In this document: positions 1 through 64,000 of the stretch, one piece after another
Layout: every line of letters starts with the position of its first letter
How positions within the stretch are numbered: the first letter of the stretch is position 1
DNA from: an uncultured Eubacteriales bacterium
Lineage (GTDB): Bacteria; Bacillota; Clostridia; Oscillospirales; UBA644
DNA: 64,000 nucleotides
Assembly: GCA_934454405.1 (NCBI GenBank)
Contig: CAKSFN010000004.1
Span: 84,854 to 148,853, forward strand
Direction of reading: 5' to 3'
Notes under the pieces: generated by a model
Seen by the model: only the letters and a program-made list of their open reading frames with translations
Database searches by the model: none
What the model was told of the DNA's origin: nothing
Position numbers and translations under genes: made by a program

Positions 1-1
1 G

Positions 2-1303
2 GGAAAAGAACGCTTCTATCTGCAGTGGACGGAAAACGGCAAGCTCAAAAGCCGGTATATCAAGGCCGGAGAATTGGAGCAGACCAGAGCCTTGGTGGAG
101 CGCCGCAAAAGCCTCCAAGCGGAGCTGAAGAAACTCAATGCGACACCCGACGGCGTCAAAAGCTATAATCTCAAACGAAAGGCGGTGCGGAATATGCAAA
201 ATATAACGGGAACCTTAATGTCGGAAGACCGTGTCATCGCGACCGTGAAAAACGGCGTCGTAACGGATGCGGACAAAAAGCTCCTGCCCCTCTATCTGAA
301 ACGGACGGGAAACATCGAAGGCTGGCTTGCCTCCCGCGCCATCGATTCCCACAGAACCAACTCGCGCCTTCTCAAAAGAGCCTTGCGTCTGCGCACAACG
401 GACGACATCGCCACGGCGCTTGCGGTGAATGCGGCGACCGTGACCGACCGCTACTGGTTCAAGCCCGAAGGCTCGTCCGCCGTATATGAGGATATCCGCT
501 TCAAGGAAAATTACTTTGCCGAGCTTGCCCTGCGCGGCGACCCCGACAGCTTCTCCCGCAAGCCCTCAAGAACACCGGAGCTGACCAACACCGGCAGCTT
601 CGAAAAGTGCTGGAAGCTCGTCGACGGCGAGTGGTGGATGTACAAAAGCGGAAACAGCGAGGAATATTTCTCGGAGCTGTTCATCTGCAAGCTCAGCGAA
701 AAGCTGGGACTGCCTACGGCGCACTATGAGATTGACGGACGGTATATCCGCTCAAAGGATTTCACAAACGGCGCGGCGGTCAACTTTGAACCGATACGCG
801 CACTCGTGGACGACGATGAGGATTACGAAAATTGCTTTCATGTGCTGTACGGCATATCCCCGGAGATCGCCAAGCAGTATCTGCTGCTTCTGTGGACGGA
901 CTCGGTCTGCTACAACATGGACAGGCACACCGAAAACTTCGGACTGCTGCGGGATGTGAAAACCGGGAAAATCCTCTCCCTTGCGCCCAACTACGATAAC
1001 AACATTGCACTGATCGCCAAGGGCTATCTCTCCGATGTCCGACGCACTCATGACGGACTGATCGGTTTCCTCCAAGCCTTCCTGCAGGACTGCGAAGAAG
1101 CGCGTGAGCTGTACCGGGAAATGCGTCTGCCGGAGATCACAGAGGATATCATCGACGAATGCCTTGACGAAATTCCTATCGAGGTAGACCGGGAATATAT
1201 CCGCACCTTTATCCTCTGCGGGCAGGATAGGGTTTGTGAGATCATCGAGATGGACGGGGATCTGTCCGGGGACGAAGAACCCGATATGGGACTTACGCTG
1301 TAG
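2..1303 (+). CDS. HipA-like Ser/Thr kinase domain protein, probably 5' truncated by the window edge
   Basis: The frame is open from nt 2, and the first start codon (TTG at 74) is simply the first available. NMDRHTENFGLL matches the HipA_C catalytic D-x-H-x-x-N-F loop, and LAPNYDNN matches the Mg-binding AP-x-YD patch. Confidence 0.55.
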   Translation, partial: GKERFYLQWTENGKLKSRYIKAGELEQTRALVERRKSLQAELKKLNATPDGVKSYNLKRKAVRNMQNITGTLMSEDRVIATVKNGVVTDADKKLLPLYLKRTGNIEGWLASRAIDSHRTNSRLLKRALRLRTTDDIATALAVNAATVTDRYWFKPEGSSAVYEDIRFKENYFAELALRGDPDSFSRKPSRTPELTNTGSFEKCWKLVDGEWWMYKSGNSEEYFSELFICKLSEKLGLPTAHYEIDGRYIRSKDFTNGAAVNFEPIRALVDDDEDYENCFHVLYGISPEIAKQYLLLLWTDSVCYNMDRHTENFGLLRDVKTGKILSLAPNYDNNIALIAKGYLSDVRRTHDGLIGFLQAFLQDCEEARELYREMRLPEITEDIIDECLDEIPIEVDREYIRTFILCGQDRVCEIIEMDGDLSGDEEPDMGLTL

Positions 1304-1319
1304 AAAGGCGGTGCAAACG

Positions 1320-1529
1320 ATGAGAATTTTTGCAGAGCTTTTGTGGCTGTGGAAAGGACTCGGAATATCTCTTCTTTCCTCTGCTGTGGGCGTAGGTCTT
1401 GTATGGGCAGTGTGCAGGATAAGAAACAAGCCGATAAACAAACCTGCCGCCGTCATCACCGGGGCAGCGGCTTTTGCGGCTTCGATTATCGTGCTGCTGT
1501 TGCTCTCGCAAACGCCCAAAACTATCTAA
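1320..1529 (+). CDS. Small two-TM membrane protein (69 aa)
   Basis: ATG at 1320 follows GAAAGGCGG. There are two hydrophobic stretches (GLGISLLSSAVGVGLVWAV and AAVITGAAAFAASIIVLLLL). No homology recognised. Confidence 0.35.
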   Translation: MRIFAELLWLWKGLGISLLSSAVGVGLVWAVCRIRNKPINKPAAVITGAAAFAASIIVLLLLSQTPKTI

Positions 1530-1600
1530 AAATATATATCCGACAATGCGGCGCCGAAAAAACGGCGTCGCGTTTTTGTATCTGAAAGGAGATCACCCAC

Positions 1601-1873
1601 ATGAAAAAGACAACCTTCAATATCTCATTCGACGAGGACAAGGCATCTGCCCTTGTCCTTTATCTTTCGCAAAAAGGTGCGACCGTCGAAGCGGAACTCG
1701 AAAAAGCTCTGGACACGCTCTACACCAAGACCGTCCCGGCAGGTGTGCGGGAATATATCGAGCTGCGCTCCGGCAACACACCGGCTCCGACTGCACCGAA
1801 ACCGAGAAAGCCGAAGCCGCCCAAAACGGAGTATACCGAGATCAGCGAGGTGAGCGCCGATGAGCGACATTGA
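1601..1873 (+). CDS. Conserved mobile-element hypothetical protein (90 aa) with a Pro/Lys-rich tail
   Basis: ATG is preceded by AAAGGAG. Its N-terminal ~50 aa resemble the N-terminus of the next ORF (shared ..L..LY...VP motif). Confidence 0.6.
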   Translation: MKKTTFNISFDEDKASALVLYLSQKGATVEAELEKALDTLYTKTVPAGVREYIELRSGNTPAPTAPKPRKPKPPKTEYTEISEVSADERH

Positions 1874-2537
1874 TATTACCCTGTACCTTAACGAATACCG
1901 TGTGCGCGCCTTGGCAGAAGCCCTCGGCAGTCAAACTGCCGAAACGGTGGAGGACAAGCTGGCAGAGGCGTTCGACACACTCTATCAGGAATATGTTCCC
2001 GATGAGCAGCGCGCCTCCATCGAGGCAACGATTGAAAGAGAGGACGCCGCAGAGCAGGCGCGGCTGGAAGCGGCCCGACGCTTTGCGGTTTATCACATCC
2101 GTGAAAACGGTGATGACTGTCACTTCACAAGCGACTACTTCCACACCCCGATGCAGGCGGCATACCGATACCGCCTCTATGAGCGCAGCGAGTTATCCGC
2201 AGACCCCAAAACATTCACCGACGCTTTTATTGAAACGAATCCCGTCAGCCTTGAATACTTCGTCAAGGTCTGTGCGGATATCCATTCGGATAACCGAGTC
2301 ACTGCGCTACTCGAATTTGATTTGGACGAAGGGCGGGTCAGTGTTTACGACAGCACGGATAACGAGTGGCAGACCTACTCCCTGCGCGATTTTTCCGTTG
2401 CGGCCTACAAAGCGTTCCGCTCCGATTACCGCAGTGAGGAATGCCGCCGTGAGATTTTCAACAGCAGCCTCGCCGGAAAGGAAATGGAGCTGTCGGAAAC
2501 CGATGACGAAACCGAAAACCAAGTGATTCAGATATAA
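1860..2537 (+). CDS. Hypothetical protein (225 aa); N-terminus paralogous to the preceding ORF
   Basis: Overlaps the upstream stop by 14 nt. EDKLAEAFDTLYQEYVP aligns with EKALDTLYTKTVP of ORF 1601-1873. Confidence 0.6.
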   Translation: MSDIDITLYLNEYRVRALAEALGSQTAETVEDKLAEAFDTLYQEYVPDEQRASIEATIEREDAAEQARLEAARRFAVYHIRENGDDCHFTSDYFHTPMQAAYRYRLYERSELSADPKTFTDAFIETNPVSLEYFVKVCADIHSDNRVTALLEFDLDEGRVSVYDSTDNEWQTYSLRDFSVAAYKAFRSDYRSEECRREIFNSSLAGKEMELSETDDETENQVIQI

Positions 2538-2550
2538 GGAGGACTAAAGT

Positions 2551-3075
2551 ATGGATAACAATATTTCAAAAGCGGAATTTCTCCGCAACTGCTTCAAGGA
2601 AATGCTTGATGATGGAAAGCCACATAGATACCGAGAGCTTTTGGAATTCGCTCGGCAGCAAATTCAGGGAACAAGGTTCGACGAAAAAATCCAGCCGAAC
2701 CTTTTCATCCAGTATGTCAACAGCGTCATCAAGAAACCCGATTCGAACTATGAACGAGTACAGTTCGGTATCTATCAGAAAAAATCTCCGCAAAAGCAGT
2801 TGGAGATCAAAGCGGATAACGAATTGGATCGCCTGTATTCTATGCTGGACTGTAGCTGTGCCTTAAAGGAGCAGATGGAAAAAGCATATACCGATTGCTG
2901 TGTTGTATTCCCCGAAAACCGTGAGGAACTTGCCGGAGCATTCAAGCACACCTTTGAAAGCCTCGATGAGTCCATAAACGGGCTGAGTGCATGGGTCGCC
3001 TATATGGAGGATCTCTCCGATATGATCTATGAGGAAGCCGATGACGAAACCGAAGCTCCGGCGATGCAGATGTGA
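2551..3075 (+). CDS. Hypothetical protein (174 aa), acidic C-terminus
   Basis: AGGAGG RBS sits 8 nt upstream of the ATG. Same-strand ORF in a tight array. No family recognised. Confidence 0.55.
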   Translation: MDNNISKAEFLRNCFKEMLDDGKPHRYRELLEFARQQIQGTRFDEKIQPNLFIQYVNSVIKKPDSNYERVQFGIYQKKSPQKQLEIKADNELDRLYSMLDCSCALKEQMEKAYTDCCVVFPENREELAGAFKHTFESLDESINGLSAWVAYMEDLSDMIYEEADDETEAPAMQM

Positions 3076-3225
3076 CCGCCGTGTCAGCCCCTGTGCCGCC
3101 CCGTGTGGCGAAATACAGCCCAATGGCGGGTAAACACAAGCCCTGCAAAGGCAAAGAGCCGTTTGGAACGGTTTTCGCACCCTTTTGCGGAAATCGGCAG
3201 GCGGTACGAAAATAAGCAGGAGAAA

Positions 3226-3253
3226 GCGAGGGGTTGCCTTGCTTTCCCCTCGC
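3226..3253. promoter_or_regulatory. Inverted repeat (GCGAGGGG-N12-CCCCTCGC) inside the 337-nt non-coding region upstream of the relaxosome genes; candidate oriT hairpin
   Basis: A perfect 8-bp-arm inverted repeat in the GC-rich non-coding stretch 3076-3412, immediately upstream of the RHH accessory and relaxase genes, which is the usual oriT position. No nic site was identified. Confidence 0.3.
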
Positions 3254-3412
3254 AGGACACAGCGGACGGCAACGCCGACCGCATAAGGCTTTGCGGGGCT
3301 TTTGGGGGCTGCAAAGAAAACCGACCTTTCGGGGTTGCTCGGATTTCAGCCTCGCTGATTTAGGGGTTGCGGTTTTTGAGCGAAAAATACAGCAAAAAAG
3401 GAGATGATTTGA

Positions 3413-3820
3413 GTGCCGACGCCGAAAAACAAACGCAAATTTGCACTGTGGCTCTATCCCGAAACACTCGACAAAATCGGGCAGCTTTACACCGCAGATG
3501 ATTGCCGCAGTAAATCCGAATTCATAGAAAAGGCGGTGCAGTTCTATATCGACCACCTCACTGCCGAGGATCAGCGCTCCATGCTGCCGAACGCAATGCT
3601 GTCCTCTATGAAAAGTATTGTTGCCGAGAGCGACAACCGCATCTGCCGATTGCTTTTCAAGATGGCTGTGGAACTCGCCGTCACAATGAATGTGGTGGCG
3701 GCAAACAGCGACATCGACGATATCACTCTTGAACGGCTCAAGGGCGAATGCGTAAAAGAAGTGAAAAGGCTGAACGGCAATTTTACTTTCCGTGACGCAA
3801 ACGATTGGCAGAAGGGTTAA
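3413..3820 (+). CDS. Ribbon-helix-helix relaxosome accessory protein (MobC-like role)
   Basis: GTG start after AAGGAG. The N-terminal KRKFALWLYPETLDKIGQLY...KSEFIEKAVQFYI has the RHH beta-strand/helix pattern. The stop lies 3 nt before the relaxase start. Confidence 0.6.
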   Translation: MPTPKNKRKFALWLYPETLDKIGQLYTADDCRSKSEFIEKAVQFYIDHLTAEDQRSMLPNAMLSSMKSIVAESDNRICRLLFKMAVELAVTMNVVAANSDIDDITLERLKGECVKEVKRLNGNFTFRDANDWQKG

Positions 3821-3823
3821 CGC

Positions 3824-6034
3824 ATGGCACGGCTTATTACGAAATTCAAATATCTGAAGCCCGATGAGCGAAATCACTTCGGCGGCTATGCGGAATACAT
3901 TGCCACCCGTGAGGGTGTTGAAAAGATAGATGAGTCAAAAAGAAATGCTCCTGCAACGAATAAGCAAAAACAACTGATAAAGAAAATCCTCTCGGACTTT
4001 CCCGACAGCAAATCATCGTTGGAGTATGAGGATTACCTCAAAGACAAAACGATCGGTACGGCTTCGGAATTCATTACCCGAATGCTTGAAGAAAACGCCG
4101 ATGAGATGATGCACACCAAAACCTATGCCGACTACATTGCCACCCGTCCCCGTGCGGAACGCTTCGGCTCTCACGGTCTCTTTACCGACGACGGCGTGGC
4201 GGTGGATCTGAAAAAGGTGTCGGATGAACTCAATGCGCATACGGGAAATGTGTGGACAGCAATCGTCTCACTGCGCCGTGAGGACGCCGTGCGGCTCGGC
4301 TATGATAACGGCAGCCGATGGCGGGATATGCTCCGGTCGCAAACGCAGACGCTCTCCGAAAACCTGCGAATACCCATGAGCAATCTCCGTTGGTTTGCCG
4401 CATTCCATAACGAAAGCCACCATCCCCATATTCACTTGATAGCCTACTCGACAAATCCAAACGAGGGCTATCTCTCGGAAAAAGGTCTGATGGCGTTGCG
4501 TTCGTCCTTCGCCAAGGACATATTCGCTCAGGACTTACTCTGCGAATATAAAAAACAGACAGAACGCCGTGACGCACTCAAGGTGCAGAGCCGTGAGGTG
4601 CTCGCCGAGCTCATCGCAAAGATAAACGGCGGAACCTATGACAATCCACAGGTGGAGGATTTGTTGCAGGCACTCGCCAAGAGGTTGGCTGTGACCAACG
4701 GCAAAAAGCAATACGGCTATCTGCGCAAGGATATCAAAGAAATCATCAACAGCATCGTTGACGAACTCGGCAAGGACGAACGCATTGCGGCTCTCTATGA
4801 TTTATGGTGCGAGTCAAAGGAAACGGCGATGAAGGTTTACACCGAGAGCCGACCGGAACGGCTGCCGCTGTCGCAAAACAAGGAATTCAAATCCGTGAAA
4901 AATATGGTGATAGCCGAGGCAATGAAACTCAATATGCCGACAGATGAGGTTGAGGATACAGATGAGCCGACAGAGCCGGACCGTGAGCCGACCGCCGAGG
5001 AAGCCGAAAGCACCGATCCGCCGCCTCCGCCTATGGACGAATATGAAAGAACGGTTGCGGACGCCGACAAGGGCAACAAATGGTCGCAGTACCGTGCGGC
5101 AAAATTTATGCTCGACCGTAACGGCGACCACTACGATCCGAAAAAGGCTGTGGAGTATCTCACCAGATCCGCCAAGCAGGGCTACACCGTTGCAAAATAT
5201 ATGCTCGGAAAGCTGTACCTTAAAGGCGAGGATGTACCGAAACAAATGCTCCATGCCTTGCATTGGCTCGAAAGCGCCGTCAAAGACGATAACCAATACG
5301 CCGAATATCTGCTCGGCAAGACCTTCCTCAAGGGCGAGGACATAGAAAGAGATGCCGAACGAGCCGAGAGCCTGCTCCGCCGTTCCGCAGAGCAAGGCAA
5401 CAAATATGCAGCGTACACCCTCGGCAAAGCGTATCTTGACGGAGATATTCTTGCTCAAAACATTGACGAAGCCGTGCGCCTGCTGACGCTGTCGGCATCA
5501 AAAGGATTTGCACCGGCACAGTTTATCCTCGGCAGGCTGTTATACAAGGGCGAGGTCGTGCCGAAAGATATCCGGCAGGCTGTCCGTTGGCTTGACCGTG
5601 CCGCCGCACAGAAAAATCCCTATACGGCATACCTTGCAGGCAAAATTTATCTGACCGAGGATGAGGTCAAGGACATTCAAAAAGCCATCCGCAGTTTTAA
5701 GATAGCTGCCGAGAACGGAAATGACTATGCCGAATACCAACTCGGAAAAATCTATCTCTACGGCAAAGATGTGCCGAGAGATACCGGCAAAGCAATGTAC
5801 TATCTTCATCTTGCCGCCGAGCATGGCAATCAATACGCCGCACAGCTCATCCACAGTATTAAGGTAAACGGGAACTGGACGGCAGCGCTTGCTTCTCTCC
5901 GTCTGCTCGGACACATGGCTCGTGTCATCCAAAACCGCTTGGAGGATGAGCGTAGAGGCAGAGAAATCGGCATCGACCGCAAGCTGCGGAGAAAAATCGA
6001 GGAAAAGAAACAGGCTCACGGACTCAAACAATAG
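3824..6034 (+). CDS. MobL/MobP-type conjugative relaxase fused to a C-terminal Sel1-repeat (SLR) domain
   Basis: The N-terminal YLKPDERNHFGGYAEYIATREGV and the His cluster FHNESHHPHIHLIAYS are typical of relaxase/mobilisation nucleases. An acidic/Pro linker (DPPPPPMDEY) follows. After it come at least 7 Sel1-like repeats (e.g. AVEYLTRSAKQGYTVAKYMLGKLYLKGEDVPK). Confidence 0.85.
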   Translation: MARLITKFKYLKPDERNHFGGYAEYIATREGVEKIDESKRNAPATNKQKQLIKKILSDFPDSKSSLEYEDYLKDKTIGTASEFITRMLEENADEMMHTKTYADYIATRPRAERFGSHGLFTDDGVAVDLKKVSDELNAHTGNVWTAIVSLRREDAVRLGYDNGSRWRDMLRSQTQTLSENLRIPMSNLRWFAAFHNESHHPHIHLIAYSTNPNEGYLSEKGLMALRSSFAKDIFAQDLLCEYKKQTERRDALKVQSREVLAELIAKINGGTYDNPQVEDLLQALAKRLAVTNGKKQYGYLRKDIKEIINSIVDELGKDERIAALYDLWCESKETAMKVYTESRPERLPLSQNKEFKSVKNMVIAEAMKLNMPTDEVEDTDEPTEPDREPTAEEAESTDPPPPPMDEYERTVADADKGNKWSQYRAAKFMLDRNGDHYDPKKAVEYLTRSAKQGYTVAKYMLGKLYLKGEDVPKQMLHALHWLESAVKDDNQYAEYLLGKTFLKGEDIERDAERAESLLRRSAEQGNKYAAYTLGKAYLDGDILAQNIDEAVRLLTLSASKGFAPAQFILGRLLYKGEVVPKDIRQAVRWLDRAAAQKNPYTAYLAGKIYLTEDEVKDIQKAIRSFKIAAENGNDYAEYQLGKIYLYGKDVPRDTGKAMYYLHLAAEHGNQYAAQLIHSIKVNGNWTAALASLRLLGHMARVIQNRLEDERRGREIGIDRKLRRKIEEKKQAHGLKQ

Positions 6035-6091
6035 CACGGGGAGGTTGCGCATACATTTTATGCGCAACCTCCTTTACGAAAGGAGAAACTC

Positions 6092-7009
6092 ATGTCAACC
6101 GAATACATTCACTTTACAGCCGAGCAAAAGGAAGCTGCTCGGCAGACAGACCTGGTCGCACTCCTGCAAAGCCAGGGTGAACGCCTCAAACGCTCCGGCA
6201 AGGAATATGTGTGGCGTGACGGCTCGGATAAGGTTACGGTCAGAGGAAACCTGTGGTTTCATCAGTATGAACGCATCGGCGGCGACGCCGTAGACTTTGT
6301 TCGCAGATTTTATAACATGGACTTTCCGCAGGCCGTCAATTTTCTGCTCGGCAATAACGGCGGCGCGCTTCCGCAAGCCGAGCCGGTCAAGCGAGAGCCG
6401 CCGAAGCTGTTCACCCTTCCGCCGAAAAATGATAATATGCGGCGAATGTATGCTTATCTGCTCAACCGCCGTGGGATAGACCGAGAGGTGCTGTCTGCCT
6501 TTGTGCATAAGGGAATGATCTATGAATCAGCCGATTACCACAACGCCGTATTTGTCGGTCATGATGAACACGGCATTGCCCGTCACGCACACAAAAGAGG
6601 AACAGGAAGTGAGAGCACCTACAAGGGCAATGCGGAAAGCTGCGATCCCTGTTACAGTTTCCACTGGACGGGTACGGACAATACACTCTATCTCTTTGAG
6701 GCTCCCATAGATATGCTGTCCTTTATTTCTTTGCACAAGGAAAATTGGCGCAGCCACAGCTACGCTGCCGCCTGCTGTGTCGGGGATCAGGTGCTGTTCC
6801 AAATGCTAAAGGCCAATCCCAATATCGACACCGTCTGTCTCTGTATGGACAACGATGCCGCAGGGCAGGCGGCGAACAAGAGAATATCCGACAAGCTCTT
6901 TATACAGGGCATAAAACACAAAATCCTCGTTCCTACCCATAAAGACTGGAACGAGGATCTGTTATATAATGAACAGGAGGAAACCGAATGCCAAACATTG
7001 CAGCTTTAA
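6092..7009 (+). CDS. Toprim-domain primase-like protein (DUF3991/TraC-like)
   Basis: Toprim Glu in LYLFEAPIDMLS and the DxD in LCMDNDAAGQ. Sits between relaxase and T4CP as in Firmicute conjugative elements. Confidence 0.75.
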   Translation: MSTEYIHFTAEQKEAARQTDLVALLQSQGERLKRSGKEYVWRDGSDKVTVRGNLWFHQYERIGGDAVDFVRRFYNMDFPQAVNFLLGNNGGALPQAEPVKREPPKLFTLPPKNDNMRRMYAYLLNRRGIDREVLSAFVHKGMIYESADYHNAVFVGHDEHGIARHAHKRGTGSESTYKGNAESCDPCYSFHWTGTDNTLYLFEAPIDMLSFISLHKENWRSHSYAAACCVGDQVLFQMLKANPNIDTVCLCMDNDAAGQAANKRISDKLFIQGIKHKILVPTHKDWNEDLLYNEQEETECQTLQL

Positions 7010-8961
7010 TCACCGTTGCCGCAATTATGTTTGCCGTCCTCGGTGCGATAACGCTGATCGCTCACATCTATAACCTCAACAATATCAAGAGCAAAACGGT
7101 CGGCGACGGCCAGCACGGCACAGCTCGGTGGGTAAACAAAGCGGAGATACGAAAGACCTACCGCCACATCCCGTTCACGCCGAAAAAGTGGCGTAAGCAG
7201 GCAAAGCAAAACCAAACGCCTACCATGACGGCGACAGCGCCGAGAAAGCTGCTCCGAAAAAAGACCGAGCCGACCGAGGAAGCGCTGCCGCAGGGCATTG
7301 TGGTCGGGTGCAAGGGCGGCAAGCACAGCACCACCGCCATGATAGACACGGGAGATGTCCATGTGCTGATGATCGGTGCAGCGGGTGTCGGCAAGACTGC
7401 CTTTTGGCTGTACCCGTGCATTGAGTACGCCTGCGCATCCGGAATGTCCTTCCTCTCCACCGACACCAAGGGCGATGTCATGCGTAACTACGGTAATATT
7501 GCAAAGGACTACGGCTACAAGGTTTCGGTCATTGACTTACGCAATCCTACTCGCAGTAACGGCAACAACATCCTATACCTCGTCAATAAATACACCGACC
7601 TATACGCAAAGCACCCCGACCAAATCGTCTACAAGGCCAAAGCCGAGAAGTACGCCAAAATCATATCCAAAACCATTATTCTCTCCGGCATGGACGCTGC
7701 CTCCTTCGGGCAAAACGCATACTTCTATGACGCCGCCGAGGGCTTGCTGACCGCAACCATTCTCTTGGTAGCAGAATTCTGTGCGCCGGAGAAACGGCAC
7801 ATCGTTTCGGTGTTCAAGGTCATCCAAGAGTTGCTTGCGCCATCAAAGAAAAAGGGCAAGAATCAGTTCCAGCAGCTTATGGAACTGCTCCCGAACGAGC
7901 ATAAGGCGAAATGGTTTGCGGGTGCGGCACTGAACACCGCCGAGCAGAGTATGGCATCGGTCATGTCAACAGCACTTTCCCGACTCAACGCATTTTTGGA
8001 TACCGAGTTAGAGAAGCTCCTGTGCTTTGATACCGAGATAGATGCCGAAACCTTCTGCAACCGGAAATCGGCTATCTTTGTGATCATGCCGGAGGAAAAT
8101 CCCAACACCTTCTTTATGATCTCACTGATTATCCAACAGCTCTACCGTGAGATACTCGCCGTTGCCGATGAAAACGGCGGTAAGCTCAAGAACCGCTGTG
8201 TATTCTTCTGCGATGAGTTCGGAACGCTGCCCAAAATCGAAAGTGCGGAAATGATGTTTTCCGCCTCCCGTTCAAGGCGTTTGCAGATCGTTCCCATAAT
8301 ACAATCCTTCGCCCAGCTCGAAAAGAACTACGGCAAGGAAGGTGCGGAAATTATCGTGGATAATACGCAGGACACTATCTTCGGCGGCTTTGCGCCCAAC
8401 AGCAGCTCGGCCGAAACGCTTTCCAAAGCACTCGGCAGCCGCACAGTCATGAGCGGATCTGTCAGCCGGAGTAAAAACGATCCGTCACAGTCGCTCCAAA
8501 TGATAGAGCGACCGCTGCTGACACCGGATGAACTCAAATCCCTGCCCAAGGGCGATTTTATCGTCATGAAAACGGGTGTGCATCCGATGCGGGTACACCT
8601 CAAGCTGTTTTTCAAATGGGGTATCGAATTCGACGATGAACACCCATACGCCGTACCCGACCAAGGCAACCGTGAGGTCAAGTATGCCGACAAAAAGGAA
8701 ATTCAGAACGGCATCCTCGAAAAATATCCGCCGGAGTGGAAAGAGGAAACGCCTGCACCGAGCGACGATGACGGCGGCGGTCAGGCACAGCAGGACAGCA
8801 CCAATAACGAGCCGCAGAGAACTCCGCCGAAGGATAAGAACAAGGGCGGCAACCCCATCCGTACCTCACCGCCGAAAAAAGAAACTGCTCCCGACATAAC
8901 GGAAGCAGAAATCATAAAAGACTTAACCGGAACGGAGGTGCAAAGCAATGAGCCGTCTTGA
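6988..8961 (+). CDS. Type IV coupling protein (VirD4/TraG family ATPase)
   Basis: N-terminal TM helix, Walker A MIGAAGVGKTAF, Walker B VFFCDEFGTLP, TraG-like LLTPDELKSL motif, low-complexity Pro/Lys tail. Confidence 0.85.
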   Translation: MPNIAALITVAAIMFAVLGAITLIAHIYNLNNIKSKTVGDGQHGTARWVNKAEIRKTYRHIPFTPKKWRKQAKQNQTPTMTATAPRKLLRKKTEPTEEALPQGIVVGCKGGKHSTTAMIDTGDVHVLMIGAAGVGKTAFWLYPCIEYACASGMSFLSTDTKGDVMRNYGNIAKDYGYKVSVIDLRNPTRSNGNNILYLVNKYTDLYAKHPDQIVYKAKAEKYAKIISKTIILSGMDAASFGQNAYFYDAAEGLLTATILLVAEFCAPEKRHIVSVFKVIQELLAPSKKKGKNQFQQLMELLPNEHKAKWFAGAALNTAEQSMASVMSTALSRLNAFLDTELEKLLCFDTEIDAETFCNRKSAIFVIMPEENPNTFFMISLIIQQLYREILAVADENGGKLKNRCVFFCDEFGTLPKIESAEMMFSASRSRRLQIVPIIQSFAQLEKNYGKEGAEIIVDNTQDTIFGGFAPNSSSAETLSKALGSRTVMSGSVSRSKNDPSQSLQMIERPLLTPDELKSLPKGDFIVMKTGVHPMRVHLKLFFKWGIEFDDEHPYAVPDQGNREVKYADKKEIQNGILEKYPPEWKEETPAPSDDDGGGQAQQDSTNNEPQRTPPKDKNKGGNPIRTSPPKKETAPDITEAEIIKDLTGTEVQSNEPS

Positions 8962-9208
8962 TTTCCTTTACCGCACCGAACTGCCGCACAGAGCCGTTGC
9001 GGTGTATATCTATCTCGCCGACCGGACGAACGAAAATAACGAATGCTGGCCTGCCATACCGACCATAGCCGCAGACCTCAAACTGTCGGCTTCCACCGTC
9101 CGCCGCGGAATTCGTGACCTCAAAAAAGCGGGACTTCTCGAAACCGAGCAGCGATACCGCAAGAAAGGCGGCAAGAGCAGTCTGCTGTTCCGGCTGAAAG
9201 CGGAGTGA
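8948..9208 (+). CDS. Winged-helix DNA-binding protein (86 aa)
   Basis: AVAVYIYLADRTNENNECWPAIPTIAADLKLSASTVRRGIRDLKKAGLL is a typical wHTH segment. Overlaps the T4CP stop by 14 nt. Confidence 0.55.
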   Translation: MSRLDFLYRTELPHRAVAVYIYLADRTNENNECWPAIPTIAADLKLSASTVRRGIRDLKKAGLLETEQRYRKKGGKSSLLFRLKAE

Positions 9209-9252
9209 AAAAAGCAAAACGCTCCGCCAAGGGGCAACTGCGCCTAATTGGT

Positions 9253-9271
9253 GACAGGTGCCACCTGTCAT
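9253..9271. repeat. Perfect 19-bp palindrome TGACAGGTGCCACCTGTCA
   Basis: Read directly. Located 45 nt after the wHTH gene at the backbone/cargo transition. Confidence 0.8.
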
Positions 9272-9378
9272 GGTGATAGGAGAAAGTGAACTACCCAACT
9301 GAAGAATAACTACAGCAGAAAGAAAAAACAACGAAGAATCAGCAATATAAAAATGCTGTTTCAGTCGTCGCTATTTCA

Positions 9379-9410
9379 GCAAACAATCGCAATTTCTTGC
9401 GATTGTTTGC
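9379..9410. repeat. Perfect inverted repeat GCAAACAATCGCAA-TTTC-TTGCGATTGTTTGC (14-bp arms)
   Basis: Read directly. No U-tract follows. It lies ~20 nt upstream of a consensus-like promoter, so it could be an operator or a stem-loop. Confidence 0.8.
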
Positions 9411-9430
9411 CGAAATTATAGCATACTGTA

Positions 9431-9459
9431 TTGTAATCAGGGATTATTTATGTTATAAT
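9431..9459 (+). promoter_or_regulatory. Sigma-70-type promoter TTGTAA-N17-TATAAT for the XRE gene
   Basis: Hexamers at 9431-9436 and 9454-9459 with a 17-nt spacer, ~35 nt upstream of the ATG at 9495. Confidence 0.5.
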
Positions 9460-9494
9460 AAGTTGCAGTATCTATATTTATCGAGGTGATAGCG

Positions 9495-9728
9495 ATGATT
9501 ATTCTTTCCGTCAGCTACAACAACCTGTGGAAGCTGCTTGTCGATAAAAAAATGAGCAAGGCTGATTTACGCAGGGCTGTGGAGATTTCTCCGAACACAA
9601 TGACAAAGCTTCGTCGTGATGAAGAAGTGTCGATGTCTGTTCTGAAAAGAATCTGCGAATATCTGGAGTGTAATATCGGGGATATCTGCGACTTCATTCC
9701 GGTTTCAAAATCGGAGGTGAATGCTTGA
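9495..9728 (+). CDS. XRE/Cro-type helix-turn-helix regulator (77 aa)
   Basis: ATG at 9495 lies 5 nt after GAGGTG. The product is roughly 45% identical by eye to the HTH protein at 33309-33512 (SYNxLWKLLxDKKM...VSM..L.KIC..L.C.I). Confidence 0.75.
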   Translation: MIILSVSYNNLWKLLVDKKMSKADLRRAVEISPNTMTKLRRDEEVSMSVLKRICEYLECNIGDICDFIPVSKSEVNA

Positions 9729-10210
9729 TGACGGTACAGCTATTGCTTGAGTGCGAGCAATATATCCGAAACGGCGGCATTCTTGCCGGTTCATCTTTTG
9801 GGAAAATAGAAATACCTTCCCATAAGATGATGGACATTGATACCGATGCCGCGGAACAGTATTTACAGCAACACAGGGAGAATTATTTTACAGAGCAGAT
9901 GTTTGCCTTTATTGATCGTACCGGTCAGAAAGACAGTGATATCTATAAAAAGGCATTGATTGACCGCCGATTGTTTTCCAAGATACGGTCGAACAAAAAA
10001 TACATACCTGCCAAGAGAACGGTAATCGCTTTGTGTCTTGCATTGGAATTATCAAGAGAGGATGCAGATAAACTTCTTTCCTCTGCCGGATACAGTTTAT
10101 CCCGTGCCGACGATTTCGATCTTGTGATTGCCTTTTGCATTGAAAAGAAAATATTTAATTTCTTTGACATCAACGAGGCTCTTGTTCATTTCGGTTTTGA
10201 GCCGTTTTGA
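9728..10210 (+). CDS. Hypothetical protein (160 aa) with a degenerate HTH-like C-terminal domain
   Basis: ATGA start/stop overlap with the XRE gene. DIYKKALIDRRLFSKIRSNKKYIPAKRTVIALCLALELSREDADKLLSSAGYSLS resembles a family of Firmicute HTH-like proteins known to me only as hypotheticals. Confidence 0.55.
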   Translation: MTVQLLLECEQYIRNGGILAGSSFGKIEIPSHKMMDIDTDAAEQYLQQHRENYFTEQMFAFIDRTGQKDSDIYKKALIDRRLFSKIRSNKKYIPAKRTVIALCLALELSREDADKLLSSAGYSLSRADDFDLVIAFCIEKKIFNFFDINEALVHFGFEPF

Positions 10211-10242
10211 AAAAGAAAAAGCCGCCGTCAGAAAACGGCAGC
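10211..10242 (-). terminator. Rho-independent terminator for the minus-strand RHH gene
   Basis: On the minus strand, GCTGCCGT-TTTCTG-ACGGCGGC is followed by TTTTTCTTTT. Confidence 0.6.
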
Positions 10243-10248
10243 CAAGTA

Positions 10249-10437
10249 TCATTTTGAGTCCGTGGATTTATCATCCGATGTGTTCAGGTTATCGAGCGCA
10301 TATTGAAGGCATTGTACAACGATTTTATTCATGGAAGTGTTGTACTCGCCGGCAAGGCGGTCAAGCTGATCCACAATATTTACGGGAATACGGAATGTTT
10401 TATTGACGGATTCAAAACCCTTTTCAAGCTCAAGCAT
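10249..10437 (-). CDS. Ribbon-helix-helix (Arc/CopG-like) DNA-binding protein (62 aa)
   Basis: ATG at 10437 lies 9 nt after AAGAGGTG. KTFRIPVNIVDQLDRLAGEYNTSMNKIVVQCLQYAL has the RHH pattern. It is the only minus-strand gene in the element and is divergent from the cargo operon. Confidence 0.6.
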   Translation of the reverse strand: MLELEKGFESVNKTFRIPVNIVDQLDRLAGEYNTSMNKIVVQCLQYALDNLNTSDDKSTDSK

Positions 10438-10586
10438 GATAAATCTCACCTCTTTGCATATTATTATGCACTAAATTTAGAAATAAATATACAAGCAGTT
10501 TATCTTGCAAAGCGCTTGCGGATGGTACCGAAAAATTATATAATGATACTTGAATGGGTATGCTTATCAATTGAGTTTCAAAAAGT

Positions 10587-10610
10587 GTCGCCGCTGCGGC
10601 GACCAAATTA
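10587..10610 (+). repeat. Conserved stem-loop motif, copy 1: GTCGCC-GCTGC-GGCGAC-CAAATTA
   Basis: Read directly. It lies 51 nt upstream of the first cargo gene. Related copies are at 18755 and 25950. Confidence 0.75.
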
Positions 10611-10660
10611 CAGGTGATGCGGTATATAATGATTTTTGGAATAGGAGGGCGGCTTTAACT

Positions 10661-10891
10661 ATGGAAAAACCAAAGAAATTGAGAAAGCTGATAAAAGCGG
10701 CGAAAATGGGAAAGCCCTGCGCCATGTACCGACTTGGTATTTGCTTTGAAACAGGAACTATGACGGAGATAAATATAGATAAAGCCGCACGGTGGATTTC
10801 CGCAGCGGCTGAGACCGGATATGCTCCGGCACTTGAATGGATAAAGGATTACTCTTTTGACGATAACGCTTTGATTCAGGCGGAAAGCTGA
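10661..10891 (+). CDS. Small Sel1-repeat protein (76 aa)
   Basis: AGGAGGG RBS. AAKMGKPCAMYRLGICFETGTMTEINIDKAARWISAAAETGYAPALEWI contains two Sel1-like repeats. Confidence 0.7.
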   Translation: MEKPKKLRKLIKAAKMGKPCAMYRLGICFETGTMTEINIDKAARWISAAAETGYAPALEWIKDYSFDDNALIQAES

Positions 10892-10899
10892 GGGAATAT

Positions 10900-11274
10900 A
10901 TGAACCACCTGCAATACAACAAAATTCTTGACAAAGTAGATCTTTATGAAGGGCTTGAAAAAAACACGCTGACCATACGGCTTGAAGGAAACATATGCGA
11001 GCGCTGCCCGTCCGATATGCACAGATATGATATTCCATTCCCTGTCGAAGCCGATAGTTTTACGGTTGATTTTACTTCCTACGCGCCCAAGCACAGCTAC
11101 GAGCTGATTATAAAAAGCGTTAACGAAAACAGCGTTGATATTACTTTTAGCGGAAATGACTACACCCTGCACGAAGGGATCAACTTCCTTTTTGACATAA
11201 GGGAGCATCAGGCCTCATACGACGGCCCGTGGTTTACGGGCGTGGATGAATTACAGGCTGTATGGGTGAAATAA
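10900..11274 (+). CDS. Hypothetical small protein (124 aa)
   Basis: 8-nt gap after the upstream gene. Positional counterpart of ORF 20475-20768. Confidence 0.55.
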   Translation: MNHLQYNKILDKVDLYEGLEKNTLTIRLEGNICERCPSDMHRYDIPFPVEADSFTVDFTSYAPKHSYELIIKSVNENSVDITFSGNDYTLHEGINFLFDIREHQASYDGPWFTGVDELQAVWVK

Positions 11275-11293
11275 GCGATAATGAGGTGGCGGC

Positions 11294-11887
11294 GTGAACG
11301 GAATCAAGCTGAAAATATCAAAACCAAAGGATAAGCTTTCCGCAGGTTCAAGCAAGCTGTTCGGCAATCCCGATGTGTGGGACGGCTTTGAATGGCCGTA
11401 TATCGAAGAAAACGGCGAAAAGTATGACTTAACCTTTATGTGTCAGATAGACTGTGCAAAGGCAGAAGGCTTTGACGAAAGCGGATTGCTTCCGAAAACT
11501 GGAATACTTTATTTCTTTTACGACCTTGATACAATGCCCGAAGCACCGGACGAAAAATCGGCACGGGTTCTTTGGTACAACGGCGAATTGTCCGCCCTGC
11601 ATGAAATGATACTGACAGATGAGGACGGCAACAGTCTGGCGTTTTCCGAGCAGAGAATCAATTTTGATGTAGCAGATGCGGATGAAAAATCATCTTCTCT
11701 TCTTCTCGGAGATATGACGCAAAGCTGTGATTTTATAAAGGATTATCTGCCGCTTTTGCGTATCGGCTCGCTTGAAACGGAGGATGCGGAGATCCGCTTT
11801 AAGGGTAACGGGGCGCTGTGCTTTTATATTGAAAAAGAAAAACTTGTAGCGTGCAACTTTTCCGAAGTGAAAGCGGCACAGATATAA
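11294..11887 (+). CDS. DUF1963 (YwqG-like) family protein
   Basis: GTG start after GAGGTGG. LPKTGILYFFYD and the C-terminal GNGALCFYIEKEKL...F match the DUF1963 signature as I remember it. Confidence 0.65.
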   Translation: MNGIKLKISKPKDKLSAGSSKLFGNPDVWDGFEWPYIEENGEKYDLTFMCQIDCAKAEGFDESGLLPKTGILYFFYDLDTMPEAPDEKSARVLWYNGELSALHEMILTDEDGNSLAFSEQRINFDVADADEKSSSLLLGDMTQSCDFIKDYLPLLRIGSLETEDAEIRFKGNGALCFYIEKEKLVACNFSEVKAAQI

Positions 11888-11904
11888 CAGGGAGGAACTT
11901 TGCC

Positions 11905-14274
11905 ATGGGACTGTTCAAAAAGAAAACTACCGATTATGACGAGATTTTCACAAAGCTTGCGGCGGGAAACCTGTCCGCGCGGGAGCTTAAGAATGCCGAA
12001 AAGGCATTGGAGGAGCTTGCAGAATCGGGAGATGCGCGCGGTGTCATCTGGCGCCCTCTCATAAACATATATAAGCATAACATCCCTTCGGCAATCAGCA
12101 ACTTTTCGTTTGCGGAGAGGCAATACGGAATTTGCGAGGAATACGTGCGCGTGCGCAGTCTGCCTGTCGTATTCGGACTTTTCAGCTTTCGGTATGACAA
12201 GTATCACGAGCCGGCAAGCGCCGTTTTTACGGCGCGTTCATATGAGTACGGCTGGGGTACGGAGGCTGACCACGCAAGGGCTCTTGAGATCATACGGGAT
12301 GCGGCGGAACGGATACACGAGGGGGCGTTTGTGTCATATGCGCCGACTATCAAAAAAGTATATCTTGAAATTACGGGCGAAGAAATCCCCGAACAAAATG
12401 TTCCGTCGGCAGAAAGCGGCGAGCCTGCCGAAAAGGACGGCGAAATGCAAAACGGCTGCGATGTTCCGCACGACGATGGCGTAAAGCCCGCCGATGACGC
12501 GCGGTGCGCGGAGGACAACGCATCCCCCGCGGAGGCTTCTCCCGCCGCAGCTTCTCCGACCTCCGACCGCACGGAAGCGGCACCGCACGTTGAGAGTGCC
12601 GCGCAGAACAGCAGTATTACCGCAGAATCGCAGGGCAGCGCGGACAGCGCCGATGCTGCGGCAGACGACTTCGAATGGGAGGAGTTTTCCTCGATCGACG
12701 AGCTTCACGAAAAAATTCTCCATCCGGAGCTTTTCCGCGATCCGGAGGATCGCTATATCATAAATTCGTGTATGTATCTTGATACGTTCGTCGATGAATT
12801 CCGCGAGGAATTTGCGGGCGACGACTATGCGGAAACGAAGGAGATAATCGCCGAAATTCTCGGAGTTGAGAGCGGCGAGCTCACGGAGTGCATCGAGCGC
12901 CGACTTGACTTTATACACGGATTTACCGAAAAGGAGTACCTCCTTGCGGCGATGTACAGCCTCGCTTACGACGAAAGAACGGACCTTGCGCCGTATCTTG
13001 CAAATCTCGCCTGCTATTTGTGGACGGATACCGGGGACGGCGACTACTTCGATCCGCTGCTTGATCTGTTTAAGCTGTCCGGCGAATACGACGACGACGA
13101 CAGCACATGGCTCTGCGCCATACTCCGCCTGCGGGAAAACGGCAATATCGACGAGCCGCTGAATCCGAACGGCAACGTCAGCTTCGACTATCAATTCGCA
13201 GATTTCGACTATGTGTTCGGCGATCTTCTCGATAAAGGATACCTGCCCGGCTCGGACGGAAAAATGTATCTGTCCGATATCGGCGATGACAGCGGGGACG
13301 AAGCGGAGGAATCCGATACCGGAGACAACGTGCTGCTGCGTTACCGAAACGGCGATTCCTACCGCGGCGCGGCGGTCGGCGGCGTGCGCGAGGGATTCGG
13401 TGCCTATTTTTTCGCGGATGGCGGGTTCTACCGCGGCTGCTTCCATGCGGACAACTACGAGGGCTACGGCATGCTGGACGAAGGAAACGACAAGGTCTAC
13501 AAGGGGCTTTGGAAGAACGGAAAGCGCTGCGGCTACGGCGTGCAGACCTACGCAAACGGCGAGGTCTACCGCGGATGGTGGAAGGACGACCGATTCCACG
13601 GCTTCGGGCGGTATGAATTTTTGAACGGAGCGGTGGATCTCGGGGAATTTTATAACAATCTGCATGAGGGAATCTTCCTTATCCGCCGGGAAGGTCAATG
13701 GTTCGGGACCCTGTGGCAGAACGACGAGATCGTTCCGGAGCCCACCGGACCTGAGGTGATCGATATCGGCAGCGATTCTCGGTATACGGGAGAGATCGTG
13801 CGGAGGAGAAACGGAAACGTGATCACGCGGGTGAAGCACGGCTACGGAAAATACCGCTTCTCTCACCGTAACGGTGCAGACACGGTGGACGGCTACATCG
13901 GTGAGTTTGAGAACGATGCCCCCTGCGGCTCCGGAATGGTCGTCAATACGGTCGGTGACTCCCCCATGGTGCTGATCAGCTCCGATTTTCGCGGCGAGGC
14001 GCTGCCCGAGGGCGAATGCCGCATGATCTCGCTGACCACGCAAGGCACCACGCAGTACGCGGAATACTATGTCGGCGGATTTCATGATTCAAAATGGCGC
14101 GGCAAGGGCATGCTGTCTCTTATCGGCAATAAGAATGTCTGCGACTTCAACTGGTACGGCGGACTGTCCACGGGCAGCATTATAAGCTGCGACAGCTTTA
14201 ACGACTTCCCCACGGGCGATATTACCGTTGTCGACAAAGACGGCAGACGGACGCAAATGCATCTGAACGGCTGA
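11905..14274 (+). CDS. Large multidomain protein (789 aa): Sel1-like N-terminus, acidic low-complexity linker, unknown central domain, MORN repeats
   Basis: ATG at 11905 after GGGAGGA. MORN repeats include YKGLWKNGKRCGYGVQTYANGEVYRGWWKDDRFHGFGRYEFLNG. A Sel1-like ARSYEYGWGTEADHARALEIIRDAAE lies near the N-terminus. Confidence 0.7.
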   Translation: MGLFKKKTTDYDEIFTKLAAGNLSARELKNAEKALEELAESGDARGVIWRPLINIYKHNIPSAISNFSFAERQYGICEEYVRVRSLPVVFGLFSFRYDKYHEPASAVFTARSYEYGWGTEADHARALEIIRDAAERIHEGAFVSYAPTIKKVYLEITGEEIPEQNVPSAESGEPAEKDGEMQNGCDVPHDDGVKPADDARCAEDNASPAEASPAAASPTSDRTEAAPHVESAAQNSSITAESQGSADSADAAADDFEWEEFSSIDELHEKILHPELFRDPEDRYIINSCMYLDTFVDEFREEFAGDDYAETKEIIAEILGVESGELTECIERRLDFIHGFTEKEYLLAAMYSLAYDERTDLAPYLANLACYLWTDTGDGDYFDPLLDLFKLSGEYDDDDSTWLCAILRLRENGNIDEPLNPNGNVSFDYQFADFDYVFGDLLDKGYLPGSDGKMYLSDIGDDSGDEAEESDTGDNVLLRYRNGDSYRGAAVGGVREGFGAYFFADGGFYRGCFHADNYEGYGMLDEGNDKVYKGLWKNGKRCGYGVQTYANGEVYRGWWKDDRFHGFGRYEFLNGAVDLGEFYNNLHEGIFLIRREGQWFGTLWQNDEIVPEPTGPEVIDIGSDSRYTGEIVRRRNGNVITRVKHGYGKYRFSHRNGADTVDGYIGEFENDAPCGSGMVVNTVGDSPMVLISSDFRGEALPEGECRMISLTTQGTTQYAEYYVGGFHDSKWRGKGMLSLIGNKNVCDFNWYGGLSTGSIISCDSFNDFPTGDITVVDKDGRRTQMHLNG

Positions 14275-14381
14275 TGCCCGGATAGGCGAGATACAGACGA
14301 TTTGTTGACGGGTTACGGAAATCGAACAAGTAATGTAATCTGCACTACTGTCATAAAACTACCGTTAAGGAGAAATAGCCT

Positions 14382-15362
14382 ATGAGTATATGCGACGAAT
14401 TAAAAAATCAAGCGGAGCAAACATACGCCGATGGGATCGACAAATCTATTGAAACGGCGGCGGCGTGCTTTCGGCTTTGCGCAGAAGGGTTGTCCCGATT
14501 TTCCGATGACGGCGGAGGGAGCTACCCGATACAGGATATTTCACTGCTCATTGCCTGCTCGGCGGTGTCGGGCGGCTGGAACAGAGCAGGCTCTGCCGAC
14601 AGGGAGCGTATGTCTGAAAGGCTGAAGCTGTATGTATCAAACATCAACGGGCTGTGCGACGATCTGCCGCTTGCGCTGACCGTTCCCGGATATGCGAATA
14701 TCGGGCGGAATCTCATGTCGCCGCCGCAGATAACGGCGTTTACCGAACATCTGACGCGCCTGTTACAAACGCTTGACGAGCATGAAAAAATGGCGGTCGT
14801 CACGATGCACTATTTGATGCTGTATGCGGTGTTTGAAGAATGGCCGCAGGTGGATGTGCTGAAAGACGCCTATGAAGGCGCCTTAGTTCAGCCGGAGGAA
14901 GCCTACGAGCCGCCTGAGAGCAATACGGCAGGCATTCCGTTCTCGCATACATATGCCGCTCCCGCACAACCGACAGCGGCGGCGATTGCCCGATATGAAC
15001 GCAACGCAAAGCGCCGCTGGCGGCCGCTGAAAATCTATCTTATCGTAACGGGACTGTTTATCGCACTGGTGCTCGGACTGTACTTTTATGCCGCACCTCC
15101 GTTTTCTGAAGGTCAGGAGATTGTGGTAAAGGATATCACCGGACAGTCGGTGAAAATGCTGCCCGATTCTGAGCCTGTGGAGCTTGCCTTGGTGGGGCTG
15201 ACGGATTATAACGGCGTCGTCCGCCTGTTTTACGGAATGATAACAGGCATTGTGGTGTACCGAATAGTGTCAATCCTTGCCGTGTTTATCATAAACTCGC
15301 TCTATCGCAGAAGAAATGCGAAAAAAGCCGCTGCTTTAAGGGCAGGCAATTATATACCGTAA
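14382..15362 (+). CDS. Membrane-anchored hypothetical protein (326 aa): soluble N-domain plus two C-terminal TM helices
   Basis: AAGGAG RBS. TM segments LKIYLIVTGLFIALVLGLYFYA and FYGMITGIVVYRIVSILAVFII. Confidence 0.6.
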   Translation: MSICDELKNQAEQTYADGIDKSIETAAACFRLCAEGLSRFSDDGGGSYPIQDISLLIACSAVSGGWNRAGSADRERMSERLKLYVSNINGLCDDLPLALTVPGYANIGRNLMSPPQITAFTEHLTRLLQTLDEHEKMAVVTMHYLMLYAVFEEWPQVDVLKDAYEGALVQPEEAYEPPESNTAGIPFSHTYAAPAQPTAAAIARYERNAKRRWRPLKIYLIVTGLFIALVLGLYFYAAPPFSEGQEIVVKDITGQSVKMLPDSEPVELALVGLTDYNGVVRLFYGMITGIVVYRIVSILAVFIINSLYRRRNAKKAAALRAGNYIP

Positions 15363-15379
15363 TCAGAAGGAGGATGGAT

Positions 15380-16522
15380 ATGTTCAAAAAAGTCATAACA
15401 CTATTATTCGGCACGGCGTTTATGGTAGTGCTGATGCTTGCAGCAGGCGGCATATATCTGTTGCCCGAAAATGTTATGGGCGTTTATCTGTACGCCGATG
15501 TGTGGAACGCCGTGGGAGGGCTGTTCAGCCTGATGCTGGTTCCCGGCTTTGTGGTGGGCTATGCCGCCTGTCAGAGCCGAATTCTCGGCGCAGTCTGGTT
15601 TATCGGCTTTGTCGTATTGGGATTTATCAGCGGTATCAGCGTTTGGTGGATCGTCACGGCTGTGCTGCTTATCCTCTCCTACCTGTTCTGTATCAGCGAG
15701 AATGTTGGCGATTATGATGACCTCGACACCTACGACAAGCTCTGTGTGCTGATCCCCGCCTTCGGGGCACTGCGGTTTATCGACCGCTTCGGGCTGGAAG
15801 GCTTTTTCGGCGTGATAGGAAAAATTCTTTCTGTTATCGCTATAATACTGAATTTTGCACTGATGATCGCTCTGTGGATTGTGCCAAAGGATGAAGCCTC
15901 GGCGTTTGGCACGGTTATCATGCAGATCAAGACTTTCGGCAGTACCCTGTTCGGCGTCGTCTTTATCTTCGTTTTCCTGCCGCTGTTTTCGGTTTACAGT
16001 GCGAAATATTCCTTTATTAAGCCGGGACTTGCCAAAGTGCTTGCCTGCATTTTCGGCGGCTACGACATTATGCGCGGAGCCTTTGTAACCATGCCGGCTT
16101 TGCTCGGAGGCCTTAATCTGACTATGGACACCTCTATGGAAAGCGCAAGTCCGATATTTAACAATATGTTTGGCATTGAGGCGTGCTTCCTTATGGCGAT
16201 GCTGCTCGGCGGAATCCTTTGTGTTAAGACTGCCTTTGGTAAAAAGCTGGGACTAACTGCACAGTTCTGCCTGACAAAGGACGGCACGGCATCGCTGCGC
16301 TGCCTGATGATGGCGGCACTCTCAACCGTGCTTGTATTCAGCATAGCGCCCGCCGCAATCTTTATTGTGTGGCTCGCCGCTGTTGTCGTACTGATGATTG
16401 CATTCCTCATAGCTTATAAAATGAGACCGCGCTACACTTATAACGATTTAATAACTTTGGGCTACTCGGATTATGAGGCAAGAAAGTTGCTTTCTATAAC
16501 CGGCGGAGAATTTTCTATATAA
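15380..16522 (+). CDS. Polytopic integral membrane protein (~10 TM)
   Basis: ATG at 15380 lies 6 nt after AAGGAGG (an alternative ATG is at 15374). The sequence is hydrophobic throughout. No family recognised. Confidence 0.6.
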   Translation: MFKKVITLLFGTAFMVVLMLAAGGIYLLPENVMGVYLYADVWNAVGGLFSLMLVPGFVVGYAACQSRILGAVWFIGFVVLGFISGISVWWIVTAVLLILSYLFCISENVGDYDDLDTYDKLCVLIPAFGALRFIDRFGLEGFFGVIGKILSVIAIILNFALMIALWIVPKDEASAFGTVIMQIKTFGSTLFGVVFIFVFLPLFSVYSAKYSFIKPGLAKVLACIFGGYDIMRGAFVTMPALLGGLNLTMDTSMESASPIFNNMFGIEACFLMAMLLGGILCVKTAFGKKLGLTAQFCLTKDGTASLRCLMMAALSTVLVFSIAPAAIFIVWLAAVVVLMIAFLIAYKMRPRYTYNDLITLGYSDYEARKLLSITGGEFSI

Positions 16523-16535
16523 TGAGGGCAAAAAT

Positions 16536-16817
16536 ATGACAGAACAAAAGAAAAAGCAAATCATTGAGCTTGAAAAAGAGCTTTCCTATCTTGTAAACGG
16601 CACGATGGCGGTCGAGGAAAAGCTGAAAAGTCTCTCGAATGCGCATTGGCAGGCTTATAACTCCGGCTACGGCGACGCTATGGCAAACAAGCTGATGGGC
16701 GGGCAGGAGGATGAACAAACCCGCCTTTGGGAGAAAAACTGCGAGAACAAATACAAAATCGACGCACTCATTGACTTGCTCGGTGAGTTAAAGGAAGAAG
16801 GTGATAGCGGATGTTGA
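16536..16817 (+). CDS. Small coiled-coil protein (93 aa)
   Basis: 13-nt gap after the upstream gene. Charged heptad-like sequence. Confidence 0.5.
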   Translation: MTEQKKKQIIELEKELSYLVNGTMAVEEKLKSLSNAHWQAYNSGYGDAMANKLMGGQEDEQTRLWEKNCENKYKIDALIDLLGELKEEGDSGC

Positions 16818-17251
16818 CCTGCCCTTATTGCGGATCATCCCGTTTACAAACCACCGGCGGAGACATCGGCAATCCCTTTGACCGCAGACAAGAAAAGACA
16901 ATCTGTCTTGACTGCGGCAGAACGGTAGTAACAGAGCCGGATACAGCGGACTTGTTTCAAAGCGTAATCTGCATCGAAATGACTGCTGGGGGCGGCGGAC
17001 TTGTCCGAAAGGCAAAAGCGGAATTTCCGTATCAAGACGGCGAGTATGATTTGAGCCGTCTCGAATACCCGCTTTGCCGATATAAGCGTTTAAAAATCAG
17101 CAAAGATACAGTGGACATAGACAGCGAGATTTATGTAAGCATTACCGATGTGCCGTATGAAACAACAAGACAATATACCGCTTACGCTCCCGATAATCGA
17201 CCGGAGGCGGAAACGGCGAAAATCAAGATTTATTCAAAAGGAGAGATTTAA
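16811..17251 (+). CDS. Zinc-ribbon protein (146 aa)
   Basis: CPYCGSSRL...CLDCGRTV gives two CxxC pairs. Overlaps the upstream gene by 7 nt. Confidence 0.55.
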   Translation: MLTCPYCGSSRLQTTGGDIGNPFDRRQEKTICLDCGRTVVTEPDTADLFQSVICIEMTAGGGGLVRKAKAEFPYQDGEYDLSRLEYPLCRYKRLKISKDTVDIDSEIYVSITDVPYETTRQYTAYAPDNRPEAETAKIKIYSKGEI

Positions 17252-17254
17252 TTT

Positions 17255-18211
17255 ATGGGACGATGTGCAAGGTGTGGAATGCCTATGCCCGGAGATGTAA
17301 TCGGAGCAGTTTGCTTAAACTGTCAACGGCAAATGGCATCTCAACGCAGCGGAAGCAACGAAAACCAAAAAAGACAAGAGGAACAAAGACGCAGACAGGA
17401 AGAATGGAACGCACAACACGGTTTAGAAAGCATAACCACCGACAGCAACGGGAATATCGTTAGTAAATACCGCGACGGAAGAACCACCGTGCATACCCCC
17501 GCTCAGGTCAAACGCAGTTTTTGGCGTACCGTAATCATTCTTATCCTTTTGGCGGCGGGAGTGTTCACGGGGATAAAGTATTATTCCTATTCTAAAAATG
17601 AAAGCAACCTGCTCGCACCGTTTGAAATTACGCAGACGGAATCGGGTGACGGTTCATTTGTCATTAACACCGCCCTTTCGGGAAGCAATACATATAAAAT
17701 CTACGAATTGACCGTTTCTCCAAAGAAAGAGGGCTTTGTATCAAGCGTTTTCGGTTCTTCCTCCGACTTTGCCAAAATGTCATGCTTTACGGTGGACGGC
17801 AAGGCAGCTTATTGCTACTGTTTCAGCGGCTATGATTGCGGTACGGGGCTTGACGGCGAGTTTTATCTCACGGAAGTAAACGGCAAACGGGCACTCATTG
17901 ATAATGATCGCGGCAAGGTCTATATGGAAGGCTCAGAGTTTTTCGGTGAACATATCGCAAAATTGGAGGCGTTTAATCCGGCTGCGGTATTAAAACCTCT
18001 TACCGAAAAGGTATCGGGCGGCGAATACGGTATCAATACGTCCTATTATGTTTTGAAAAAGGACGGAGTATCTTTAAGCTGCTCCAAGGACGGAAACCGC
18101 ATCAACGTCCTTGATGAAAGCGGCGAAGAAAGACTCAACTATAAAGTGCAATACTATGAATCCTCTATGGGCAAATTGCCGGACTATTCGGAATATGAAA
18201 TTGTAGAGTAA
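17255..18211 (+). CDS. Zinc-ribbon / single-TM / extracytoplasmic-domain protein (318 aa)
   Basis: N-terminal CARCGMPM...CLNCQ, a charged QEEQRRRQEEW linker, the TM helix FWRTVIILILLAAGVFTGI, then a ~210-aa outside domain. Confidence 0.6.
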   Translation: MGRCARCGMPMPGDVIGAVCLNCQRQMASQRSGSNENQKRQEEQRRRQEEWNAQHGLESITTDSNGNIVSKYRDGRTTVHTPAQVKRSFWRTVIILILLAAGVFTGIKYYSYSKNESNLLAPFEITQTESGDGSFVINTALSGSNTYKIYELTVSPKKEGFVSSVFGSSSDFAKMSCFTVDGKAAYCYCFSGYDCGTGLDGEFYLTEVNGKRALIDNDRGKVYMEGSEFFGEHIAKLEAFNPAAVLKPLTEKVSGGEYGINTSYYVLKKDGVSLSCSKDGNRINVLDESGEERLNYKVQYYESSMGKLPDYSEYEIVE

Positions 18212-18236
18212 ATACAGACTGAAAGGAAAATAAATT

Positions 18237-18752
18237 ATGGGACTGTTTGGAATGATGTCGTATGACGAAGCAATGGAAACGCTGATTGAAGGAACCGCTT
18301 CAAAATCGGTTTTGGAAAAGGCGTATAAACGGGTAAAAAAGAATGCGTACAACGAAAGTCAGGGAACAGTGCAGTTGCATTATTGTTTCGGTCAGCTTTA
18401 CGGTATTGAAAAAATTGAATGCTCCGCAGAGAAAAGAATTTTCGGTTCAGTGTGGCTATCGGTGGACTATAAAGGTGATTTTGACGATGATAACCTGCAA
18501 TTGGTTAAAAAGTTTTTGACAAGCAAACCCGATTTTAACCGTCAGGTGAATGAAACAGCTTTGAATATGCAGCCCGATAACGAGGATTACAAATACGCGA
18601 CCGTTTATCTGATTTTTGCGTATTTGTATGGTTGCGGTTTTGAACCGGATATCGAGAAAACCGAAGAATATGCCGAAAAGTCTGAAGCGCTTGGAGATGA
18701 AAAAGCGGCCGTATGGAAAGCGCGCATCGAAACCGTAAAAAACGGCAAATAA
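18237..18752 (+). CDS. Hypothetical protein (171 aa) with one Sel1-like repeat at the C-terminus
   Basis: AAAGGAAA RBS. YLIFAYLYGCGFEPDIEKTEEYAEKSEALGDEKA is Sel1-like. It shares the MGLF N-terminus with ORF 11905. Confidence 0.55.
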   Translation: MGLFGMMSYDEAMETLIEGTASKSVLEKAYKRVKKNAYNESQGTVQLHYCFGQLYGIEKIECSAEKRIFGSVWLSVDYKGDFDDDNLQLVKKFLTSKPDFNRQVNETALNMQPDNEDYKYATVYLIFAYLYGCGFEPDIEKTEEYAEKSEALGDEKAAVWKARIETVKNGK

Positions 18753-18754
18753 AT

Positions 18755-18778
18755 GTCGCTGCTGCGGCGACCAAAATA
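18755..18778 (+). repeat. Conserved stem-loop motif, copy 2: GTCGCT-GCTGC-GGCGAC-CAAAATA
   Basis: Read directly, in the 69-nt gap between ORFs 18237-18752 and 18822-20459. The T6:G12 pair is a G-U wobble on + strand RNA. A TATAAT lies at 18783-18788. Confidence 0.75.
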
Positions 18779-18821
18779 TTCTTATAATACGCTATCATTG
18801 TGTTGTAAAGGAGGCGAGCGC

Positions 18822-20459
18822 ATGAAACCCGAAACGGTGCTTGGAATGAAATGCGGAGAAGAACCAAAGGTAAAATTGCAGGAGTGGCTTAAGGAATATG
18901 CAGCCATTGCGGCGGAGTTTCCGAGTGCAGAAGATTTGGCGGAAAAACTTTCAAAGCGTGCCGAAAAAGCCTGTACGCTTATCCTTGAGCGCAACAATCC
19001 GAAGCCGTTCTCGTCGCTGCACGATGATATGTATTATATTGAGATGGCAAAGATCATGGACGACGAGAACGCATCTCTTGACGGCAAATTTCCACTCGGA
19101 AGTGAACCTGACGCTGAATTTGCAGGCTGTTATTTTTCCGTTTCGGAGCTTGTCGAGATTCAGTGCGGACTGCACCATTTGATCGCCGCCGGGAGCTTTA
19201 ACGGATATAACTTCGATGTGCTGGTACGCAAGGGCTTTCTTGCCGAGCTGAACGGCGACTTTCCCGAAGCGGTGCGCTGCTATGAGGGCGTACCGACAAG
19301 CAAGAGCGTGCAGAAGCGTGAATACGAATGCCGCCGCAAAATGGCGGACGAGGGCACACGGTGCTATGAACAGGCGCAAGAACACATGGAAAGCGGCAAG
19401 TGGAGCGAGGTGTTTTATCCGTTGAACCGTGCCGCCGATATGGGCAATACCGACGCCATGGTGGATCTTGCCCTTGCCCGTGTATACGGCCAGTACGGCT
19501 GCGCAAAGGATTTGCAGGAAGCCCTCACGCTTCTGCGTACAGCGGCGAAGAAGGAAAATGCCCGCGCCTGCTTTGCGCTATGTCATTTACACGACAGCAG
19601 CGTATACGAGGTGGAGGCTCATGAAGCCAAAAAAATGTGCGAAAAGGCAGCAAGGCTCGGAGATGAAAAGGCAAAGATGCGGCTTGCCGATGGCTTTGAC
19701 CTCCGCCCTCTCCGTGAAATTTTGCTCGAGCAGATTGACAAAGGCAATACTGGCGCCCTTTGGCAGATGGCACAGTTTTGCAAAAAGGAAAACGATGAGA
19801 CCGGTGCCGCCGAGTGGTTTAACAAAGCCATCGAAGCCGGGCAGATTGACGCTCTGTTAAGTGCAGCCTCGGTCTATTTGGATAAGAACAGCGGGTTTTA
19901 CAACGAAGGGCTTGCCCGTCAATATCTTCGTCGTGCTGTCGATCAGGGCAGTATACCAGCGATTATAGTTCTCGGTGATTTGGAACTTACAGATACGGAT
20001 ATTCCATTTTGGCAACAAGCGGCACAGCTTCGGGATTTGGAGTTTTCTGATAAAAAGCCCAAAAGGAAGATACGGGAGCAGCACAAAAAGCAGATGGCGT
20101 GGTATTGTCTCGCTGCCGAAGCGGGCGACACCGATGCAATGAATGCGCTTAGTATGGCATATCATCTCGGCTATCCCGAAAAGCGTGACGATGAGCGGGC
20201 GTTTTTGTGGGCTTCCCGCGGAGCCGACGCAGGCGACGGTTCGGCAATGTATCAAACGGCGTATTTATATGAAAACGGCTTTGGAACCGACAGGGATATT
20301 GATGCGGCGCTTATGCTCTATACAGAAGCCGCCGAACAGGGCGTGCGCTCGGCTATGATAAGGCTTTATGAGATATACACCGAAGGTCTTTTACATATTC
20401 GGCCTGACGGTAAAAAAGCGGCGCATTATCTATGGCTTTCGGGCGAAGGACGGGACTAA
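18822..20459 (+). CDS. Sel1-repeat (SLR/TPR-like) protein (545 aa)
   Basis: ATG at 18822 lies 7 nt after AAAGGAGG. Multiple Sel1 repeats, e.g. AAEAGDTDAMNALSMAYHLGYPEKRDDERAFLWASRGADAGDGSAMYQTAYLYENGFGTDRDIDAAL. Confidence 0.8.
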   Translation: MKPETVLGMKCGEEPKVKLQEWLKEYAAIAAEFPSAEDLAEKLSKRAEKACTLILERNNPKPFSSLHDDMYYIEMAKIMDDENASLDGKFPLGSEPDAEFAGCYFSVSELVEIQCGLHHLIAAGSFNGYNFDVLVRKGFLAELNGDFPEAVRCYEGVPTSKSVQKREYECRRKMADEGTRCYEQAQEHMESGKWSEVFYPLNRAADMGNTDAMVDLALARVYGQYGCAKDLQEALTLLRTAAKKENARACFALCHLHDSSVYEVEAHEAKKMCEKAARLGDEKAKMRLADGFDLRPLREILLEQIDKGNTGALWQMAQFCKKENDETGAAEWFNKAIEAGQIDALLSAASVYLDKNSGFYNEGLARQYLRRAVDQGSIPAIIVLGDLELTDTDIPFWQQAAQLRDLEFSDKKPKRKIREQHKKQMAWYCLAAEAGDTDAMNALSMAYHLGYPEKRDDERAFLWASRGADAGDGSAMYQTAYLYENGFGTDRDIDAALMLYTEAAEQGVRSAMIRLYEIYTEGLLHIRPDGKKAAHYLWLSGEGRD

Positions 20460-20474
20460 GGAGATAAAAATAAA

Positions 20475-20768
20475 ATGAAACTTAAAATCAAGGAAACGGC
20501 TTGGGGAATCAACCGAGTGGCGGGAGGCTACCGTGAAAGAGTTACCGCCAATTTATGTTTTCCCTGTGAAGTCGGAGAGATCCCCGAGTTCGGAAAAGGC
20601 AGGCGGCATTTTTCCATCGACGAGGTAAGCGAAACATCCGTCAGCCTTTCGGTACACTGCGCCGATCCGAAATATAACAAAACATGGACAATCAACAAGG
20701 GTGAAGAAATAACCTATCGACCGCGCTCTTTTGACGGCGGGTATTTCTATGAATTTAAACTGATTTAG
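20475..20768 (+). CDS. Hypothetical small protein (97 aa)
   Basis: 15-nt gap after the upstream gene. Positional counterpart of ORF 10900-11274, with weak similarity by eye (SV..SV...........G......DG..F). Confidence 0.55.
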   Translation: MKLKIKETAWGINRVAGGYRERVTANLCFPCEVGEIPEFGKGRRHFSIDEVSETSVSLSVHCADPKYNKTWTINKGEEITYRPRSFDGGYFYEFKLI

Positions 20769-20779
20769 GAGGTACGGCT

Positions 20780-21325
20780 ATGAATGCGATCGGAATCAAA
20801 ATAAAAAAAGCGGATGGAAATCACGACCCCGGTGCCAGTAAATTTTTCGGTGCGCCGGTACTTCCCGACGGGTGGGCGGAAATGTTTTCCGAGGACATTA
20901 TCTTCTTCGGGCAGATACGGCTTTCGGATATCGCAGAGCTTGACACGGAAAACAAGCTGCCGCATACGGGCTATCTTTATCTTTTCCTCGATGTTGAGAT
21001 GTATCCCTATCAGGCGATGGCGTATTATTATGACGGCGAGCCGAATGTCGTTGTGGATGATTTCAACGAAGCGGAAGTGCAGTTTGCTCATTTGAATGAG
21101 GATTGGCTCATGAGCTTTGAGCCTGCCGATGAAGATTTTGACGGAACCCGCTTGTTCGGTGTTCCGTCCTCCGGCTATGAAACAGACGAGGATCTGCTGC
21201 TGCAATTCGATCCGCTGGCAGAAAGCACTGGCTTTCTCGACAATATCGACGGCTACGCCTATTTCTTCTTCGGCGAGGGCAAGGATCGCATTAACGGTAT
21301 CCGCTTCGACATTGACCGTTCATAA
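20780..21325 (+). CDS. DUF1963 (YwqG-like) family protein, second copy
   Basis: LPHTGYLYLFLD and the C-terminal DGYAYFFFGEGKDRINGIRF match the same signature as ORF 11294-11887. Confidence 0.65.
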   Translation: MNAIGIKIKKADGNHDPGASKFFGAPVLPDGWAEMFSEDIIFFGQIRLSDIAELDTENKLPHTGYLYLFLDVEMYPYQAMAYYYDGEPNVVVDDFNEAEVQFAHLNEDWLMSFEPADEDFDGTRLFGVPSSGYETDEDLLLQFDPLAESTGFLDNIDGYAYFFFGEGKDRINGIRFDIDRS

Positions 21326-21339
21326 AAGGGAGTTTATAT

Positions 21340-22635
21340 ATGGAACGGTATTTTGCAAAAGGCAGCAGGATCCCGCTGAAAAACGGGCAGTCGGCAGAGG
21401 TGATTGCAAAACTCGGCGAGGGCGGGCAAGGCACGGTATACCGTGTGCGTATCGGCGGAAAAGAATATGCGCTGAAATGGTATCATAAAGGCACCTTGCA
21501 GAATCCCCGCCGCTTTTATCAGAATCTTGAAAACAATATTCGGCAGGGTGCGCCCTCACCCGCCTTTCTGTGGCCGGAATTTCTGACAAAGGAAAGGGAC
21601 GGCAGCTTTGGCTATGTCATGAAGCTGCGCCCGTCAAATTACAGGGAGTTTTCGGATTTCCTGCTGGCAAAGGTGCATTTTTCCTCTCTGTCGGCGGCGG
21701 CAGGTGCGGCGCTGAATATCACCAACGGCTTTCGGGAGCTGCACCGGAAAGGCTTTTCCTATCAGGATCTGAACGACGGAAACTTCTTTCTTGATCCGAC
21801 GACCGGCGAGGCGCTCATCTGCGACAACGACAATGTGGCGCCCTACGGAGAGAGCCTCGGCATTGCCGGGAAAGCACGGTATATGGCGCCGGAGGTGGTG
21901 CGGAATATCAAGCGTCCGGATATCATGAGCGACCGGTTTTCTCTGGCGGTTGTGCTGTTCCGCCTTTTGTTTCTCGATCACCCGCTGGAGGGGAAGCGTG
22001 TGGTGGAGCACCCCTGCCTGACCGAGGAATTGGAGCTGAAATTTTACGGCAAAGCACCGATTTTTATATATGATAAAACGGACGATTCAAACCGCCCGGT
22101 GCACGGTATACACGCAAATGCCCTGCGCTTTTGGCCGGTGTATCCGAAATTCATTCGTGAGCAGTTCCTAAAAGCATTTTCCAAGGACGCCATGAGCGGA
22201 AAGGCGCTCCGCCCCACCGATAACGATTGGCAGATCGTCTTTACGCAGCTTCGTGACTGCATTGTCAAATGTCCCTGCGGCGGAGAAACATTTCTCGATT
22301 TTGAGGGCGACAGCCTGTGCATAAATTGCGGCCTTAAAATTCCGAAACCGCCTGTGTTATCGTCGCAGAATCGCTATAAGGTTGCCCTGTTCCCCGGAAT
22401 AAAGCTCTACCGCTGTCACACCGACCGGGACAGCGATGATTTTAAGAAAATTGTCGGCGAGGTTATACGCAATCCTAAAAATCCTGCCATATGGGGGCTT
22501 CGCAATCTCAGCGATGAGGCTTGGCAGGCCGAAACCAAGGACGGCAATGTAAAAACAATCGGCAAAAACGAGGTACTGGTCGTAACAAAAGCAAAACAGA
22601 TTCATTTCCCGAACTGTATCGGGACCATCGAATAA
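21340..22635 (+). CDS. Ser/Thr protein kinase with a C-terminal zinc ribbon and FHA-like domain (TerY-P kinase-like)
   Basis: Gly loop GEGGQGTVY, Lys in YALKW, catalytic loop SYQDLNDGNFF, CDNDN (DFG-equivalent) and RYMAPEV. These are followed by CPCGG...CINCG and a beta-rich tail (GLRNLSDEAWQAETKDGNVKTIGKNEVLVV). Confidence 0.8.
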   Translation: MERYFAKGSRIPLKNGQSAEVIAKLGEGGQGTVYRVRIGGKEYALKWYHKGTLQNPRRFYQNLENNIRQGAPSPAFLWPEFLTKERDGSFGYVMKLRPSNYREFSDFLLAKVHFSSLSAAAGAALNITNGFRELHRKGFSYQDLNDGNFFLDPTTGEALICDNDNVAPYGESLGIAGKARYMAPEVVRNIKRPDIMSDRFSLAVVLFRLLFLDHPLEGKRVVEHPCLTEELELKFYGKAPIFIYDKTDDSNRPVHGIHANALRFWPVYPKFIREQFLKAFSKDAMSGKALRPTDNDWQIVFTQLRDCIVKCPCGGETFLDFEGDSLCINCGLKIPKPPVLSSQNRYKVALFPGIKLYRCHTDRDSDDFKKIVGEVIRNPKNPAIWGLRNLSDEAWQAETKDGNVKTIGKNEVLVVTKAKQIHFPNCIGTIE

Positions 22636-22649
22636 GGAGGCTTTTAAAA

Positions 22650-23381
22650 ATGGCAAATATATATGAAGGCGCAGTGGAGGTTTCCCGCAGAACCATGACC
22701 CTTTTCTTTATGGTTGATGCATCCGGCAGTATGGACGGAGCGAAAATGGGGACACTTAACTCTGCAATTGAAGAAGTCATTCCCGAAATCCGCAAAATAT
22801 CCGCCGAAAATGCCGACGCAGCCATAAAAATCGCTGTGCTGGAATTTTCAAGCGGCACAAGATGGATAACCCCCGCTCCGATGGACGCGGAGGACTTCAC
22901 ATGGAGCTTTCTCACTGCCGACGGACTGACCGATTTCGGCGCGGCCTGCAAACAGCTTAACGAAAAGCTGTCCCGCAAGGCATTTATGAGTGATGTAGCA
23001 GGCTCCTTTGCCCCTGCAATATTTCTGCTTTCTGACGGAGAACCGACCGACGAATATGCTTCCGAGCTGTCAAAGCTGAAGGAAAACAACTGGTTCAAAA
23101 AGGCCATTAAGGTTGCGGTGGCCATCGGCGAGGACGCCAATAAAGCCGTACTTGCCGAATTTACAGGCAACAAGGAAGCGGTGCTTACGGTGCATACGCC
23201 CGAGGCTCTCACAAAAATGATACGCTTTGTTTCGGTTACGGCGTCACAGATCGGATCGAAGTCCAGCGGAGTCGGTAAAGGCGGCGTGGACGAAGCCGCA
23301 AACAAGCAGGACGAAATGATCGACAAAATAAACGAGGTCAAGGCCGCCGAGCCGGATGACGACGGTGATCTGGAATGGTAA
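22650..23381 (+). CDS. von Willebrand factor A (vWA) domain protein, TerY-like
   Basis: ATG at 22650 after AAGGAGG. MIDAS motif FFMVDASGSMDG. Length (243 aa) and the LLSDGEPTD motif fit TerY-type vWA proteins. Confidence 0.8.
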   Translation: MANIYEGAVEVSRRTMTLFFMVDASGSMDGAKMGTLNSAIEEVIPEIRKISAENADAAIKIAVLEFSSGTRWITPAPMDAEDFTWSFLTADGLTDFGAACKQLNEKLSRKAFMSDVAGSFAPAIFLLSDGEPTDEYASELSKLKENNWFKKAIKVAVAIGEDANKAVLAEFTGNKEAVLTVHTPEALTKMIRFVSVTASQIGSKSSGVGKGGVDEAANKQDEMIDKINEVKAAEPDDDGDLEW

Positions 23382-24274
23382 CCGATTATCGGGCGTTTGG
23401 TATGACGGTGATCGGCGCTTCCCACATAAAAAGCGGCATGGTTTGTCAGGATTTTTCCTTAAGCTGCGAATTGCCCGACCGCAGAATTTCCGTCGTATGT
23501 GACGGTCACGGAGGAGCCGATTATTTCCGCTCGGACAGGGGCAGCCGCTTTGCCGCGGAAGCCTTTACCGAATGTATGAAGGATCCCGATGTCATAAGTG
23601 TCCTTTCGGCGGCCGCCACCCAAAAACAGCAGTCCGGTCGCATAGAACAGCTCATAAAAAGCATTATTGCCCGCTGGAACGAGCTTGTGGAACGGGACAT
23701 AAAGGAACATTCCTTCGGCGAGGATGAACTAAGCGGCGTATCGGGAAAGGCGCGAAAAAGATACGAAACAGGACAGCGCCTGCAATCGGCATACGGCACG
23801 ACCCTTATCGGCGTTATACTTACCGAGAATTTCTGGCTCGGTTTGCAGATCGGCGACGGAAAATGCGTTGCCGTATCAAAAGACGGCGAATTTACACAGC
23901 CCATTCCGTGGGATGAGCAGTGCTTTTTGAATGTCACCACATCGATATGCGATGAAAATGCCGCCAAGGAGTTCCGCTTTTGTTTTGAACGCACTCTTCC
24001 CGCCGCCGTATTCATCGGCAGCGACGGAATCGACGACTGCTTTGCCGGAGATGAGAGGCTGTATGATTTTTACCGCCTGACCCTCAGGTCTTTTGCCCAA
24101 ACAAACGATCAAACCGCCGTCTCGCAATTAAAAGATTATTTGCCGACCCTTTCGGAAAAAGGCAGCGGAGATGATATGTCGGTTGGGATTATTGTCAATA
24201 CGGATTTTGCACGTCAAAAGCCGGCGGCTTTTGAAAAATCGCAAAAGGCTTCCCAAAACGAGGTGACACCATGA
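23375..24274 (+). CDS. PP2C-family Ser/Thr protein phosphatase
   Basis: ATGGTAA overlap with the vWA stop. Motifs VVCDGHGG, TTLIGVIL and FIGSDGIDD are PP2C metal-binding motifs. Confidence 0.8.
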   Translation: MVTDYRAFGMTVIGASHIKSGMVCQDFSLSCELPDRRISVVCDGHGGADYFRSDRGSRFAAEAFTECMKDPDVISVLSAAATQKQQSGRIEQLIKSIIARWNELVERDIKEHSFGEDELSGVSGKARKRYETGQRLQSAYGTTLIGVILTENFWLGLQIGDGKCVAVSKDGEFTQPIPWDEQCFLNVTTSICDENAAKEFRFCFERTLPAAVFIGSDGIDDCFAGDERLYDFYRLTLRSFAQTNDQTAVSQLKDYLPTLSEKGSGDDMSVGIIVNTDFARQKPAAFEKSQKASQNEVTP

Positions 24275-25224
24275 AGGATAACGGCTCCAGGTTTTATTAT
24301 TCCCGTCTGACAGACGGTGAGAAAAATCTATATGATCGGATATGCGAGGCGCTTCTTCGCTTTGAACCTGCCCTGTCCATCCACGCCGGTATGGGCAAGG
24401 CCTTTACGGTAGATACCAAAAAGATCATGACCGCTGTACTGTTTGACAATCCGGTTTTTTTCTATCTTAATCGACATCGGGTAGTCACCAAGCAGACGCC
24501 GATGTATATTCAACTCATCTTTCAGTATGATTACGCAAAAGAAGAAGCCGAGCAGCTATGGGCAGAGGTAGAAAGGAAAGTAGATCTGTTTATAAAGAAC
24601 AGTATAAAGCCGGATATGAGTCCCCTCGCAAAGCAGCTTAAGGTGCATAATTTTCTGTACACCATTCACACGGCCGAGGAGCCGTTTGACAGCGACTGCT
24701 TTTCGGTAGTCGGTGCATTGCTCCGCGATCGGTGCGTCTGCGAAGGATTCGCCAAGGCATATAAACTGCTGTGCGACAGACTTGGAATCGCCTCAATTGT
24801 GGTTGTAGGAGAGGCTTTACACGAAAACGGGCGGCGGGAGCCTCATTCCTGGAATATCACCCGTATAAAAGGTGTAACCGCCCATACCGATGCAGCCTGG
24901 GACTCCCGTTTCGGCGGAGCGGCTTATGATTATTTTAATCTGTGCGATGCCGACATTGCCGCCGATCACTGCTTTGATACCGAGCTTTATCCGAAATGCG
25001 ATCCCAATAAAATCAACTATTTCTATAAAAACCGACTGATTGCGCGGGACGAGGACGAACTGCGAAAAATAATAGCCGACCGAGCGGACGAGCCTTACTA
25101 CTCGGTCAAGCTGCTGTTTCCGTTTTCAAAAGAGCGCCTTGACGAATTTTCCTTTGGTATAGGTGTGCTTCGCTATAACGCCGCCCAAAATATCATCGGA
25201 TTTATCAAGGCTATGACAGAATAG
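24271..25224 (+). CDS. Transglutaminase-like cysteine protease superfamily protein
   Basis: ATGA overlap with the upstream gene. Cys in RCVCEGFAKAYKLLC, His in EPHSWNI and Asp in HTDAAWD give a C-H-D triad in canonical order and spacing. Confidence 0.75.
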   Translation: MKDNGSRFYYSRLTDGEKNLYDRICEALLRFEPALSIHAGMGKAFTVDTKKIMTAVLFDNPVFFYLNRHRVVTKQTPMYIQLIFQYDYAKEEAEQLWAEVERKVDLFIKNSIKPDMSPLAKQLKVHNFLYTIHTAEEPFDSDCFSVVGALLRDRCVCEGFAKAYKLLCDRLGIASIVVVGEALHENGRREPHSWNITRIKGVTAHTDAAWDSRFGGAAYDYFNLCDADIAADHCFDTELYPKCDPNKINYFYKNRLIARDEDELRKIIADRADEPYYSVKLLFPFSKERLDEFSFGIGVLRYNAAQNIIGFIKAMTE

Positions 25225-25246
25225 ACCTATAAACGGGAGGTATACT

Positions 25247-25903
25247 ATGCCCATTTCCCAAGAGGAATTAAACAGAATCGTAAAGCTTCACGGCATTATT
25301 GAAGGCCATAAGGAGCACAGCCACGCAGCGCCCACCTATAAAGACAGTCCTTATCTTGCCGAAATGGCGCAAATTGCGCTTGCTCCCCGTGATCACGATA
25401 TAGAAACGCTGGAAGAGATCATTCCGACGCTTTGGTATCTTACCGAATGTTATGACAAAATGTGCCGTGCGGGAATGTCGGTGAAATTTTACACACCGCA
25501 GCTTCAAGCTCATACAGAGCTTATGAAACTCAGAGAATATGACAGTGAGGACATGGAAGGGTTTGAAAACTGTTTTTATCTGGCGGTCAAAGCAAGAAAT
25601 TATTATGAACCTGACGATTGCCCTGACCTTGTCGCAATCGTGTCCGGCAGTCTGCCGGATGAAAGAATCCGTGAATTGCTTCTCTCGGCGCAGGAAAACC
25701 GACGGGGATTCATCAAAAACGATCCTGTTGAGAAAACGGAGAAATACCTTGCGGTGATTGACAAGGTGGAGGAAAAGATAGAAAAAACCAAACAGATGGA
25801 TTTCTGTCTGGAATACTGGAGTTTAAAAGCTCGGTTCTTGTTTGAATACGGCATCCTCTGGCGCTCCCCGACCCAGCTCAACCCCGGTGTAATGTTTGAT
25901 TAA
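25247..25903 (+). CDS. Hypothetical protein (218 aa), last gene of the cargo operon
   Basis: GGGAGG RBS. Followed by a terminator 18 nt downstream. No family recognised. Confidence 0.55.
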   Translation: MPISQEELNRIVKLHGIIEGHKEHSHAAPTYKDSPYLAEMAQIALAPRDHDIETLEEIIPTLWYLTECYDKMCRAGMSVKFYTPQLQAHTELMKLREYDSEDMEGFENCFYLAVKARNYYEPDDCPDLVAIVSGSLPDERIRELLLSAQENRRGFIKNDPVEKTEKYLAVIDKVEEKIEKTKQMDFCLEYWSLKARFLFEYGILWRSPTQLNPGVMFD

Positions 25904-25920
25904 GTCAATAAGCGTTTTTG

Positions 25921-25949
25921 GCGTCGGTCACCTTGACCGGCGCTTTTTT
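25921..25949 (+). terminator. Rho-independent terminator of the cargo operon
   Basis: GCGTCGGTCA-CCT-TGACCGGCGC (one G-U pair) followed by TTTTTT. Confidence 0.75.
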
Positions 25950-25973
25950 GTCGCCGTAGCGGTGACCAAATTC
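25950..25973 (+). repeat. Conserved stem-loop motif, copy 3: GTCGCC-GTAGC-GGTGAC-CAAATTC
   Basis: Read directly, abutting the terminator U-tract. The G4:T14 pair is a G-U wobble on + strand RNA. Confidence 0.7.
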
Positions 25974-26246
25974 ATTCTCAAAAACTTTATAATAATAATC
26001 GTAAAAGAGGATATGCTTAGGACGGTAGCAAATCCGCCGGATAATTATTTCAATTCGGCAGGATAAGTGCGCCTGAATTTCCGTAAAAGCCTGTTTTTAC
26101 ATCAAATCCGTCTATTTTGACTTGTTCAAAATGGGCGGATTTTATTTGTTGGAGGAAGTCTTATGTTTATGAGGTGTCGCTAATACTGTCCTAAAGTATA
26201 ACTGTAAAAACATTTTTGTTTCTGTCGGCTGCCGCAGCCCTCCGTA

Positions 26247-26279
26247 TCAATCGTTTTTGACCTAACAAAAAACGATTGA
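26247..26279. repeat. Inverted repeat TCAATCGTTTTT-N9-AAAAACGATTGA upstream of the sigma-like gene
   Basis: 12-bp perfect arms ending 4 nt before the GGAGG RBS of ORF 26296. Could be an operator or a translational hairpin. Confidence 0.7.
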
Positions 26280-26295
26280 ACGGAGGTACATAACC

Positions 26296-26805
26296 TTGAA
26301 CAAACAACCCAAAGCGGTTTATATCATAGAAAACGGCGGGTACACGGAACTGACCTATGAGGAATTCCTTCGCCGTGAGCAAATCTGCCCGTTATATGCG
26401 GACAAGCTGTTCCTGCCTTTGTACGGCAGTCTGATGGAGGTATCCAAAGAGGATTATGAGGAATATTACCGTCAGCGGAATCGTCAAATCTATATTGACA
26501 GACGCGCATCAAGAAACGGCGATGTTTCCTACAACGCTCTGAGCACCGATGAATTTAACGGCGAGGATATTCTCATAGCAGAGCAGCCGGATGTATGCGA
26601 CACCGTAGTGGAAAGCATTATGACGGACAAGCTCAGGAAAGCCATCCTCAAGCTGACTGATGAGGAACAGCTTCTCATCTACCGCCACTATTACGCCGAT
26701 ATTCCCGGCACTGAGCTTGCGGAAATCTACGGCGTATCTCAGCAGGCAATCAGCAAGCGGATCGCCAAAATCAGAGTAAAGCTCAAAAATCTTTTAGAAA
26801 AATAA
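26296..26805 (+). CDS. Sigma-70 family region-4 (HTH) protein typical of Firmicute conjugative transposons
   Basis: TTG start 8 nt after GGAGG. The C-terminal LTDEEQLLIYRHYYADIPGTELAEIYGVSQQAISKRIAKIRVKLKNLL is a sigma region 4.2 HTH. Confidence 0.7.
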   Translation: MNKQPKAVYIIENGGYTELTYEEFLRREQICPLYADKLFLPLYGSLMEVSKEDYEEYYRQRNRQIYIDRRASRNGDVSYNALSTDEFNGEDILIAEQPDVCDTVVESIMTDKLRKAILKLTDEEQLLIYRHYYADIPGTELAEIYGVSQQAISKRIAKIRVKLKNLLEK

Positions 26806-26820
26806 AAATTTCGGTTGTAG

Positions 26821-26861
26821 GCCCCCTCACTTTTTACCATGAAAAGTGAGGGGGCTTTCTC
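26821..26861 (+). terminator. Rho-independent terminator after the sigma-like gene
   Basis: GCCCCCTCACTTT-loop-AAAGTGAGGGGGC followed by TTTCTC. Confidence 0.7.
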
Positions 26862-27279
26862 AATAGCCTCCGCCCGTTCTTTGAAAACCGAATAGCACAG
26901 CGCATTCTTTACCTTCCTTCTGCCGTCGGCGAGAGCCGATGAGCCACACGACCTTTTGAGTCGGACGGTGCGGCGCATCCGCACCGAAGGCCATAAAAAG
27001 CAGAAGCAATAATGATACTTGCGTCCAGTCACAGGCCGAGCGTTGAAGCGGTACGAACAAAGAGCCGTAAGCCGTCGCAGCCAATGAGGGCGCCTCGCAG
27101 AGATCCTGGGAGTGGTGGGATTCCAATGAGGTCAAATGCATGACCGGAGGATGCGTTCCCTTGTCCGGGGTGTCGTGGACAAATACGGACAGAAAAAAGA
27201 ACGATTGATACAAAGACAATACAAGGCGGTCATTTGCCCAAAAGCACACGGCCGCCTTTTACTTAATACGGAGGCTAAT

Positions 27280-27645
27280 ATGAAAGAGATCAAACGAGGT
27301 GAAATCTATGCCGTTGACTTCGGTACAGGCTTCGGCAGTGAGCAAGGCGGAACGCGCCCGTCCTTGATTTTACAGAATGATATCGGCAACAAGCACAGCC
27401 CCACCACCATCGTGGCGGCGATCACAGGCAGAAAAACAAAGGCAGCTCTGCCCACCCATGTGAAAATCATGGCGAAAGGGCTTAAAACCGAATCCACCGT
27501 CCTGCTTGAACAAATCAGAACGATAGACAAAGCGAGGCTCGGCGAATACATCGGCAGGCTCGACGGCAAAACCCTCGCCGCCGTTGACCGTGCCATTGTA
27601 GTGAGTCTCGGCATCAAATATTTGGAGGAACTACTCAATGGATAA
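27280..27645 (+). CDS. mazF: MazF/PemK-family type II toxin endoribonuclease
   Basis: ATG at 27280 after ACGGAGG. RGEIYAVDFGTGFGSEQGGTRPSLILQNDIGNKHSPTTIVAAITG... is a textbook PemK/MazF sequence. Confidence 0.85.
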   Translation: MKEIKRGEIYAVDFGTGFGSEQGGTRPSLILQNDIGNKHSPTTIVAAITGRKTKAALPTHVKIMAKGLKTESTVLLEQIRTIDKARLGEYIGRLDGKTLAAVDRAIVVSLGIKYLEELLNG

Positions 27646-27793
27646 AAGAACCGACATCAACAATACATCATTCGCTTACAGTGTAAACCTATTAAAAATG
27701 CTCCTCGCCATGCAACTCATCACCGTGGATGAATACGAAAGAATCGCTCAGATTAGTGCCGAACATTACGGTGCTGATCTTATTTATGTCTGA
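27638..27793 (+). CDS. Small conserved protein (51 aa) preceding the recombinases
   Basis: ATG overlaps the mazF stop by 8 nt, with GGAGGAA upstream. LLKMLLAMQLITVDEYERIAQISAEHYG resembles short helical proteins I recall upstream of clostridial serine recombinases. It is too short to appear in the ORF track. Confidence 0.45.
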   Translation: MDKRTDINNTSFAYSVNLLKMLLAMQLITVDEYERIAQISAEHYGADLIYV

Positions 27794-27912
27794 AATCTTA
27801 ATTCTCAAGTTTTTGCGAAAAACCGCTGGAAGTATTCGAACTATTGTGGTATGGTGTGTCGTGCCAAAAGGCGAATAACAGCAAGGCGACCCCTTGCGGA
27901 AAGGAGAAAGAC

Positions 27913-29457
27913 ATGAACATTACTGAAATCACAAGCACAAAGAAGCAGACAGCCGAACGGCTTCGGTTAGCCCCGTACTGCCGGGTGTCGAGTGACTCTA
28001 CCGACCAGCTCCACTCCTTCGCCGCACAGATCCGCTACTACAGCGACTATGCCAAGAAGCATCCCGAATATCAGCTTGTCGACATTTATGCCGATGAGGG
28101 CATCACGGGAACCGAGATGAAAAAGCGGGACGAGCTGAATCGGCTGATAGCCGACTGCAGGAAAGGTAAGGTCGACCGCATCATCGTCAAGTCGGTTTCC
28201 CGATTGGCACGGAACACCGAGGAGCTGCTCGTGCTGCTGCGGATGTGCAAAGAGATCGGCGTAAGCGTGTATTTCGAGGAACAGGGCATCGACACCGAAA
28301 AACTGAATATGGAGATGATCGTAACATTCCCCGGTATGGCCGCACAGCAAGAAAGTGTGAACATATCGGGGAATTTGCGTTGGAGCTATCAAAAGCGGAT
28401 GCAGTCCGGTGACTTCAACTGCACCTGTCCGGCTTACGGCTTCGACCTCAAAGACGGGCAAATGACCGTCAACGAAACGGAGGCGACGGTCATACGGCGC
28501 ATATTCGATCTATACCTCCAAGGATACGGTACGCTTGCCATTGCGAAAATGCTGAATGAGGACGGCATACCGCGGAAACACGGCTACGAAAAATGGCTGC
28601 CGAGTTCAATCAACTATGTATTGAACAACGAACGCTATATGGGAGATGCGCTCCTGCAGAAAAGCTACACCACCGAAACACTGCCGTTTCGGAAAATGAA
28701 AAACGACGGACGGCTGCCGCAATACTATGTAGAGAACAGCAATCCTGCCATCGTCAGCCGAGAAACCTTTCAGGCGGCGCAGAACCTGCTGTGCTCACGG
28801 AAAACGGAAAGATGCAAAAGAAAGTCCTATCCGCTGACCGGAAAGCTGCGCTGTCCCGAATGCGGCAGAGCCTTCCGGCATCAGGTGGTAAACGGCAAGG
28901 CGCATTGGATATGCTCCTGCCGCTCGTCCGGTGCAACCGACTGCCAGCACCGCCATGTGCGTGAGGATATCGTATACGGGATATTCACCGATATGGTTAT
29001 CAAGCTGAAAACCTACCGAGGCGAACTGCTCGGTACGCTGATTCACCAAATGGAAACCATGCAGGACCGCACAAGCCGCAATCAGGAACGCATACGGCAG
29101 ATAGACAGAGAAATCGCCGACCTCGGTGCAAAGAACCATATCATTGCAAGGTTGCACACAAGCGGCGCTATGAACGCCGCCGATTACGCCATGCAGACTT
29201 CGGAGATCGGCAATCGCCTCACCGAGCTGCGCATCGAACGGCGGCAAAAGCTCACCGAGGATGAGAACGACCAACTGCTCGCCACCCTCAAAGACTTGAA
29301 CGGCATCCTCGATGAATACGAGCCGACCGTCGAGTTTGACAACGGGCTGTTTGACGAAATCGTCGAGAGCATCACGGTGGACAGCAGCGAACAACTGACC
29401 TTCAAGCTCATCGGCGGCATTGCACTGACCGAGCAAATCCCCAAGAAAGGACGGTGA
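27913..29457 (+). CDS. Large serine recombinase 1 (resolvase catalytic domain, recombinase domain, zinc ribbon, coiled coil)
   Basis: ATG at 27913 after AAGGAGAAAG. Catalytic LAPYCRVSSDSTDQ with the Ser nucleophile, SRLARN, recombinase domain, CPECGRAF...C zinc ribbon. Confidence 0.9.
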   Translation: MNITEITSTKKQTAERLRLAPYCRVSSDSTDQLHSFAAQIRYYSDYAKKHPEYQLVDIYADEGITGTEMKKRDELNRLIADCRKGKVDRIIVKSVSRLARNTEELLVLLRMCKEIGVSVYFEEQGIDTEKLNMEMIVTFPGMAAQQESVNISGNLRWSYQKRMQSGDFNCTCPAYGFDLKDGQMTVNETEATVIRRIFDLYLQGYGTLAIAKMLNEDGIPRKHGYEKWLPSSINYVLNNERYMGDALLQKSYTTETLPFRKMKNDGRLPQYYVENSNPAIVSRETFQAAQNLLCSRKTERCKRKSYPLTGKLRCPECGRAFRHQVVNGKAHWICSCRSSGATDCQHRHVREDIVYGIFTDMVIKLKTYRGELLGTLIHQMETMQDRTSRNQERIRQIDREIADLGAKNHIIARLHTSGAMNAADYAMQTSEIGNRLTELRIERRQKLTEDENDQLLATLKDLNGILDEYEPTVEFDNGLFDEIVESITVDSSEQLTFKLIGGIALTEQIPKKGR

Positions 29458-29464
29458 AACCCGA

Positions 29465-30433
29465 ATGAAAAACAGAATCCTGCCTTACGGCTACTGCTGT
29501 AAAGACGGCGTTATCGTCATAGAGCCACAGGAGAGCAAAGTGCTGAAACAGATCTTTGCCGCCTACCTTGACGGCTCCTCTATGCTGACCATAGCCGAGC
29601 AGCTGAACAGAGAGAAAATCGAATACAGGGACGGCGTTACCGACTGGAACAAGGGGCGGCTCAAGCATCTCATTGACAACACAAAATATCTCGGCACAGA
29701 GGTGTATCCGCCGATCATCGATCAAGCAACCTATGAGAAAACACAGAAAACAAAGCATGGGCGCAACACTCAAAGGGATACGGACAAAACACAAGACATA
29801 TTCAAACTGACCATCCCCGTCCGATGCCCAAGCTGCGGTGACCGAATGCGCCGCCGACATGACAGCCGATGCAAATGCCAAGAGCGTTGGACTTGTGAGA
29901 ACACGACCTGCCGTCTGCGGATCGAGATATCCGATGCCGAATTGCTGACCGCACTTGCCGACCTTCTCGGCACGGTAACCGCCGACAGCATCACACTGCC
30001 TGCCGAAGCGCCCTACGAACCGAGCGCCGAGGTAACACGGCTGAATAACGAGATCAGCCGTATGCTTGACGCAGCAGAAATCGACAAAGCTGTATTGCGA
30101 AGCAAAATGACGGAGTGCCTCGCCCGGAAATATAAAGAACTCGGCAACGGGTGCTGTGCCGTACAAAGGCTGAAAGCCGAACTTGGCAGTACGGCAGACA
30201 TCGCCGAGCGGCTGAACCGCACGGTCAGCGAAATACGCCTGTACACCGACAAAACGGCAGACATCATACTGCTGAACGGACAGATCATACGAAAGGAGCA
30301 AGGTCATGCAACAAACAACGGTCGCCCCTCAGAGAGTGGTGCGGATAATCGAACCGACCATATCGGTCAGAGAAAGCGTGAAAAGCCATTACCGAGTCCT
30401 GCGGGTGGCGGCATACTGCCGCGTTTCCACTAA
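29465..30433 (+). CDS. Recombinase-domain protein lacking the N-terminal serine catalytic domain
   Basis: Starts directly in the recombinase domain (LPYGYCCKDGVIVIEPQESKVLKQIFAAYLDG), has CPSCGDRM...C and a coiled coil, and has no R-V-S motif. Its 3' end overlaps the next gene by 128 nt out of frame. Confidence 0.7.
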   Translation: MKNRILPYGYCCKDGVIVIEPQESKVLKQIFAAYLDGSSMLTIAEQLNREKIEYRDGVTDWNKGRLKHLIDNTKYLGTEVYPPIIDQATYEKTQKTKHGRNTQRDTDKTQDIFKLTIPVRCPSCGDRMRRRHDSRCKCQERWTCENTTCRLRIEISDAELLTALADLLGTVTADSITLPAEAPYEPSAEVTRLNNEISRMLDAAEIDKAVLRSKMTECLARKYKELGNGCCAVQRLKAELGSTADIAERLNRTVSEIRLYTDKTADIILLNGQIIRKEQGHATNNGRPSESGADNRTDHIGQRKREKPLPSPAGGGILPRFH

Positions 30434-31943
30434 GCAGGAGGAACAGCTCAATAGCTACGAAAATCAGGTGCAGCACTATACTGAACGCATCAATTCCGAA
30501 AACGGATGGACGCTTGAAGGTATCTACGCCGACAAGGGCATCTCCGGCACAAGCGTAAAGAACCGAGATGAATTCAACCGCATGATCCGCCGATGCAAGC
30601 AAGGGAAAATCGACATGATCATCACGAAATCCATCGCCCGGTTTGCGAGGAACACCGTCGACTGCTTGAAATATGTCCGACTGCTCAATGACCTCGGTGT
30701 CGATGTGTACTTCGAGGAGCAGGGCATCCACAGCAATCAGCCCGGCGCCGAGTTTTACATTACGATCTACGGCAGCATCGCGCAAAGCGAATCGGAAAAT
30801 ATCAGCGCCAACATTAAATGGGGCAAGGCGCAGGCCGCCCGTGAAGGCAAGGTGGTATTCAGATACAAGAACTTCCTCGGCTACCGCAAGGGCGAGGACG
30901 GACAACCCGAAATCGTCCCCGAAGAAGCCGAAACGATCCGCCTTATATATGACCGCTTCCTCGCAGGCGACAGCTTAAAAGGAATTGCCAAACTACTTGA
31001 AGAAAAGGGCATCAAAAGCCCAACGGGAAAAGCAGAATGGCAGTTTTCCACGATACAGTCCATTCTCTCCAACGAGAGGTACAAAGGCGATGCCATCATC
31101 AATAAGACCTACATCACCGACTGCATCAGCAAAAAGGTCAGAGTCAACAACGGCGAACGCCCGAAATACTATGTAGAAAACAGCCACCCTGCCATTATCG
31201 ACTCGGCTACCTTCGGCAGGGTTCAGGAGGAGCTCGCGCGGCGCTCCGGCAAACGCAAGATCAGCCGAAAAGCCAAGACCGAACAAGGCAAATACTCAAG
31301 CAAATACGCTCTGACAGAACTACTCGTCTGCGGTGAATGCAAGTCCGCCTACCGCCGATGCACATGGACGGCAAACGGTAAAAAGAAAATCGTGTGGCGA
31401 TGCATCAACCGCATTGAATACGCCAAGAAATACTGTCATAACTCACCCTCCGTAGAGGAAAGCATACTGCAACGGGCTGTGATGGCGGCGATCATGGAAA
31501 CCGCCAACCAAAATGCCGAGGTATTGCGAACACTGAAGCTGCACATCGGCATGGGCTTGGCGGGAGAAAAGAGCGAGGATAAGAGCATCGACCTACAGAT
31601 ACGGATCGCCGAAATCGACGCAGAATTCAAAAAAATGCTCGACCGAGTGTCCACCGACACCATCGAAGCCTTTGACGAGGAAACTGCAACTCGGCTCATG
31701 AACGAAAAAAGCCGCCTGCAACAGCAGCTCGACAGCATAGCCGACGCTGAGCAACGGCGTGAAAACGCAAAATCCCGACTCGATGACATCTACATGATAC
31801 TCGACGGCATAAAGAACCATCCGATGGAATACGATGACCGAATCGTCCGCCAACTGCTCGAATGTGTAGTGGTGGACTCAAAAGAGCAGATTACCGTAAT
31901 ATTCAAAGGCGGACTTAAATCGGTGCAGCCGCTGACCGAATGA
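30306..31943 (+). CDS. Large serine recombinase 2
   Basis: ATG lies 9 nt after AAGGAG. VAAYCRVSTKQEEQ catalytic Ser, ARFARN, recombinase domain, CGECKSAY...C zinc ribbon, C-terminal coiled coil. Confidence 0.9.
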   Translation: MQQTTVAPQRVVRIIEPTISVRESVKSHYRVLRVAAYCRVSTKQEEQLNSYENQVQHYTERINSENGWTLEGIYADKGISGTSVKNRDEFNRMIRRCKQGKIDMIITKSIARFARNTVDCLKYVRLLNDLGVDVYFEEQGIHSNQPGAEFYITIYGSIAQSESENISANIKWGKAQAAREGKVVFRYKNFLGYRKGEDGQPEIVPEEAETIRLIYDRFLAGDSLKGIAKLLEEKGIKSPTGKAEWQFSTIQSILSNERYKGDAIINKTYITDCISKKVRVNNGERPKYYVENSHPAIIDSATFGRVQEELARRSGKRKISRKAKTEQGKYSSKYALTELLVCGECKSAYRRCTWTANGKKKIVWRCINRIEYAKKYCHNSPSVEESILQRAVMAAIMETANQNAEVLRTLKLHIGMGLAGEKSEDKSIDLQIRIAEIDAEFKKMLDRVSTDTIEAFDEETATRLMNEKSRLQQQLDSIADAEQRRENAKSRLDDIYMILDGIKNHPMEYDDRIVRQLLECVVVDSKEQITVIFKGGLKSVQPLTE

Positions 31944-32058
31944 CAGCGGCTCACTGCTGCCCCTAACCTTGAAAGTTCAAGATTTTTCGTAAGGGAACAA
32001 ATACTAACCCCAAAAAGGCGAAAAAATCTATTTTATAGTCCTCCCACAAACAAGAATA

Positions 32059-32104
32059 ATCCGAACCTAATCCTGATGGATTTTGGGTTCGGATTTTCTT
32101 TTTA
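32059..32104 (+). terminator. Rho-independent terminator after the recombinase genes
   Basis: ATCCGAACCTAA-loop-TTGGGTTCGGAT (one mismatch) followed by TTTCTTTTT. Confidence 0.65.
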
Positions 32105-32206
32105 CCTCGGTGACTTGTCATGAACGCGCCTATGGAACGCGCACGGGCTCCGCCGGAAATCCTTTCGGTTGCAAATATAAGAAAACAGCTTGAAAGGATG
32201 ATAAAT

Positions 32207-32563
32207 ATGAAATACGAAATTACCTACAAAGAGAAAAACGGTCTGCTCTACCCCGACTTCCTTCTGCCGGAGCAAGCACGCTACCCAATCGGCAAATACG
32301 GAAGTTTACGCCTTGCATTTATAAAGGAGCATCGGAAAGGTACTTACACCACAGTTTTGACGCAGTGTCGATTGAATGCGTATCTTCATGACATTGACAT
32401 TGCGGCGAAAGAACAGGTGCGGTTGATCACCGCTCAGCTTGCCCAATCCCGTGGCATTGATGAAAAGCTGAAAGTTACCGACCCGCTCGAATGGGTGGTG
32501 CAGATGAATTCCTGCAAGACCACTGCTGAGGAAATCGTCATGAGTGAGATCATCTACCAATAA
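32207..32563 (+). CDS. tnpV: TnpV family protein (Tn4451-type accessory protein)
   Basis: ATG at 32207. ITYKEKNGLLYPDFLLPEQARYPIGKYGSLRLAFIKEHRKGTYTTVLTQCRLNAYLHDID matches the TnpV pattern as I remember it. Confidence 0.75.
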   Translation: MKYEITYKEKNGLLYPDFLLPEQARYPIGKYGSLRLAFIKEHRKGTYTTVLTQCRLNAYLHDIDIAAKEQVRLITAQLAQSRGIDEKLKVTDPLEWVVQMNSCKTTAEEIVMSEIIYQ

Positions 32564-32581
32564 AATAATTGAAATCTGTCT

Positions 32582-32632
32582 GAACAAGGAGGAATAGTAT
32601 TTACTCTCTTACTTGCTGGCAATCCTCCTTGT
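32582..32632. repeat. Inverted repeat AACAAGGAGGA-N29-TCCTCCTTGTT
   Basis: 11-bp perfect arms, read directly. Located 19 nt after the tnpV stop, near the presumed right end of the element. Confidence 0.7.
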
Positions 32633-32647
32633 TGAGACGCAAAATTT

Positions 32648-32694
32648 TGAGCCTGCAACGGTTTCGCCTTGAAATCGCTGCAGGCTCATTTTTA
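32648..32694 (+). terminator. Rho-independent terminator
   Basis: TGAGCCTGCA-N21-TGCAGGCTCA followed by TTTTTA. Confidence 0.65.
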
Positions 32695-32738
32695 TGGCAT
32701 TCAGAATGTCGATGCATACGCCCTCTACAATATTCTCT

Positions 32739-33228
32739 TTACAGCTTCACGATAAATTCAGAGAACTTCTCGATCATCAGTTCCTTATCAAAACGAATAA
32801 CGGCTAAAGTAACATGAGTCAGACAGCCCTCATAGTTGTTCGACTCGCTTTTTATCTGATTAAGATGCTACCGTGCAGTACTGTCTGTGTTCCCACTTGT
32901 ATTTCTCATCCGCAAAAATAATTTAAATTCGGCAAGTTCAACAAGAACCAACGGTGCTATGGGCTTGACAAAATTTCGCTATATAACAACGCCTGCGATT
33001 CCGGCGGCAGTTACGCCAGTAATTACGAAATCATCGACAAACTCAAGCAATTCGATGACAAACATTGCAGCTGTGCTCTGATTGCCTGCCGCACCTGCAA
33101 ACAGCCGGCTGTGACACCTTTGGAATAATTTTCGGTAAATAGCTACCACTGGGCATAAATCGATAGAAAGCTAAAACATTGCTTTTAATAGTAATAATAC
33201 TTCTATTATCAGCCTGAGATTTTTCCAT
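32739..33228 (-). pseudogene. Decayed gene remnant of unknown identity, divergent from the R-M operon
   Basis: Protein-like segments occur in three different minus-strand frames, separated by stops. Examples: MEKSQADNRSIITIKSNVLAFYRFMPSGSYLPKIIPK, FAGAAGNQSTAAMFVIELLEFVDDFVITGVTAAGIAGVVI and NNYEGCLTHVTLAVIRFDKELMIEKFSEFIVKL. Confidence 0.3.
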
Positions 33229-33245
33229 ATTTTTGTGAGTATATC

Positions 33246-33274
33246 TTGACAAATCGTGTGTGTTATGCTATAAT
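33246..33274 (+). promoter_or_regulatory. Consensus sigma-70 promoter TTGACA-N17-TATAAT (with TGC extended -10) for the HTH-M-R operon
   Basis: Hexamers at 33246-33251 and 33269-33274, 35 nt upstream of the ATG at 33309. Confidence 0.65.
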
Positions 33275-33308
33275 GATATTATAATCTTTCGTGATGGAGA
33301 AATTCACT

Positions 33309-33512
33309 ATGCCTGTGAGCTATAATAAGCTTTGGAAGTTGCTTATTGATAAAAAAATGACTCGCACTGATTTGAAAGAAAGGTCTGGAGTCAGCTTCAA
33401 TATTATTGCCAAGATGGGAAAAAACGAATTTGTCTCTATGGAAAGTCTGCATAAAATTTGCTTGACACTTAAATGTGGAATTGAAGAGATTATGGAGTTT
33501 ACAGACTTATGA
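33309..33512 (+). CDS. XRE/Cro-type HTH protein, likely controller (C-protein-like) of the R-M operon
   Basis: ATG lies 9 nt after GGAGA. Paralogous to ORF 9495-9728. Its stop overlaps the methyltransferase start (ATGA). Confidence 0.7.
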   Translation: MPVSYNKLWKLLIDKKMTRTDLKERSGVSFNIIAKMGKNEFVSMESLHKICLTLKCGIEEIMEFTDL

Positions 33513-34993
33513 GTATGATTGATTATGCATTTCAAACCACAGCAAAATACATCGATCGTATGCCAAAATCTTTGCGCAAAAAGTATGGTCAGTTTTTTAC
33601 CAGTCCAGAAACAGCAGCGTTTATGGCAGGATTATTTACAATCCCTCATCAAAATGTCATATCTGTTCTTGATCCAGGTGCTGGGTCTGGTATTCTGTCG
33701 GTTGCTTTAATTGAAAGATTACAGAATGTGTCTGATGTTAGTAGAATAGAAGTGGTTTGTTATGAAAATGATCCCAATGTCTTGGAATTGCTGCAAGCAA
33801 ACCTCGATTTGGCGTGTAAATATTCCAATAAGACAGTATCATATCAAATTATTACAGATAATTATATTTTAAGCCAAATGTCTGATTATAATTATTTGCT
33901 TGATGCCAGTCCAAATCCGAAAAAATTTGATCTTGTAATTGCTAATCCTCCATATATGAAGATTGCCAAAGATGCGCCGGAAGCCTTGGCGATGCCTGAT
34001 GTATGCTATGGTGCACCAAATCTATATTTCTTGTTCGTATCTATGAGTTTGTTTAATTTGAATGATTTGGGTGAAATGGTCTACATTATCCCTCGCTCAT
34101 GGACATCAGGTGTTTACTTCAAGCAATTCCGCAAACATCTCTTTAAAGAGGGTGTATTGGAACATATCCATTTATTTGTTAGCCGAGATAAGGTGTTTGA
34201 GAAAGAAAGTGTCCTGCAAGAAACGATTATAATAAAAGTTAAAAAGACTGTTGCCAAGACAAACAGCATTACAATTTCTACCACTCAAAGTAACAGCGAT
34301 TTTTCAAATAGAACAGTGTTTGAGGCTCCTTATGATACCGTTGTCAATGGTAAAGATTGTTACGTCTATCTGGTAACAAATAAGGATGAGGCTGACATAC
34401 TAAATACTTTGAATCGCCTAAGCAATACACTTCCAAGTATTGGCTTACGGATGAAAACTGGATTAACTGTGGATTTTAGAAACCGTGAAGCGCTGCGAGA
34501 TAATGCAGAAGAAGATGCAGTACCTCTTTTCTATTCTCAGCACATTCAAAATGGAAAAGTCGTATTCCCTGTAGGGAAAGAACACGAGTACATTGTAACA
34601 GGGCAACGTGGACTATTACAAGACAACACCAATTATTTGTTTGTGAAGCGCTTTACAGCAAAAGAAGAACACCGCCGCCTTCAGTGTGGTGTGTACTTGG
34701 CCAGAAAGCATCCTGAATATGCGGAGATTAGCACACAGAATAAAATCAATTTTATCAGCGGACTCCGTGAGTTATCAGAGTGTGTTGTTTATGGACTCTA
34801 TGTGCTATTCAATTCTACACTGTATGACAGCTATTATCGCATCTTGAACGGATCTACACAGGTGAACTCCACTGAAATCAATTCCATGCCAGTTCCACCT
34901 ATGAATACGATTGAAGCGATGGGGAAGGAATTGATTCGCGCCAGAGATATGTCGGAATCGACTTGTGACAATATTTTGAGGAGCTATATATGA
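33509..34993 (+). CDS. N6-adenine DNA methyltransferase, Eco57I/PstI-type (gamma class)
   Basis: YGQFFTSPETAAFMAG, AdoMet motif VLDPGAGSGILS and catalytic VIANPPYMKI, in that order. Length is close to M.PstI/M.BsuBI-type enzymes. Confidence 0.85.
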   Translation: MSMIDYAFQTTAKYIDRMPKSLRKKYGQFFTSPETAAFMAGLFTIPHQNVISVLDPGAGSGILSVALIERLQNVSDVSRIEVVCYENDPNVLELLQANLDLACKYSNKTVSYQIITDNYILSQMSDYNYLLDASPNPKKFDLVIANPPYMKIAKDAPEALAMPDVCYGAPNLYFLFVSMSLFNLNDLGEMVYIIPRSWTSGVYFKQFRKHLFKEGVLEHIHLFVSRDKVFEKESVLQETIIIKVKKTVAKTNSITISTTQSNSDFSNRTVFEAPYDTVVNGKDCYVYLVTNKDEADILNTLNRLSNTLPSIGLRMKTGLTVDFRNREALRDNAEEDAVPLFYSQHIQNGKVVFPVGKEHEYIVTGQRGLLQDNTNYLFVKRFTAKEEHRRLQCGVYLARKHPEYAEISTQNKINFISGLRELSECVVYGLYVLFNSTLYDSYYRILNGSTQVNSTEINSMPVPPMNTIEAMGKELIRARDMSESTCDNILRSYI

Positions 34994-35907
34994 GTAAATT
35001 AGAGGAAGCAAAAGAAATTCTAAGTTCGTTGAAAGTTCCATCAAAACAGCAAAACGGTATGTGCTGCTGTGTATTGCTGGCAATGGCTAATCTGACAGAA
35101 GAAGAGTCATGGGGCTCTGCCACTAATAATTGGATTCGAATTCACGATGTCATTGCGTTCGCAAACGGCAATTACGGAATGACCTATGCAGAAAATAGCC
35201 GCGAAACCTTCCGCAAGCAAGCCATGCACCACTTTAGAAATGCAGCGTTCATTGAGGATAACGGAAAGGCAACCAACAGTCCAAACTATCAGTATCGCTT
35301 AACGGATGAGATGCTGCACTTGATTCAGAGCTTTGGCACAGCAGACTGGGAGAAAAGTTTGGCGCGTTTTATGGAAAATCATGACTCACTTGTTGACCTC
35401 TATGCCTCTAAACGGACAATGAGAAAAATGCCTGTAAAAATCAATGGCGAAGACTTCACATTCTCGCCGGGCAAGCACAACCAACTGCAAAAAGCAATTA
35501 TCGAGGAATTTGCGTCCCGCTTCGCGCCTAACTCCGAGTGCCTGTATGTTGGGGATACCACAGAGAAAGACTTGGTTAAAAATGTGGACAAGCTCCGTGC
35601 TTTGGGCTTTGAAATAACGTTGCACGACAAGATGCCCGATGTTGTCCTCTACGCTGAAGACAAGGATTGGCTATACTTTATCGAATCGGTTACATCCGTT
35701 GGACCGATGGAGCCTAAGCGTATCAAAGAAATTGAGGAAATGACGACTGGCGTTACAGCCGGGAAAATATATGTTACAGCATTTCTGGACTTCAAGACAT
35801 TCAAGCAGTTTTCAGAATCTCTTGCGTGGGAAACAGAGGTTTGGATTGCCGATATGCCAGATCACATGATCCATTTGAACGGAGATAAGTTTTTAGGGCC
35901 AAGATGA
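34990..35907 (+). CDS. Type II restriction endonuclease, BsuBI/PstI-like
   Basis: ATGA overlap with the methyltransferase. Size is ~305 aa. MPDVVLYAEDKDWLYFIESVTSVGP looks like a PD...E-x-V/K nuclease core. The family call is from memory of BsuBI/PstI proteins and is not verified. Confidence 0.65.
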   Translation: MSKLEEAKEILSSLKVPSKQQNGMCCCVLLAMANLTEEESWGSATNNWIRIHDVIAFANGNYGMTYAENSRETFRKQAMHHFRNAAFIEDNGKATNSPNYQYRLTDEMLHLIQSFGTADWEKSLARFMENHDSLVDLYASKRTMRKMPVKINGEDFTFSPGKHNQLQKAIIEEFASRFAPNSECLYVGDTTEKDLVKNVDKLRALGFEITLHDKMPDVVLYAEDKDWLYFIESVTSVGPMEPKRIKEIEEMTTGVTAGKIYVTAFLDFKTFKQFSESLAWETEVWIADMPDHMIHLNGDKFLGPR

Positions 35908-35971
35908 ATAATATGACAGTTATTTATTGCAAAACGCCCACTAAGTTATCGATAAAAAGGAAGAGATTAAA

Positions 35972-36694
35972 ATGACAAATTACGAAATCCTACAGAAAAT
36001 TTGTAAAAGAGCAAAAGAAAACATAGATTTGCTTAATAATTCAGGAAAACTTGATGCACTTAGTAAATGTATTGCTTTTGCTGATGATCTCCATAAGTGG
36101 GTATCTTATTGTGATAATCTGAAAGACTATATTTTAGTCAAAGAAGCCAAAACTGAATGTATAAACTCAATTTATATGTGTGCTCAAGGATTTTATAAGG
36201 AAGCAATAACAACTCTGCGCCAGTTTTTTGAACATATGTTGTTTGCCATATTGCTATCAACCAATGATTATAAGTATAGACTTTGGCAAACTGGACGGTA
36301 TGATATGTCATGGTCGCAAATTGTAGATGATCAAAATGGTATATTTGGGAAACAGTTTATTAGCGCGTATGCAGAGAACTTAGATGAGGTACGAAGTGTA
36401 GAATTTCTTACAATTGCAAAAAATGTGTACAGGGAATGCTCGGAGTATGTACATGGTAATTTTGAGAAGCTAAGTTTACTGCCTGATAATCTCCTATTCG
36501 ACGGAAATGCCTTTGACCAGTATGTAGAATATTTTTCGAATATTCAATATCTGATTTGCGCGGCCTTGTTTATTAGATTTAGGCATATATTTAATAAGTG
36601 CGAAACAATTTCTGCACTTGAACCAATTATTTCAGATAACTTGGGAACATTATCAGAAATTCAACAATTGCTTTCGCCTGAAGGAGTGAACTAA
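35972..36694 (+). CDS. Uncharacterised all-alpha protein (240 aa) with HEPN/DUF4145-like R..H motifs
   Basis: AGGAAGAG RBS. Motifs GFYKEAITTLRQFFEHML (Rx4H, R83-H88) and NVYRECSEYVHGN (Rx6H, R154-H161). Same strand and composition as the R-M genes. Confidence 0.6.
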   Translation: MTNYEILQKICKRAKENIDLLNNSGKLDALSKCIAFADDLHKWVSYCDNLKDYILVKEAKTECINSIYMCAQGFYKEAITTLRQFFEHMLFAILLSTNDYKYRLWQTGRYDMSWSQIVDDQNGIFGKQFISAYAENLDEVRSVEFLTIAKNVYRECSEYVHGNFEKLSLLPDNLLFDGNAFDQYVEYFSNIQYLICAALFIRFRHIFNKCETISALEPIISDNLGTLSEIQQLLSPEGVN

Positions 36695-36695
36695 C

Positions 36696-38294
36696 ATGAA
36701 CGATTTGGTTTTTAGAACCGAAGAATTAACTAACCATCAAATAGCAGAATTGTATGTAGCATCCGATTATGAGCAAAGCATTATTGATAAACTTAAAGCC
36801 CCCTCCCCGGTTTTGTTAATTGGAAGTAGAGGTGTTGGAAAATCATTTCTATTCAAAATGAGCGAAATTCAGATGCTTCAAGAATTCTCAGAGAAAAAAA
36901 TTTTGCCGGTGTTTTTAACTTTCAGAAAAGCTTCGCTATTGAAAACATCAAATCCTGAACAATTTCAGAGCTGGATGCTCAGTCGAATTTGTTCCGAAGT
37001 TCTTAGAGCGTTAAAAAAAATAGGAAAACTATCCCCTATATCTGGTGGATTATCATTATTGGCAGGTGAAGGTGAGACCGAATCGAACAAAATTGACGAT
37101 ATTGCAAAAGCCTTTGAAGAGTCTTGGAAAAAACCGGGAGAACTTATCGATGTTACCAAAATTCCGTCTTTAGATGTGTTCCTAAATACAGTAGAAGACT
37201 TATGTGATGAACTGGATATTTCTCGTATCGTTTTATTTATCGATGAAGCCGCACATGTTTTCTTACCACAGCAGCAACGAGAGTTCTTTACATTATTTAG
37301 AGATTTGAGGTCGCCCTATATCAAATGTAATGCAGCAGTATATCCTGGTGTAACCGTTTATGGAGAAACATTTGAGCCAATACATGATGCTGTCAAAATA
37401 TCCTTAGTTAGAAATGTGAATGATTCAGACTATGTGTCTATCATGAAGCAGATGGTATTAAAGCAGATTCATGATAGCAGTTTAGCCACTAATCTTTCAA
37501 GACATGGAGAGAATTTCACTTTGCTTGCGTATGCGGCGTCAGGAAATCCCCGGTATCTTTTAACAAGCGTTTCTATGGCCGAGAAAATCGATGCAAAGTC
37601 TGTCAATCAAGTCTTTAGGGATTACTATCGAGAAAAACTTTGGGCAGAGCACACTAAATTGGCAGACAGATATCCCGGGTATAAGGATTTCATTTCATGG
37701 GGACGTGATTTTCTTGAAACTACTGTACTCCCAGAAATAAAGAGAAAAAACGATGATTTCCTTGAAAATAGTAATGGCAAAGGAACAACAGCATATTTCT
37801 GGATTCACAACAATGCTCCTCAAGAGGTTAAAGAGGCTCTGAGAATACTTGAGTATTCTGGTCTGATTTATGAAGATGCTGCTGGAATACGTGCAACCCG
37901 CAGTGAGATTGGAACACGGTACATGGTAAATCTCGGGTGTTTACTGGCATCTGAATCAACTCCGTCAGCAACAGGAATGAAAATAATCAAAGCATTAGAT
38001 ATTAGAAGAATGAGCGAATATGGTGCGAATTATCCTGTATATCAAGGGGTTCAGGGTAAGATCGTTGGAAGCGAAACAGATGCGCTTAAGGGACAGTTGG
38101 ATAAATCAATAGATTTGCTTGAGCTAACAGATTGGCAAAAACAGAAGATGCATGAGATTTCGATTAATACCATTGGAGATTTAATTTCCGCACCAGAAGA
38201 AAAATTAAAACAAGCAAAATATATAGCAAATGTGCGAGCCAGAACAATAAAAAATGCTGGAATTGCAGCTGTATGTGAGTATTTGCTGGGATAA
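36696..38294 (+). CDS. ORC/Cdc6-like AAA+ ATPase with a winged helix and a C-terminal RNAP-alpha-CTD-like helix-hairpin-helix
   Basis: Starts 1 nt after the upstream stop. Walker A GSRGVGKS (res 43-50), Walker B VLFIDEA, GNPRYLL sensor-2-like patch, wHTH-like ALRILEYSGLIYEDAAGIR, and a C-terminal INTIGDLISAPEEKLKQAKYIANVRARTIKNAG. Confidence 0.7.
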   Translation: MNDLVFRTEELTNHQIAELYVASDYEQSIIDKLKAPSPVLLIGSRGVGKSFLFKMSEIQMLQEFSEKKILPVFLTFRKASLLKTSNPEQFQSWMLSRICSEVLRALKKIGKLSPISGGLSLLAGEGETESNKIDDIAKAFEESWKKPGELIDVTKIPSLDVFLNTVEDLCDELDISRIVLFIDEAAHVFLPQQQREFFTLFRDLRSPYIKCNAAVYPGVTVYGETFEPIHDAVKISLVRNVNDSDYVSIMKQMVLKQIHDSSLATNLSRHGENFTLLAYAASGNPRYLLTSVSMAEKIDAKSVNQVFRDYYREKLWAEHTKLADRYPGYKDFISWGRDFLETTVLPEIKRKNDDFLENSNGKGTTAYFWIHNNAPQEVKEALRILEYSGLIYEDAAGIRATRSEIGTRYMVNLGCLLASESTPSATGMKIIKALDIRRMSEYGANYPVYQGVQGKIVGSETDALKGQLDKSIDLLELTDWQKQKMHEISINTIGDLISAPEEKLKQAKYIANVRARTIKNAGIAAVCEYLLG

Positions 38295-38666
38295 TTATGT
38301 CTCCCGATAGGCAAGCATATATATTGCTATAATTTATTACTAAATCGCCTATAGAAATGTAGGAATCAATTATTGATAACATCCCCTGATAGCCTTTTGA
38401 TAGCATAAAATCGATCCCCCATCGGATTGAAATAATTGGTATATAATTAAGCCAAATGAAATCAAACGACCTATACAAAAAAGTGTAGATTGCGTTTCTC
38501 TCGGCGAATTATACTCGTTGCGCTTGGTATGCAGGATGCCCTCCGGGTAGTCGACGCACCAGTCCAAAACAAAGCGGGTCAGGTACTTTTGAATAATGCA
38601 AACTGCGCCGATTTGAGTTTCAAACCTGAAAGTGCCGACGGGGTACAAGGGGTGTCCCCTTAAAGA

Positions 38667-38706
38667 GAATCCGGGTGTGAGCACCATGGAATGAGCACCC
38701 GGATTC
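38667..38706. repeat. Hairpin GAATCCGGGTG-N18-CACCCGGATTC
   Basis: 11-bp perfect arms, read directly, in the non-coding junction. Confidence 0.7.
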
Positions 38707-38896
38707 AGTGCTTGCTAAGAATTGCAGACAGACAAAGTCGTTCCGGAGACCGTACACATCGGAGCGGCTTTTCTTTTTTTCAAAGTTTCAATCGGTAATT
38801 ACACCTTGCTCCTGTTTGTATTCGGTTTCTTGCGGATGCCCGTGCATGCATACGGACACTTTTTCTTCCGTCTTTCACTCTCAGCAAGCACTGAAT
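38703..38896. repeat. Pair of 14-bp perfect inverted repeats (ATTCAGTGCTTGCT / AGCAAGCACTGAAT) flanking 166 nt
   Basis: Arms at 38703-38716 and 38883-38896, read directly. Confidence 0.7.
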
Positions 38897-38897
38897 G

Positions 38898-38927
38898 ATA
38901 CCTCCCACCCGGATGCCTCCCACCGGG
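38898..38927. repeat. Tandem 15-nt direct repeat ATACCTCCCACCCGG / ATGCCTCCCACCGGG
   Basis: 13 of 15 positions identical. A third, degenerate CCTCCCC follows at ~38957. Confidence 0.6.
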
Positions 38928-39050
38928 TTTTCGGTACATTCGCTTGTGAGGGGATACCTCCCCTAATACCCCTCGGACAAAGCAATGCCACTTGATTTTT
39001 TCTGCCTGCGTACCGACGACAAATAAGTTGAAAATCTTTCCTTCTTCCTC

Positions 39051-39079
39051 TTGACAAGTTATGCGAGTGATGCTATAAT
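39051..39079 (+). promoter_or_regulatory. Consensus sigma-70 promoter TTGACA-N17-TATAAT (TGC extended -10) for the LexA-like gene
   Basis: Hexamers at 39051-39056 and 39074-39079. The spacer resembles that of the promoter at 33246. Confidence 0.65.
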
Positions 39080-39084
39080 AATAT

Positions 39085-39102
39085 GCGGTACTATTGTACC
39101 GC
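39085..39102. promoter_or_regulatory. Operator-like palindrome GCGGTAC-TATT-GTACCGC just downstream of the -10 element
   Basis: 7-bp perfect arms positioned over the expected transcription start. Plausible autoregulation site for the adjacent repressor. Confidence 0.4.
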
Positions 39103-39121
39103 TATATAGAAAGAGGTACCT

Positions 39122-39733
39122 ATGAAAGCATTGGACGCAGAACGCTTTACGAAAATTCGGGCGTTCATCGATGAATATTATCTTGACCATCATAAGTCCC
39201 CGACCGTGCGCGACATTGCCGCAGGCACGGGAATATCCAAGACTGCAGTGCAACGCTATCTGACCGATATGAAGGCGCACGGCGAGATCGAATACAACGG
39301 CAGGCGCAGCATTGAAACCGACCTTTCCCGTGTCATGACCGATATCACACCTGCCGCCCGGTATGACAGTACCGTGTCGTGCGGTTTGCCGACCGAAGTA
39401 AATGTGGAACCCGCAGAGGTGCTGCCGCTACCCAAATCGCTCGTCGGTAACGGAACATTCTTCATTCTCACCGCCAAGGGTGACTCAATGACAGGCATCG
39501 GGGTAGATGACGGCGACCTTGTGATCGTTCGTGAGCAGAACACCTGCAGGGACGGAGACTATGCCGTCGTACTTGTGGACGGGCGGGAAACTTTGCTCAA
39601 AACCGTCACCTATCTGCCCGACAAGCAGGCTTATCTGTTGCACGCCGAGAATCCGGATTACCCCGAACGGGTGGAACGCAATGTGACCATTCAGGGTGTG
39701 GCAATCAAGGTCATCAAGGAACTGAAACGATAG
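39122..39733 (+). CDS. LexA/CI-like repressor (N-terminal wHTH plus S24 peptidase domain)
   Basis: VRDIAAGTGISKTAVQRYLTDM is the HTH. GDSM carries the Ser nucleophile and ETLLKTV the Lys, in S24 spacing. Confidence 0.8.
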   Translation: MKALDAERFTKIRAFIDEYYLDHHKSPTVRDIAAGTGISKTAVQRYLTDMKAHGEIEYNGRRSIETDLSRVMTDITPAARYDSTVSCGLPTEVNVEPAEVLPLPKSLVGNGTFFILTAKGDSMTGIGVDDGDLVIVREQNTCRDGDYAVVLVDGRETLLKTVTYLPDKQAYLLHAENPDYPERVERNVTIQGVAIKVIKELKR

Positions 39734-39745
39734 GAGGAAGAAACA

Positions 39746-40069
39746 TTGACATTAAAAGAAGCATGGGAATGTATCGTCGAAACGATGAACAACAATAAAA
39801 CCACACAGGTCGTGATCGTCAGCAAGGGGGATCCTGATTATGACAAATGTCTGTCACTTGATTGGCTTGTCGAAAAATTCAAAAACGCAATCAACAATAC
39901 CCGTGGCTGTTTCGGTGTTCCGAAAGAGGAAATCGACAATCTGGCAGATGCGTTGCTTCCGGCGATGATCGAGTTCTTTCAAAGCGAGGAGGGACAGCGG
40001 GAATTTGCCGCTTGGCTTGAAAAGCGGGAGAAAGAACAAACAGTAAAGAAAAAGGATGGTGACACATGA
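39746..40069 (+). CDS. Hypothetical protein (107 aa)
   Basis: TTG start 7 nt after AGGAGG. Its stop overlaps the recombinase ATG (ATGA). Confidence 0.5.
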   Translation: MTLKEAWECIVETMNNNKTTQVVIVSKGDPDYDKCLSLDWLVEKFKNAINNTRGCFGVPKEEIDNLADALLPAMIEFFQSEEGQREFAAWLEKREKEQTVKKKDGDT

Positions 40070-41688
40070 TTGGCGTTATCTATGCACGGTATTCCTCCGA
40101 TAATCAGCGCGAGGAGTCCATTGAAGGTCAGCTTCGGGAGTGCCGTCAGTATGCGGACAGGAACGGTATCACTCTGCTTGATCCGTACATCGACCGTGCC
40201 TATTCTGCGAAAACGGATAATCGTCCGAGTTTCTTAAAAATGGTCAAGGACAGCGCGGCAAAGAAGTTTGACACGATCATTGTATGGAAGCTTGACCGCT
40301 TTGCCCGAAACCGTTATGACTCGGCACATTATAAATCTATCCTGCGCAAAAACGGCGTTCGTGTTGTTTCGGCAACCGAATCTATTTCAGAAGGTTCGGA
40401 AGGCATTCTGCTGGAATCTGTATTGGAAGGTATGGCGGAGTATTACTCGGCTGACCTTGCACAAAAAGTGATTCGGGGATTGACGGAAAACGCCCTGAAA
40501 TGCAAATACAACGGCGGTACCTTACCAATCGGATATGTTATCGATTCTGCACAATATTTTCAGATTGATCCTATCACCGCTCCTGCCGTATTGAATGCCT
40601 TTCGGCATTACGCCGCCGGAAAGTCCATGCGGGAAGTAACGGACGAATTGAATATTACCGGTATCCGAACAAAACGGAACGGAAAGATCAGTATCAACAG
40701 CGTCACAAGAATGCTCCACAATCGAAAGTATATCGGCGAATATTCTTACAGGGACACGGTTATTCCGGGCGGAATTCCCGCCATCGTTCCGAAAGAACTG
40801 TTTGATAAAGTACAGGAGCGTATGGCAAAAACAAAGAAAGCCCCTGCCCACCACAAAGCAGAAGATGAATATCTCCTGACGACGAAGATTTTCTGCGGTG
40901 AGTGTAAACGCATGATGACCGGAGAGAGCGGAACAAGTCACATGGGTAATGTACACCGTTACTACAAGTGCAACGGTGCCCGTAAGGGTGGGGACTGTCA
41001 CAAGAAAACGGTCAAAAAGGAATGGATTGAAAATATGGTTCTCTCCAAAATCCGCGAAGTCATTTTTGACGATGAACTGTTGAATGATGTTGCAGACCGA
41101 CTGATGGAACGTCTTCACGCAGAAAATACAAACCTCCCCATTCTCAGACGGCAACTGAAGGAGGTAGAAAAAGGCATTGATAATTTTATGAATGCCATTC
41201 AAATGGGCATTATCACGCCGTCCACCAAAGAGCGATTGAATGATCTGGAAACGCAGAAATCAGAGCTAACCGTACAGATCATGAAGGAAGAAATGTCAGT
41301 GCCGTCGCTGACAAAAGAGCAGATTCTTTTCTTTCTCACGAAATTCAGAGAACTCAATCCCAAACTTCTCGATCATCGCCGCAGGCTGATCGACAGCTTT
41401 GTCAACGCCGTTTATCTCTATGACGACAGATTGACAATCCTGTTCAACTGCAAGGACGGAAACAAGACTTACACTTTTGCGGAAATTGAAGCCGCACTAA
41501 AAGGTTCGGGTTTGTCTGCACTCGCTGCACCAAAAATCGACAAGCCGCACATGCTGCTTGTCGGTTTTATTCTCTGCCAACACGGAATCGGCAGGTCTCG
41601 CTGCGGCTCGGTCACGCTCCGGCTCTCTCGCTGCAAGCGGTCATACAGAAATACTGTACTTTACATCTATTGGCTGATGCATAGTTAA
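40066..41688 (+). CDS. Large serine recombinase (phage/island integrase type)
   Basis: IGVIYARYSSDNQREESIEGQ catalytic Ser motif, DRFARN, recombinase domain, CGECKRMM...YYKCNG zinc ribbon, coiled coil. The last ~50 aa look low-quality and contain a terminator-like hairpin (CGACAAGC-N10-GCTTGTCG). Confidence 0.9.
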   Translation: MIGVIYARYSSDNQREESIEGQLRECRQYADRNGITLLDPYIDRAYSAKTDNRPSFLKMVKDSAAKKFDTIIVWKLDRFARNRYDSAHYKSILRKNGVRVVSATESISEGSEGILLESVLEGMAEYYSADLAQKVIRGLTENALKCKYNGGTLPIGYVIDSAQYFQIDPITAPAVLNAFRHYAAGKSMREVTDELNITGIRTKRNGKISINSVTRMLHNRKYIGEYSYRDTVIPGGIPAIVPKELFDKVQERMAKTKKAPAHHKAEDEYLLTTKIFCGECKRMMTGESGTSHMGNVHRYYKCNGARKGGDCHKKTVKKEWIENMVLSKIREVIFDDELLNDVADRLMERLHAENTNLPILRRQLKEVEKGIDNFMNAIQMGIITPSTKERLNDLETQKSELTVQIMKEEMSVPSLTKEQILFFLTKFRELNPKLLDHRRRLIDSFVNAVYLYDDRLTILFNCKDGNKTYTFAEIEAALKGSGLSALAAPKIDKPHMLLVGFILCQHGIGRSRCGSVTLRLSRCKRSYRNTVLYIYWLMHS

Positions 41689-41756
41689 ATCATAAAATGC
41701 CATAGTGTATTTTAACCGTCCGCAAAAAGTTCAATTAAATAATACTTTATGGCGTA

Positions 41757-41785
41757 TTGACATCGGTCTTTATATATGGTAAAAT
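41757..41785 (+). promoter_or_regulatory. Promoter TTGACA-N17-TAAAAT
   Basis: Hexamers at 41757-41762 and 41780-41785, upstream of the 35-codon ORF. Confidence 0.45.
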
Positions 41786-41818
41786 AACCAAAAAGATTTT
41801 AAGGCGGAGGGCAACGAG

Positions 41819-41926
41819 ATGGGAACGGTGTTTGTTTGCAAAACGAATTGCCGAAAGAAAGTGCCGTTTTACCCCGTTTTTTCAAATTCTTATTCCGCCG
41901 GCAATAATATAACCACCGACTTTTAA
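41819..41926 (+). CDS. 35-aa small ORF (MGTVFVCKTNCRKKVPFYPVFSNSYSAGNNITTDF) with a complete set of expression signals
   Basis: Promoter, GGAGGG RBS 7 nt upstream of the ATG, and a strong terminator starting at the stop codon. No homology known to me. Confidence 0.35.
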   Translation: MGTVFVCKTNCRKKVPFYPVFSNSYSAGNNITTDF

Positions 41927-41958
41927 GCGTTTCTTCGGAAACGCTTTTTTCTTTTTTC
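41926..41958 (+). terminator. Rho-independent terminator
   Basis: AGCGTTTC-TTCG-GAAACGCT followed by TTTTTTCTTTTTT. Confidence 0.8.
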
Positions 41959-42051
41959 GTACAGCGTTTTTCCAATATATACAATTCATATATTTGATAT
42001 GCGCCCGTGTTTGTACGAATTGCCGTTTTTTAACTTTTTCAAATTAAGATA

Positions 42052-42080
42052 TTGCATAAATGCTCAAAAAGTGCTATTAT
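42052..42080 (+). promoter_or_regulatory. arg operon promoter TTGCAT-N17-TATTAT
   Basis: Hexamers at 42052-42057 and 42075-42080, ~125 nt upstream of argC. Confidence 0.55.
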
Positions 42081-42081
42081 A

Positions 42082-42099
42082 TATGCATAACAATTCATT
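42082..42099. promoter_or_regulatory. ARG box 1 (ArgR/AhrC operator-like): TATGCATAACAATTCATT
   Basis: Matches the TGAAT-N4-ATTCA core with one mismatch. Sits immediately downstream of the -10 element. Confidence 0.5.
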
Positions 42100-42110
42100 T
42101 ATATGCAGTT

Positions 42111-42128
42111 TTGTGAATAATTATCCTT
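42111..42128. promoter_or_regulatory. ARG box 2: TTGTGAATAATTATCCTT
   Basis: The TGAAT half-site is perfect and the second half-site has two mismatches. Box starts are 29 nt apart (11-nt gap), a tandem-box arrangement. Confidence 0.4.
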
Positions 42129-42203
42129 ACAGCAAATCAGGTCGCACATAAAATCCGCAAGTCGGATTATTTATGCAACGGCTTCGAAAGACGGTGAAAA
42201 AGA

Positions 42204-43136
42204 GTGAAAAAGGTATTTATCGACGGCAAGGCGGGAACGACGGGGCTTCGGATATACGAAAGGCTCGGACAGAGAGACGACATCGAACTGCTGACGCTTG
42301 CCGAGGAAGACAGGAAAAATGCGGAAAAGCGCAAAGCGGCGTTAAACGATGCGGACATTGCTTTTTTGTGTCTGCCCGACGACGCGGCGGTCGAAGCGGT
42401 GAAAATGATAGAAAACCCGAACGCCGTTGTTATTGACACATCGACGGCGCACAGAACGGCAAACGGTTGGGTATACGGTTTTCCCGAACTCGGTAAGAAT
42501 TTTTCAGACAGACTGAAAAGCGCGAAAAGAATAGCTGTTCCGGGGTGTCACGCAAGCGGCTTTATCGCTCTTGTAAAGCCGTTGATAGACGAAAAGGTTA
42601 TCAAACCGAGCATAAAACTGTGCTGTCATTCGCTGACGGGTTACAGCGGCGGCGGAAAAAAGATGATAGCGCAATATGAACAGGACGGCAGGGACAGACT
42701 TTTGGAAGCGCCGAGACAGTACGGTCTGACGCAGAACCACAAGCATCTGAAAGAAATGCAGGCGATAACTGGGCTTGAAAACGCGCCGATATTCTGTCCT
42801 GTTGTGGCGCCGTTTTACAGCGGAATGGAAGTGACCGTGCCCCTGTTCTCTTCCGATTTGCAAAACGGTGTCGGAGCGGACGAAATCAAAGAGATATACA
42901 AATCCAAATACGCTTCCGCGATAGTCTCTTATGAAGATAAGGCGGCGGACGGAATGCTTTCCGCGGCGGCGATGTCGGGACTTGATTCGATGAAAACATG
43001 CGTTTTCGGAAACGATGAAAGAATACTTCTGACGGCTGTTTACGACAACCTCGGAAAAGGCGCGTCGGGTGCGGCGGTCGAGGTAATGAACATAATCCTC
43101 GGCAAAGACGTAACAAGCGGACTGAATATAACGTAA
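42204..43136 (+). CDS. argC: N-acetyl-gamma-glutamyl-phosphate reductase (short-form ArgC)
   Basis: GTG start. KVFIDGKAGTTGLRI NAD-binding N-terminus, PGCHASGF active-site Cys, operon context. Confidence 0.85.
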   Translation: MKKVFIDGKAGTTGLRIYERLGQRDDIELLTLAEEDRKNAEKRKAALNDADIAFLCLPDDAAVEAVKMIENPNAVVIDTSTAHRTANGWVYGFPELGKNFSDRLKSAKRIAVPGCHASGFIALVKPLIDEKVIKPSIKLCCHSLTGYSGGGKKMIAQYEQDGRDRLLEAPRQYGLTQNHKHLKEMQAITGLENAPIFCPVVAPFYSGMEVTVPLFSSDLQNGVGADEIKEIYKSKYASAIVSYEDKAADGMLSAAAMSGLDSMKTCVFGNDERILLTAVYDNLGKGASGAAVEVMNIILGKDVTSGLNIT

Positions 43137-43195
43137 CGAGTGAAAGAACCAAGACAAAGAGTGAAAATGTACGCGAAGAGCGGAAAACGGAGTAT

Positions 43196-44413
43196 ATGAA
43201 TATGGAGATAATAAACGGCGGCGTTTGTGCCGCGAAAGGATTCAAAGCAAACGGAATACATTGCGGAATACGCAAAAACAAAACAAAAAGGGACATTGCG
43301 CTTATCGTTTCGGACAAAGTCGCAAACGCGGCGGCGGTCTATACGACAAATCTTGTCAAGGGAGCTCCCCTGCTTGTGACAAAACAACACCTTACCAACG
43401 GAAAGGCAAAGGCGATAATCTGCAACAGCGGAAACGCGAACACCTGCAACGCGGACGGCGTTGAAAAAGCCGAAGAAATGAGTGAGATCGCGGCAACGGC
43501 GCTCGGAATAAAAGCAAGCGACGTTGTGGTTGCGTCAACGGGAGTTATAGGCTTGCCGCTTGACGTAACGCCTATCTCGAACGGGATAGACGAACTTGTT
43601 TCGGGGCTCGGAGATAACAGCGAACTTGCCGCAGAGGGCATAATGACGACCGATACAAAGAAAAAAGAGATTGCCGTGGAGTTTGAGTTGGACGGCAGGG
43701 TATGTCATATCGGCGGCATTGCAAAAGGCTCGGGAATGATACACCCCAACATGGCGACGATGCTTGTTTTTATAACAACCGACTGCGCGATAAGTTCGGA
43801 AATGCTTTCTGAAGCGCTTTCGACGGATATACAAAGCACATTCAACATGGTCAGCGTGGACGGCGACACTTCGACCAACGATATGGTCGTTGTGCTTGCC
43901 AACGGCGAAGCCGAAAACAAGGAGATAACCGAGCCGAACGGCGACTATGAAGTATTTATGCAGGCGCTCAACACAGTCACGGTTCACCTTTGCAAATCCA
44001 TTGCGGGCGACGGCGAGGGCGCGACAAAGATGATTGAGTGTGCCGTCATCGGAGCGAAAAACGAGGTCTGCGCAAAAACGGTTGCAAAGTCCGTTATATG
44101 TTCTTCTCTTGTCAAAGCGGCGATGTTCGGCGCGGACGCGAACTGGGGACGCGTTCTCTGCGCGCTCGGTTACAGCGGCGCTGATGTCGATGTTTCAAAG
44201 GTCGGTGTTACATTCATATCTTCCGCGGGACGGATAACGGTGTGCAAAGACGGCGCGGGAGTGGATTTTTCGGAAGAACTTGCGAAAAAGATACTGCTCG
44301 AACACGATATAACGATAGAGATCGACCTTGACGACGGCACGGGAAGCGCCGTTGCGTGGGGTTGCGACCTGACATACGATTACGTTAAGATAAACGGCGA
44401 TTATCGCACATGA
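43196..44413 (+). CDS. argJ: Bifunctional glutamate N-acetyltransferase / amino-acid acetyltransferase
   Basis: GGVCAAKGFKANGIHCGIRK and the autoprocessing site PNMATMLVFITTD. Confidence 0.9.
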   Translation: MNMEIINGGVCAAKGFKANGIHCGIRKNKTKRDIALIVSDKVANAAAVYTTNLVKGAPLLVTKQHLTNGKAKAIICNSGNANTCNADGVEKAEEMSEIAATALGIKASDVVVASTGVIGLPLDVTPISNGIDELVSGLGDNSELAAEGIMTTDTKKKEIAVEFELDGRVCHIGGIAKGSGMIHPNMATMLVFITTDCAISSEMLSEALSTDIQSTFNMVSVDGDTSTNDMVVVLANGEAENKEITEPNGDYEVFMQALNTVTVHLCKSIAGDGEGATKMIECAVIGAKNEVCAKTVAKSVICSSLVKAAMFGADANWGRVLCALGYSGADVDVSKVGVTFISSAGRITVCKDGAGVDFSEELAKKILLEHDITIEIDLDDGTGSAVAWGCDLTYDYVKINGDYRT

Positions 44414-44427
44414 GAGGAGCGGACACG

Positions 44428-45294
44428 ATGACTGTTTCAAATGCCGACAGAGCAAGAATACTTGTTCATGCGCTCCCCTACATAAAAAAATATACGGGCA
44501 AAATTCTCGTTGTGAAATACGGCGGGAACGCAATGACAAGCGAAAAACTGAAAGATTCCGTTGCAAGAGACATCGTGCTTTTGAACCTGATAGGCGTGAA
44601 AGTTGTTCTTGTTCACGGCGGCGGTCCCGAAATAACGGAAATGCTTTCAAAAATAGGAAAAGAGACGCAGTTTGTAGGCGGACTTCGCGTTACCGACGAA
44701 GAGACGATAGAAGTTGCGCAAATGGTGCTTGCGGGCAAGATAAACAAAAGTCTTGTCAATCTGCTTGAATGCCGCGGCGGTTCGGCGATAGGGCTTTCGG
44801 GACTTGACGGACACATGATAAAAGCGCAGATAAAAGACGAACGTCTCGGATATGTGGGAAAGATTACGGAAATCGACCCGCAGCCCATACTCGACGTTCT
44901 CGAAAAAGGATATATTCCCGTTATTTCCACGCTCGGCTGCGACGATGACGGAAAAGTGTATAACATAAACGCAGACACTGCGGCGGCAAAGATAGCAGGT
45001 GCGCTGAAAGCGGAAAGTCTTATCATTCTGACCGATATTGCGGGAATACTCAAAGACAAAAACGACCCGTCATCGCTTATTTCGCACATGACGGTTTCCG
45101 AATCAAAAAAACTTGTTGACGACGGCGTTATCGCAGGCGGAATGATTCCGAAAGTCGAATGCTGCGTGCAGGCCATTGCGGACGGCGTTCAACGCGTTTT
45201 CATCATTGACGGACAGGTTCCGCACTCTATTCTTGTTGAAACATTGACGGACGAGGGCATCGGAACGATGTTTGAGGGGGACAAAAATGACTGA
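44428..45294 (+). CDS. argB: Acetylglutamate kinase
   Basis: ATG at 44428 lies 7 nt after GAGGAG. LPYIKKYTGKILVVKYGGNAM and VLVHGGGP motifs. Confidence 0.9.
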   Translation: MTVSNADRARILVHALPYIKKYTGKILVVKYGGNAMTSEKLKDSVARDIVLLNLIGVKVVLVHGGGPEITEMLSKIGKETQFVGGLRVTDEETIEVAQMVLAGKINKSLVNLLECRGGSAIGLSGLDGHMIKAQIKDERLGYVGKITEIDPQPILDVLEKGYIPVISTLGCDDDGKVYNINADTAAAKIAGALKAESLIILTDIAGILKDKNDPSSLISHMTVSESKKLVDDGVIAGGMIPKVECCVQAIADGVQRVFIIDGQVPHSILVETLTDEGIGTMFEGDKND

Positions 45295-46456
45295 TACATT
45301 TTCGACTGACAGGGAATACGTTGCAAACACATACGCGCGTTTTCCCATTGATATAGTTTCAGGAAAGGGGTCGCTTGTTTACGACTGCGACGGCAAGGAA
45401 TACATAGACCTCGGGAGCGGAATTGCGGTAAACACATTCGGCGTTGCGGACGAAGAGTGGATAAAAGCGGTCACCGCGCAGCTCGGAAAATTCCAGCACA
45501 CCTCAAACCTTTATTACACCGAACCCTGCGCAAAACTTGCGGAGGAACTCTGCAAAAGAACCGGAATGAAGAAAGTATTCTTTTCCAATTCGGGCGCGGA
45601 GGCAAACGAATGCGCGATAAAGGCGGCAAGAAAATATGCCGCGGATAAAAAAGGAAAAGACTGCTTCAAAATAATCACGCTCAACAACAGTTTCCACGGC
45701 AGGACGCTGACAACGCTTGCCGCAACGGGACAGGACGCATTCCATCACGATTTTCTGCCGCTGACAGAGGGATTCGTTTCCGTCGAACCGACGGAAGAAG
45801 CGTTGAAAGCGGAAGTCGGAGACGACACGGCGGCGATAATGTTTGAAATTGTCCGCGGAGAGGGCGGCGTTATTCCGCTTGAAGAAAAATTCGTTCGGGC
45901 GATGGTGAATATCGCAAAAGAAAAAGATATACTGCTTATTGCGGACGAGGTACAATGCGGCAACGGCAGAAGCGGAAAACTTTACGCATATATGAATTAC
46001 GGTTTCACTCCCGACATTGTATCCACTGCCAAGGGGCTTTGCGGCGGGCTGCCGCTCGGAGCGACAATGCTCGGCGAAAAAGCGGAGAACGTTTTCACTC
46101 CAGGTTCGCACGGTTCGACGTTCGGAGGAAATCCCGTTTGCTGTGCGGGAGCGCTGAACGTGCTTTCAAGGCTTGACGATACCCTGCTTGAAGACGTTCG
46201 CAAAAAGTCCGAATATATATTCGGCGCATTGAACGGCGCCGCGGGCGTCGAAAGCGTTGCGGGGCTCGGGCTTATGATAGGCGTAAAAACGAAGCGTCCC
46301 GCAAAAGATGTCGTTACCGAATGTATGAAAAAAGGCGTTCTCGTTTTGACGGCAAAAGACAAGGTACGCCTGTTGCCCGCATTGAACATTCCGTTTGAAT
46401 TGCTGGAAAAATCCATTGATATACTGAAAAAAGTTTGCGCGGAGGAAAAAGAATGA
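45287..46456 (+). CDS. argD: Acetylornithine aminotransferase
   Basis: Class III aminotransferase motifs: [24 protein letters not shown] and the PLP Lys in STAKGL. Confidence 0.9.
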
Positions 46457-47448
46457 ATTTGAAAGGAAGAGACTTTTTGAAACTGCTCGACTTTTCGGGT
46501 GAGGAGATAACATATCTGATTGACCTTGCCGAAAAGTTGAAAACGCTGAAAAAGGACGGCGTACCGCACAGGTATTGCAACGGCAAAAACATTGCGCTTA
46601 TCTTCGAAAAGACAAGCACACGGACGCGGTGCAGTTTTGAAGTTGCGGCGCACGACCTCGGCATGGGAGTGACGTATCTTGACCCGCAAGGCTCGCAGAT
46701 AGGCAAAAAAGAAAGCATTGCGGACACGGCGCGTGTGCTTTCGTCGATGTTCGAGGGCATAGAGTACAGAGGATTTGCGCAGAAAACCGTTGAAGAACTC
46801 GCCGAATATTCCGACGTCCCCGTTTGGAACGGGCTGACGGACGAAGCGCACCCGACGCAGATACTTGCCGATATGCTGACCATACGGGAACAGTTCGGCA
46901 AACTGAAAGGCATAAATTTTGTTTACATGGGCGACGCACGGTTCAACATGGGCAACTCGCTTATGGTCGGTTGCGCAAAACTCGGGCTGAACTTCACGGC
47001 GTGCTGTCCCGAAAAATATTTTCCGTCAAAAGACCTCGTTGCAAAATGCGAAGAGTTTGCAAAAGAAAGCGGCTCCGTACTCAGGTTTGAGACCGACGCG
47101 ACAAAAGCGGTCAAGGACGCGGACGTTATATATACGGATATCTGGGTCTCCATGGGAGAACCCGAAAGCGTTTGGGCGGAGCGCATAGAAGAACTTTCGC
47201 CGTATCAGGTAAATGCGGAACTTATGCGCAAAACAGGAAAAGACACAACAATATTTATGCATTGTCTGCCCTCTTATCACGACCTCAAAACAAAGATAGG
47301 CAAAGAGATGGGCGAAAAGTTCGGCAGACCGGAAATGGAAGTTACGGACGAAGTATTTGAGAGTAAAAATTCCGTGGTTTTCCGAGAAGCGGAAAACAGG
47401 ATGCACACAATAAAAGCCGTTATGGCGGCAACACTTACGGAAGTATGA
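46453..47448 (+). CDS. argF: Ornithine carbamoyltransferase
   Basis: [13 protein letters not shown] and HCLP motifs. Confidence 0.9.
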
Positions 47449-47450
47449 AT

Positions 47451-48536
47451 ATGAAAAAAAGATACCTTATTTTACAAGACGGAAGCGTTTTTGAGGGCGA
47501 AGCGTTCGGCGCGGACGTGACGCAGGTCGGAGAAATAGTTTTCACGACCGGTATGTGCGGTTACATCGAAACATTGACCGACCCGAGTTATTACGGGCAG
47601 ATTGTTACACAGACATTTCCGCTGATAGGAAATTACGGCATAATCAGTCCCGATTTCGAGGGCAAATGCTTTGTCAAGGGATACGTCGTTCACGAAAAAT
47701 GCGATGAACCTTCGAATTTCCGAGCGGAATATACGCTCGATACATTTTTGAAAAACAACGGTATTCCGGGCATAAGCGGCGTTGACACAAGACGGCTGAC
47801 GCGCATTATCCGCGAATACGGAGTTATGAACGCGGCGATAAGCGACGACATTCCGAAAGGTGCCGCCGCTTCTACTGCTGTTTTTGAGAGTTTGAAAAGA
47901 TACTCTGTAAAGGACGCCGTAAAGAGCGTCAGCACATCAAAAAAAACGATTTTTACGCCCGACGGAGACAGAAAATTCAGAGTTGTGCTTATGGATTTCG
48001 GAGCAAAGGCAAACATCGAACGCTGTCTTGGCAAGCGCGGTTGTGAAGTGGTTTCCGTACCCTACGACACGACCGCAGAAGAAATCTTGGCTGAAAAGCC
48101 CGACGGCGTTATGCTTTCCAACGGTCCCGGCGACCCTGCGGAGAACACACAGATAATCAAAGAGATAGGCAAACTGCTCGGAAACGTTCCCATATTCGGA
48201 ATATGTCTCGGTCACCAGCTTATGGCTCTTTCGCAGGGAGCACGGACGTTCAAACTCAAATACGGACACAGAGGCGCTAACCAGCCCGTCAGGGACGCTT
48301 TGGGAACAAGAACGTTTATCACAAGCCAGAATCACGGATATGCGGTTGATGAAAAAAGCGTTAAAAACGGCGTTGTGCGTTGGGTAAACGCGAACGACGG
48401 AACATGTGAGGGCATTGATTATCCCGAATACAACGCTTTTTCCGTTCAATTCCACCCGGAAGCGTGTTCGGGACCGAAAGACACCGAATTTCTCTTTGAC
48501 AGATTTTGCGAAATAATGCGGAAAGGCAGGAACTGA
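47451..48536 (+). CDS. carA: Carbamoyl-phosphate synthase small (glutaminase) subunit
   Basis: ATG at 47451 lies 7 nt after GGAAG. GICLGHQL catalytic Cys and QFHPE. Confidence 0.9.
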   Translation: MKKRYLILQDGSVFEGEAFGADVTQVGEIVFTTGMCGYIETLTDPSYYGQIVTQTFPLIGNYGIISPDFEGKCFVKGYVVHEKCDEPSNFRAEYTLDTFLKNNGIPGISGVDTRRLTRIIREYGVMNAAISDDIPKGAAASTAVFESLKRYSVKDAVKSVSTSKKTIFTPDGDRKFRVVLMDFGAKANIERCLGKRGCEVVSVPYDTTAEEILAEKPDGVMLSNGPGDPAENTQIIKEIGKLLGNVPIFGICLGHQLMALSQGARTFKLKYGHRGANQPVRDALGTRTFITSQNHGYAVDEKSVKNGVVRWVNANDGTCEGIDYPEYNAFSVQFHPEACSGPKDTEFLFDRFCEIMRKGRN

Positions 48537-48537
48537 A

Positions 48538-51500
48538 ATGCCGTTTGACACAAACATAAAAAAAGTTCTCGTTATCGGCTCGGGGCCGATAGTTATCGGA
48601 CAGGCGGCGGAGTTTGACTATGCGGGAGCGCAGGCGTGCCGCGTGCTGAAGGACGCGGGGGTAAACGTTGTGCTCGTCAACTCAAACCCCGCAACGATAA
48701 TGACGGACAAGGCTCTTGCCGATGAAATATATCTTGAACCGCTGACAAAAAGAACCATTGAGCGCGTTATCGAGAAAGAAAAGCCCGACAGCCTGCTTGC
48801 ATCTCTCGGAGGGCAGACGGGGCTGACGCTTGCGACGGAACTTGAAAAGGACGGTTTTCTGAAAGCACATAATGTGCGCCTTATCGGCACGAATGCGGAA
48901 GCGATAGACAAAGCCGAAGACCGAAAACTGTTCAAAGAAACAATGGCGCAGATAGGCGAACCGACGGTTCCCTCCGATATTGCCACAACGGTTGAAGACG
49001 CGCTTGCGATAGCGGAAAAGATAGGTTATCCCGTGATCATCCGCCCCGCATTCACGCTCGGCGGAACGGGCGGCGGCGTGGCTTATGACGCGGAACAGAT
49101 GAAAAAAGCCGCAAAAACGGGGCTTGACGCTTCCCCCATAACGCAGATACTCGTGGAAAAATACATATTCGGCTGGAAAGAGATAGAGTTTGAAACAATG
49201 AGAGACGCGGCGGGAAATGCCATAGCGGTCTGCTCAATGGAAAACTTCGACCCGGTCGGAATACACACGGGCGACAGCATCGTTGTCGCACCCGCGCTGA
49301 CGCTGTCGGACAAAGAATATCAGATGCTCCGTTCGGCGTCGCTGAACATCATTTCCGCGCTCGGAATAGTCGGCGGCTGCAACTGCCAGTTCGCGTTAGA
49401 CCCGAACAGTTTTGATTATTCGGTAATCGAGGTCAATCCGAGAGTTTCGCGCTCGTCGGCGCTTGCATCGAAAGCGACGGGCTACCCCATCGCGAAGATA
49501 ACGACAAAAATCGCGCTCGGCTACACTCTCGACGAAATCAAAAACGATATAACGGGCAAGACCTGTGCGTGCTTTGAACCCGCGCTTGACTACGTTGTGG
49601 TAAAGTTCCCGAAATGGCCGTTCGACAAATTTGTGGGTGCGTCCCGAAAACTCGGCACGCAGATGAAAGCGACAGGCGAAGTTATGGCTATCGCGCCGTC
49701 TTTTGAAAATGCGCTGATGAAAGCGGTGCGCGGTGCGGAGATCTCGCTTGACACACTCAATGCGCGCCCGATATCGGGCAATGACCTCGAAACAAGGCTT
49801 GCAACACCCGACGACCGCAGACTGTTTACAATATTCGAGGCGATAAAAGCGGGCGTTACACTTGAACATATCCACGACGTTACCCGTGTAGATACGTTTT
49901 TTCTGAACAAACTCAAACACCTTGCGGACTATGAAAAGAGCATAGAAAACGGACTTGATTCCGAAAAATACCTGCAAGGAAAGAAATTCGGCTATCCCGA
50001 CAAGGCGCTTAAAAGACTTTCGGGCTGTGACATTCTTCCCTGCCCGCGCTTCACGCTTTCATATAAAATGGTGGACACCTGCGCCGCGGAATTTGATGCG
50101 GAAACGCCGTATTTCTATTCGGTCGCAGACGGCGCGTGCGAAGCTGTCAAATTCGGCAGAAGCGGAAAGCCCGTTGTCATAGTTCTCGGCTCTGGACCGA
50201 TACGCATAGGTCAGGGCATCGAGTTTGACTATTCATCCGTCCATTGCGTTTGGTCGTTGAAGCAAATGGGCTATGACGTTGTTATCATAAACAACAACCC
50301 CGAAACGGTCTCGACGGACTATGACACGGCGGACAGGCTTTATTTTGAGCCGCTCTGCGAAGAAGACGTGATGAACATAATCCGCATTGAAAAGCCTGTC
50401 GGCGTTGTTGTGGCGTTCGGCGGTCAGACCGCCATAAAACTGACTGGCGCGCTGGATAAAGCGGGAATACCCATTCTCGGCACTTCCGCAGAGGGCATAG
50501 ACGTTGCGGAAGACAGAGAACGCTTTGACGCGCTGCTTGAAAAATTCAACATACACAGACCCGTTGGCTGCGGTGTTTCGACGGAAGAAGAAGCCGTTGC
50601 CGCGGCTGAGAGAATAGGCTATCCGGTACTGCTCCGTCCCTCATATGTTATCGGCGGGCAGAATATGAGAATAGTCCACGATGAAAAGGAAGTCCGCCTT
50701 TATATGCGCAGAATACTCGCGCAAAAGATAGACAACCCGGTTCTCGTCGATAAATATATGATGGGAGTGGAACTTGAAGTCGATGTTATCTCGGACGGAG
50801 AGGACGTGCTCATTCCCGGAATAATGGAACATATCGAACGTGCCGGAGTTCACAGCGGCGACTCCATTGCGGTGTATCCTCCTTACAGCATAAACGACAA
50901 GATGACGCAGACCATTGTCGATTGCTCCGAAAAACTTGCGTTGGCGCTCGGAACAAAGGGGCTTGTCAATATTCAGTATCTTATCTGGCGCGGCGAACTT
51001 TATGTAATCGAAGTAAACCCGAGAGCGTCGAGAACCGTTCCCTACATAAGCAAGGTCACGGGCGTTCCCATGGTCGATGTGGCTTCAGGCGTAATGCTCG
51101 GCGGCAAACTCCGCGACGCGGGTTACGGCACGGGGCTTTACAGAACCCCGCCGTATTATGCGGTCAAATTCCCTGTTTTCTCTTTTGAAAAACTTATAGA
51201 TGCGAATGCGTCACTCGGACCGGAGATGAAGTCCACGGGCGAAGTTCTCGGCATAGGCAGAACATTGAGCGAAGCGCTTTTCAAAGGTATGACCGCTTCG
51301 GGAAAAAACTTCAAATATCCGCACAAGGACGGAAGCGTCGGAGTGCTTTTAAGCGTTGACACGCACGACTTGCTCGAAGTTGTTTCTCTTGCGAAAAAAC
51401 TCGACGACCTCAAATTCTCGATTTATGCGACACCCGAAACGGCAGAGGCTGTACGTTCTCTCGGCATTGACGTAACGGAAGTCACATTCAAAGACTTTGT

Positions 51501-52563
51501 TCCGCTTCTTGATGACGGCAAAATAAGTTACGTTCTTTACACGGGCGCTTTGCTTGACGGCACACTGGATGAATATATCGCGTTGAACAGACGCTGTTTG
51601 CAGCTTTCCGTACCCTGCTTCACTTCTCTTGACACGGCGCACGCGGCGGCGGACATCATCGCGGGAGGGTTCAACGAAAGCAACACGGAACTTGTTGACA
51701 TCAACAAACTGCGTGAAGAAAAACAAAAGATAGATTTCTTCAAGATGCAGGCGACAGGCGACGACTATATCATCATCGACGGCAGAGACGGCAACATCGA
51801 CTGCCCCGAGTCTATCAGCATAGGTATATGCGACCGCCATTTCGGCATTGGTGCGGACGGACTTGCGCTGATAGAGAAATCGGAAGTCGCGGATGCAAAA
51901 ATGCGAGTATTCAACCGTGACGGCTCGGAGGGGTCGATGGGAGGCAACTGCATACGCTCCGTCGGCAAATACCTCTACGACCACGGCATAGTGCCGAAAA
52001 CAGATATTGCGATAGAAACTTCAAGCGGTATAAAGAACCTTACACTCTACACTCGAAACGGCAAAGTGACGCTGGCTGATGTAAACATCGGGAAAGCGGA
52101 TCTGACGGCGGCTTCCGTGCCCGTGATAACGGACAAAGACAAACTTATAAATTCGCCGATAACCGTTGCGGGCAACGAATACAACGTAACGTGCGTTTCC
52201 GTCGGGAACCCGCATTGCGTAGTGTTCTGCGATTCCGTTGACGCGGTAGATCTTGCAACGGTAGGTCCGCAGTTTGAAAACGCACCGATATTCCCCGAAC
52301 GTGTCAATACGGAATTTGTGAGAGTGGTCAACCCGACAATGCTCAAAATCCGTGTTTGGGAACGCGGAAGCGGCGAGACCCTCGCCTGCGGCACGGGCGC
52401 GTGCGCGGCTGTTGTCGCGGCGGTTGAAAACGGATACTGCAAGAAAGGCGAAGACATAACCGTCAAGGTTCGCGGCGGTGACCTCACCGTAAACTACGGT
52501 GAAGACGGCATTATCCTGACCGGCGACACAAAACTCGTTTTCGAAGGCTCCGTTTACTATTAA
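48538..52563 (+). CDS. carB: Carbamoyl-phosphate synthase large subunit fused in frame to a C-terminal diaminopimelate-epimerase-like (DapF) domain (1341 aa)
   Basis: Full CarB (two ATP-grasp halves and an MGS-like tail) runs to ~51729. From 51730 a 277-aa DapF-like domain follows (FFKMQATGDDY, NRDGSEGSMGGNCIRS, SVGNPHCV, NTEF, WERGSGETLACGTGACA), with no stop in between. Confidence 0.85.
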   Translation: MPFDTNIKKVLVIGSGPIVIGQAAEFDYAGAQACRVLKDAGVNVVLVNSNPATIMTDKALADEIYLEPLTKRTIERVIEKEKPDSLLASLGGQTGLTLATELEKDGFLKAHNVRLIGTNAEAIDKAEDRKLFKETMAQIGEPTVPSDIATTVEDALAIAEKIGYPVIIRPAFTLGGTGGGVAYDAEQMKKAAKTGLDASPITQILVEKYIFGWKEIEFETMRDAAGNAIAVCSMENFDPVGIHTGDSIVVAPALTLSDKEYQMLRSASLNIISALGIVGGCNCQFALDPNSFDYSVIEVNPRVSRSSALASKATGYPIAKITTKIALGYTLDEIKNDITGKTCACFEPALDYVVVKFPKWPFDKFVGASRKLGTQMKATGEVMAIAPSFENALMKAVRGAEISLDTLNARPISGNDLETRLATPDDRRLFTIFEAIKAGVTLEHIHDVTRVDTFFLNKLKHLADYEKSIENGLDSEKYLQGKKFGYPDKALKRLSGCDILPCPRFTLSYKMVDTCAAEFDAETPYFYSVADGACEAVKFGRSGKPVVIVLGSGPIRIGQGIEFDYSSVHCVWSLKQMGYDVVIINNNPETVSTDYDTADRLYFEPLCEEDVMNIIRIEKPVGVVVAFGGQTAIKLTGALDKAGIPILGTSAEGIDVAEDRERFDALLEKFNIHRPVGCGVSTEEEAVAAAERIGYPVLLRPSYVIGGQNMRIVHDEKEVRLYMRRILAQKIDNPVLVDKYMMGVELEVDVISDGEDVLIPGIMEHIERAGVHSGDSIAVYPPYSINDKMTQTIVDCSEKLALALGTKGLVNIQYLIWRGELYVIEVNPRASRTVPYISKVTGVPMVDVASGVMLGGKLRDAGYGTGLYRTPPYYAVKFPVFSFEKLIDANASLGPEMKSTGEVLGIGRTLSEALFKGMTASGKNFKYPHKDGSVGVLLSVDTHDLLEVVSLAKKLDDLKFSIYATPETAEAVRSLGIDVTEVTFKDFVPLLDDGKISYVLYTGALLDGTLDEYIALNRRCLQLSVPCFTSLDTAHAAADIIAGGFNESNTELVDINKLREEKQKIDFFKMQATGDDYIIIDGRDGNIDCPESISIGICDRHFGIGADGLALIEKSEVADAKMRVFNRDGSEGSMGGNCIRSVGKYLYDHGIVPKTDIAIETSSGIKNLTLYTRNGKVTLADVNIGKADLTAASVPVITDKDKLINSPITVAGNEYNVTCVSVGNPHCVVFCDSVDAVDLATVGPQFENAPIFPERVNTEFVRVVNPTMLKIRVWERGSGETLACGTGACAAVVAAVENGYCKKGEDITVKVRGGDLTVNYGEDGIILTGDTKLVFEGSVYY

Positions 52564-52571
52564 AAACCTTA

Positions 52572-52609
52572 AAAGCCTTGCGGATACGCCGTATTCACAA
52601 GGCTTTTTC
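52572..52609 (+). terminator. Rho-independent terminator of the arg/car operon
   Basis: AAAGCCTTG-N17-CAAGGCTTT followed by TTCGG (weak U-tract). Confidence 0.6.
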
Positions 52610-52713
52610 GGAAACGGAAAACAAAAAAAAGAACCGTCAAAGCCGGGAACGGTTCGCACGGAAAACCTTGAAAAAATTTATATATGTTTTTTCGGCATAA
52701 CGCGCGAAAAACC

Positions 52714-52742
52714 TTGTAATTTGGAAATTTTTATGTTATAAT
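52714..52742 (+). promoter_or_regulatory. Promoter TTGTAA-N17-TATAAT
   Basis: Hexamers at 52714-52719 and 52737-52742. A hairpin CCGCAAC-N12-GTTGCGG (52754-52779) lies in the 5' UTR. Confidence 0.5.
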
Positions 52743-52832
52743 TATAAAGAAAACCGCAACTCGCGTCTGTTCGTTGCGGAAAAAACTGTTTTTGAAAAAG
52801 AACTGCGAAAGCAGGATAACGGAGGAAAAGAT

Positions 52833-54890
52833 ATGGACAAAAAACTTGACCCCTTATTCACGCCGTGGAAGATCGGAAACTGCGAGATCAAAAACCGCTT
52901 TGTTCTGACAAGCATGGGCGGAACGGACCTTTTCGGCTGGATGGAGAAAAACCATTTCGACAAGGACGGCGCGCGCTTCATTATGGAAGTCGCAAAGAAC
53001 AACGCCGGGCTTGTTATGCCGGGATGTCAGCCCGTTTACAACCCGATGTTCGGGCAATGGCTGCACAAGAACAAGAAAATGTTCGAGGATCTGAAAAAGT
53101 GGATGCCCGAATTTCATAAGACGGGCGCGAAGCTTTTCGTGCAGCTGACAGCCGGGTTCGGACGCTCGTTCACGATAAGCGAAATGATGGAAAAGCTTTA
53201 TACAAACAAGTTTTTGAGAGTTGTCAGCAAGCCGTTTATGAACCTCGATAAAATAACGGCGTCGGCAAGCCCCTCGCCTAACCGCTGGTCGGATAAGGTT
53301 CCGTCAAGAGCGATGACGGTGGAAGAGATACACGAGTTTGTGGAAGCGTTTGCGGAAAGCGCAAGACTGCTCAAAGAAGCGGGCGTTGACGGCGTTGAGG
53401 TTCATGCCGTTCACGAGGGTTACCTGCTTGACCAGTTCACGCTCGGATACGTCAACAAGAGAACGGACTCCTACGGCGGCTCGTTTGAAAACAGATACCG
53501 CTTTGCGGTCGAAATCGTTGACGCCATAAAAGCGGCGTGCGGCAAGGACTTCCCCGTTTCCCTGCGTTACAGCGTTGTCTCAAAAACAAAGGATTTCCGT
53601 CGCGGCGCGCTGCCGGGAGAAGAATACACCGAAGTCGGCAGAGATATGGCCGAGTCCGAAAAGGCGGCAAAATATCTGCAGGACGCGGGATATGACTGCT
53701 TAAACTGCGACAACGGCACTTACGACGCATGGTATTGGGCGCATCCGCCGATATATATGCCCGAAAACTGCAACCTGGAAGATGTTGAGCATATCAAGAA
53801 ATTTGTCGATATTCCCGTTATCTGCGCGGGCAGGCTTGACCCCGAAACGGCGGCCGATGCCGTTGCGAAGGGAGACCTTGACGGCGCGGGATTTGCGCGT
53901 CAGTTCCTGGCTGACCAACGCTGGATAACAAAGCTTATGAATGACGAACAGGACGATATACGTCCATGCATACTCTGTCATAACGGCTGCTTTAATATGT
54001 GCCATTACAAGGGCGTGCCGAACGATCAGGATCTTTCGGACAGCCTGCACCTTGCGCGCTGTGCCGTCAACGCGGAAACAATGCAATGGAACAAGCATTA
54101 CATAAAGAAAGCAAAATCGCCGAAGACCGTTCACATCATCGGCGGCGGTATCGGAGGCATGGAAGCGGCAAGAGTGCTGAAACTGCGCGGACATAACCCG
54201 ATAATTCACGAAAAGAGCGGCGAACTCGGCGGCGCGTTTATCGCGGCAAGCGCGGAATCCTATAAGGGCAAGCTCCGCGATCTGCTTGCGTGGTACATCA
54301 GAAAGATGGACAAACTCGGCATTGAGGTTCGCCTGAACGATGAGATAAAAGATGTTTCCATTTTCGGAAAAGAGCCTGTTATAATTGCGACGGGGGCAAT
54401 TCCGAGACTGTTGAAGAGAGTTCCGGGTTACGAAAAAATGGTCGAGGCTTGCGAATACCTGAGAGGCAGCAAAGAAGTAGGACAGACGGTCGCGGTAATC
54501 GGCGGCGGTCTTACCGGTTCGGAAATCGCTTACGAGCTTGCGCTTCAAGGCAAAAACCCCGTTATAGTGGAAATGAAAGACGACCTTATTTCGCAAAAGG
54601 GCGTATGTCTTGCAAACTCGTCATATCTGCGTGAATGGTTTGAGCTGCACAAAGTTCCCGTTTACCTTGAAACAACGCTCAAAGAAGTCAAAGACGGCGC
54701 TATCGTATGCACGGGCAAGGACGGAAAAGACATTGAGATAAAATGTGATTCCGTTATAAGCTGCGCGGGATACATACCCGCTCCCGTCGCGGAAAAAGGA
54801 TGCGGAAAATATCTCGTGGGCGACTGCGACAAGGTGGGCAACCTGCGCACGGTTATATGGAAAGCATACGAAACTGCGATGAAGATATAA
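52833..54890 (+). CDS. OYE-family FMN / 4Fe-4S / FAD-NAD(P) oxidoreductase (2-enoate reductase / 2,4-dienoyl-CoA reductase / BaiH-BaiCD-like)
   Basis: N-terminal PWKIGNCEIKNRFVLTSMGG OYE barrel start, Cys cluster CILCHNGCFNMC...C, and dinucleotide folds VHIIGGGIGGMEAA and VAVIGGGLTGSEIA. Confidence 0.8.
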   Translation: MDKKLDPLFTPWKIGNCEIKNRFVLTSMGGTDLFGWMEKNHFDKDGARFIMEVAKNNAGLVMPGCQPVYNPMFGQWLHKNKKMFEDLKKWMPEFHKTGAKLFVQLTAGFGRSFTISEMMEKLYTNKFLRVVSKPFMNLDKITASASPSPNRWSDKVPSRAMTVEEIHEFVEAFAESARLLKEAGVDGVEVHAVHEGYLLDQFTLGYVNKRTDSYGGSFENRYRFAVEIVDAIKAACGKDFPVSLRYSVVSKTKDFRRGALPGEEYTEVGRDMAESEKAAKYLQDAGYDCLNCDNGTYDAWYWAHPPIYMPENCNLEDVEHIKKFVDIPVICAGRLDPETAADAVAKGDLDGAGFARQFLADQRWITKLMNDEQDDIRPCILCHNGCFNMCHYKGVPNDQDLSDSLHLARCAVNAETMQWNKHYIKKAKSPKTVHIIGGGIGGMEAARVLKLRGHNPIIHEKSGELGGAFIAASAESYKGKLRDLLAWYIRKMDKLGIEVRLNDEIKDVSIFGKEPVIIATGAIPRLLKRVPGYEKMVEACEYLRGSKEVGQTVAVIGGGLTGSEIAYELALQGKNPVIVEMKDDLISQKGVCLANSSYLREWFELHKVPVYLETTLKEVKDGAIVCTGKDGKDIEIKCDSVISCAGYIPAPVAEKGCGKYLVGDCDKVGNLRTVIWKAYETAMKI

Positions 54891-54910
54891 GAAAGGCGGA
54901 TAGGATATTT

Positions 54911-56197
54911 ATGGAATATAAAATGAAGCTGTCCGAGGAACAGCAAGCCATACTTGACGGAAGTAAAGGCGAAACCATGGCAAAGGTCATGGAAACGCTT
55001 GTCCGTTACGGCGAACTGTTCGGCGCGGACGAAATGGTGCCCGTTACAAGCAAATACAATCACCTTGTTACCTCGTTCGGTCTGAAAGCGCTTGCGCCCG
55101 TTTATGCGCTTATGGATAAACTTATAGAAGCGGGAGCGGTTTCGCAGCAGAAATTTTCCGCAGACCCCAGACCGCTTGACAAAAACGTTCCGTCAAACTT
55201 CCTGCAAAACTTCGTATTCAACAAGTTTATGTATACAAAACAGGATTTTTATGAGGGACAACTTCAAAAACTCGGTCTTATGGCTCCCGACGCTTTTACC
55301 TGCACCTGCTATATGGACGAGGTCGGAAACACTCCGAAAAAGGGCGACGTTCTTTCGTGGTCGGAATCCTCGGCTGTCGTTTACGCAAACTCCGTGCTCG
55401 GCGCGCGCTGCAACAGAAACTCAGGTATAATCGACCTTATGGGCTCTGTTGTCGGCTATGTTCCCTCTTTCGGTTTTCTTAAAGACGAGGGCAGAAAAGC
55501 AAGCTGGATAGTTGAAATTAAAACGACGAAAAAGCCCGAAGCGCAGCTGCTCGGCTCGGCAATCGGAATGAAAGTTATGGAAGAAGTTCCGTTTGTCAGA
55601 GGTCTTGACAAATGGCTCGGCACGCTTGACGAGGACGCAAAGACATACCTTAAAGACTTCGGCGCGGCAACGGCATCTAACGGGGCTGTCGGACTTTACC
55701 ATATCGAAAACATCACACCGGAAGCGGTCGAACTCGGCGAAAAACTCATAAAAGAGGACGCAAAAGTTTATGTTATCGACGACGCGGAACTTCAAAGAGT
55801 TTATGACAGTTATCCGATAATCTGGAAAAACAAAGAAGCAAAACCGAAGCTCTGCTTTATGGGCTGCCCGCACATGAGCCTGAACCAGCTTATGACATGG
55901 ACGGACAAAGTGGAAGCGGCGCTCAAAGAAGCCGGAAACTCGAAAGTGATTATCCCGACGGTTTTCACCGCCGCGCCCGCCGTGCTTAAGGAGTTTGAGA
56001 AAACTCCGTATGCCGAAAGGCTCAGAAAGACGGGCGTTATTACAAGCTATATCTGCCCGCTGATGTATATGAACAACCCGCTCAGCGCAAAAATGCCCGT
56101 TATAACATCGAGCAATAAACTCAGAACTTATACGAGCGCAAGATACTATACGGACGATGAGATACTTGCGGAAATCACGAAAGGAGGCAACCGATAA
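54911..56197 (+). CDS. Aconitase X (AcnX) catalytic/large subunit (DUF521)
   Basis: LSEEQQAILDGSKGETMAKVMETLVRYGELFGA is the typical DUF521 N-terminus. Size is ~428 aa. Followed by the swivel-domain partner with a TAATG overlap. Confidence 0.7.
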   Translation: MEYKMKLSEEQQAILDGSKGETMAKVMETLVRYGELFGADEMVPVTSKYNHLVTSFGLKALAPVYALMDKLIEAGAVSQQKFSADPRPLDKNVPSNFLQNFVFNKFMYTKQDFYEGQLQKLGLMAPDAFTCTCYMDEVGNTPKKGDVLSWSESSAVVYANSVLGARCNRNSGIIDLMGSVVGYVPSFGFLKDEGRKASWIVEIKTTKKPEAQLLGSAIGMKVMEEVPFVRGLDKWLGTLDEDAKTYLKDFGAATASNGAVGLYHIENITPEAVELGEKLIKEDAKVYVIDDAELQRVYDSYPIIWKNKEAKPKLCFMGCPHMSLNQLMTWTDKVEAALKEAGNSKVIIPTVFTAAPAVLKEFEKTPYAERLRKTGVITSYICPLMYMNNPLSAKMPVITSSNKLRTYTSARYYTDDEILAEITKGGNR

Positions 56198-56640
56198 TGA
56201 AAACTTTTAAGGGAAGAGTTGTCGCGGAAGGCGAACTGACTGCGGAAGCTCTCGTTTCGCACGGCGGTCTCAATACTCTTGCATCGTTTCAGAAGGCGCT
56301 CCAATTCGGAGATAAAACCGCGACCTGCGGCGACCAGAACAACCCCGATCTTTATGGTAAAAAGATGCTCGGCAAAGCGCTCTGTCTGCCGATGACGATA
56401 GGTTCGACAACGGGAGGACTTGTGCTTTACTGCGCTTGCGCGATGGGTCGTCAGCCTGCCTGTATGCTTTTCTCCGAACCGATAGACTCTCTTGCCGCGG
56501 CAGGCGCAATTCTTTCGGACGTATGGCTTGAAGGTACGCCTCTTCCGGTTATCGACAGCCTCGGCGAAGAGTTCCTGAACTATGTCAAGGACGGTATGAA
56601 AATAACCATTCATAAAGACGGAACCGTTGATGTAGACTGA
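56197..56640 (+). CDS. Aconitase X swivel-domain small subunit (DUF126)
   Basis: FKGRVVAEGELTAEALVS...GKALCLPMTIGSTTGGLVL is the DUF126 pattern. Confidence 0.7.
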   Translation: MKTFKGRVVAEGELTAEALVSHGGLNTLASFQKALQFGDKTATCGDQNNPDLYGKKMLGKALCLPMTIGSTTGGLVLYCACAMGRQPACMLFSEPIDSLAAAGAILSDVWLEGTPLPVIDSLGEEFLNYVKDGMKITIHKDGTVDVD

Positions 56641-56661
56641 TAAAGGCAAAACATACATTTA

Positions 56662-56690
56662 CCCCGCCGCTTTCGCGGCGGGGTATTTTT
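56662..56690. terminator. Bidirectional rho-independent terminator
   Basis: CCCCGCCGC-TTTC-GCGGCGGGG followed by TATTTTT, between convergent genes. Confidence 0.8.
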
Positions 56691-56725
56691 CTGAATATAC
56701 GAACAAAATGCACAAAGTTTCGAGT

Positions 56726-57688
56726 TTACTTGTTTTCAAACGTTATAAGTGTTTCGTTTCTCATCGGATAAGAGATGACTGTTTTTCCGTCGAGGTCTTC
56801 GGCGTGCATATCAACTGCGGTTATCGCGCCGTTTTCGTAAGTCGTGTAATAATAGATGCCCTTGTCGGCATTGAAACAACAGGAATATATGGTTATTTCA
56901 TATTCTCCTTCCGCAACTTCGCAGCAGCCGCGCTGTTGTTCCACCGAACCGAGAATGTGAAAGAACTGCCGAACGCTTTCTTCCTCGCCCTTGCCCGACT
57001 TTGAATTTGCGAGCACAAACGCGGCGCGGACGAAACGGGATTGAGAAGAAAGGTCTCCCGGAAGCCCCATAGCCCCCATTCCCCTGCTGTATGCTTTCAA
57101 ATCAAGTTCGGACGCAAAGTTGTTTTTCGGAGACTTCGGAGAAAGATTTATATAGTTATTAAGCGAAAACAACTGCGTCGGGAACGGCGGATTGTTCGTC
57201 AGCACGCCGCAAGGATTGTCATAAACGTGAAGCCCGTCGGTCATTGATTCGATAACGATGCATTCGTCCCTGTCCGCAACGAGCCAATGAAGCTGCGCGG
57301 AGGGCAAGCCCTCGCAAAACGGAGTATCGGTTATCTCAACATTTTCAAGATAAGTTTTCACCTCTGCAACGGTCGCGCATTTACCGAGCAGGGTCGGAAT
57401 AAACTCATATTGGGCGATATTGTTTTTTCCGTTGACGGGCTTGCCGTAAAACGCGTTTCCGACAAAATTCAACCCCGCCGCGCAAAGGCCTTTTTCATTC
57501 GCCGCGTCGTAAAACAGCGGATAGCCGTTCATAACGTGAGCCGTTCCGATCAACGCAAAATGCGCTCCCGTATCCCCTATCGGAAAATTTCGGGGAACAA
57601 CAACGACGCTTTCGCCGTAGCCGTGTTCATAATCGAGATTTCTGCCGAAATAATGGTCTTCCGTCTTAAAATTTATTGCGGTACACAT
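56726..57688 (-). CDS. Choloylglycine hydrolase family Ntn-hydrolase (bile salt hydrolase / penicillin V acylase-like)
   Basis: Start placed at MCTAINFK... so that Cys2 becomes the N-terminal nucleophile. That ATG lies 11 nt after AAGGAG, whereas the upstream ATG at 57697 is only 2 nt from it. FGRNLDYE and PRNFP motifs resemble clostridial CBAH. Confidence 0.85.
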   Translation of the reverse strand: MCTAINFKTEDHYFGRNLDYEHGYGESVVVVPRNFPIGDTGAHFALIGTAHVMNGYPLFYDAANEKGLCAAGLNFVGNAFYGKPVNGKNNIAQYEFIPTLLGKCATVAEVKTYLENVEITDTPFCEGLPSAQLHWLVADRDECIVIESMTDGLHVYDNPCGVLTNNPPFPTQLFSLNNYINLSPKSPKNNFASELDLKAYSRGMGAMGLPGDLSSQSRFVRAAFVLANSKSGKGEEESVRQFFHILGSVEQQRGCCEVAEGEYEITIYSCCFNADKGIYYYTTYENGAITAVDMHAEDLDGKTVISYPMRNETLITFENK

Positions 57689-57729
57689 AAAACTCATATC
57701 TCCTTTATCCGAACAAAACCGTTCGGGGC

Positions 57730-57758
57730 TTGCATTTTTTATCTTTCTGTGATATAAT
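57730..57758 (+). promoter_or_regulatory. Promoter TTGCAT-N17-TATAAT for the TetR gene
   Basis: Hexamers at 57730-57735 and 57753-57758, in the divergent intergenic region shared with the hydrolase gene. Confidence 0.5.
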
Positions 57759-57803
57759 TATACCTGTCAAATATCCGCAAATAGTGACGACGAGGAGAAA
57801 GAA

Positions 57804-58367
57804 ATGCAGAATCTGACAAAAAAAGCAATCAAAACGTCTTTTTTGGAACTGCTCAACGAACAGCCGTTAAACAAGATCAGCGTCCGCACCGTTGTCGAAG
57901 CCTGCGGAATCAACAGAAACACATTCTATTACTATTATCAAGACTTGCCGACGCTTATCGAAGAGATCATCAAAGAAAGCATTGACACTTTGATTGAAAA
58001 ATATCCCACTATAAGCTCGCTTGACGAATGTGTTGACATTATTTTCAAACAGCTGATAAAAAATAAAAAAGCGATGTATCACATTTATAATTCCGTCAAC
58101 CGCAATATTTTTGAGCAATACTGTATGCAGTTGTGCGAATATCTTGTAACAACGTATCTCGACACGGCTTTTGAGAGAGGAACCGTCGGAGAGACCGACC
58201 GCAAGATTGCCATTCGCTTTTTTAAATGCGAACTTTACGGACTTCTTTTCGACTGGTTCTCAAACGGAATGAAAGATGAATCCGTGGACGAGCTTCACCA
58301 CATAACGGAAATTTGCCGAGGACTGTCGTCCGAGGTGATTGAAAGAAGCAAAAAGACAAAGAATTGA
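57804..58367 (+). CDS. TetR/AcrR family transcriptional regulator
   Basis: N-terminal AIKTSFLELLNEQPLNKISVRTVVEACGINRNTFYYYYQD is the TetR HTH. Confidence 0.85.
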   Translation: MQNLTKKAIKTSFLELLNEQPLNKISVRTVVEACGINRNTFYYYYQDLPTLIEEIIKESIDTLIEKYPTISSLDECVDIIFKQLIKNKKAMYHIYNSVNRNIFEQYCMQLCEYLVTTYLDTAFERGTVGETDRKIAIRFFKCELYGLLFDWFSNGMKDESVDELHHITEICRGLSSEVIERSKKTKN

Positions 58368-58390
58368 TATTCGTCAGCCGAATACGATAA

Positions 58391-58428
58391 AAGTGCCCCG
58401 TTGAGCGAGGCACTTTTTCTTTTTTTTT
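58391..58428. terminator. Bidirectional terminator between the TetR gene and atpC
   Basis: AAGTGCC-N11-GGCACTT followed by TTTCTTTTTTTTT. Confidence 0.7.
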
Positions 58429-58445
58429 CGGGGTTGCGGTAAAAT

Positions 58446-60921
<2,476 letters not shown>

Positions 60922-60925
60922 AACA

Positions 60926-62416
60926 TCACTCCATTTCCGAAAGAGCCTTTTTCAGTTCCTTGATATCGGACTCGTCAAAATGTCCTGCCTCAAAACGGGA
61001 TAGCAGGTCTGAATACTCGGAACGCATTTTTTCGTAAAGCCGCTGCTCATACTCCCCTATCTTTTCAACGGGAATATTATTCAGATACCCGTTTGTCACG
61101 GCATAAACGATACACACCTGACATCCCGGGGAAACGGGCGAATTGCGTTTTTGTTTCAACACTTCGACTATGCGTTCGCCGAGTGCCAGACGGGCTTTCG
61201 TATCCGCGTCGAGGTCGCTGCCGAACTGCGCGAAAGAGCGTAGCTCGCGATATTGCGAATAAAGCAGTTTCAGTGCGCCCGAAACCTTTTTGACGGCTTT
61301 CAACTGCGCGGAGCCTCCGACACGGCTGACGGATATACCCGGGTTTATTGCGGGCATAATTCCGGAATGGAACAGTTCCGTTTCAAGGAATATCTGCCCG
61401 TCCGTGATAGAAATGACGTTCGTGGGTATATAAGCGGAAACATCGCCCGCCTGCGTTTCTATGATGGGGAGCGCGGTTATCGAACCGCCGCCGTATTCGG
61501 GAGCGACGCACGCCGCCCTTTCAAGAAGACGGGAGTGCAGATAGAACACGTCACCGGGATACGCTTCTCTTCCGGGCGGACGCCTGATAAGAAGCGACAG
61601 CGCGCGGTATGCGACAGCGTGTTTGGAAAGGTCGTCGTAAACGATAAGCACATCTTTTCCCTGCTGTCTGAAATATTCCGCCATGGCGCAGCCTGCATAG
61701 GGCGCAATATATTGCAGCGGCGCGCTTTCGGAGGCTGATGCCGCCACAACAATGGTATATTCCATCGCCCCCGCGCGGGTCAGTTCGTTTACAAGCTGAA
61801 CAACGGAAGTGCTTTTCTGCCCTATCGCGACGTAAATGCAAAGCACGTCGCTGTTTTTCTGATTTATAATGGTATCTATCGCTATCTCCGTTTTTCCGGT
61901 CTGACGGTCGCCAATGATGAGCTCTCGCTGACCTCTGCCTATCGGGATCATGCAGTCGATTGCCTTTATTCCCGTTTGCAGAGGCACGGAAACGCTTTTT
62001 CTCTCAATAATTCCGGGCGCTTCCGCCTCAACGGGACGTGTTTCCGATGTTTGTATCGGCCCTTTTCCGTCAATGGGCTCGCCGAGCGCGTTGACAACTC
62101 TGCCGAGCATCGCTTCGCCGACGGGAACGGAAAGAACTCTGCCCGTTCTTTTGACCTGCGAGCCTTCGCGAATATCGTTTTCGTTTGCAAGCACGGCGAC
62201 GGACACGGTTTCGTCTTCAAGGTTCTGCGCCATACCGACGCTGCCGTCCTCAAATTCGAGAAGCTCGTTTGCCATACAGTTTCTTATGCCGTAAACGCGG
62301 GCAATACCGTCTCCGACACGGATAACGGTTCCCGTTTCGGTCATCTCCGTTCGGGAGCGATACGCTTTTATCTGTTCTTTTATGATGCTGCTTATTTCTT
62401 CGGTATTCGAGCTCAT
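60926..62416 (-). CDS. atpA: F1 ATP synthase alpha subunit
   Basis: GDRQTGKT Walker A and overall alpha-subunit sequence. Confidence 0.95.
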
Positions 62417-62952
62417 TTTTCGATCACTTCCTTTATCTGCTTCAGTTTTGTTTCGACGCTGCCGTCTATCAGGATGTCGTCCATACGCACGACAAGTCCG
62501 CCGATGACGTTTTCGTCGGTTTCGTATTCCGCGGTAACGGTATGTCCGCAGAGTTTTTCGAGCTTTTTAATCAGTTTTTCCTTTTCTTCGTCGGTCATCT
62601 CAACCGCGCTCGTAACCTTTGCGGTCGAAACAAGGCTGACGGCGCGATACATTCTTTCGTATTCGGCAACGCATTCTCCGAAAAGCTTTATCCTTCCGTT
62701 TTCGCAGAGAAGTTCAGTAAAAGACATCACATATTCGGGAACTTTTCCGCAGAAAGCGGCCTCAAGAAGCTTTCGTCTTTCGCCTGTCGAAATGTCGGGC
62801 GACGCGAGCAGATCCGCGTATTGCGGCTGCTCTTCAAACTGACGCTCAATCAAGCCGAGAGCGTCGGAAAACTCTTTTTCGCGCGAATTCTCGCGGGCAA
62901 GCTCAAAAAGCGCCGCTGCGTATTCTTTGCTGACTTCAGTCATTGTTTTCAC
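62413..62952 (-). CDS. atpH: F1 ATP synthase delta (OSCP) subunit
   Basis: Position between the b and alpha genes. [10 protein letters not shown]-terminus and [15 protein letters not shown]-terminal motif. Confidence 0.85.
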
Positions 62953-63442
62953 CTATTTCGGCAATGGCGCGGTCTATCAAATCGCGGTGATCTGCTTCGC
63001 TGATCTCTCTGCCGAGCACCTTTTCGGAAATTGCGGACGAAACGTCTGCAATTTCCTTTTTTATCTGTGCCTGCGCCTTCTTATGTTCAAGGTTAGCCTG
63101 CGTCTGCGCTTCCCGCACAATGCCGTCGGCTTTTTCCCTCGCATCCGAAACGATCTCCTCTCCGCGACGGGCGGCGCGCTCGTTCGCGTTTTTGATTATG
63201 GCGTCGCTTTCCTCGCGGGCGGCGGCAAGTTTTTCAGACCATTCCTTTTCGTTCATATCGGCGCGGGACTGCGCCGCTTTTGCTTCGGAATAGATATCGT
63301 CAAGCTCCGCGCGACGGGTCTGCGTGACCTTTTGAACGGGTTTGAAAAGAAACTTTTTCAGAATAAGAAACAGTATAACAAGATTGCACAGCGAAATCAG
63401 TATCTGCCAGATATTGACGGATATGACATCAAGACTTTGCAT
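62936..63442 (-). CDS. atpF: Fo ATP synthase b subunit
   Basis: N-terminal TM helix followed by a long charged helix. Operon position. Confidence 0.85.
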   Translation of the reverse strand: MQSLDVISVNIWQILISLCNLVILFLILKKFLFKPVQKVTQTRRAELDDIYSEAKAAQSRADMNEKEWSEKLAAAREESDAIIKNANERAARRGEEIVSDAREKADGIVREAQTQANLEHKKAQAQIKKEIADVSSAISEKVLGREISEADHRDLIDRAIAEIGENND

Positions 63443-63456
63443 AACATTATCCCCTT

Positions 63457-63756
<300 letters not shown>

Positions 63757-64000
63757 TTAATTATTTACAGTTTGTTTTTTGTGTTTTTCTTTGCGTTTGT
63801 AATAAGTTTCCGCAGGGAATCCGCCGGAAACATAGAGCATTGCGAGCATAGCGAAGATGAACGCCTGTAAAAGTCCGCTGAACACGTCGAAGTAAACCGA
63901 CAGTATCGCGGGAAGACCTATCTGCAAGAACGGAATCTCTCCGAGAGCGCCCGGAAGCCAGCCGAGAACGAGTTTTGAAAGTCCCGAAAGTCCTGCGGCG
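63757..64000 (-). CDS. atpB: Fo ATP synthase a subunit, C-terminal part only (truncated by the window end)
   Basis: My manual minus-strand translation gives ...LPAILSVYFDVFSGLLQAFIFAMLAMLYVSG..., the conserved a-subunit C-terminal helix. Stop at 63757-63759. Confidence 0.8.
   Translation of the reverse strand, partial: AAGLSGLSKLVLGWLPGALGEIPFLQIGLPAILSVYFDVFSGLLQAFIFAMLAMLYVSGGFPAETYYKRKEKHKKQTVNN

Follow-up and report, generated by a model that had tools for sequence, protein, structure and literature searches.

The TerY-P triad, made up of a protein kinase, a vWA protein and a PP2C phosphatase, has been defined in the literature and is known to join other conflict systems (PMC11090510, PMC4978471). 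One published hypothesis, as quoted in PMC11090510, regards the triad as a metal-sensing phospho-switch. Polyimmunity loci are another described type of gene array, recognised by a single gene orientation, very short spacers and no internal toxin gene, as well as by gene number and type that differ between close strains and by adjacent recombinases (PMC3482391). TYPP domains have been proposed to act as chaperone or protein-interaction modules (PMC4275035). Here, we analysed a triad-containing gene array in a 64,000-nt stretch of DNA (the window), together with ~130 related loci that served as the comparison set.

Layout and genomic setting of the array

An ORF scan of the sequence found 18 ORFs at 10661-25903, every one on the + strand, with start codons picked by RBS context and by gene calls on identical public contigs. 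The features of the cluster are as follows.

9486..9728, +, Cro/C1-type HTH_26 regulator, 80 aa (Pfam HTH_26, E=5e-23)
9725..10210, +, F14 protein, 161 aa, weakly HTH-like (in Pfam just HTH_19, E=0.035)
10249..10437, -, small divergent RHH-like gene, 62 aa (Arc E=0.015, RHH_1 E=0.18, both sub-threshold)
10661..10891, +, g01, Sel1-repeat protein, 76 aa, heads the array (Pfam Sel1, E=3.8e-7)
10900..11274, +, g02, 124 aa, by eye probably a small beta protein, paired with g03 (no Pfam match)
11294..11887, +, g03, TYPP/DUF1963 (YwqG-like) protein (PF09234, E=1.3e-19)
11905..14274, +, g04, cytoplasmic MORN-repeat protein, 789 aa (MORN, E=2.9e-11)
14382..15362, +, g05, soluble N-terminal domain, then 2 TM helices (hydropathy scan; no Pfam match)
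15374..16522, +, g06, polytopic membrane protein, at least 8 TM segments (hydropathy scan)
16536..16817, +, g07, helical (coiled-coil-like) protein, 93 aa (no Pfam match)
16811..17251, +, g08, N-terminal C4 zinc ribbon (CPYCG...CLDCG in the sequence) and beta-rich C-terminal part
17255..18211, +, g09, zinc ribbon, 1 TM helix and C-terminal domain of ~210 aa (sequence and hydropathy scan)
18237..18752, +, g10, 171 aa, second hypervariable position (no Pfam match)
18822..20459, +, g11, Sel1-repeat protein, 545 aa, core of the accessory module (Sel1, E=7.5e-23)
20475..20768, +, g12, 97 aa, by eye probably a small beta protein, paired with g13 (no Pfam match)
20780..21325, +, g13, second TYPP/DUF1963 protein (PF09234, E=1.7e-4, 22.5 bits vs 23-bit cutoff)
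21340..22635, +, g14, Ser/Thr kinase with C4 zinc ribbon and C-terminal all-beta domain of ~95 aa (Pkinase, E=1.8e-14)
22650..23381, +, g15, TerY-like vWA protein, MIDAS motif DASGS (VWA, E=1.6e-6, 28.9 bits vs 23.8-bit cutoff)
23375..24274, +, g16, PP2C phosphatase, DGHGG and GSDG motifs (PP2C_2, E=1.1e-34)
24271..25224, +, g17, transglutaminase-fold Cys-His-Asp protein (PDB 9crn_A, E=6.5e-26 with a profile of g17 homologues)
25247..25903, +, g18, all-alpha protein, 218 aa, TPR-like at best (AF2 pLDDT 93.6)
25920..25949, +, intrinsic terminator closing the array (11-bp stem with 7 GC pairs, T-run)

From g01 to g18, the intergenic distances were 8, 19, 17, 107, 11, 13, -7, 3, 25, 69, 15, 11, 14, 14, -7, -4 and 22 nt, in exact agreement with the co-directional genes and gaps claimed by the initial annotation; the 107-nt gap lies directly 3' of g04 and the 69-nt gap directly 3' of g10. 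The single strong terminator that had been noted after the array was located as well, and a terminator scan found no + strand terminator of comparable strength inside the cluster. Promoter-like matches were not enriched in the array (17 observed vs 21 expected). From the spacing alone, we infer a single transcript for the array. GC3 ranged from 0.44 (g10) to 0.67 (g04). By hydropathy scan, g05 contains 2 TM segments, g06 at least 8, g09 one and the remaining array proteins none, and a signal-peptide-like N-terminus was found in none of the 18 proteins.

In L097 and L127, copies of the HTH_26 gene with 84-98% identity immediately precede the F14 gene and g01. In 8 kinase-anchored loci, a member of the F14 family has g01 or the RHH-like gene as its neighbour, and F14 is 55-96% identical to its homologues in L094, L097, L118 and L129. 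The RHH-like gene, to which a minus-strand terminator at 10243-10220 belongs, occupies the same divergent place before g01 in L091, L094, L118, L127, L129 and L133 (68-97% identical); the gene described earlier as a divergent RHH regulator thus exists at 10249-10437, although its RHH likeness is weak. Because these three genes accompany the cluster in other genomes, its left boundary is better placed at ~9486.

Genes for a TrbL-like protein, sortase, VirB4-like ATPase, NlpC/P60 protein, MobL relaxase with C-terminal Sel1 repeats, DUF3991-Toprim protein and T4CP lie upstream of the cluster, and genes for sigma70_r4, PemK, three serine recombinases and TnpV lie downstream. The T4SS, relaxase and T4CP genes on one side and the recombinases and TnpV on the other confirm that the cluster is carried as ICE cargo, here in a relative of Clostridium from the human gut. 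Elsewhere, clusters of this type were found in chromosomal, non-conjugative contexts: in Ruminococcus champanellensis, where dockerin genes and a Mur ligase gene flank it, in L094, where genes for an ABC transporter and a two-component system adjoin it, and likewise in L095.

The TerY-P triad and g17

In an alignment of homologues, K46, D143, N148 and D162 of g14 were invariant, as were C311/C313/C327/C330, and g14 is predicted to be an active Hanks-type kinase with a zinc ribbon. Residues 300-431 were modelled by AF2 with pLDDT > 90, and a search gave no family assignment for the conserved C-terminal all-beta domain (~95 aa). Among the array genes, conservation was highest for the vWA gene g15 (96-99% identity among close loci). 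Kinase relatives at 54-58% identity lie in canonical Ter clusters, and the gene content near relatives in Ter clusters includes a P-type ATPase, 2-4 TerD, TerY_C, ATPgrasp_Ter, AIM24, C-C_Bond_Lyase and PRTase_2. With these relatives and its catalytic and MIDAS motifs, g14-g16 is a genuine TerY-P triad, as had been proposed. It fits the published definition of TerY-P and the known tendency of such triads to team up with other conflict systems (PMC11090510, PMC4978471). In contrast to canonical Ter clusters, the window lacks TerD, TerC, TerB, TerY_C and Ter-metabolite biosynthesis genes. In other clades, the surroundings of the triad are quite different: it lies among TerD/Ter biosynthesis genes, beside FtsK and a toxin, or with WG-repeat proteins, and some relatives adjoin FtsK and a Gln_amidase toxin. 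A protein with an "ND" domain neighbours the triad in 58 of the 81 sources scanned, and this domain is not present in the window-type cluster.

The residues C157, H192 and D207 of g17 were invariant in 19 homologues, some of them from canonical Ter clusters. The transglutaminase core is weak in Pfam, and the NCBIfam transglutaminase-related model matched with E=3e-17, below its cutoff; the 9crn_A profile match and the invariant Cys/His/Asp triad nevertheless uphold the earlier transglutaminase-like call. A g17 homologue occurs in 25 of the 81 sources scanned (window counted), and g17 often joins the triad as a fourth member.

Conservation and exchange of the accessory genes

About 11 families recur, largely collinear, beside kinases at least 70% identical to that of the window, at 70-75% in several Oscillospirales lineages: the HTH-like F14, RHH, g01, g03, g08, g11, g12, g13, g17, g18 and the triad. 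Chromosomal loci of R. champanellensis share this set, which was seen in at least six diverged cluster types, chromosomal ones included, and the order and family content of the cluster are maintained across 35-75% amino-acid identity. A conserved unit exceeding the triad, as suggested in the initial annotation, was therefore found. We would divide the array into module B (g14-g17), the genuine TerY-P phospho-switch plus the transglutaminase-fold Cys-His-Asp enzyme g17, and module A (g01-g13 and g18), at whose start stand the HTH_26, F14 and RHH-like regulators. Only kinases of the clade that shares at least 70% identity with the window kinase have module A families around them.

The syntenic core of module A is g01, g03, g08, g11, g12, g13 and g18. 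Both g01 (47-91% identity, triad-less L095 included) and g13 are kept across all cluster types, and full-length g11 homologues (38-87% identity) occur in every cluster type, whether the triad is present or not. For g08, the Zn_Ribbon_TF match was sub-threshold (Pfam, E=0.002), and homologues at 28-40% identity are found in L023, L027, L091 and L131-type clusters. Neighbouring genes are also found fused: the g03 homologue and MORN repeats form a single 492-aa protein (MORN+DUF1963) in L094, and a single 297-aa ORF covers both matches of the conserved g12-g13 pair in L131. The g18 family has 245 homologues in total and is restricted to Clostridia; none of the best 120 of these contains a Pfam domain, and a Foldseek search of PDB with the g18 model gave no match under E=0.1. 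The loci sampled suggest co-occurrence and conserved adjacency of g01, g11, g12, g13 and g18. Of two DUF1963 proteins described earlier, g03 is over threshold and g13 just below the cutoff, yet g13 is a paralogue of g03 (BLAST E=5e-11). Pfam likewise supported the previous calls of Sel1 in g01 and g11, MORN in g04, Pkinase, VWA and PP2C_2, while Sel1 in g04 and g10 fell under its thresholds, the two being Sel1-like by eye.

In contrast to this core, g02, g04-g07, g09 and g10 are variable or confined to the lineage of the window or the triad-less L095 type. Window-type loci alone contain g05, and g02 is limited to these and L095. Among 31 close relatives, g04 and g10 were swapped for very different alleles, despite flanking genes 85-99% identical, and g06 and g09 were present or absent; the fast-swapping positions of module A are two allelic cassettes (g04, g10) and two present/absent genes (g06, g09). 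Alleles of g04 in close relatives were 26-65% identical or non-homologous even where flanking genes were 85-97% identical, and its best match was in L095 (65% over 738 aa). In 27 close loci, g10 fell into classes of ~40%, 76% and 95% identity to the window. Only 143 homologues of g06 were found among 5.8 billion proteins, the best 120 of which are all at least 71% identical; it is missing or partial in ~8 of 15 close loci and present in L095. Every member of the g06 and g18 families with context examined lies in such a cluster. The C-terminal domain (~210 aa) of g09, which is missing in several close relatives, is probably extracytoplasmic. In ORF family F28, which sits between PP2C and g17 in L027-L029, MORN repeats are joined to an N-terminal segment that by eye resembles g07.

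Whole blocks can also be missing. L127 lacks g02-g10 entirely, L095 and L096 have an intact accessory cluster without kinase, vWA, PP2C and g17 (g18 begins 22 nt after g13), and L130-132 and L135 have the cluster with g17 and without kinase, vWA and PP2C. The gene-order comparison with related genomes thus revealed a syntenic core around the triad together with partial and shuffled combinations, namely triad-less clusters and triads in differing neighbourhoods. The earlier idea that all 18 genes form one unit did not hold as stated; with lineage-limited genes and intact triad-less clusters, the array is modular, with no obligate 18-gene unit. Each cluster type has a multi-TM protein, g05/g06 in the window and elsewhere ORF family F18, whose members have in common a helical domain at the N-terminus ("ND") with TM segments after it. 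Since a multi-TM protein is kept in every lineage, the notion of a membrane-linked system survives.

Possible roles of the modular array

Module A, a previously undescribed cluster confined to Clostridia, consists almost wholly of putative cytoplasmic protein-protein-interaction parts. These comprise Sel1 proteins, TPR-like g18, the MORN-repeat protein, zinc ribbons and membrane proteins, along with two pairs of a small protein and a TYPP protein. We propose, with a probability of roughly 45%, that the array, cargo of an Oscillospirales ICE, is organised as a modular supra-operon and most likely represents a membrane-linked, phospho-gated conflict system. The repeat and TYPP proteins may build a membrane-associated complex, in which variable members would recognise a changing target (phage, other mobile element or toxin). 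The vWA/kinase/PP2C triad would set the phosphorylation state of the complex, and this state could gate an effector, for which the candidates are the transglutaminase-like enzyme and the polytopic membrane proteins. As versions lacking the triad or the accessory genes demonstrate, the triad and module A need not be coupled, and the triad may be an optional regulatory add-on, as for other systems that it joins. No recognisable nuclease, NTPase or pore-forming effector was found in the array, and none of its proteins matched a model for immunity or defence in PADLOC, NCBIfam or Pfam. The vWA and PP2C proteins had no PADLOC match and g14 matched generic kinase models only, so a conflict or immunity function would be assigned by analogy.

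Module A may instead be a mixed collection of orphan immunity genes (a polyimmunity array, "acquired interbacterial defence" type) that neutralises contact-dependent or T7SS/LXG-type toxins, with the triad a separate neighbour or at most a regulator. We consider this unlikely, even though the array has the orientation, short spacers, lack of toxin genes, strain variation and recombinases that mark such loci (PMC3482391). Paralogous duplicates (two TYPP, several Sel1, two small unassigned proteins) and the ability of module A to stand alone also fit, and the triad of Lachnospiraceae relatives adjoins an FtsK/EssC-like ATPase and a Gln_amidase papain-fold toxin. However, none of the 18 proteins matched Pfam Imm, SUKH or another immunity family at E<=0.01. 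Retention of order and families over such divergence is typical of a multi-subunit system, unlike functionally equivalent genes, and polytopic membrane proteins, proteins of 545-789 aa and dedicated regulators also argue against this. TYPP is not named as an immunity family, 'YwqG' occurs 0 times in the main text of PMC3482391, and that paper is not among the full-text literature matches to 'DUF1963'.

It is improbable that the cluster serves the conjugative element in anti-defence/establishment, entry exclusion or transfer regulation, with the recipient as a possible site of delivery or action. The cluster points the same way as the genes for relaxase, primase and T4CP and follows them directly, and the same ICE-borne arrangement occurs on many human-gut contigs; against this stand the homologous clusters in chromosomal non-conjugative contexts (R. 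champanellensis, L094, L095). The Sel1 repeats of the relaxase itself also favour such a role, but their similarity to g01 and g11 is generic repeat similarity (26-37% identity).

Equally hard to sustain is that the triad alone is the functional unit and the other genes are unrelated cargo gathered in a permissive co-oriented ICE slot. Heterogeneous GC3, the seven variable or lineage-specific genes and the shuffled combinations would suit such an origin, whereas the recurrence of ~11 collinear families in diverged, partly chromosomal cluster types, the fusions joining neighbouring families and the confinement of the tiny g06 and g18 families to such clusters would not.

Finally, a Ter-type chemical or metal stress module, whose triad would sense metal via the vWA MIDAS and reprogramme envelope-associated proteins, accords with the phospho-switch hypothesis quoted in PMC11090510 and with the location of triad relatives inside classical TerD/Ter biosynthetic clusters that include a P-type cation ATPase, yet seems very doubtful for a window without those Ter genes, in which the hypervariable g04 and g10 cassettes suit an arms race better than abiotic stress.

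Layout and protein content of the array

The array comprises 18 consecutive + strand ORFs (g01-g18, window 10661-25903), and its spacing is exactly as described in the initial annotation, with intergenic distances from g01 to g18 of 8, 19, 17, 107, 11, 13, -7, 3, 25, 69, 15, 11, 14, 14, -7, -4 and 22 nt. Start codons were picked by Shine-Dalgarno context and were the same as the gene calls on identical public contigs; an upstream TTG (10550) was rejected as the start of g01 because the RBS and the public gene calls favour 10661. A consensus scan recovered the single strong + strand terminator previously reported at the end of the array (25920-25949) and found none of similar strength inside it. 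Given this terminator pattern and the spacing, co-transcription of g01-g18 is predicted and plausible. Promoter-like sites were not enriched in the array (17 found vs 21 ± 4.7 in shuffles). Only two spacers are long, one of 107 nt directly after g04 (14275-14381) and one of 69 nt directly after g10 (18753-18821). Their position would fit recombination junctions at which cassettes are exchanged, and they could also hold putative internal promoters. The GC3 extremes of the array lie in g04 (0.67) and g10 (0.44).

Pfam matched Sel1 in g01 and g11, DUF1963 in g03, MORN in g04, Pkinase in g14, VWA in g15 and PP2C_2 in g16, all as proposed earlier from the sequence. The proposal of two DUF1963/YwqG-type (TYPP) proteins held for g03, while g13 fell just under the Pfam cutoff; Sel1 repeats in g04 and g10 found no support at Pfam thresholds. 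Sub-threshold Pfam matches placed a transglutaminase core in g17 and a zinc ribbon in g08. In a hydropathy scan, g05 carried the two TM helices expected of it, g06 at least eight (~10 had been suggested), and g09 one. The scan detected no hydrophobic segment or signal-peptide-like N-terminus in the other array proteins, which are therefore predicted to be cytoplasmic. Beyond the kinase, the PP2C and g17, no enzyme, toxin or nuclease domain was recognisable among the array proteins. Two of the families are small: g06 had only 143 homologues and g18 only 245, and all source names given for the latter were Clostridia, Oscillospiraceae or Acutalibacteraceae. The AF2 model of g18 is predicted to be all-alpha (pLDDT 93.6) and vaguely TPR-like; Foldseek returned no solved structural relative of g18, only weak TPR-like similarity.

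TYPP/DUF1963 proteins are bacterial relatives of PDCD2/Tsr4, the dedicated chaperones of ribosomal protein uS5, and in bacteria a role in protein-protein interactions has been proposed for them, with several copies noted per operon (PMC4275035, PMC7736825); Burroughs & Aravind (2014) inferred a protein-interaction or chaperone-like role for the bacterial members (PMC4275035). The array resembles the TYPP/YwqG operons of that study in having multiple YwqG-type genes per operon and links or fusions to peptide-binding repeats. It differs in its linkage to TerY-P, Sel1, MORN and an integrative conjugative element (ICE), which is not part of that study, and in the small unassigned gene that precedes each TYPP gene (g02 before g03, g12 before g13).

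The TerY-P triad and its direct partners

The kinase, vWA and PP2C genes g14-g16 had been assigned to the TerY-P triad, and both their motifs and their relatives in Ter clusters agree with this. PMC11090510 (citing Anantharaman et al. 2012) defines TerY-P by three components, namely a TerY-like vWA, a PP2C and an STK that carries a fused zinc ribbon. In g14, which matched Pkinase at E=1.8e-14, the G-loop GEGGQG and residues K46, D143, N148 and D162 were invariant in 17 homologues, and its AF2 model matched kinases with a Foldseek probability of 1.00; g14 is thus predicted to be a catalytically competent Hanks-type Ser/Thr kinase. The zinc ribbon cysteines C311, C313, C327 and C330 were also invariant, and this segment was kept in 19/19 clade representatives. 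It is followed by a conserved all-beta domain (~95 aa, confident AF2 model), the profile of which found nothing in PDB or Pfam; Foldseek on the AF2 kinase model gave kinase matches only. g15 scored 28.9 bits against the 23.8-bit VWA cutoff and has DASGS as its MIDAS DxSxS motif, and g16 matched PP2C_2 at E=1.1e-34 with the PP2C metal-binding motifs present. The three genes are co-directional, with gaps of 14 nt (g14-g15) and -7 nt (g15-g16).

A species-level genome scan anchored on g14 gave 80 loci with kinases 90-53% identical, in most of which a vWA and a PP2C follow the kinase. For most of the triads at greater distance, the vWA was 57-70% identical to g15, and for those in TerD-containing clusters 60-67%. 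In a Lachnospiraceae-type clade (54-58% kinase identity), the triad lies inside textbook Ter clusters, in the order P-type ATPase, 2-4 TerD, kinase, vWA, PP2C, LRR_5 protein, TerY_C zinc protein and g17 homologue, ending either in ATPgrasp_Ter, AIM24, HAD, C-C_Bond_Lyase and PRTase_2 or in an FtsK-like ATPase and a Gln_amidase toxin. Because the triad matches the definition and has relatives in textbook Ter clusters, membership of g14-g16 in TerY-P is well supported.

PMC11090510 and PMC4978471, summarising Anantharaman, Iyer & Aravind (2012), place TerY-P in Ter-dependent stress-response/conflict systems, and in CoCoNuT and other systems TerY-P is frequent but dispensable (PMC11090510). The triad of this array is likewise frequent but dispensable, and it shares with the known triads the adjacent STK with C-terminal zinc ribbon, TerY-like vWA and PP2C as well as orthologues in TerD/Ter-biosynthesis clusters and beside FtsK/WXG-type modules. 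In contrast to the known systems, its partners here are Sel1, TYPP, MORN, zinc-ribbon and membrane proteins, which fall outside the associations that we found described; a transglutaminase-like gene is regularly attached as a fourth member; the genes run in the order kinase-vWA-PP2C; and the window lacks TerD, TerY_C and nuclease genes. TerY-P has also been described as an anti-phage system by Gao et al. (2020), a vWA/phosphatase/kinase cassette that can act as stand-alone defence (as described in PMC11090510). The three-gene composition is similar, but the kinase of that system is described there as ending in an OB fold, whereas g14 ends in a zinc ribbon and a beta domain, and Foldseek aligned the kinase part of g14 only. 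With PADLOC defence models, g15 and g16 had no match at E<=0.01, and g14 matched the mad6 and PD-T4-6 kinase models only. Placement in that defence family therefore lacks support.

The transglutaminase-like protein g17 retains Cys157-His192-Asp207, invariant in 19 homologues from both clades, and its profile matched the solved transglutaminase-like protein 9crn_A at E=6.5e-26; no mention of PDB 9CRN was found in the literature. g17 or a homologue accompanies the triad in 25 of 81 sources (the 80 kinase-anchored loci plus the window), and g17 is best regarded as a fourth partner that often goes with the triad.

A helical domain of ~105 aa, here called ND, was shared by the triad-adjacent protein in 58/81 sources. 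It usually lies at the N-terminus, in some cases behind a zinc ribbon, carries a motif of roughly L.DLAP....KERR.I..A.E.GAV, and is fused to a varied C-terminal region (LRR_5, WG_beta_rep, Sel1, MORN or multi-TM). No Pfam model covered ND in the proteins scanned. Examples of ND proteins are (locus and coordinates):

L063, 7822-9324
L084, 4813-6357
L094, 7792-9021
L018, 396-1106
L052, 9164-9964

ND proteins look like the commonest direct partner of the triad. As F18, an ORF family combining ND with a multi-TM part, the domain is present in clusters of the L094, L091 and L131 types. An ND HMM with filters off had no match in the six-frame translation of the window or in window-type loci, leaving a hidden ND in g05 or g10 unsupported, and no BLAST match linked F18 proteins to g05 or g06. 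What looks like the triad's commonest direct partner has thus been lost or replaced in the window lineage.

A second, distant TerY-P triad was observed before the window-type cluster in L097 and L098 (1-4071 and 15509-19377), loci of a common gut species on contigs of up to 393 kb. It contains LRR_5, a 166-aa protein, kinase, vWA, PP2C and TerY_C, and its kinase is 35% identical to g14; in these loci, one accessory module is therefore flanked by two triads.

An accessory module with variable slots in related loci

The initial annotation had read the tight packing as one functional unit much larger than the triad. We compared the 18 proteins by tblastn with the 80 kinase-anchored loci, 40 g11-anchored metagenome loci and loci anchored on g06. 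The closest layer consists of 31 window-type loci (kinase >=85% identical), in every one of which the order is collinear. Identity is a mosaic, with 96-99% for g15, 88-98% for g14 and 82-96% for g13 against three classes of ~40%, 76% and 95% for g10. The g04 protein shared 43-65% identity in the 8 loci in which >=40% of it was matched and gave shorter fragments of 26-31% or no match elsewhere. Furthermore, g06 was absent or partial in ~8/15 of the loci spanning the array, g09 was missing in several, and L127 lacked g02-g10. The window g04 is nearer to that of the distant locus L095 (65%) than to that of L012, though the flanks of L012 are ~90% identical. g04 and g10 look like exchangeable cassettes.

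In a second layer (L016-L032, L091-L094, L128, L129, L133 and L134; kinases 70-77% identical), a smaller set recurs, made up of the weakly HTH-like F14 protein (window 9725-10210), the divergent RHH-like gene, g01, g08, g03, g11, g12, g13, the triad, g17 and g18. In the fullest types (L094, L027/L028 and L091), the order is largely that of the window, with some genes moved (e.g. g18 upstream), and there are lineage-specific extras, namely F18 and the zinc-ribbon protein F19. The layer 2 locus of Ruminococcus champanellensis is chromosomal, flanked by dockerin-bearing genes on one side and a Mur ligase gene on the other, and its kinase protein occurs in 345 blocks of a public assembly collection. 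Fusions tie neighbouring families together: a MORN+DUF1963 fusion of 492 aa (L094:2904-4382) and a single 297-aa ORF that covers the g12 and g13 matches (L131:8376-9269).

The accessory genes and the triad also occur apart. L095/L096 have g01-g02-g04-g06-g07-(MORN/RCC1)-g08-g11-g12-g13-g18, collinear with the window at 52-75% identity and without kinase, vWA, PP2C and g17; g18 begins 22 nt past g13. L130-L132 and L135 retain F18, g17 and the accessory genes of module A (g01-g13 and g18, headed by HTH_26, F14 and RHH-like regulators), but kinase, vWA and PP2C are absent. Outside the clade of >=70% kinase identity, the triad occurs without window partners except g17. Beside the triad-less cluster of L095 and divergent from it, we observed genes on the - strand (33-6348) for three unassigned proteins of 450-567 aa and for a protein of 1151 aa that combines two AAA domains with a trypsin domain; this set may be another conflict module.

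Taken together, these three layers of loci describe neither a random bag of cargo, since the accessory set recurs in order across diverged loci, nor an indivisible 18-gene machine, since slots vary and the modules are found apart. The array combines a conserved accessory module, some slots of which vary, with a TerY-P and transglutaminase module that is usually, but not always, plugged in. A recurring set larger than the triad is thus supported, whereas one obligate unit of 18 genes is not; gene order is largely conserved through both layers, with some relocation and loss.

Mobile-element context and candidate function

The flanks bear out the earlier view of the array as ICE cargo, with T4SS, relaxase and coupling protein on the upstream side and recombinases on the downstream side. 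Upstream, and partly outside the window, are TrbL-like, sortase, VirB4-like ATPase and NlpC/P60 genes and a HipA_C/DUF6788 protein, followed directly before the array by MobL relaxase, DUF3991-Toprim, VirD4-type coupling protein and HTH_36 and HTH_26 proteins. A sigma70_r4 protein, PemK, SHOCT, three serine recombinases and TnpV lie downstream. Features with window coordinates are:

74-1303, + strand, HipA_C/DUF6788-like kinase gene close to the T4SS genes
3824-6034, + strand, MobL relaxase with a C-terminal Sel1-repeat domain of ~300 aa (Sel1 E=4.8e-42)
27136-27793, + strand, PemK/MazF-type toxin gene and then a small SHOCT-like ORF, between array and recombinases

The HipA_C/DUF6788-like gene and the PemK-SHOCT pair are probably addiction or persistence modules. 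Comparison of the MobL Sel1 region with g01, g11, g04 and g10 gave generic repeat similarity only (26-37% identity to g01 and g11). Identical or near-identical copies of the array were found in many human-gut metagenomes, and further copies in MAGs labelled Acutalibacteraceae, Ruminococcaceae and Ruminococcus.

The most economical reading of the gene content would be a phospho-regulated, membrane-associated complex, in which the repeat and TYPP proteins would serve as scaffold and sensor, with g04 and g10 as rapidly exchanged specificity elements; the output could come from the transglutaminase-like enzyme, from the polytopic membrane proteins or from the two together. Hypervariable slots, mobile-element carriage and the known company of TerY-P point to a possible role in conflict with phage, other mobile elements or toxins. 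More specifically, and tentatively (probability of roughly 0.3), module A would be an unrecognised multi-subunit conflict system of gut Oscillospirales made of Sel1, TYPP, MORN, zinc-ribbon and membrane proteins, with g04 and g10 as allelic cassettes; the TYPP proteins would chaperone their small partners into a membrane-associated sensor complex, and the triad with g17 would act as a phospho-gate plugged into the system.

The leading alternative is a polyimmunity array for acquired interbacterial defence; packing, variability of some genes between strains and recombinase linkage match it (PMC3482391). Like the polyimmunity loci of Zhang et al. (2012), the array has tandem, tightly spaced co-oriented genes with no toxin domain found, variation of some genes between strains, a link to recombinases and mobile elements, and paralogue duplication. 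However, no Pfam match to recognised immunity families (SUKH, SuFu, Imm1-74, Imm-Ank and others) was found for the 18 proteins at E<=0.01 or for the unassigned ones at E<=1, and no immunity-family model of PADLOC, NCBIfam or Pfam matched any member of module A. In PADLOC, the 18 proteins and F14 matched nothing beyond generic kinase models, apart from a trivial Sel1-type match of g01 to the PtuA N-terminus, and an NCBIfam search of g10-g18 gave nothing over cutoff. Among close strains, g04, g06, g09 and g10 differ, and the remaining genes keep order and content down to 35-50% identity. This deep conservation, together with the lack of immunity-family matches and with embedded membrane proteins, dedicated regulators and a signalling triad, is unlike polyimmunity loci and disfavours that explanation. 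A role specific to the ICE is disfavoured by the chromosomal copies of the cluster. A pure abiotic stress role of the Ter type, suggested by the relatives of the triad, is disfavoured by the cassette-like variation and by the absence of classical ter genes (TerD-family, TerC/TerB and Ter-metabolite biosynthesis) from the 18 proteins and the flanking genes.

TerY-P triads are widespread, and phage defence is known for one version of them. The triad itself is already known; a limited literature search of works other than the founding 2012 paper found no published link between TerY-P and either a transglutaminase-like protein or a Sel1/TYPP/MORN/membrane module. Here, the triad is attached to a defined and conserved set of interaction and membrane proteins, with some positions clearly fast-evolving, which therefore provides concrete candidate substrates and effectors of the phospho-switch. 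The cluster is abundant in human-gut Oscillospirales, on ICEs and chromosomes, including the cultivable R. champanellensis; it is thus a well-defined, partly cultivable context for probing TerY-P inputs and outputs and the role of bacterial TYPP (PDCD2/Tsr4-like) proteins, on which it gives a first genomic handle. If it is a multi-subunit conflict system, bacterial TYPP/YwqG proteins would for the first time have a functional context, and the effectors under TerY-P control would gain a new class; the value would be smaller, though still descriptive, for an immunity array or an ordinary stress module.

Directly past the ICE end, we observed a second integrated island of low GC (0.36-0.41, window ~33000-41700), which also contains a weak DUF5677 protein in addition to the following:

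33509-35907, Eco57I/N6 methylase and BsuBI/PstI-type endonuclease (PstI-type restriction-modification)
36696-38294, ORC/Cdc6-like AAA protein
39122-39733, S24 LexA-like repressor
40066-41688, further serine recombinase

The chromosomal arginine-biosynthesis operon begins at ~42 kb. In the argC-like ORF that adjoins the island (42204-43136), the match to the NAD-binding Pfam profile begins only at position 58, an indication that the island inserted at or in argC. Further downstream, a 1341-aa ORF (48538-52563, + strand) encodes a complete carbamoyl-phosphate synthase large chain with MGS and two C-terminal DAP_epimerase domains (residues ~1219-1332); it represents an unusual fusion of carB and dapF or else a read-through.

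Follow-up and report, generated by a model that had tools for sequence, protein, structure and literature searches.

A Conserved Gene Pair Encoding an ORC/Cdc6-Type ATPase and a Small HEPN-Like Protein: A Candidate Two-Gene Conflict Module

Two Coupled Genes Lie Downstream of a Restriction-Modification Operon

The 64,000-nucleotide stretch of DNA analyzed here, hereafter the window, carries two adjacent + strand genes encoding proteins of 240 and 532 amino acids (table 1). The TAA stop codon of the first gene (36692–36694) is separated by a single C from the ATG of the second at 36696, and each gene is preceded by a Shine-Dalgarno sequence, AGGAAGAG at 35958–35965 for the 240-aa gene and GAAGGAG at 36680–36686 for the 532-aa gene. 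Upstream lies a restriction-modification (R-M) operon, whose endonuclease gene ends 64 nt before the 240-aa gene. The sizes of the two open reading frames (ORFs), their 1-nt spacing, and the distance to the endonuclease had all been reported in an earlier note on this DNA and are confirmed by the ORF coordinates. The same note had found no terminator between the endonuclease gene and the pair, and a consensus scan of the 64-nt gap likewise detects none on the + strand. It had also described an AT-rich composition common to the HTH, methyltransferase, and endonuclease genes and the pair; indeed, the GC content over 33–38 kb is 0.34–0.43, compared with about 0.5 on either side. In the window, the pair is part of the cargo in a low-GC island of an ICE-like element. 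The consensus scan revealed a perfect TTGACA-17-TATAAT promoter 5′ of the HTH gene, and in the window the R-M genes and the pair are probably co-transcribed from it.

Table 1. Coordinates of the Genes, Motifs, and Domains at the Locus
Feature	Position	Strand	Remarks
R-M context	33246–35907	+	Local neighbor, outside the conserved module
Promoter	33246–33274	+	Consensus scan
HTH controller gene	33291–33512	+	R-M operon
N6-adenine methyltransferase gene	33509–34993	+	R-M operon
BsuBI/PstI-type endonuclease gene	34990–35907	+	R-M operon
240-aa all-helical partner gene	35972–36694	+	ORF, ATG start, RBS; predicted HEPN-like RNase effector
R83 to E87 codons, predicted helix 2 (aa 75–95)	36218–36232	+	Invariant Arg and invariant acidic residue
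Y153 to N163 codons, YRECSEYVHGN	36428–36460	+	R154-x6-H161 motif
532-aa ATPase gene	36696–38294	+	ORF, ATG start; ORC/Cdc6-type AAA+
Walker A, G43–S50, GSRGVGKS (K49)	36822–36845	+	G43, S44, R45, G46, G48, and K49 invariant (23 homologues)
Walker B strand, V179–H187, VLFIDEAAH (D183, E184)	37230–37256	+	F181, D183, E184, A185, A186, and H187 invariant
Candidate sensor 1/arginine finger/sensor 2 region (N212, R239, G283-N284-P285-R286)	37329–37553	+	
Winged-helix-like domain, about aa 362–420	37779–37955	+	Model secondary structure, Foldseek
RNA polymerase alpha-CTD-like tail of the ATPase	38073–38291	+	Weak Pfam match and homologue profile

The 532-aa Protein Is an AAA+ ATPase of the ORC/Cdc6 Clade

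The fold class of the 532-aa protein is established. As proposed in the earlier note, it is an AAA+ ATPase of the ORC/Cdc6 clade: it matches the Pfam family ORC-CDC6-like (PF24389) over residues 5–334 with an E-value of 1e-16 and 61.3 bits for a cut-off of 27, and the best Foldseek matches of its AF2 model (pLDDT 85.1) are Orc1/Cdc6 structures. PF24389 is also precomputed on nearly all the listed homologues of the ATPase. The closest structure is Orc1 (2v1u_A, E 1.4e-6), followed by 2qby_B, yeast ORC subunits, and RdrA, and the Foldseek probability is 1.00 for Orc1/Cdc6, ORC subunits, and RFC. In the model, a core of alternating strands and helices is followed by the helices of the lid (residues 246–358) and by the elements of a C-terminal winged-helix domain, namely a helix at 376–388 and strands at 391–399 and 405–411 forming the hairpin 391–411. 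Alignments to the DNA-bound Orc1/Cdc6 proteins 2v1u_A and 2qby_B extend over 452–459 columns, and a weak match to the ArsR family covers residues 377–477. A large helical insertion, a possible counterpart of the initiator-specific helical insert that follows strand 2 in this clade, separates strands 69–75 and 177–183, where the model is partly of low confidence.

We analyzed conservation among 23 homologues sharing 52–89% identity with the ATPase. [quoted passage not shown] Residues R239, G283, N284, P285, and R286 are invariant and N212 is found in at least 90% of the sequences. Given where they lie in the model and what is generally known of ORC/Cdc6 motifs, N212, R239, and R286 of GNPR are candidates for sensor 1, the arginine finger, and sensor 2, respectively. 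GNPR resembles the GDAR-type sensor 2 of Orc1/Cdc6.

The C-terminal tail was expected to resemble the C-terminal domain of the RNA polymerase alpha subunit (alpha-CTD), and the likeness is weak but consistent. The Pfam family RNA_pol_A_CTD (PF03118) matches the tail with an E-value of 0.0015 and 18.6 bits, under its cut-off of 23.8, and is precomputed on seven homologues of the ATPase. With a profile built from the 23 homologues, this position matches the CTDs of over 40 different alpha subunits of the PDB, with a best E-value of 0.002. Alpha-CTDs bind DNA through the so-called 265 determinant, composed of R265 and the GKKS loop (Escherichia coli numbering). According to the HMMER alignments, the residues of this determinant are absent from the tail: the arginine of LTVRS/LSVRS aligns with W480 and the GKKS loop with A/N-V-R-A. 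As a tryptophan replaces the equivalent of R265, DNA binding by the tail is not assured.

Foldseek also retrieved TnsC (8fcu_Q), DnaA domain III, and clamp loaders, and the winged helix and the helix-hairpin-helix (HhH) domain suggest DNA binding. These features would fit a module for DNA transactions of mobile elements, in which the ATPase would be a replication initiator or a target selector or loader similar to TnsC, MuB, or IstB, and the 240-aa protein its adaptor. This alternative is considered below together with the partner and the gene neighborhoods.

The 240-aa Partner Resembles a HEPN Domain in Its Layout

Clustered at 50% identity, the family of the partner comprises 552 representatives, almost all of them 230–250 aa long. 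Its AF2 model (pLDDT 90.4, pTM 0.89) is all-helical, as the earlier note had anticipated together with a HEPN-type domain. Among 116 diverse homologues, which share 21–53% identity, five positions never vary and about twelve others hardly do. S157 and H161 are invariant, and Y153, R154, G162, and N163 are found in at least 90% of the sequences. The R154-x6-H161 motif, one of two RxH motifs previously noticed, is conserved in the family. The other, LRQFFEH, did not withstand the comparison: although R83 and E87 are invariant, H88 is not conserved. In the model, R154 is located at the end of helix 3 (residues 140–157) and H161 in the next loop, and an insert made of short helices and loops (residues 96–139) separates helices 2 and 3. 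In HEPN domains, helix 2 bears a conserved acidic residue, an insert separates it from helix 3, and an Rx4-6H motif is present (PMC3710099). The positions of E87 and R154-x6-H161 match this layout (PMC3710099). The catalytic motifs, putative in the case of the partner, are intact and conserved in both proteins of the pair.

The core of a HEPN domain is a four-helix up-down bundle. The only high-probability Foldseek matches of the partner in the PDB are HEPN domains (2hsb, 0.98; 1ufb, 0.90; 1wol, 0.75), with target-normalized TM-scores of 0.50–0.59; their E-values of 0.4–0.9 are not significant, and no PDB match reaches an E-value of 0.001 or lower. A profile search of the PDB with the partner found nothing. 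In Pfam, no family scores above threshold and no family of the HEPN clan is matched. The sole family touched is DUF5677 (PF18928), at residues 67–100 with an E-value of 8e-4 and 19.9 bits; it is matched by 9 of the 116 homologues (best E 2.7e-5), in all cases under the 27.1-bit cut-off and over one helix only. The resemblance to DUF4145 initially suggested was not recovered. One of the 116 members matches the PADLOC CARF_HEPN model (7e-4). In Enterococcus, a DUF5677 gene that is not known to belong to the 240-aa family was assayed and did not figure with the protective genes (PMC12632615).

On the basis of its geometry and of these non-significant structural matches, we infer that the 240-aa protein is HEPN-like and a predicted RNase. 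Alternatively, it might be a non-enzymatic helical scaffold or sensor, and the pair might act not by cleaving RNA but, for example, through ATP-dependent binding or occlusion of DNA by the ATPase. All-helical bundles readily give rise to false structural analogies, and no HEPN family or structure is matched significantly, which agrees with such a role. We nevertheless regard it as fairly unlikely, given that the invariant and nearly invariant residues include an R…H pair and a glutamate placed as in HEPN active sites, and that the three HEPN structures are the only ones matched with high probability.

The Two Genes Form a Widespread and Self-Contained Pair

A search with the Walker B stretch VLFIDEAAH as the pattern yielded 80 loci in other species. 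In 79 of them, the gene directly 5′ of the ATPase gene is that of the partner, in the same orientation, the lone exception being a locus ended by a contig edge. The spacing ranges from −8 to +26 nt in 74 of the 76 measurable loci, and the genes overlap in 24. When each protein is compared with its counterpart in the window, the two identities co-vary (r = 0.92), the partner diverging faster (median identity 31% vs. 47% for the ATPase). Adjacency of the two genes is near-universal, and they diverge together. No third conserved partner gene accompanies them, the next commonest neighbor cluster being found in 7 of the 80 loci. Bacterial species that carry the pair number at least 79 and belong to the Bacillota, Pseudomonadota, Bacteroidota, Actinomycetota, Cyanobacteriota, Acidobacteriota, and Planctomycetota; a Methanosarcina MAG provides the single archaeal occurrence.

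A sister clade of the ATPase, found in Limimaricola, Hoeflea, Rhodopseudomonas, and others, is homologous to it from end to end, with the C-terminal HhH included (hhalign 99.85%). It has the same architecture and a tight gene coupling, but the gene order is reversed: the ATPase gene comes first and overlaps by 4 nt a gene for a 275-aa protein (274–276 aa in the family) belonging to another family and likewise uncharacterized. This partner has an invariant R-x4-H and weak matches to HEPN_RiboL-PSP, and its profile shows no significant similarity to that of the 240-aa family (hhalign E 0.25). As the sister ATPase pairs with a different HEPN-like protein, the comparison of sequences suggests a single ATPase chassis with interchangeable HEPN-type partners.

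The base composition of the pair is foreign: its GC content is more than 3 points under that of the flanks in 66 of 67 loci (median −12.8 points). The neighbors differ in nearly every species, with defence and mobile-element genes among them. Case by case, they include integrases, IS200, a type III restriction enzyme, a YhcG nuclease, helicases, and PADLOC candidate systems. The pair is located within conjugative elements of Firmicutes, and in several loci it adjoins the relaxase gene. It directly follows a serine recombinase gene on a Clostridium butyricum megaplasmid and belongs to a defence-like plasmid cluster in Planktothrix. Some loci lie among housekeeping genes, and many are chromosomal with no visible mobile element. 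The pair was not found in the INPHARED phage records; 2 of the 2.9 million IMG/VR contigs and four plasmid records carry it. Being nearly absent from phage collections and rare on plasmids, it differs from the usual defence cargo of prophages or plasmids.

These neighborhoods bear on the role in DNA transactions introduced above. Proximity to relaxase genes speaks for it; however, neither a transposase nor a replicase, nor origin-like repeats or any further mobility gene, is conserved beside the pair, and the neighbors change from species to species. In addition, the invariant R/E/S/H set of the partner looks catalytic rather than adaptor-like, and in the sister clade it is a HEPN-like protein that takes its place. 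We consider this role unlikely.

The pair might also stabilize mobile elements as a toxin-antitoxin or addiction module, the 240-aa protein being the toxin and the ATPase its neutralizer or regulator, with phage defence incidental. The tight coupling of the two genes, their presence on ICEs and beside recombinases, and their foreign composition would fit, as would the frequency of HEPN proteins among toxins (PMC3710099). However, the 532-aa ATPase, with its invariant catalytic residues and several domains, among them a winged helix and an HhH tail, greatly exceeds known antitoxins in complexity, and many chromosomal loci show no mobile element. We give this alternative a small but appreciable probability; it overlaps with an abortive-infection role and does not exclude it.

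The Association with the R-M Operon Is Local

The earlier note had placed the pair behind the PstI-like R-M genes. This tie is a local one, since homologues of the controller, methyltransferase, or endonuclease genes of the window are present in none of the 80 loci of other species. In Ligaoa zhengdingensis (locus L001), whose ATPase is 92% identical to that of the window, a DUF2971/PDC-S31 gene occupies the upstream position in place of the R-M genes. We conclude from these two observations that the pair works independently of the R-M system of the window. That it could be an accessory of this system, as a regulator or a second-line module in the manner of PrrC and EcoprrI, is highly improbable for the same reasons, in spite of the shared strand, the short terminator-free gap, the low GC content in common, and the recurrence of the arrangement in one near-identical metagenomic contig (L082). 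Clustering of HEPN genes with R-M operons is frequent (PMC3710099), and a local functional synergy may exist in the window.

Comparison with Known Defence Systems

The claim that the pair corresponds to no named system held against the defence and family models. No such system was found in PADLOC 2.0, NCBIfam 2026 (version 20.0, antiphage models), PHROGs, or the literature searched. The partner matches no PADLOC-DB 2.0 model of a named or candidate system, and the pair matches nothing in PHROGs. The ATPase gives only weak, P-loop-level matches in PADLOC (PDC-S01, 0.0035; mad8, 0.0058) and, in NCBIfam, scores of 25.9 bits with DS41_1_antiphage (cut-off 370) and 38 with ATPase_Sll1717 (cut-off 75).

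Three groups of systems are nevertheless comparable in design. RADAR associates a Cdc6-like AAA+ ATPase, RdrA, which has been likened to Cdc6 and NLRs, with a separate enzyme effector (PMC9994260). Like the pair, it consists of two genes, for the ATPase and for a separately encoded effector, the adenosine deaminase RdrB, and RdrA (8hr8_F) is among the best Foldseek matches of the 532-aa protein (E 7.9e-5). However, the effector is a deaminase in RADAR and a small helical HEPN-like protein in the pair, whose ATPase is about 300 residues shorter than RdrA and, where RdrA has its own C-terminal domain, carries a winged helix and an alpha-CTD-like tail. At the sequence level, the pair matches none of the PADLOC RADAR models.

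PrrC is wired to the EcoprrI R-M system. In the anticodon nucleases PrrC and RloC, an NTPase controls a HEPN-type RNase, as proposed for the pair; these nucleases typically adjoin R-M genes and provide a second-line defence (PMC3710099 and general knowledge). Their ATPase is of the ABC class and fused to the nuclease, whereas the pair has a separate AAA+ protein of the ORC/Cdc6 clade and an R-M linkage that is not conserved.

Finally, BrxC and DUF499 proteins of BREX and related systems are defence proteins of the ORC/Cdc6-STAND assemblage in which the ATPase is followed by a winged HTH. DUF499 ATPases with HEPN fusions, some of them N-terminal, and a PglW with an alpha-CTD-like helical domain have been described (10.1101/2025.10.09.681413), and residues 460–519 of the ATPase weakly match the PADLOC PglW model. 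Unlike the pair, BrxC/DUF499 proteins have at least 1,200 residues and belong to multigene systems with PglZ and a methyltransferase. The pair consists of two genes only, and no BREX components are present among its neighbors.

A Candidate Abortive-Infection Module

We favor, with moderate confidence, the reading of the pair as a conflict module that is autonomous and transferred horizontally. It would most likely act against phages or plasmids by abortive infection, the defence function being a candidate one drawn from genomic context. The 532-aa ATPase would be a sensor and nucleotide-dependent switch that binds nucleic acid or a foreign protein and may oligomerize like its relatives ORC/Cdc6, STAND NTPases, and RdrA. 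RNase activity of the metal-independent HEPN type would reside in the 240-aa protein, with a putative active site composed of R154, H161, S157, and E87/R83. The ATPase would either restrain or activate this RNase, the direction of control and the trigger being conjectural, and RNA cleavage would halt the growth of the infected cell or the expression of the invader. RADAR offers a precedent for a Cdc6-like ATPase associated with a separately encoded enzyme. The near absence of the pair from phage collections, its rarity on plasmids, the loci set among housekeeping genes, and the non-significant HEPN matches speak against this reading.

A more specific version of this conflict module, which we regard as speculative and improbable, makes the alpha-CTD-like tail a decoy of the host RNA polymerase alpha-CTD, so that the pair would guard against transcription takeover. 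Factors with which phages or plasmids hijack transcription, by docking onto the host alpha-CTD or modifying it, would bind the tail of the ATPase instead, and this binding would trigger ATP-dependent oligomerization and free the HEPN-like RNase. The pair would then be an immune receptor that uses an ATPase of the replication-initiator type and can exchange its HEPN effectors.

If protective, the pair would add a widespread and compact two-gene immune system with a sensor of the ORC/Cdc6 type. Known systems are dominated by STAND and ABC ATPases, which are farther from replication initiators. The unusual RNA-polymerase-alpha-CTD-like domain of its ATPase adds to its interest, and the sister clade, with its other HEPN-like partner, represents a natural experiment in effector swapping. 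A function would also be provided, if this reading is true, for Pfam PF24389 and for a 550-cluster family of "hypothetical" proteins. As the pair is carried on conjugative elements of gut Firmicutes, it may shape plasmid and phage traffic in the microbiome.

The Pair and Its Local Context

The 240-aa partner and 532-aa ATPase genes lie where the earlier note had placed them, separated by a single nucleotide and each preceded by a good ribosome-binding site (see table). The genes upstream encode a Cro/C1-type HTH protein, an Eco57I/N6_Mtase-type methyltransferase, and a BsuBI/PstI endonuclease. A consensus scan identified a perfect sigma-70-type promoter ahead of the small HTH gene and, in agreement with the earlier reading, no + strand terminator in the 64 nt separating the end of the endonuclease ORF (35907) from the partner gene. 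The AT-rich composition attributed to both the pair and the restriction-modification (R-M) genes is also apparent, the GC content dropping to 0.34-0.43 at 33-38 kb versus approximately 0.5 on either side. Downstream of the ATPase gene, a stretch of 830 nt is devoid of any real-looking ORF; the GC content regains the host level inside it, and it contains a 30-nt inverted repeat, 80% complementary. This stretch may be a junction or a remnant of the inserted island.

Within the first 27 kb of the window are genes for a MobL relaxase, fused to Sel1 repeats, and for a type IV coupling protein; the other genes of these ICE-like segments code for a MORN-repeat protein, a second Sel1-repeat protein, and a protein kinase. 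The low-GC island is located between two sets of recombinase genes, just ahead of argC/argJ-like genes. An Rfam pemK RNA motif precedes the three tandem serine recombinase genes, approximately 700 nt from the first one, and the LexA-like repressor flanking the island on the opposite side has its own perfect promoter. No attachment-site-like repeats delimiting the island emerged when the window was scanned for tRNAs, Rfam families, and repeats, and a megablast search against plasmids gave no match to the island.

Coordinates of the features discussed, in the window or in the indicated contig
Feature	Location	Strand	Remarks
MobL relaxase fused to Sel1 repeats, type IV coupling protein, other ICE-like genes	window 3824-8961, 11851-14274, 18753-20459, 21340-22635
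pemK RNA motif (RF02913)	window 27009-27129	+	63.1 bits, gathering score 34.8
Three consecutive large serine recombinase genes	window 27844-31943
TnpV	window 32120-32563		after the three recombinase genes
Sigma-70-type promoter	window 33246-33274		ahead of the small HTH gene
240-aa partner ORF	window 35972-36694	+	stop TAA at 36692-36694
532-aa ATPase ORF	window 36696-38294	+	start one base after the partner's stop
Stretch without real-looking ORF	window 38295-39121		inverted repeat 38703-38732 / 38867-38896
Promoter of the LexA-like repressor	window 39051-39079
LexA-like S24 repressor, 107-aa ORF, fourth large serine recombinase	window 39122-41688
DUF2971 gene	L001:6243-7226		Ligaoa zhengdingensis NSJ-31
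R-M genes and pair	L082:214-5214		metagenomic contig
Pair and flanking genes	L090:3438-10124		Planktothrix agardhii plasmid p2
Sister modules	L089:4938-7493; L093:4277-6831		ATPase 574-575 aa, then protein of 274-276 aa

Conservation and Spread of the Pair

By scanning 185,579 species, each represented by one genome, with conserved ATPase peptides, we confirmed 80 ATPase loci, with full-length identities of 43-92%. They were found in Bacillota, Alpha-, Beta-, Gamma-, and Deltaproteobacteria, Bacteroidota, Actinomycetota, Cyanobacteriota, Acidobacteriota, Nitrospirota, Planctomycetota, and one Methanosarcina MAG. The conservation of the pairing in other genomes is clear: according to a partner-family profile, 79 of the 80 loci have a partner homologue directly upstream of the ATPase gene and on its strand, the remaining locus being cut off by a contig end. 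In 74 of the 76 loci where the distance from the partner stop to the ATPase start could be measured, it lies between -8 and +26 nt, the two genes overlapping in 24. The identities of partner and ATPase to their counterparts in the window are correlated (r = 0.92), and the partner is the faster-diverging of the two (median identity of 31% vs 47% for the ATPase). All-against-all clustering of the neighbouring ORFs showed no conserved third gene, the next commonest cluster being present in only 7/80 loci. Finally, the GC content of the pair is more than 3 points under that of its flanks in 66 of 67 loci (median -12.8 points). Near-constant pairing, co-divergence, lack of a third gene, and low GC content indicate a self-contained, horizontally transferred two-gene module, which is real, conserved, and widely distributed.

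The pair had been read as a candidate defence module behind the PstI-like R-M operon. The link to this operon is local: homologues of the HTH controller, methyltransferase, or endonuclease genes were found in none of the 80 loci, which rules out a functional tie as a general rule. That the pair depends on the R-M genes it directly follows in the window is therefore most improbable. The same arrangement was found again only in a near-identical metagenomic contig (L082). In this contig, the pair is intact, with a partner 94% identical to that of the window, and the methyltransferase and endonuclease genes are each called as two fragments; this corresponds either to R-M decay with retention of the pair or to an assembly error.

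In Ligaoa zhengdingensis NSJ-31, whose ATPase is 92% identical to the window copy, the position just upstream of the pair, where the window has the R-M genes, is occupied by a DUF2971 gene matching the PADLOC candidate PDC-S31. This illustrates how neighbours are swapped at a single site. Other immediate neighbours include integrases, IS200 transposases, a type III restriction enzyme, YhcG-type nucleases, helicases, several PADLOC candidate families, and ordinary housekeeping genes. The contexts of the pair are thus variable and include mobile elements. In gut-metagenome contigs, it lies inside a conjugative element between YhcG nuclease and MobL relaxase genes; the MobL-Sel1 relaxase type of the window also flanks it in such contigs (L083-L088). 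The copy on a C. butyricum megaplasmid comes after a serine recombinase gene. In the P. agardhii plasmid p2, a PAPS-reductase-family gene is found on one side of the pair and a gene pair encoding a ResIII/DEAD helicase and a GHKL (HATPase_c_3) ATPase on the other, in what looks like a small defence cluster. Nevertheless, the pair is rare on plasmids (4 records) and almost absent from phages: tblastn searches of 50,697 INPHARED records gave no match to the ATPase, and the pair was found in only 2 IMG/VR contigs. A blastn search of 5,426 E. coli genomes with a Serratia copy gave no match.

The ATPase Is of the ORC/Cdc6 Type

The ORC/Cdc6-type AAA+ identity initially proposed is borne out by both sequence and structure. 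The ATPase matches Pfam PF24389 (ORC-CDC6-like) with 61 bits (cut-off 27), and its AlphaFold2 model, obtained with 23 homologues as input (pLDDT 85, pTM 0.83), has DNA-bound archaeal Orc1/Cdc6 proteins as its closest PDB structures in Foldseek searches (2v1u_A, E 1.4e-6; 2qby_B). Further matches include yeast ORC subunits, RADAR RdrA, RuvBL, clamp loaders, TnsC, and a plant NLR. The Walker A (GSRGVGKS, K49) and Walker B (FIDEAAH) motifs are invariant among homologues sharing 52-89% identity, as are R239 and the GNPR motif (R286), which by their positions are candidates for the arginine finger and sensor 2, respectively. A role in DNA transactions, as for TnsC, MuB, or IstB, would be in keeping with the TnsC match; it is decidedly unlikely, because neither a transposase nor a replicase co-occurs with the pair.

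In the model, the helical lid is followed by a winged-helix-like unit (helix 376-388, hairpin 391-411) and a C-terminal helical domain. The resemblance of this tail to the RNA polymerase alpha-subunit C-terminal domain (alpha-CTD) holds at the level of the family profile, which matches more than 40 different alpha-CTDs in the PDB (best E 0.002) at exactly the homologous position; the single-sequence comparison of the last 70 residues with Pfam RNA_pol_A_CTD remains sub-threshold (18.6 bits, cut-off 23.8). Precomputed matches to PF03118 exist for 7 ATPase homologues. A likeness of fold is therefore credible from these sequence comparisons. As the alignments place a tryptophan opposite the arginine of the alpha-CTD LTVRS segment and show no preserved GKKS loop, alpha-CTD-type DNA binding is not implied.

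The Partner Is Probably HEPN-Like

The partner gave nothing above threshold against sequence libraries; its single match corresponds to one helix of DUF5677 (E 8e-4, 19.9 bits, cut-off 27.1), and 9 of 116 diverse homologues show similarly weak DUF5677 matches. PADLOC, NCBIfam, and PHROGs contained no match, nor did the PDB when searched with the family profile. When 1.84 billion cluster representatives were searched exhaustively with HMMER, 552 relatives were identified, nearly all stand-alone proteins of 230-250 aa. Among 116 relatives sharing 21-53% identity, R83, E87, W105, S157, and H161 are invariant, and Y75, L82, S96, D111, W114, G123, S126, Y153, R154, G162, N163, and R202 are at least 90% conserved. 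Of the two motifs previously put forward, R154-x6-H161 is thus conserved; LRQFFEH is ruled out as an Rx4H catalytic motif, H88 being variable.

The AlphaFold2 model of the partner is all-helical (pLDDT 90.4, pTM 0.89). Foldseek searches with this model gave no PDB match at E <= 0.001 and no meaningful match among BFVD viral structures. The only high-probability PDB matches are HEPN domains, 2hsb (0.98), 1ufb (0.90), and 1wol (0.75), with target-normalised TM-scores of 0.50-0.59. The HEPN superfamily is characterized by four helices in an up-down bundle, with an insert separating helices 2 and 3, a conserved acidic residue in helix 2, and an Rx4-6H motif (PMC3710099). The model fits this published definition as regards helix 2, the insert, and the position of the motif: helix 75-95 bears R83 and E87, residues 96-139 form the insert, and helix 140-157 ends with Y153-R154-E-C-S157, H161 being located in the following loop. 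The partner is therefore probably HEPN-like, as far as the model can tell. Its membership in the superfamily is unproven because no profile or structural match is significant, so that the earlier assignment stands for the all-helical layout and not for a family match. That the partner is non-enzymatic would accord with the lack of such a match; given its conserved R154-x6-H161, this seems quite unlikely.

A Sister Module with a Different Partner

The 574-aa ATPase encoded on a Limimaricola plasmid can be aligned over its full length with the window ATPase family, C-terminal domain included (hhalign 99.85%). Its gene precedes, in the opposite order to the window pair, that of an unrelated 274-aa protein. 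Similar, likewise uncharacterised sister modules were found in Alpha- and Gammaproteobacteria, with a 4-nt overlap between the two genes in Hoeflea phototrophica (L093), and the ATPases of 574-575 aa in L089 and L093 have an extra zinc ribbon. The sister partner family shows an invariant R-x4-H (R156 and H161 in its own numbering) and weak matches to Pfam HEPN_RiboL-PSP in 6/36 members; one member of the family is named RiboL-PSP-HEPN domain protein in UniRef. Homology between the two partner families was not detectable, the hhalign comparison being non-significant. As homologous ATPases are associated with different partners, the ATPase chassis appears to work with alternative small proteins bearing R...H motifs. 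This fits a logic of a sensor with swappable effectors, judging from weak HEPN matches in both partners.

Relationship to Known Conflict Systems

As proposed earlier, the pair corresponds to no named defence system: PADLOC 2.0, NCBIfam antiphage models, and PHROGs gave none above threshold (NCBIfam DS41_1, 25.9 bits for a cut-off of 370), the full-text literature searched contained no description of it, and both proteins are annotated as hypothetical in RefSeq. The pair therefore appears unnamed. In kind, it groups with known NTPase-plus-nuclease conflict systems. In PrrC and RloC, often encoded beside R-M genes, an NTPase gates a HEPN nuclease; they are functional analogues of the pair, as are the HEPN-fused DUF499/BrxC-type ATPases of BREX-related systems. 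An alpha-CTD-like domain is also present in PglW of type 2 BREX (10.1101/2025.10.09.681413). By architecture, the closest validated analogue is RADAR, in which a Cdc6-like AAA+ ATPase acts with an enzyme encoded by another gene (PMC9994260) and whose RdrA is a significant structural match of the ATPase. However, the pair lacks the RADAR, BREX, and ABC-ATPase components and is not a member of RADAR, PrrC/RloC, or BREX-related systems.

The best-supported reading, which we hold with moderate confidence, is that of an NTPase sensor-switch controlling a HEPN-type RNase in a conflict role. The ATPase would act as sensor and nucleotide-dependent switch and would oligomerise on nucleic acid or a foreign protein, like ORC/Cdc6, STAND NTPases, and RdrA. 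It would control the partner, a putative RNase provisionally assigned to HEPN, and cleavage of RNA by the partner would abort infection or block the invader. The analysis itself establishes the ATPase fold class, intact catalytic motifs conserved in each protein, the almost universal pairing with co-divergence, the foreign base composition, and the variable, mobile settings; RNase activity, the direction of control, the trigger, and the phenotype are inferred from these. An addiction (toxin-antitoxin) role for the mobile elements carrying the pair overlaps with this reading and is in itself unlikely. The pair is a clean and compact candidate: its sensor, an ATPase of the replication-initiator type ending in an alpha-CTD-like tail, is unusual, and the sister clade offers an apparent natural effector swap.
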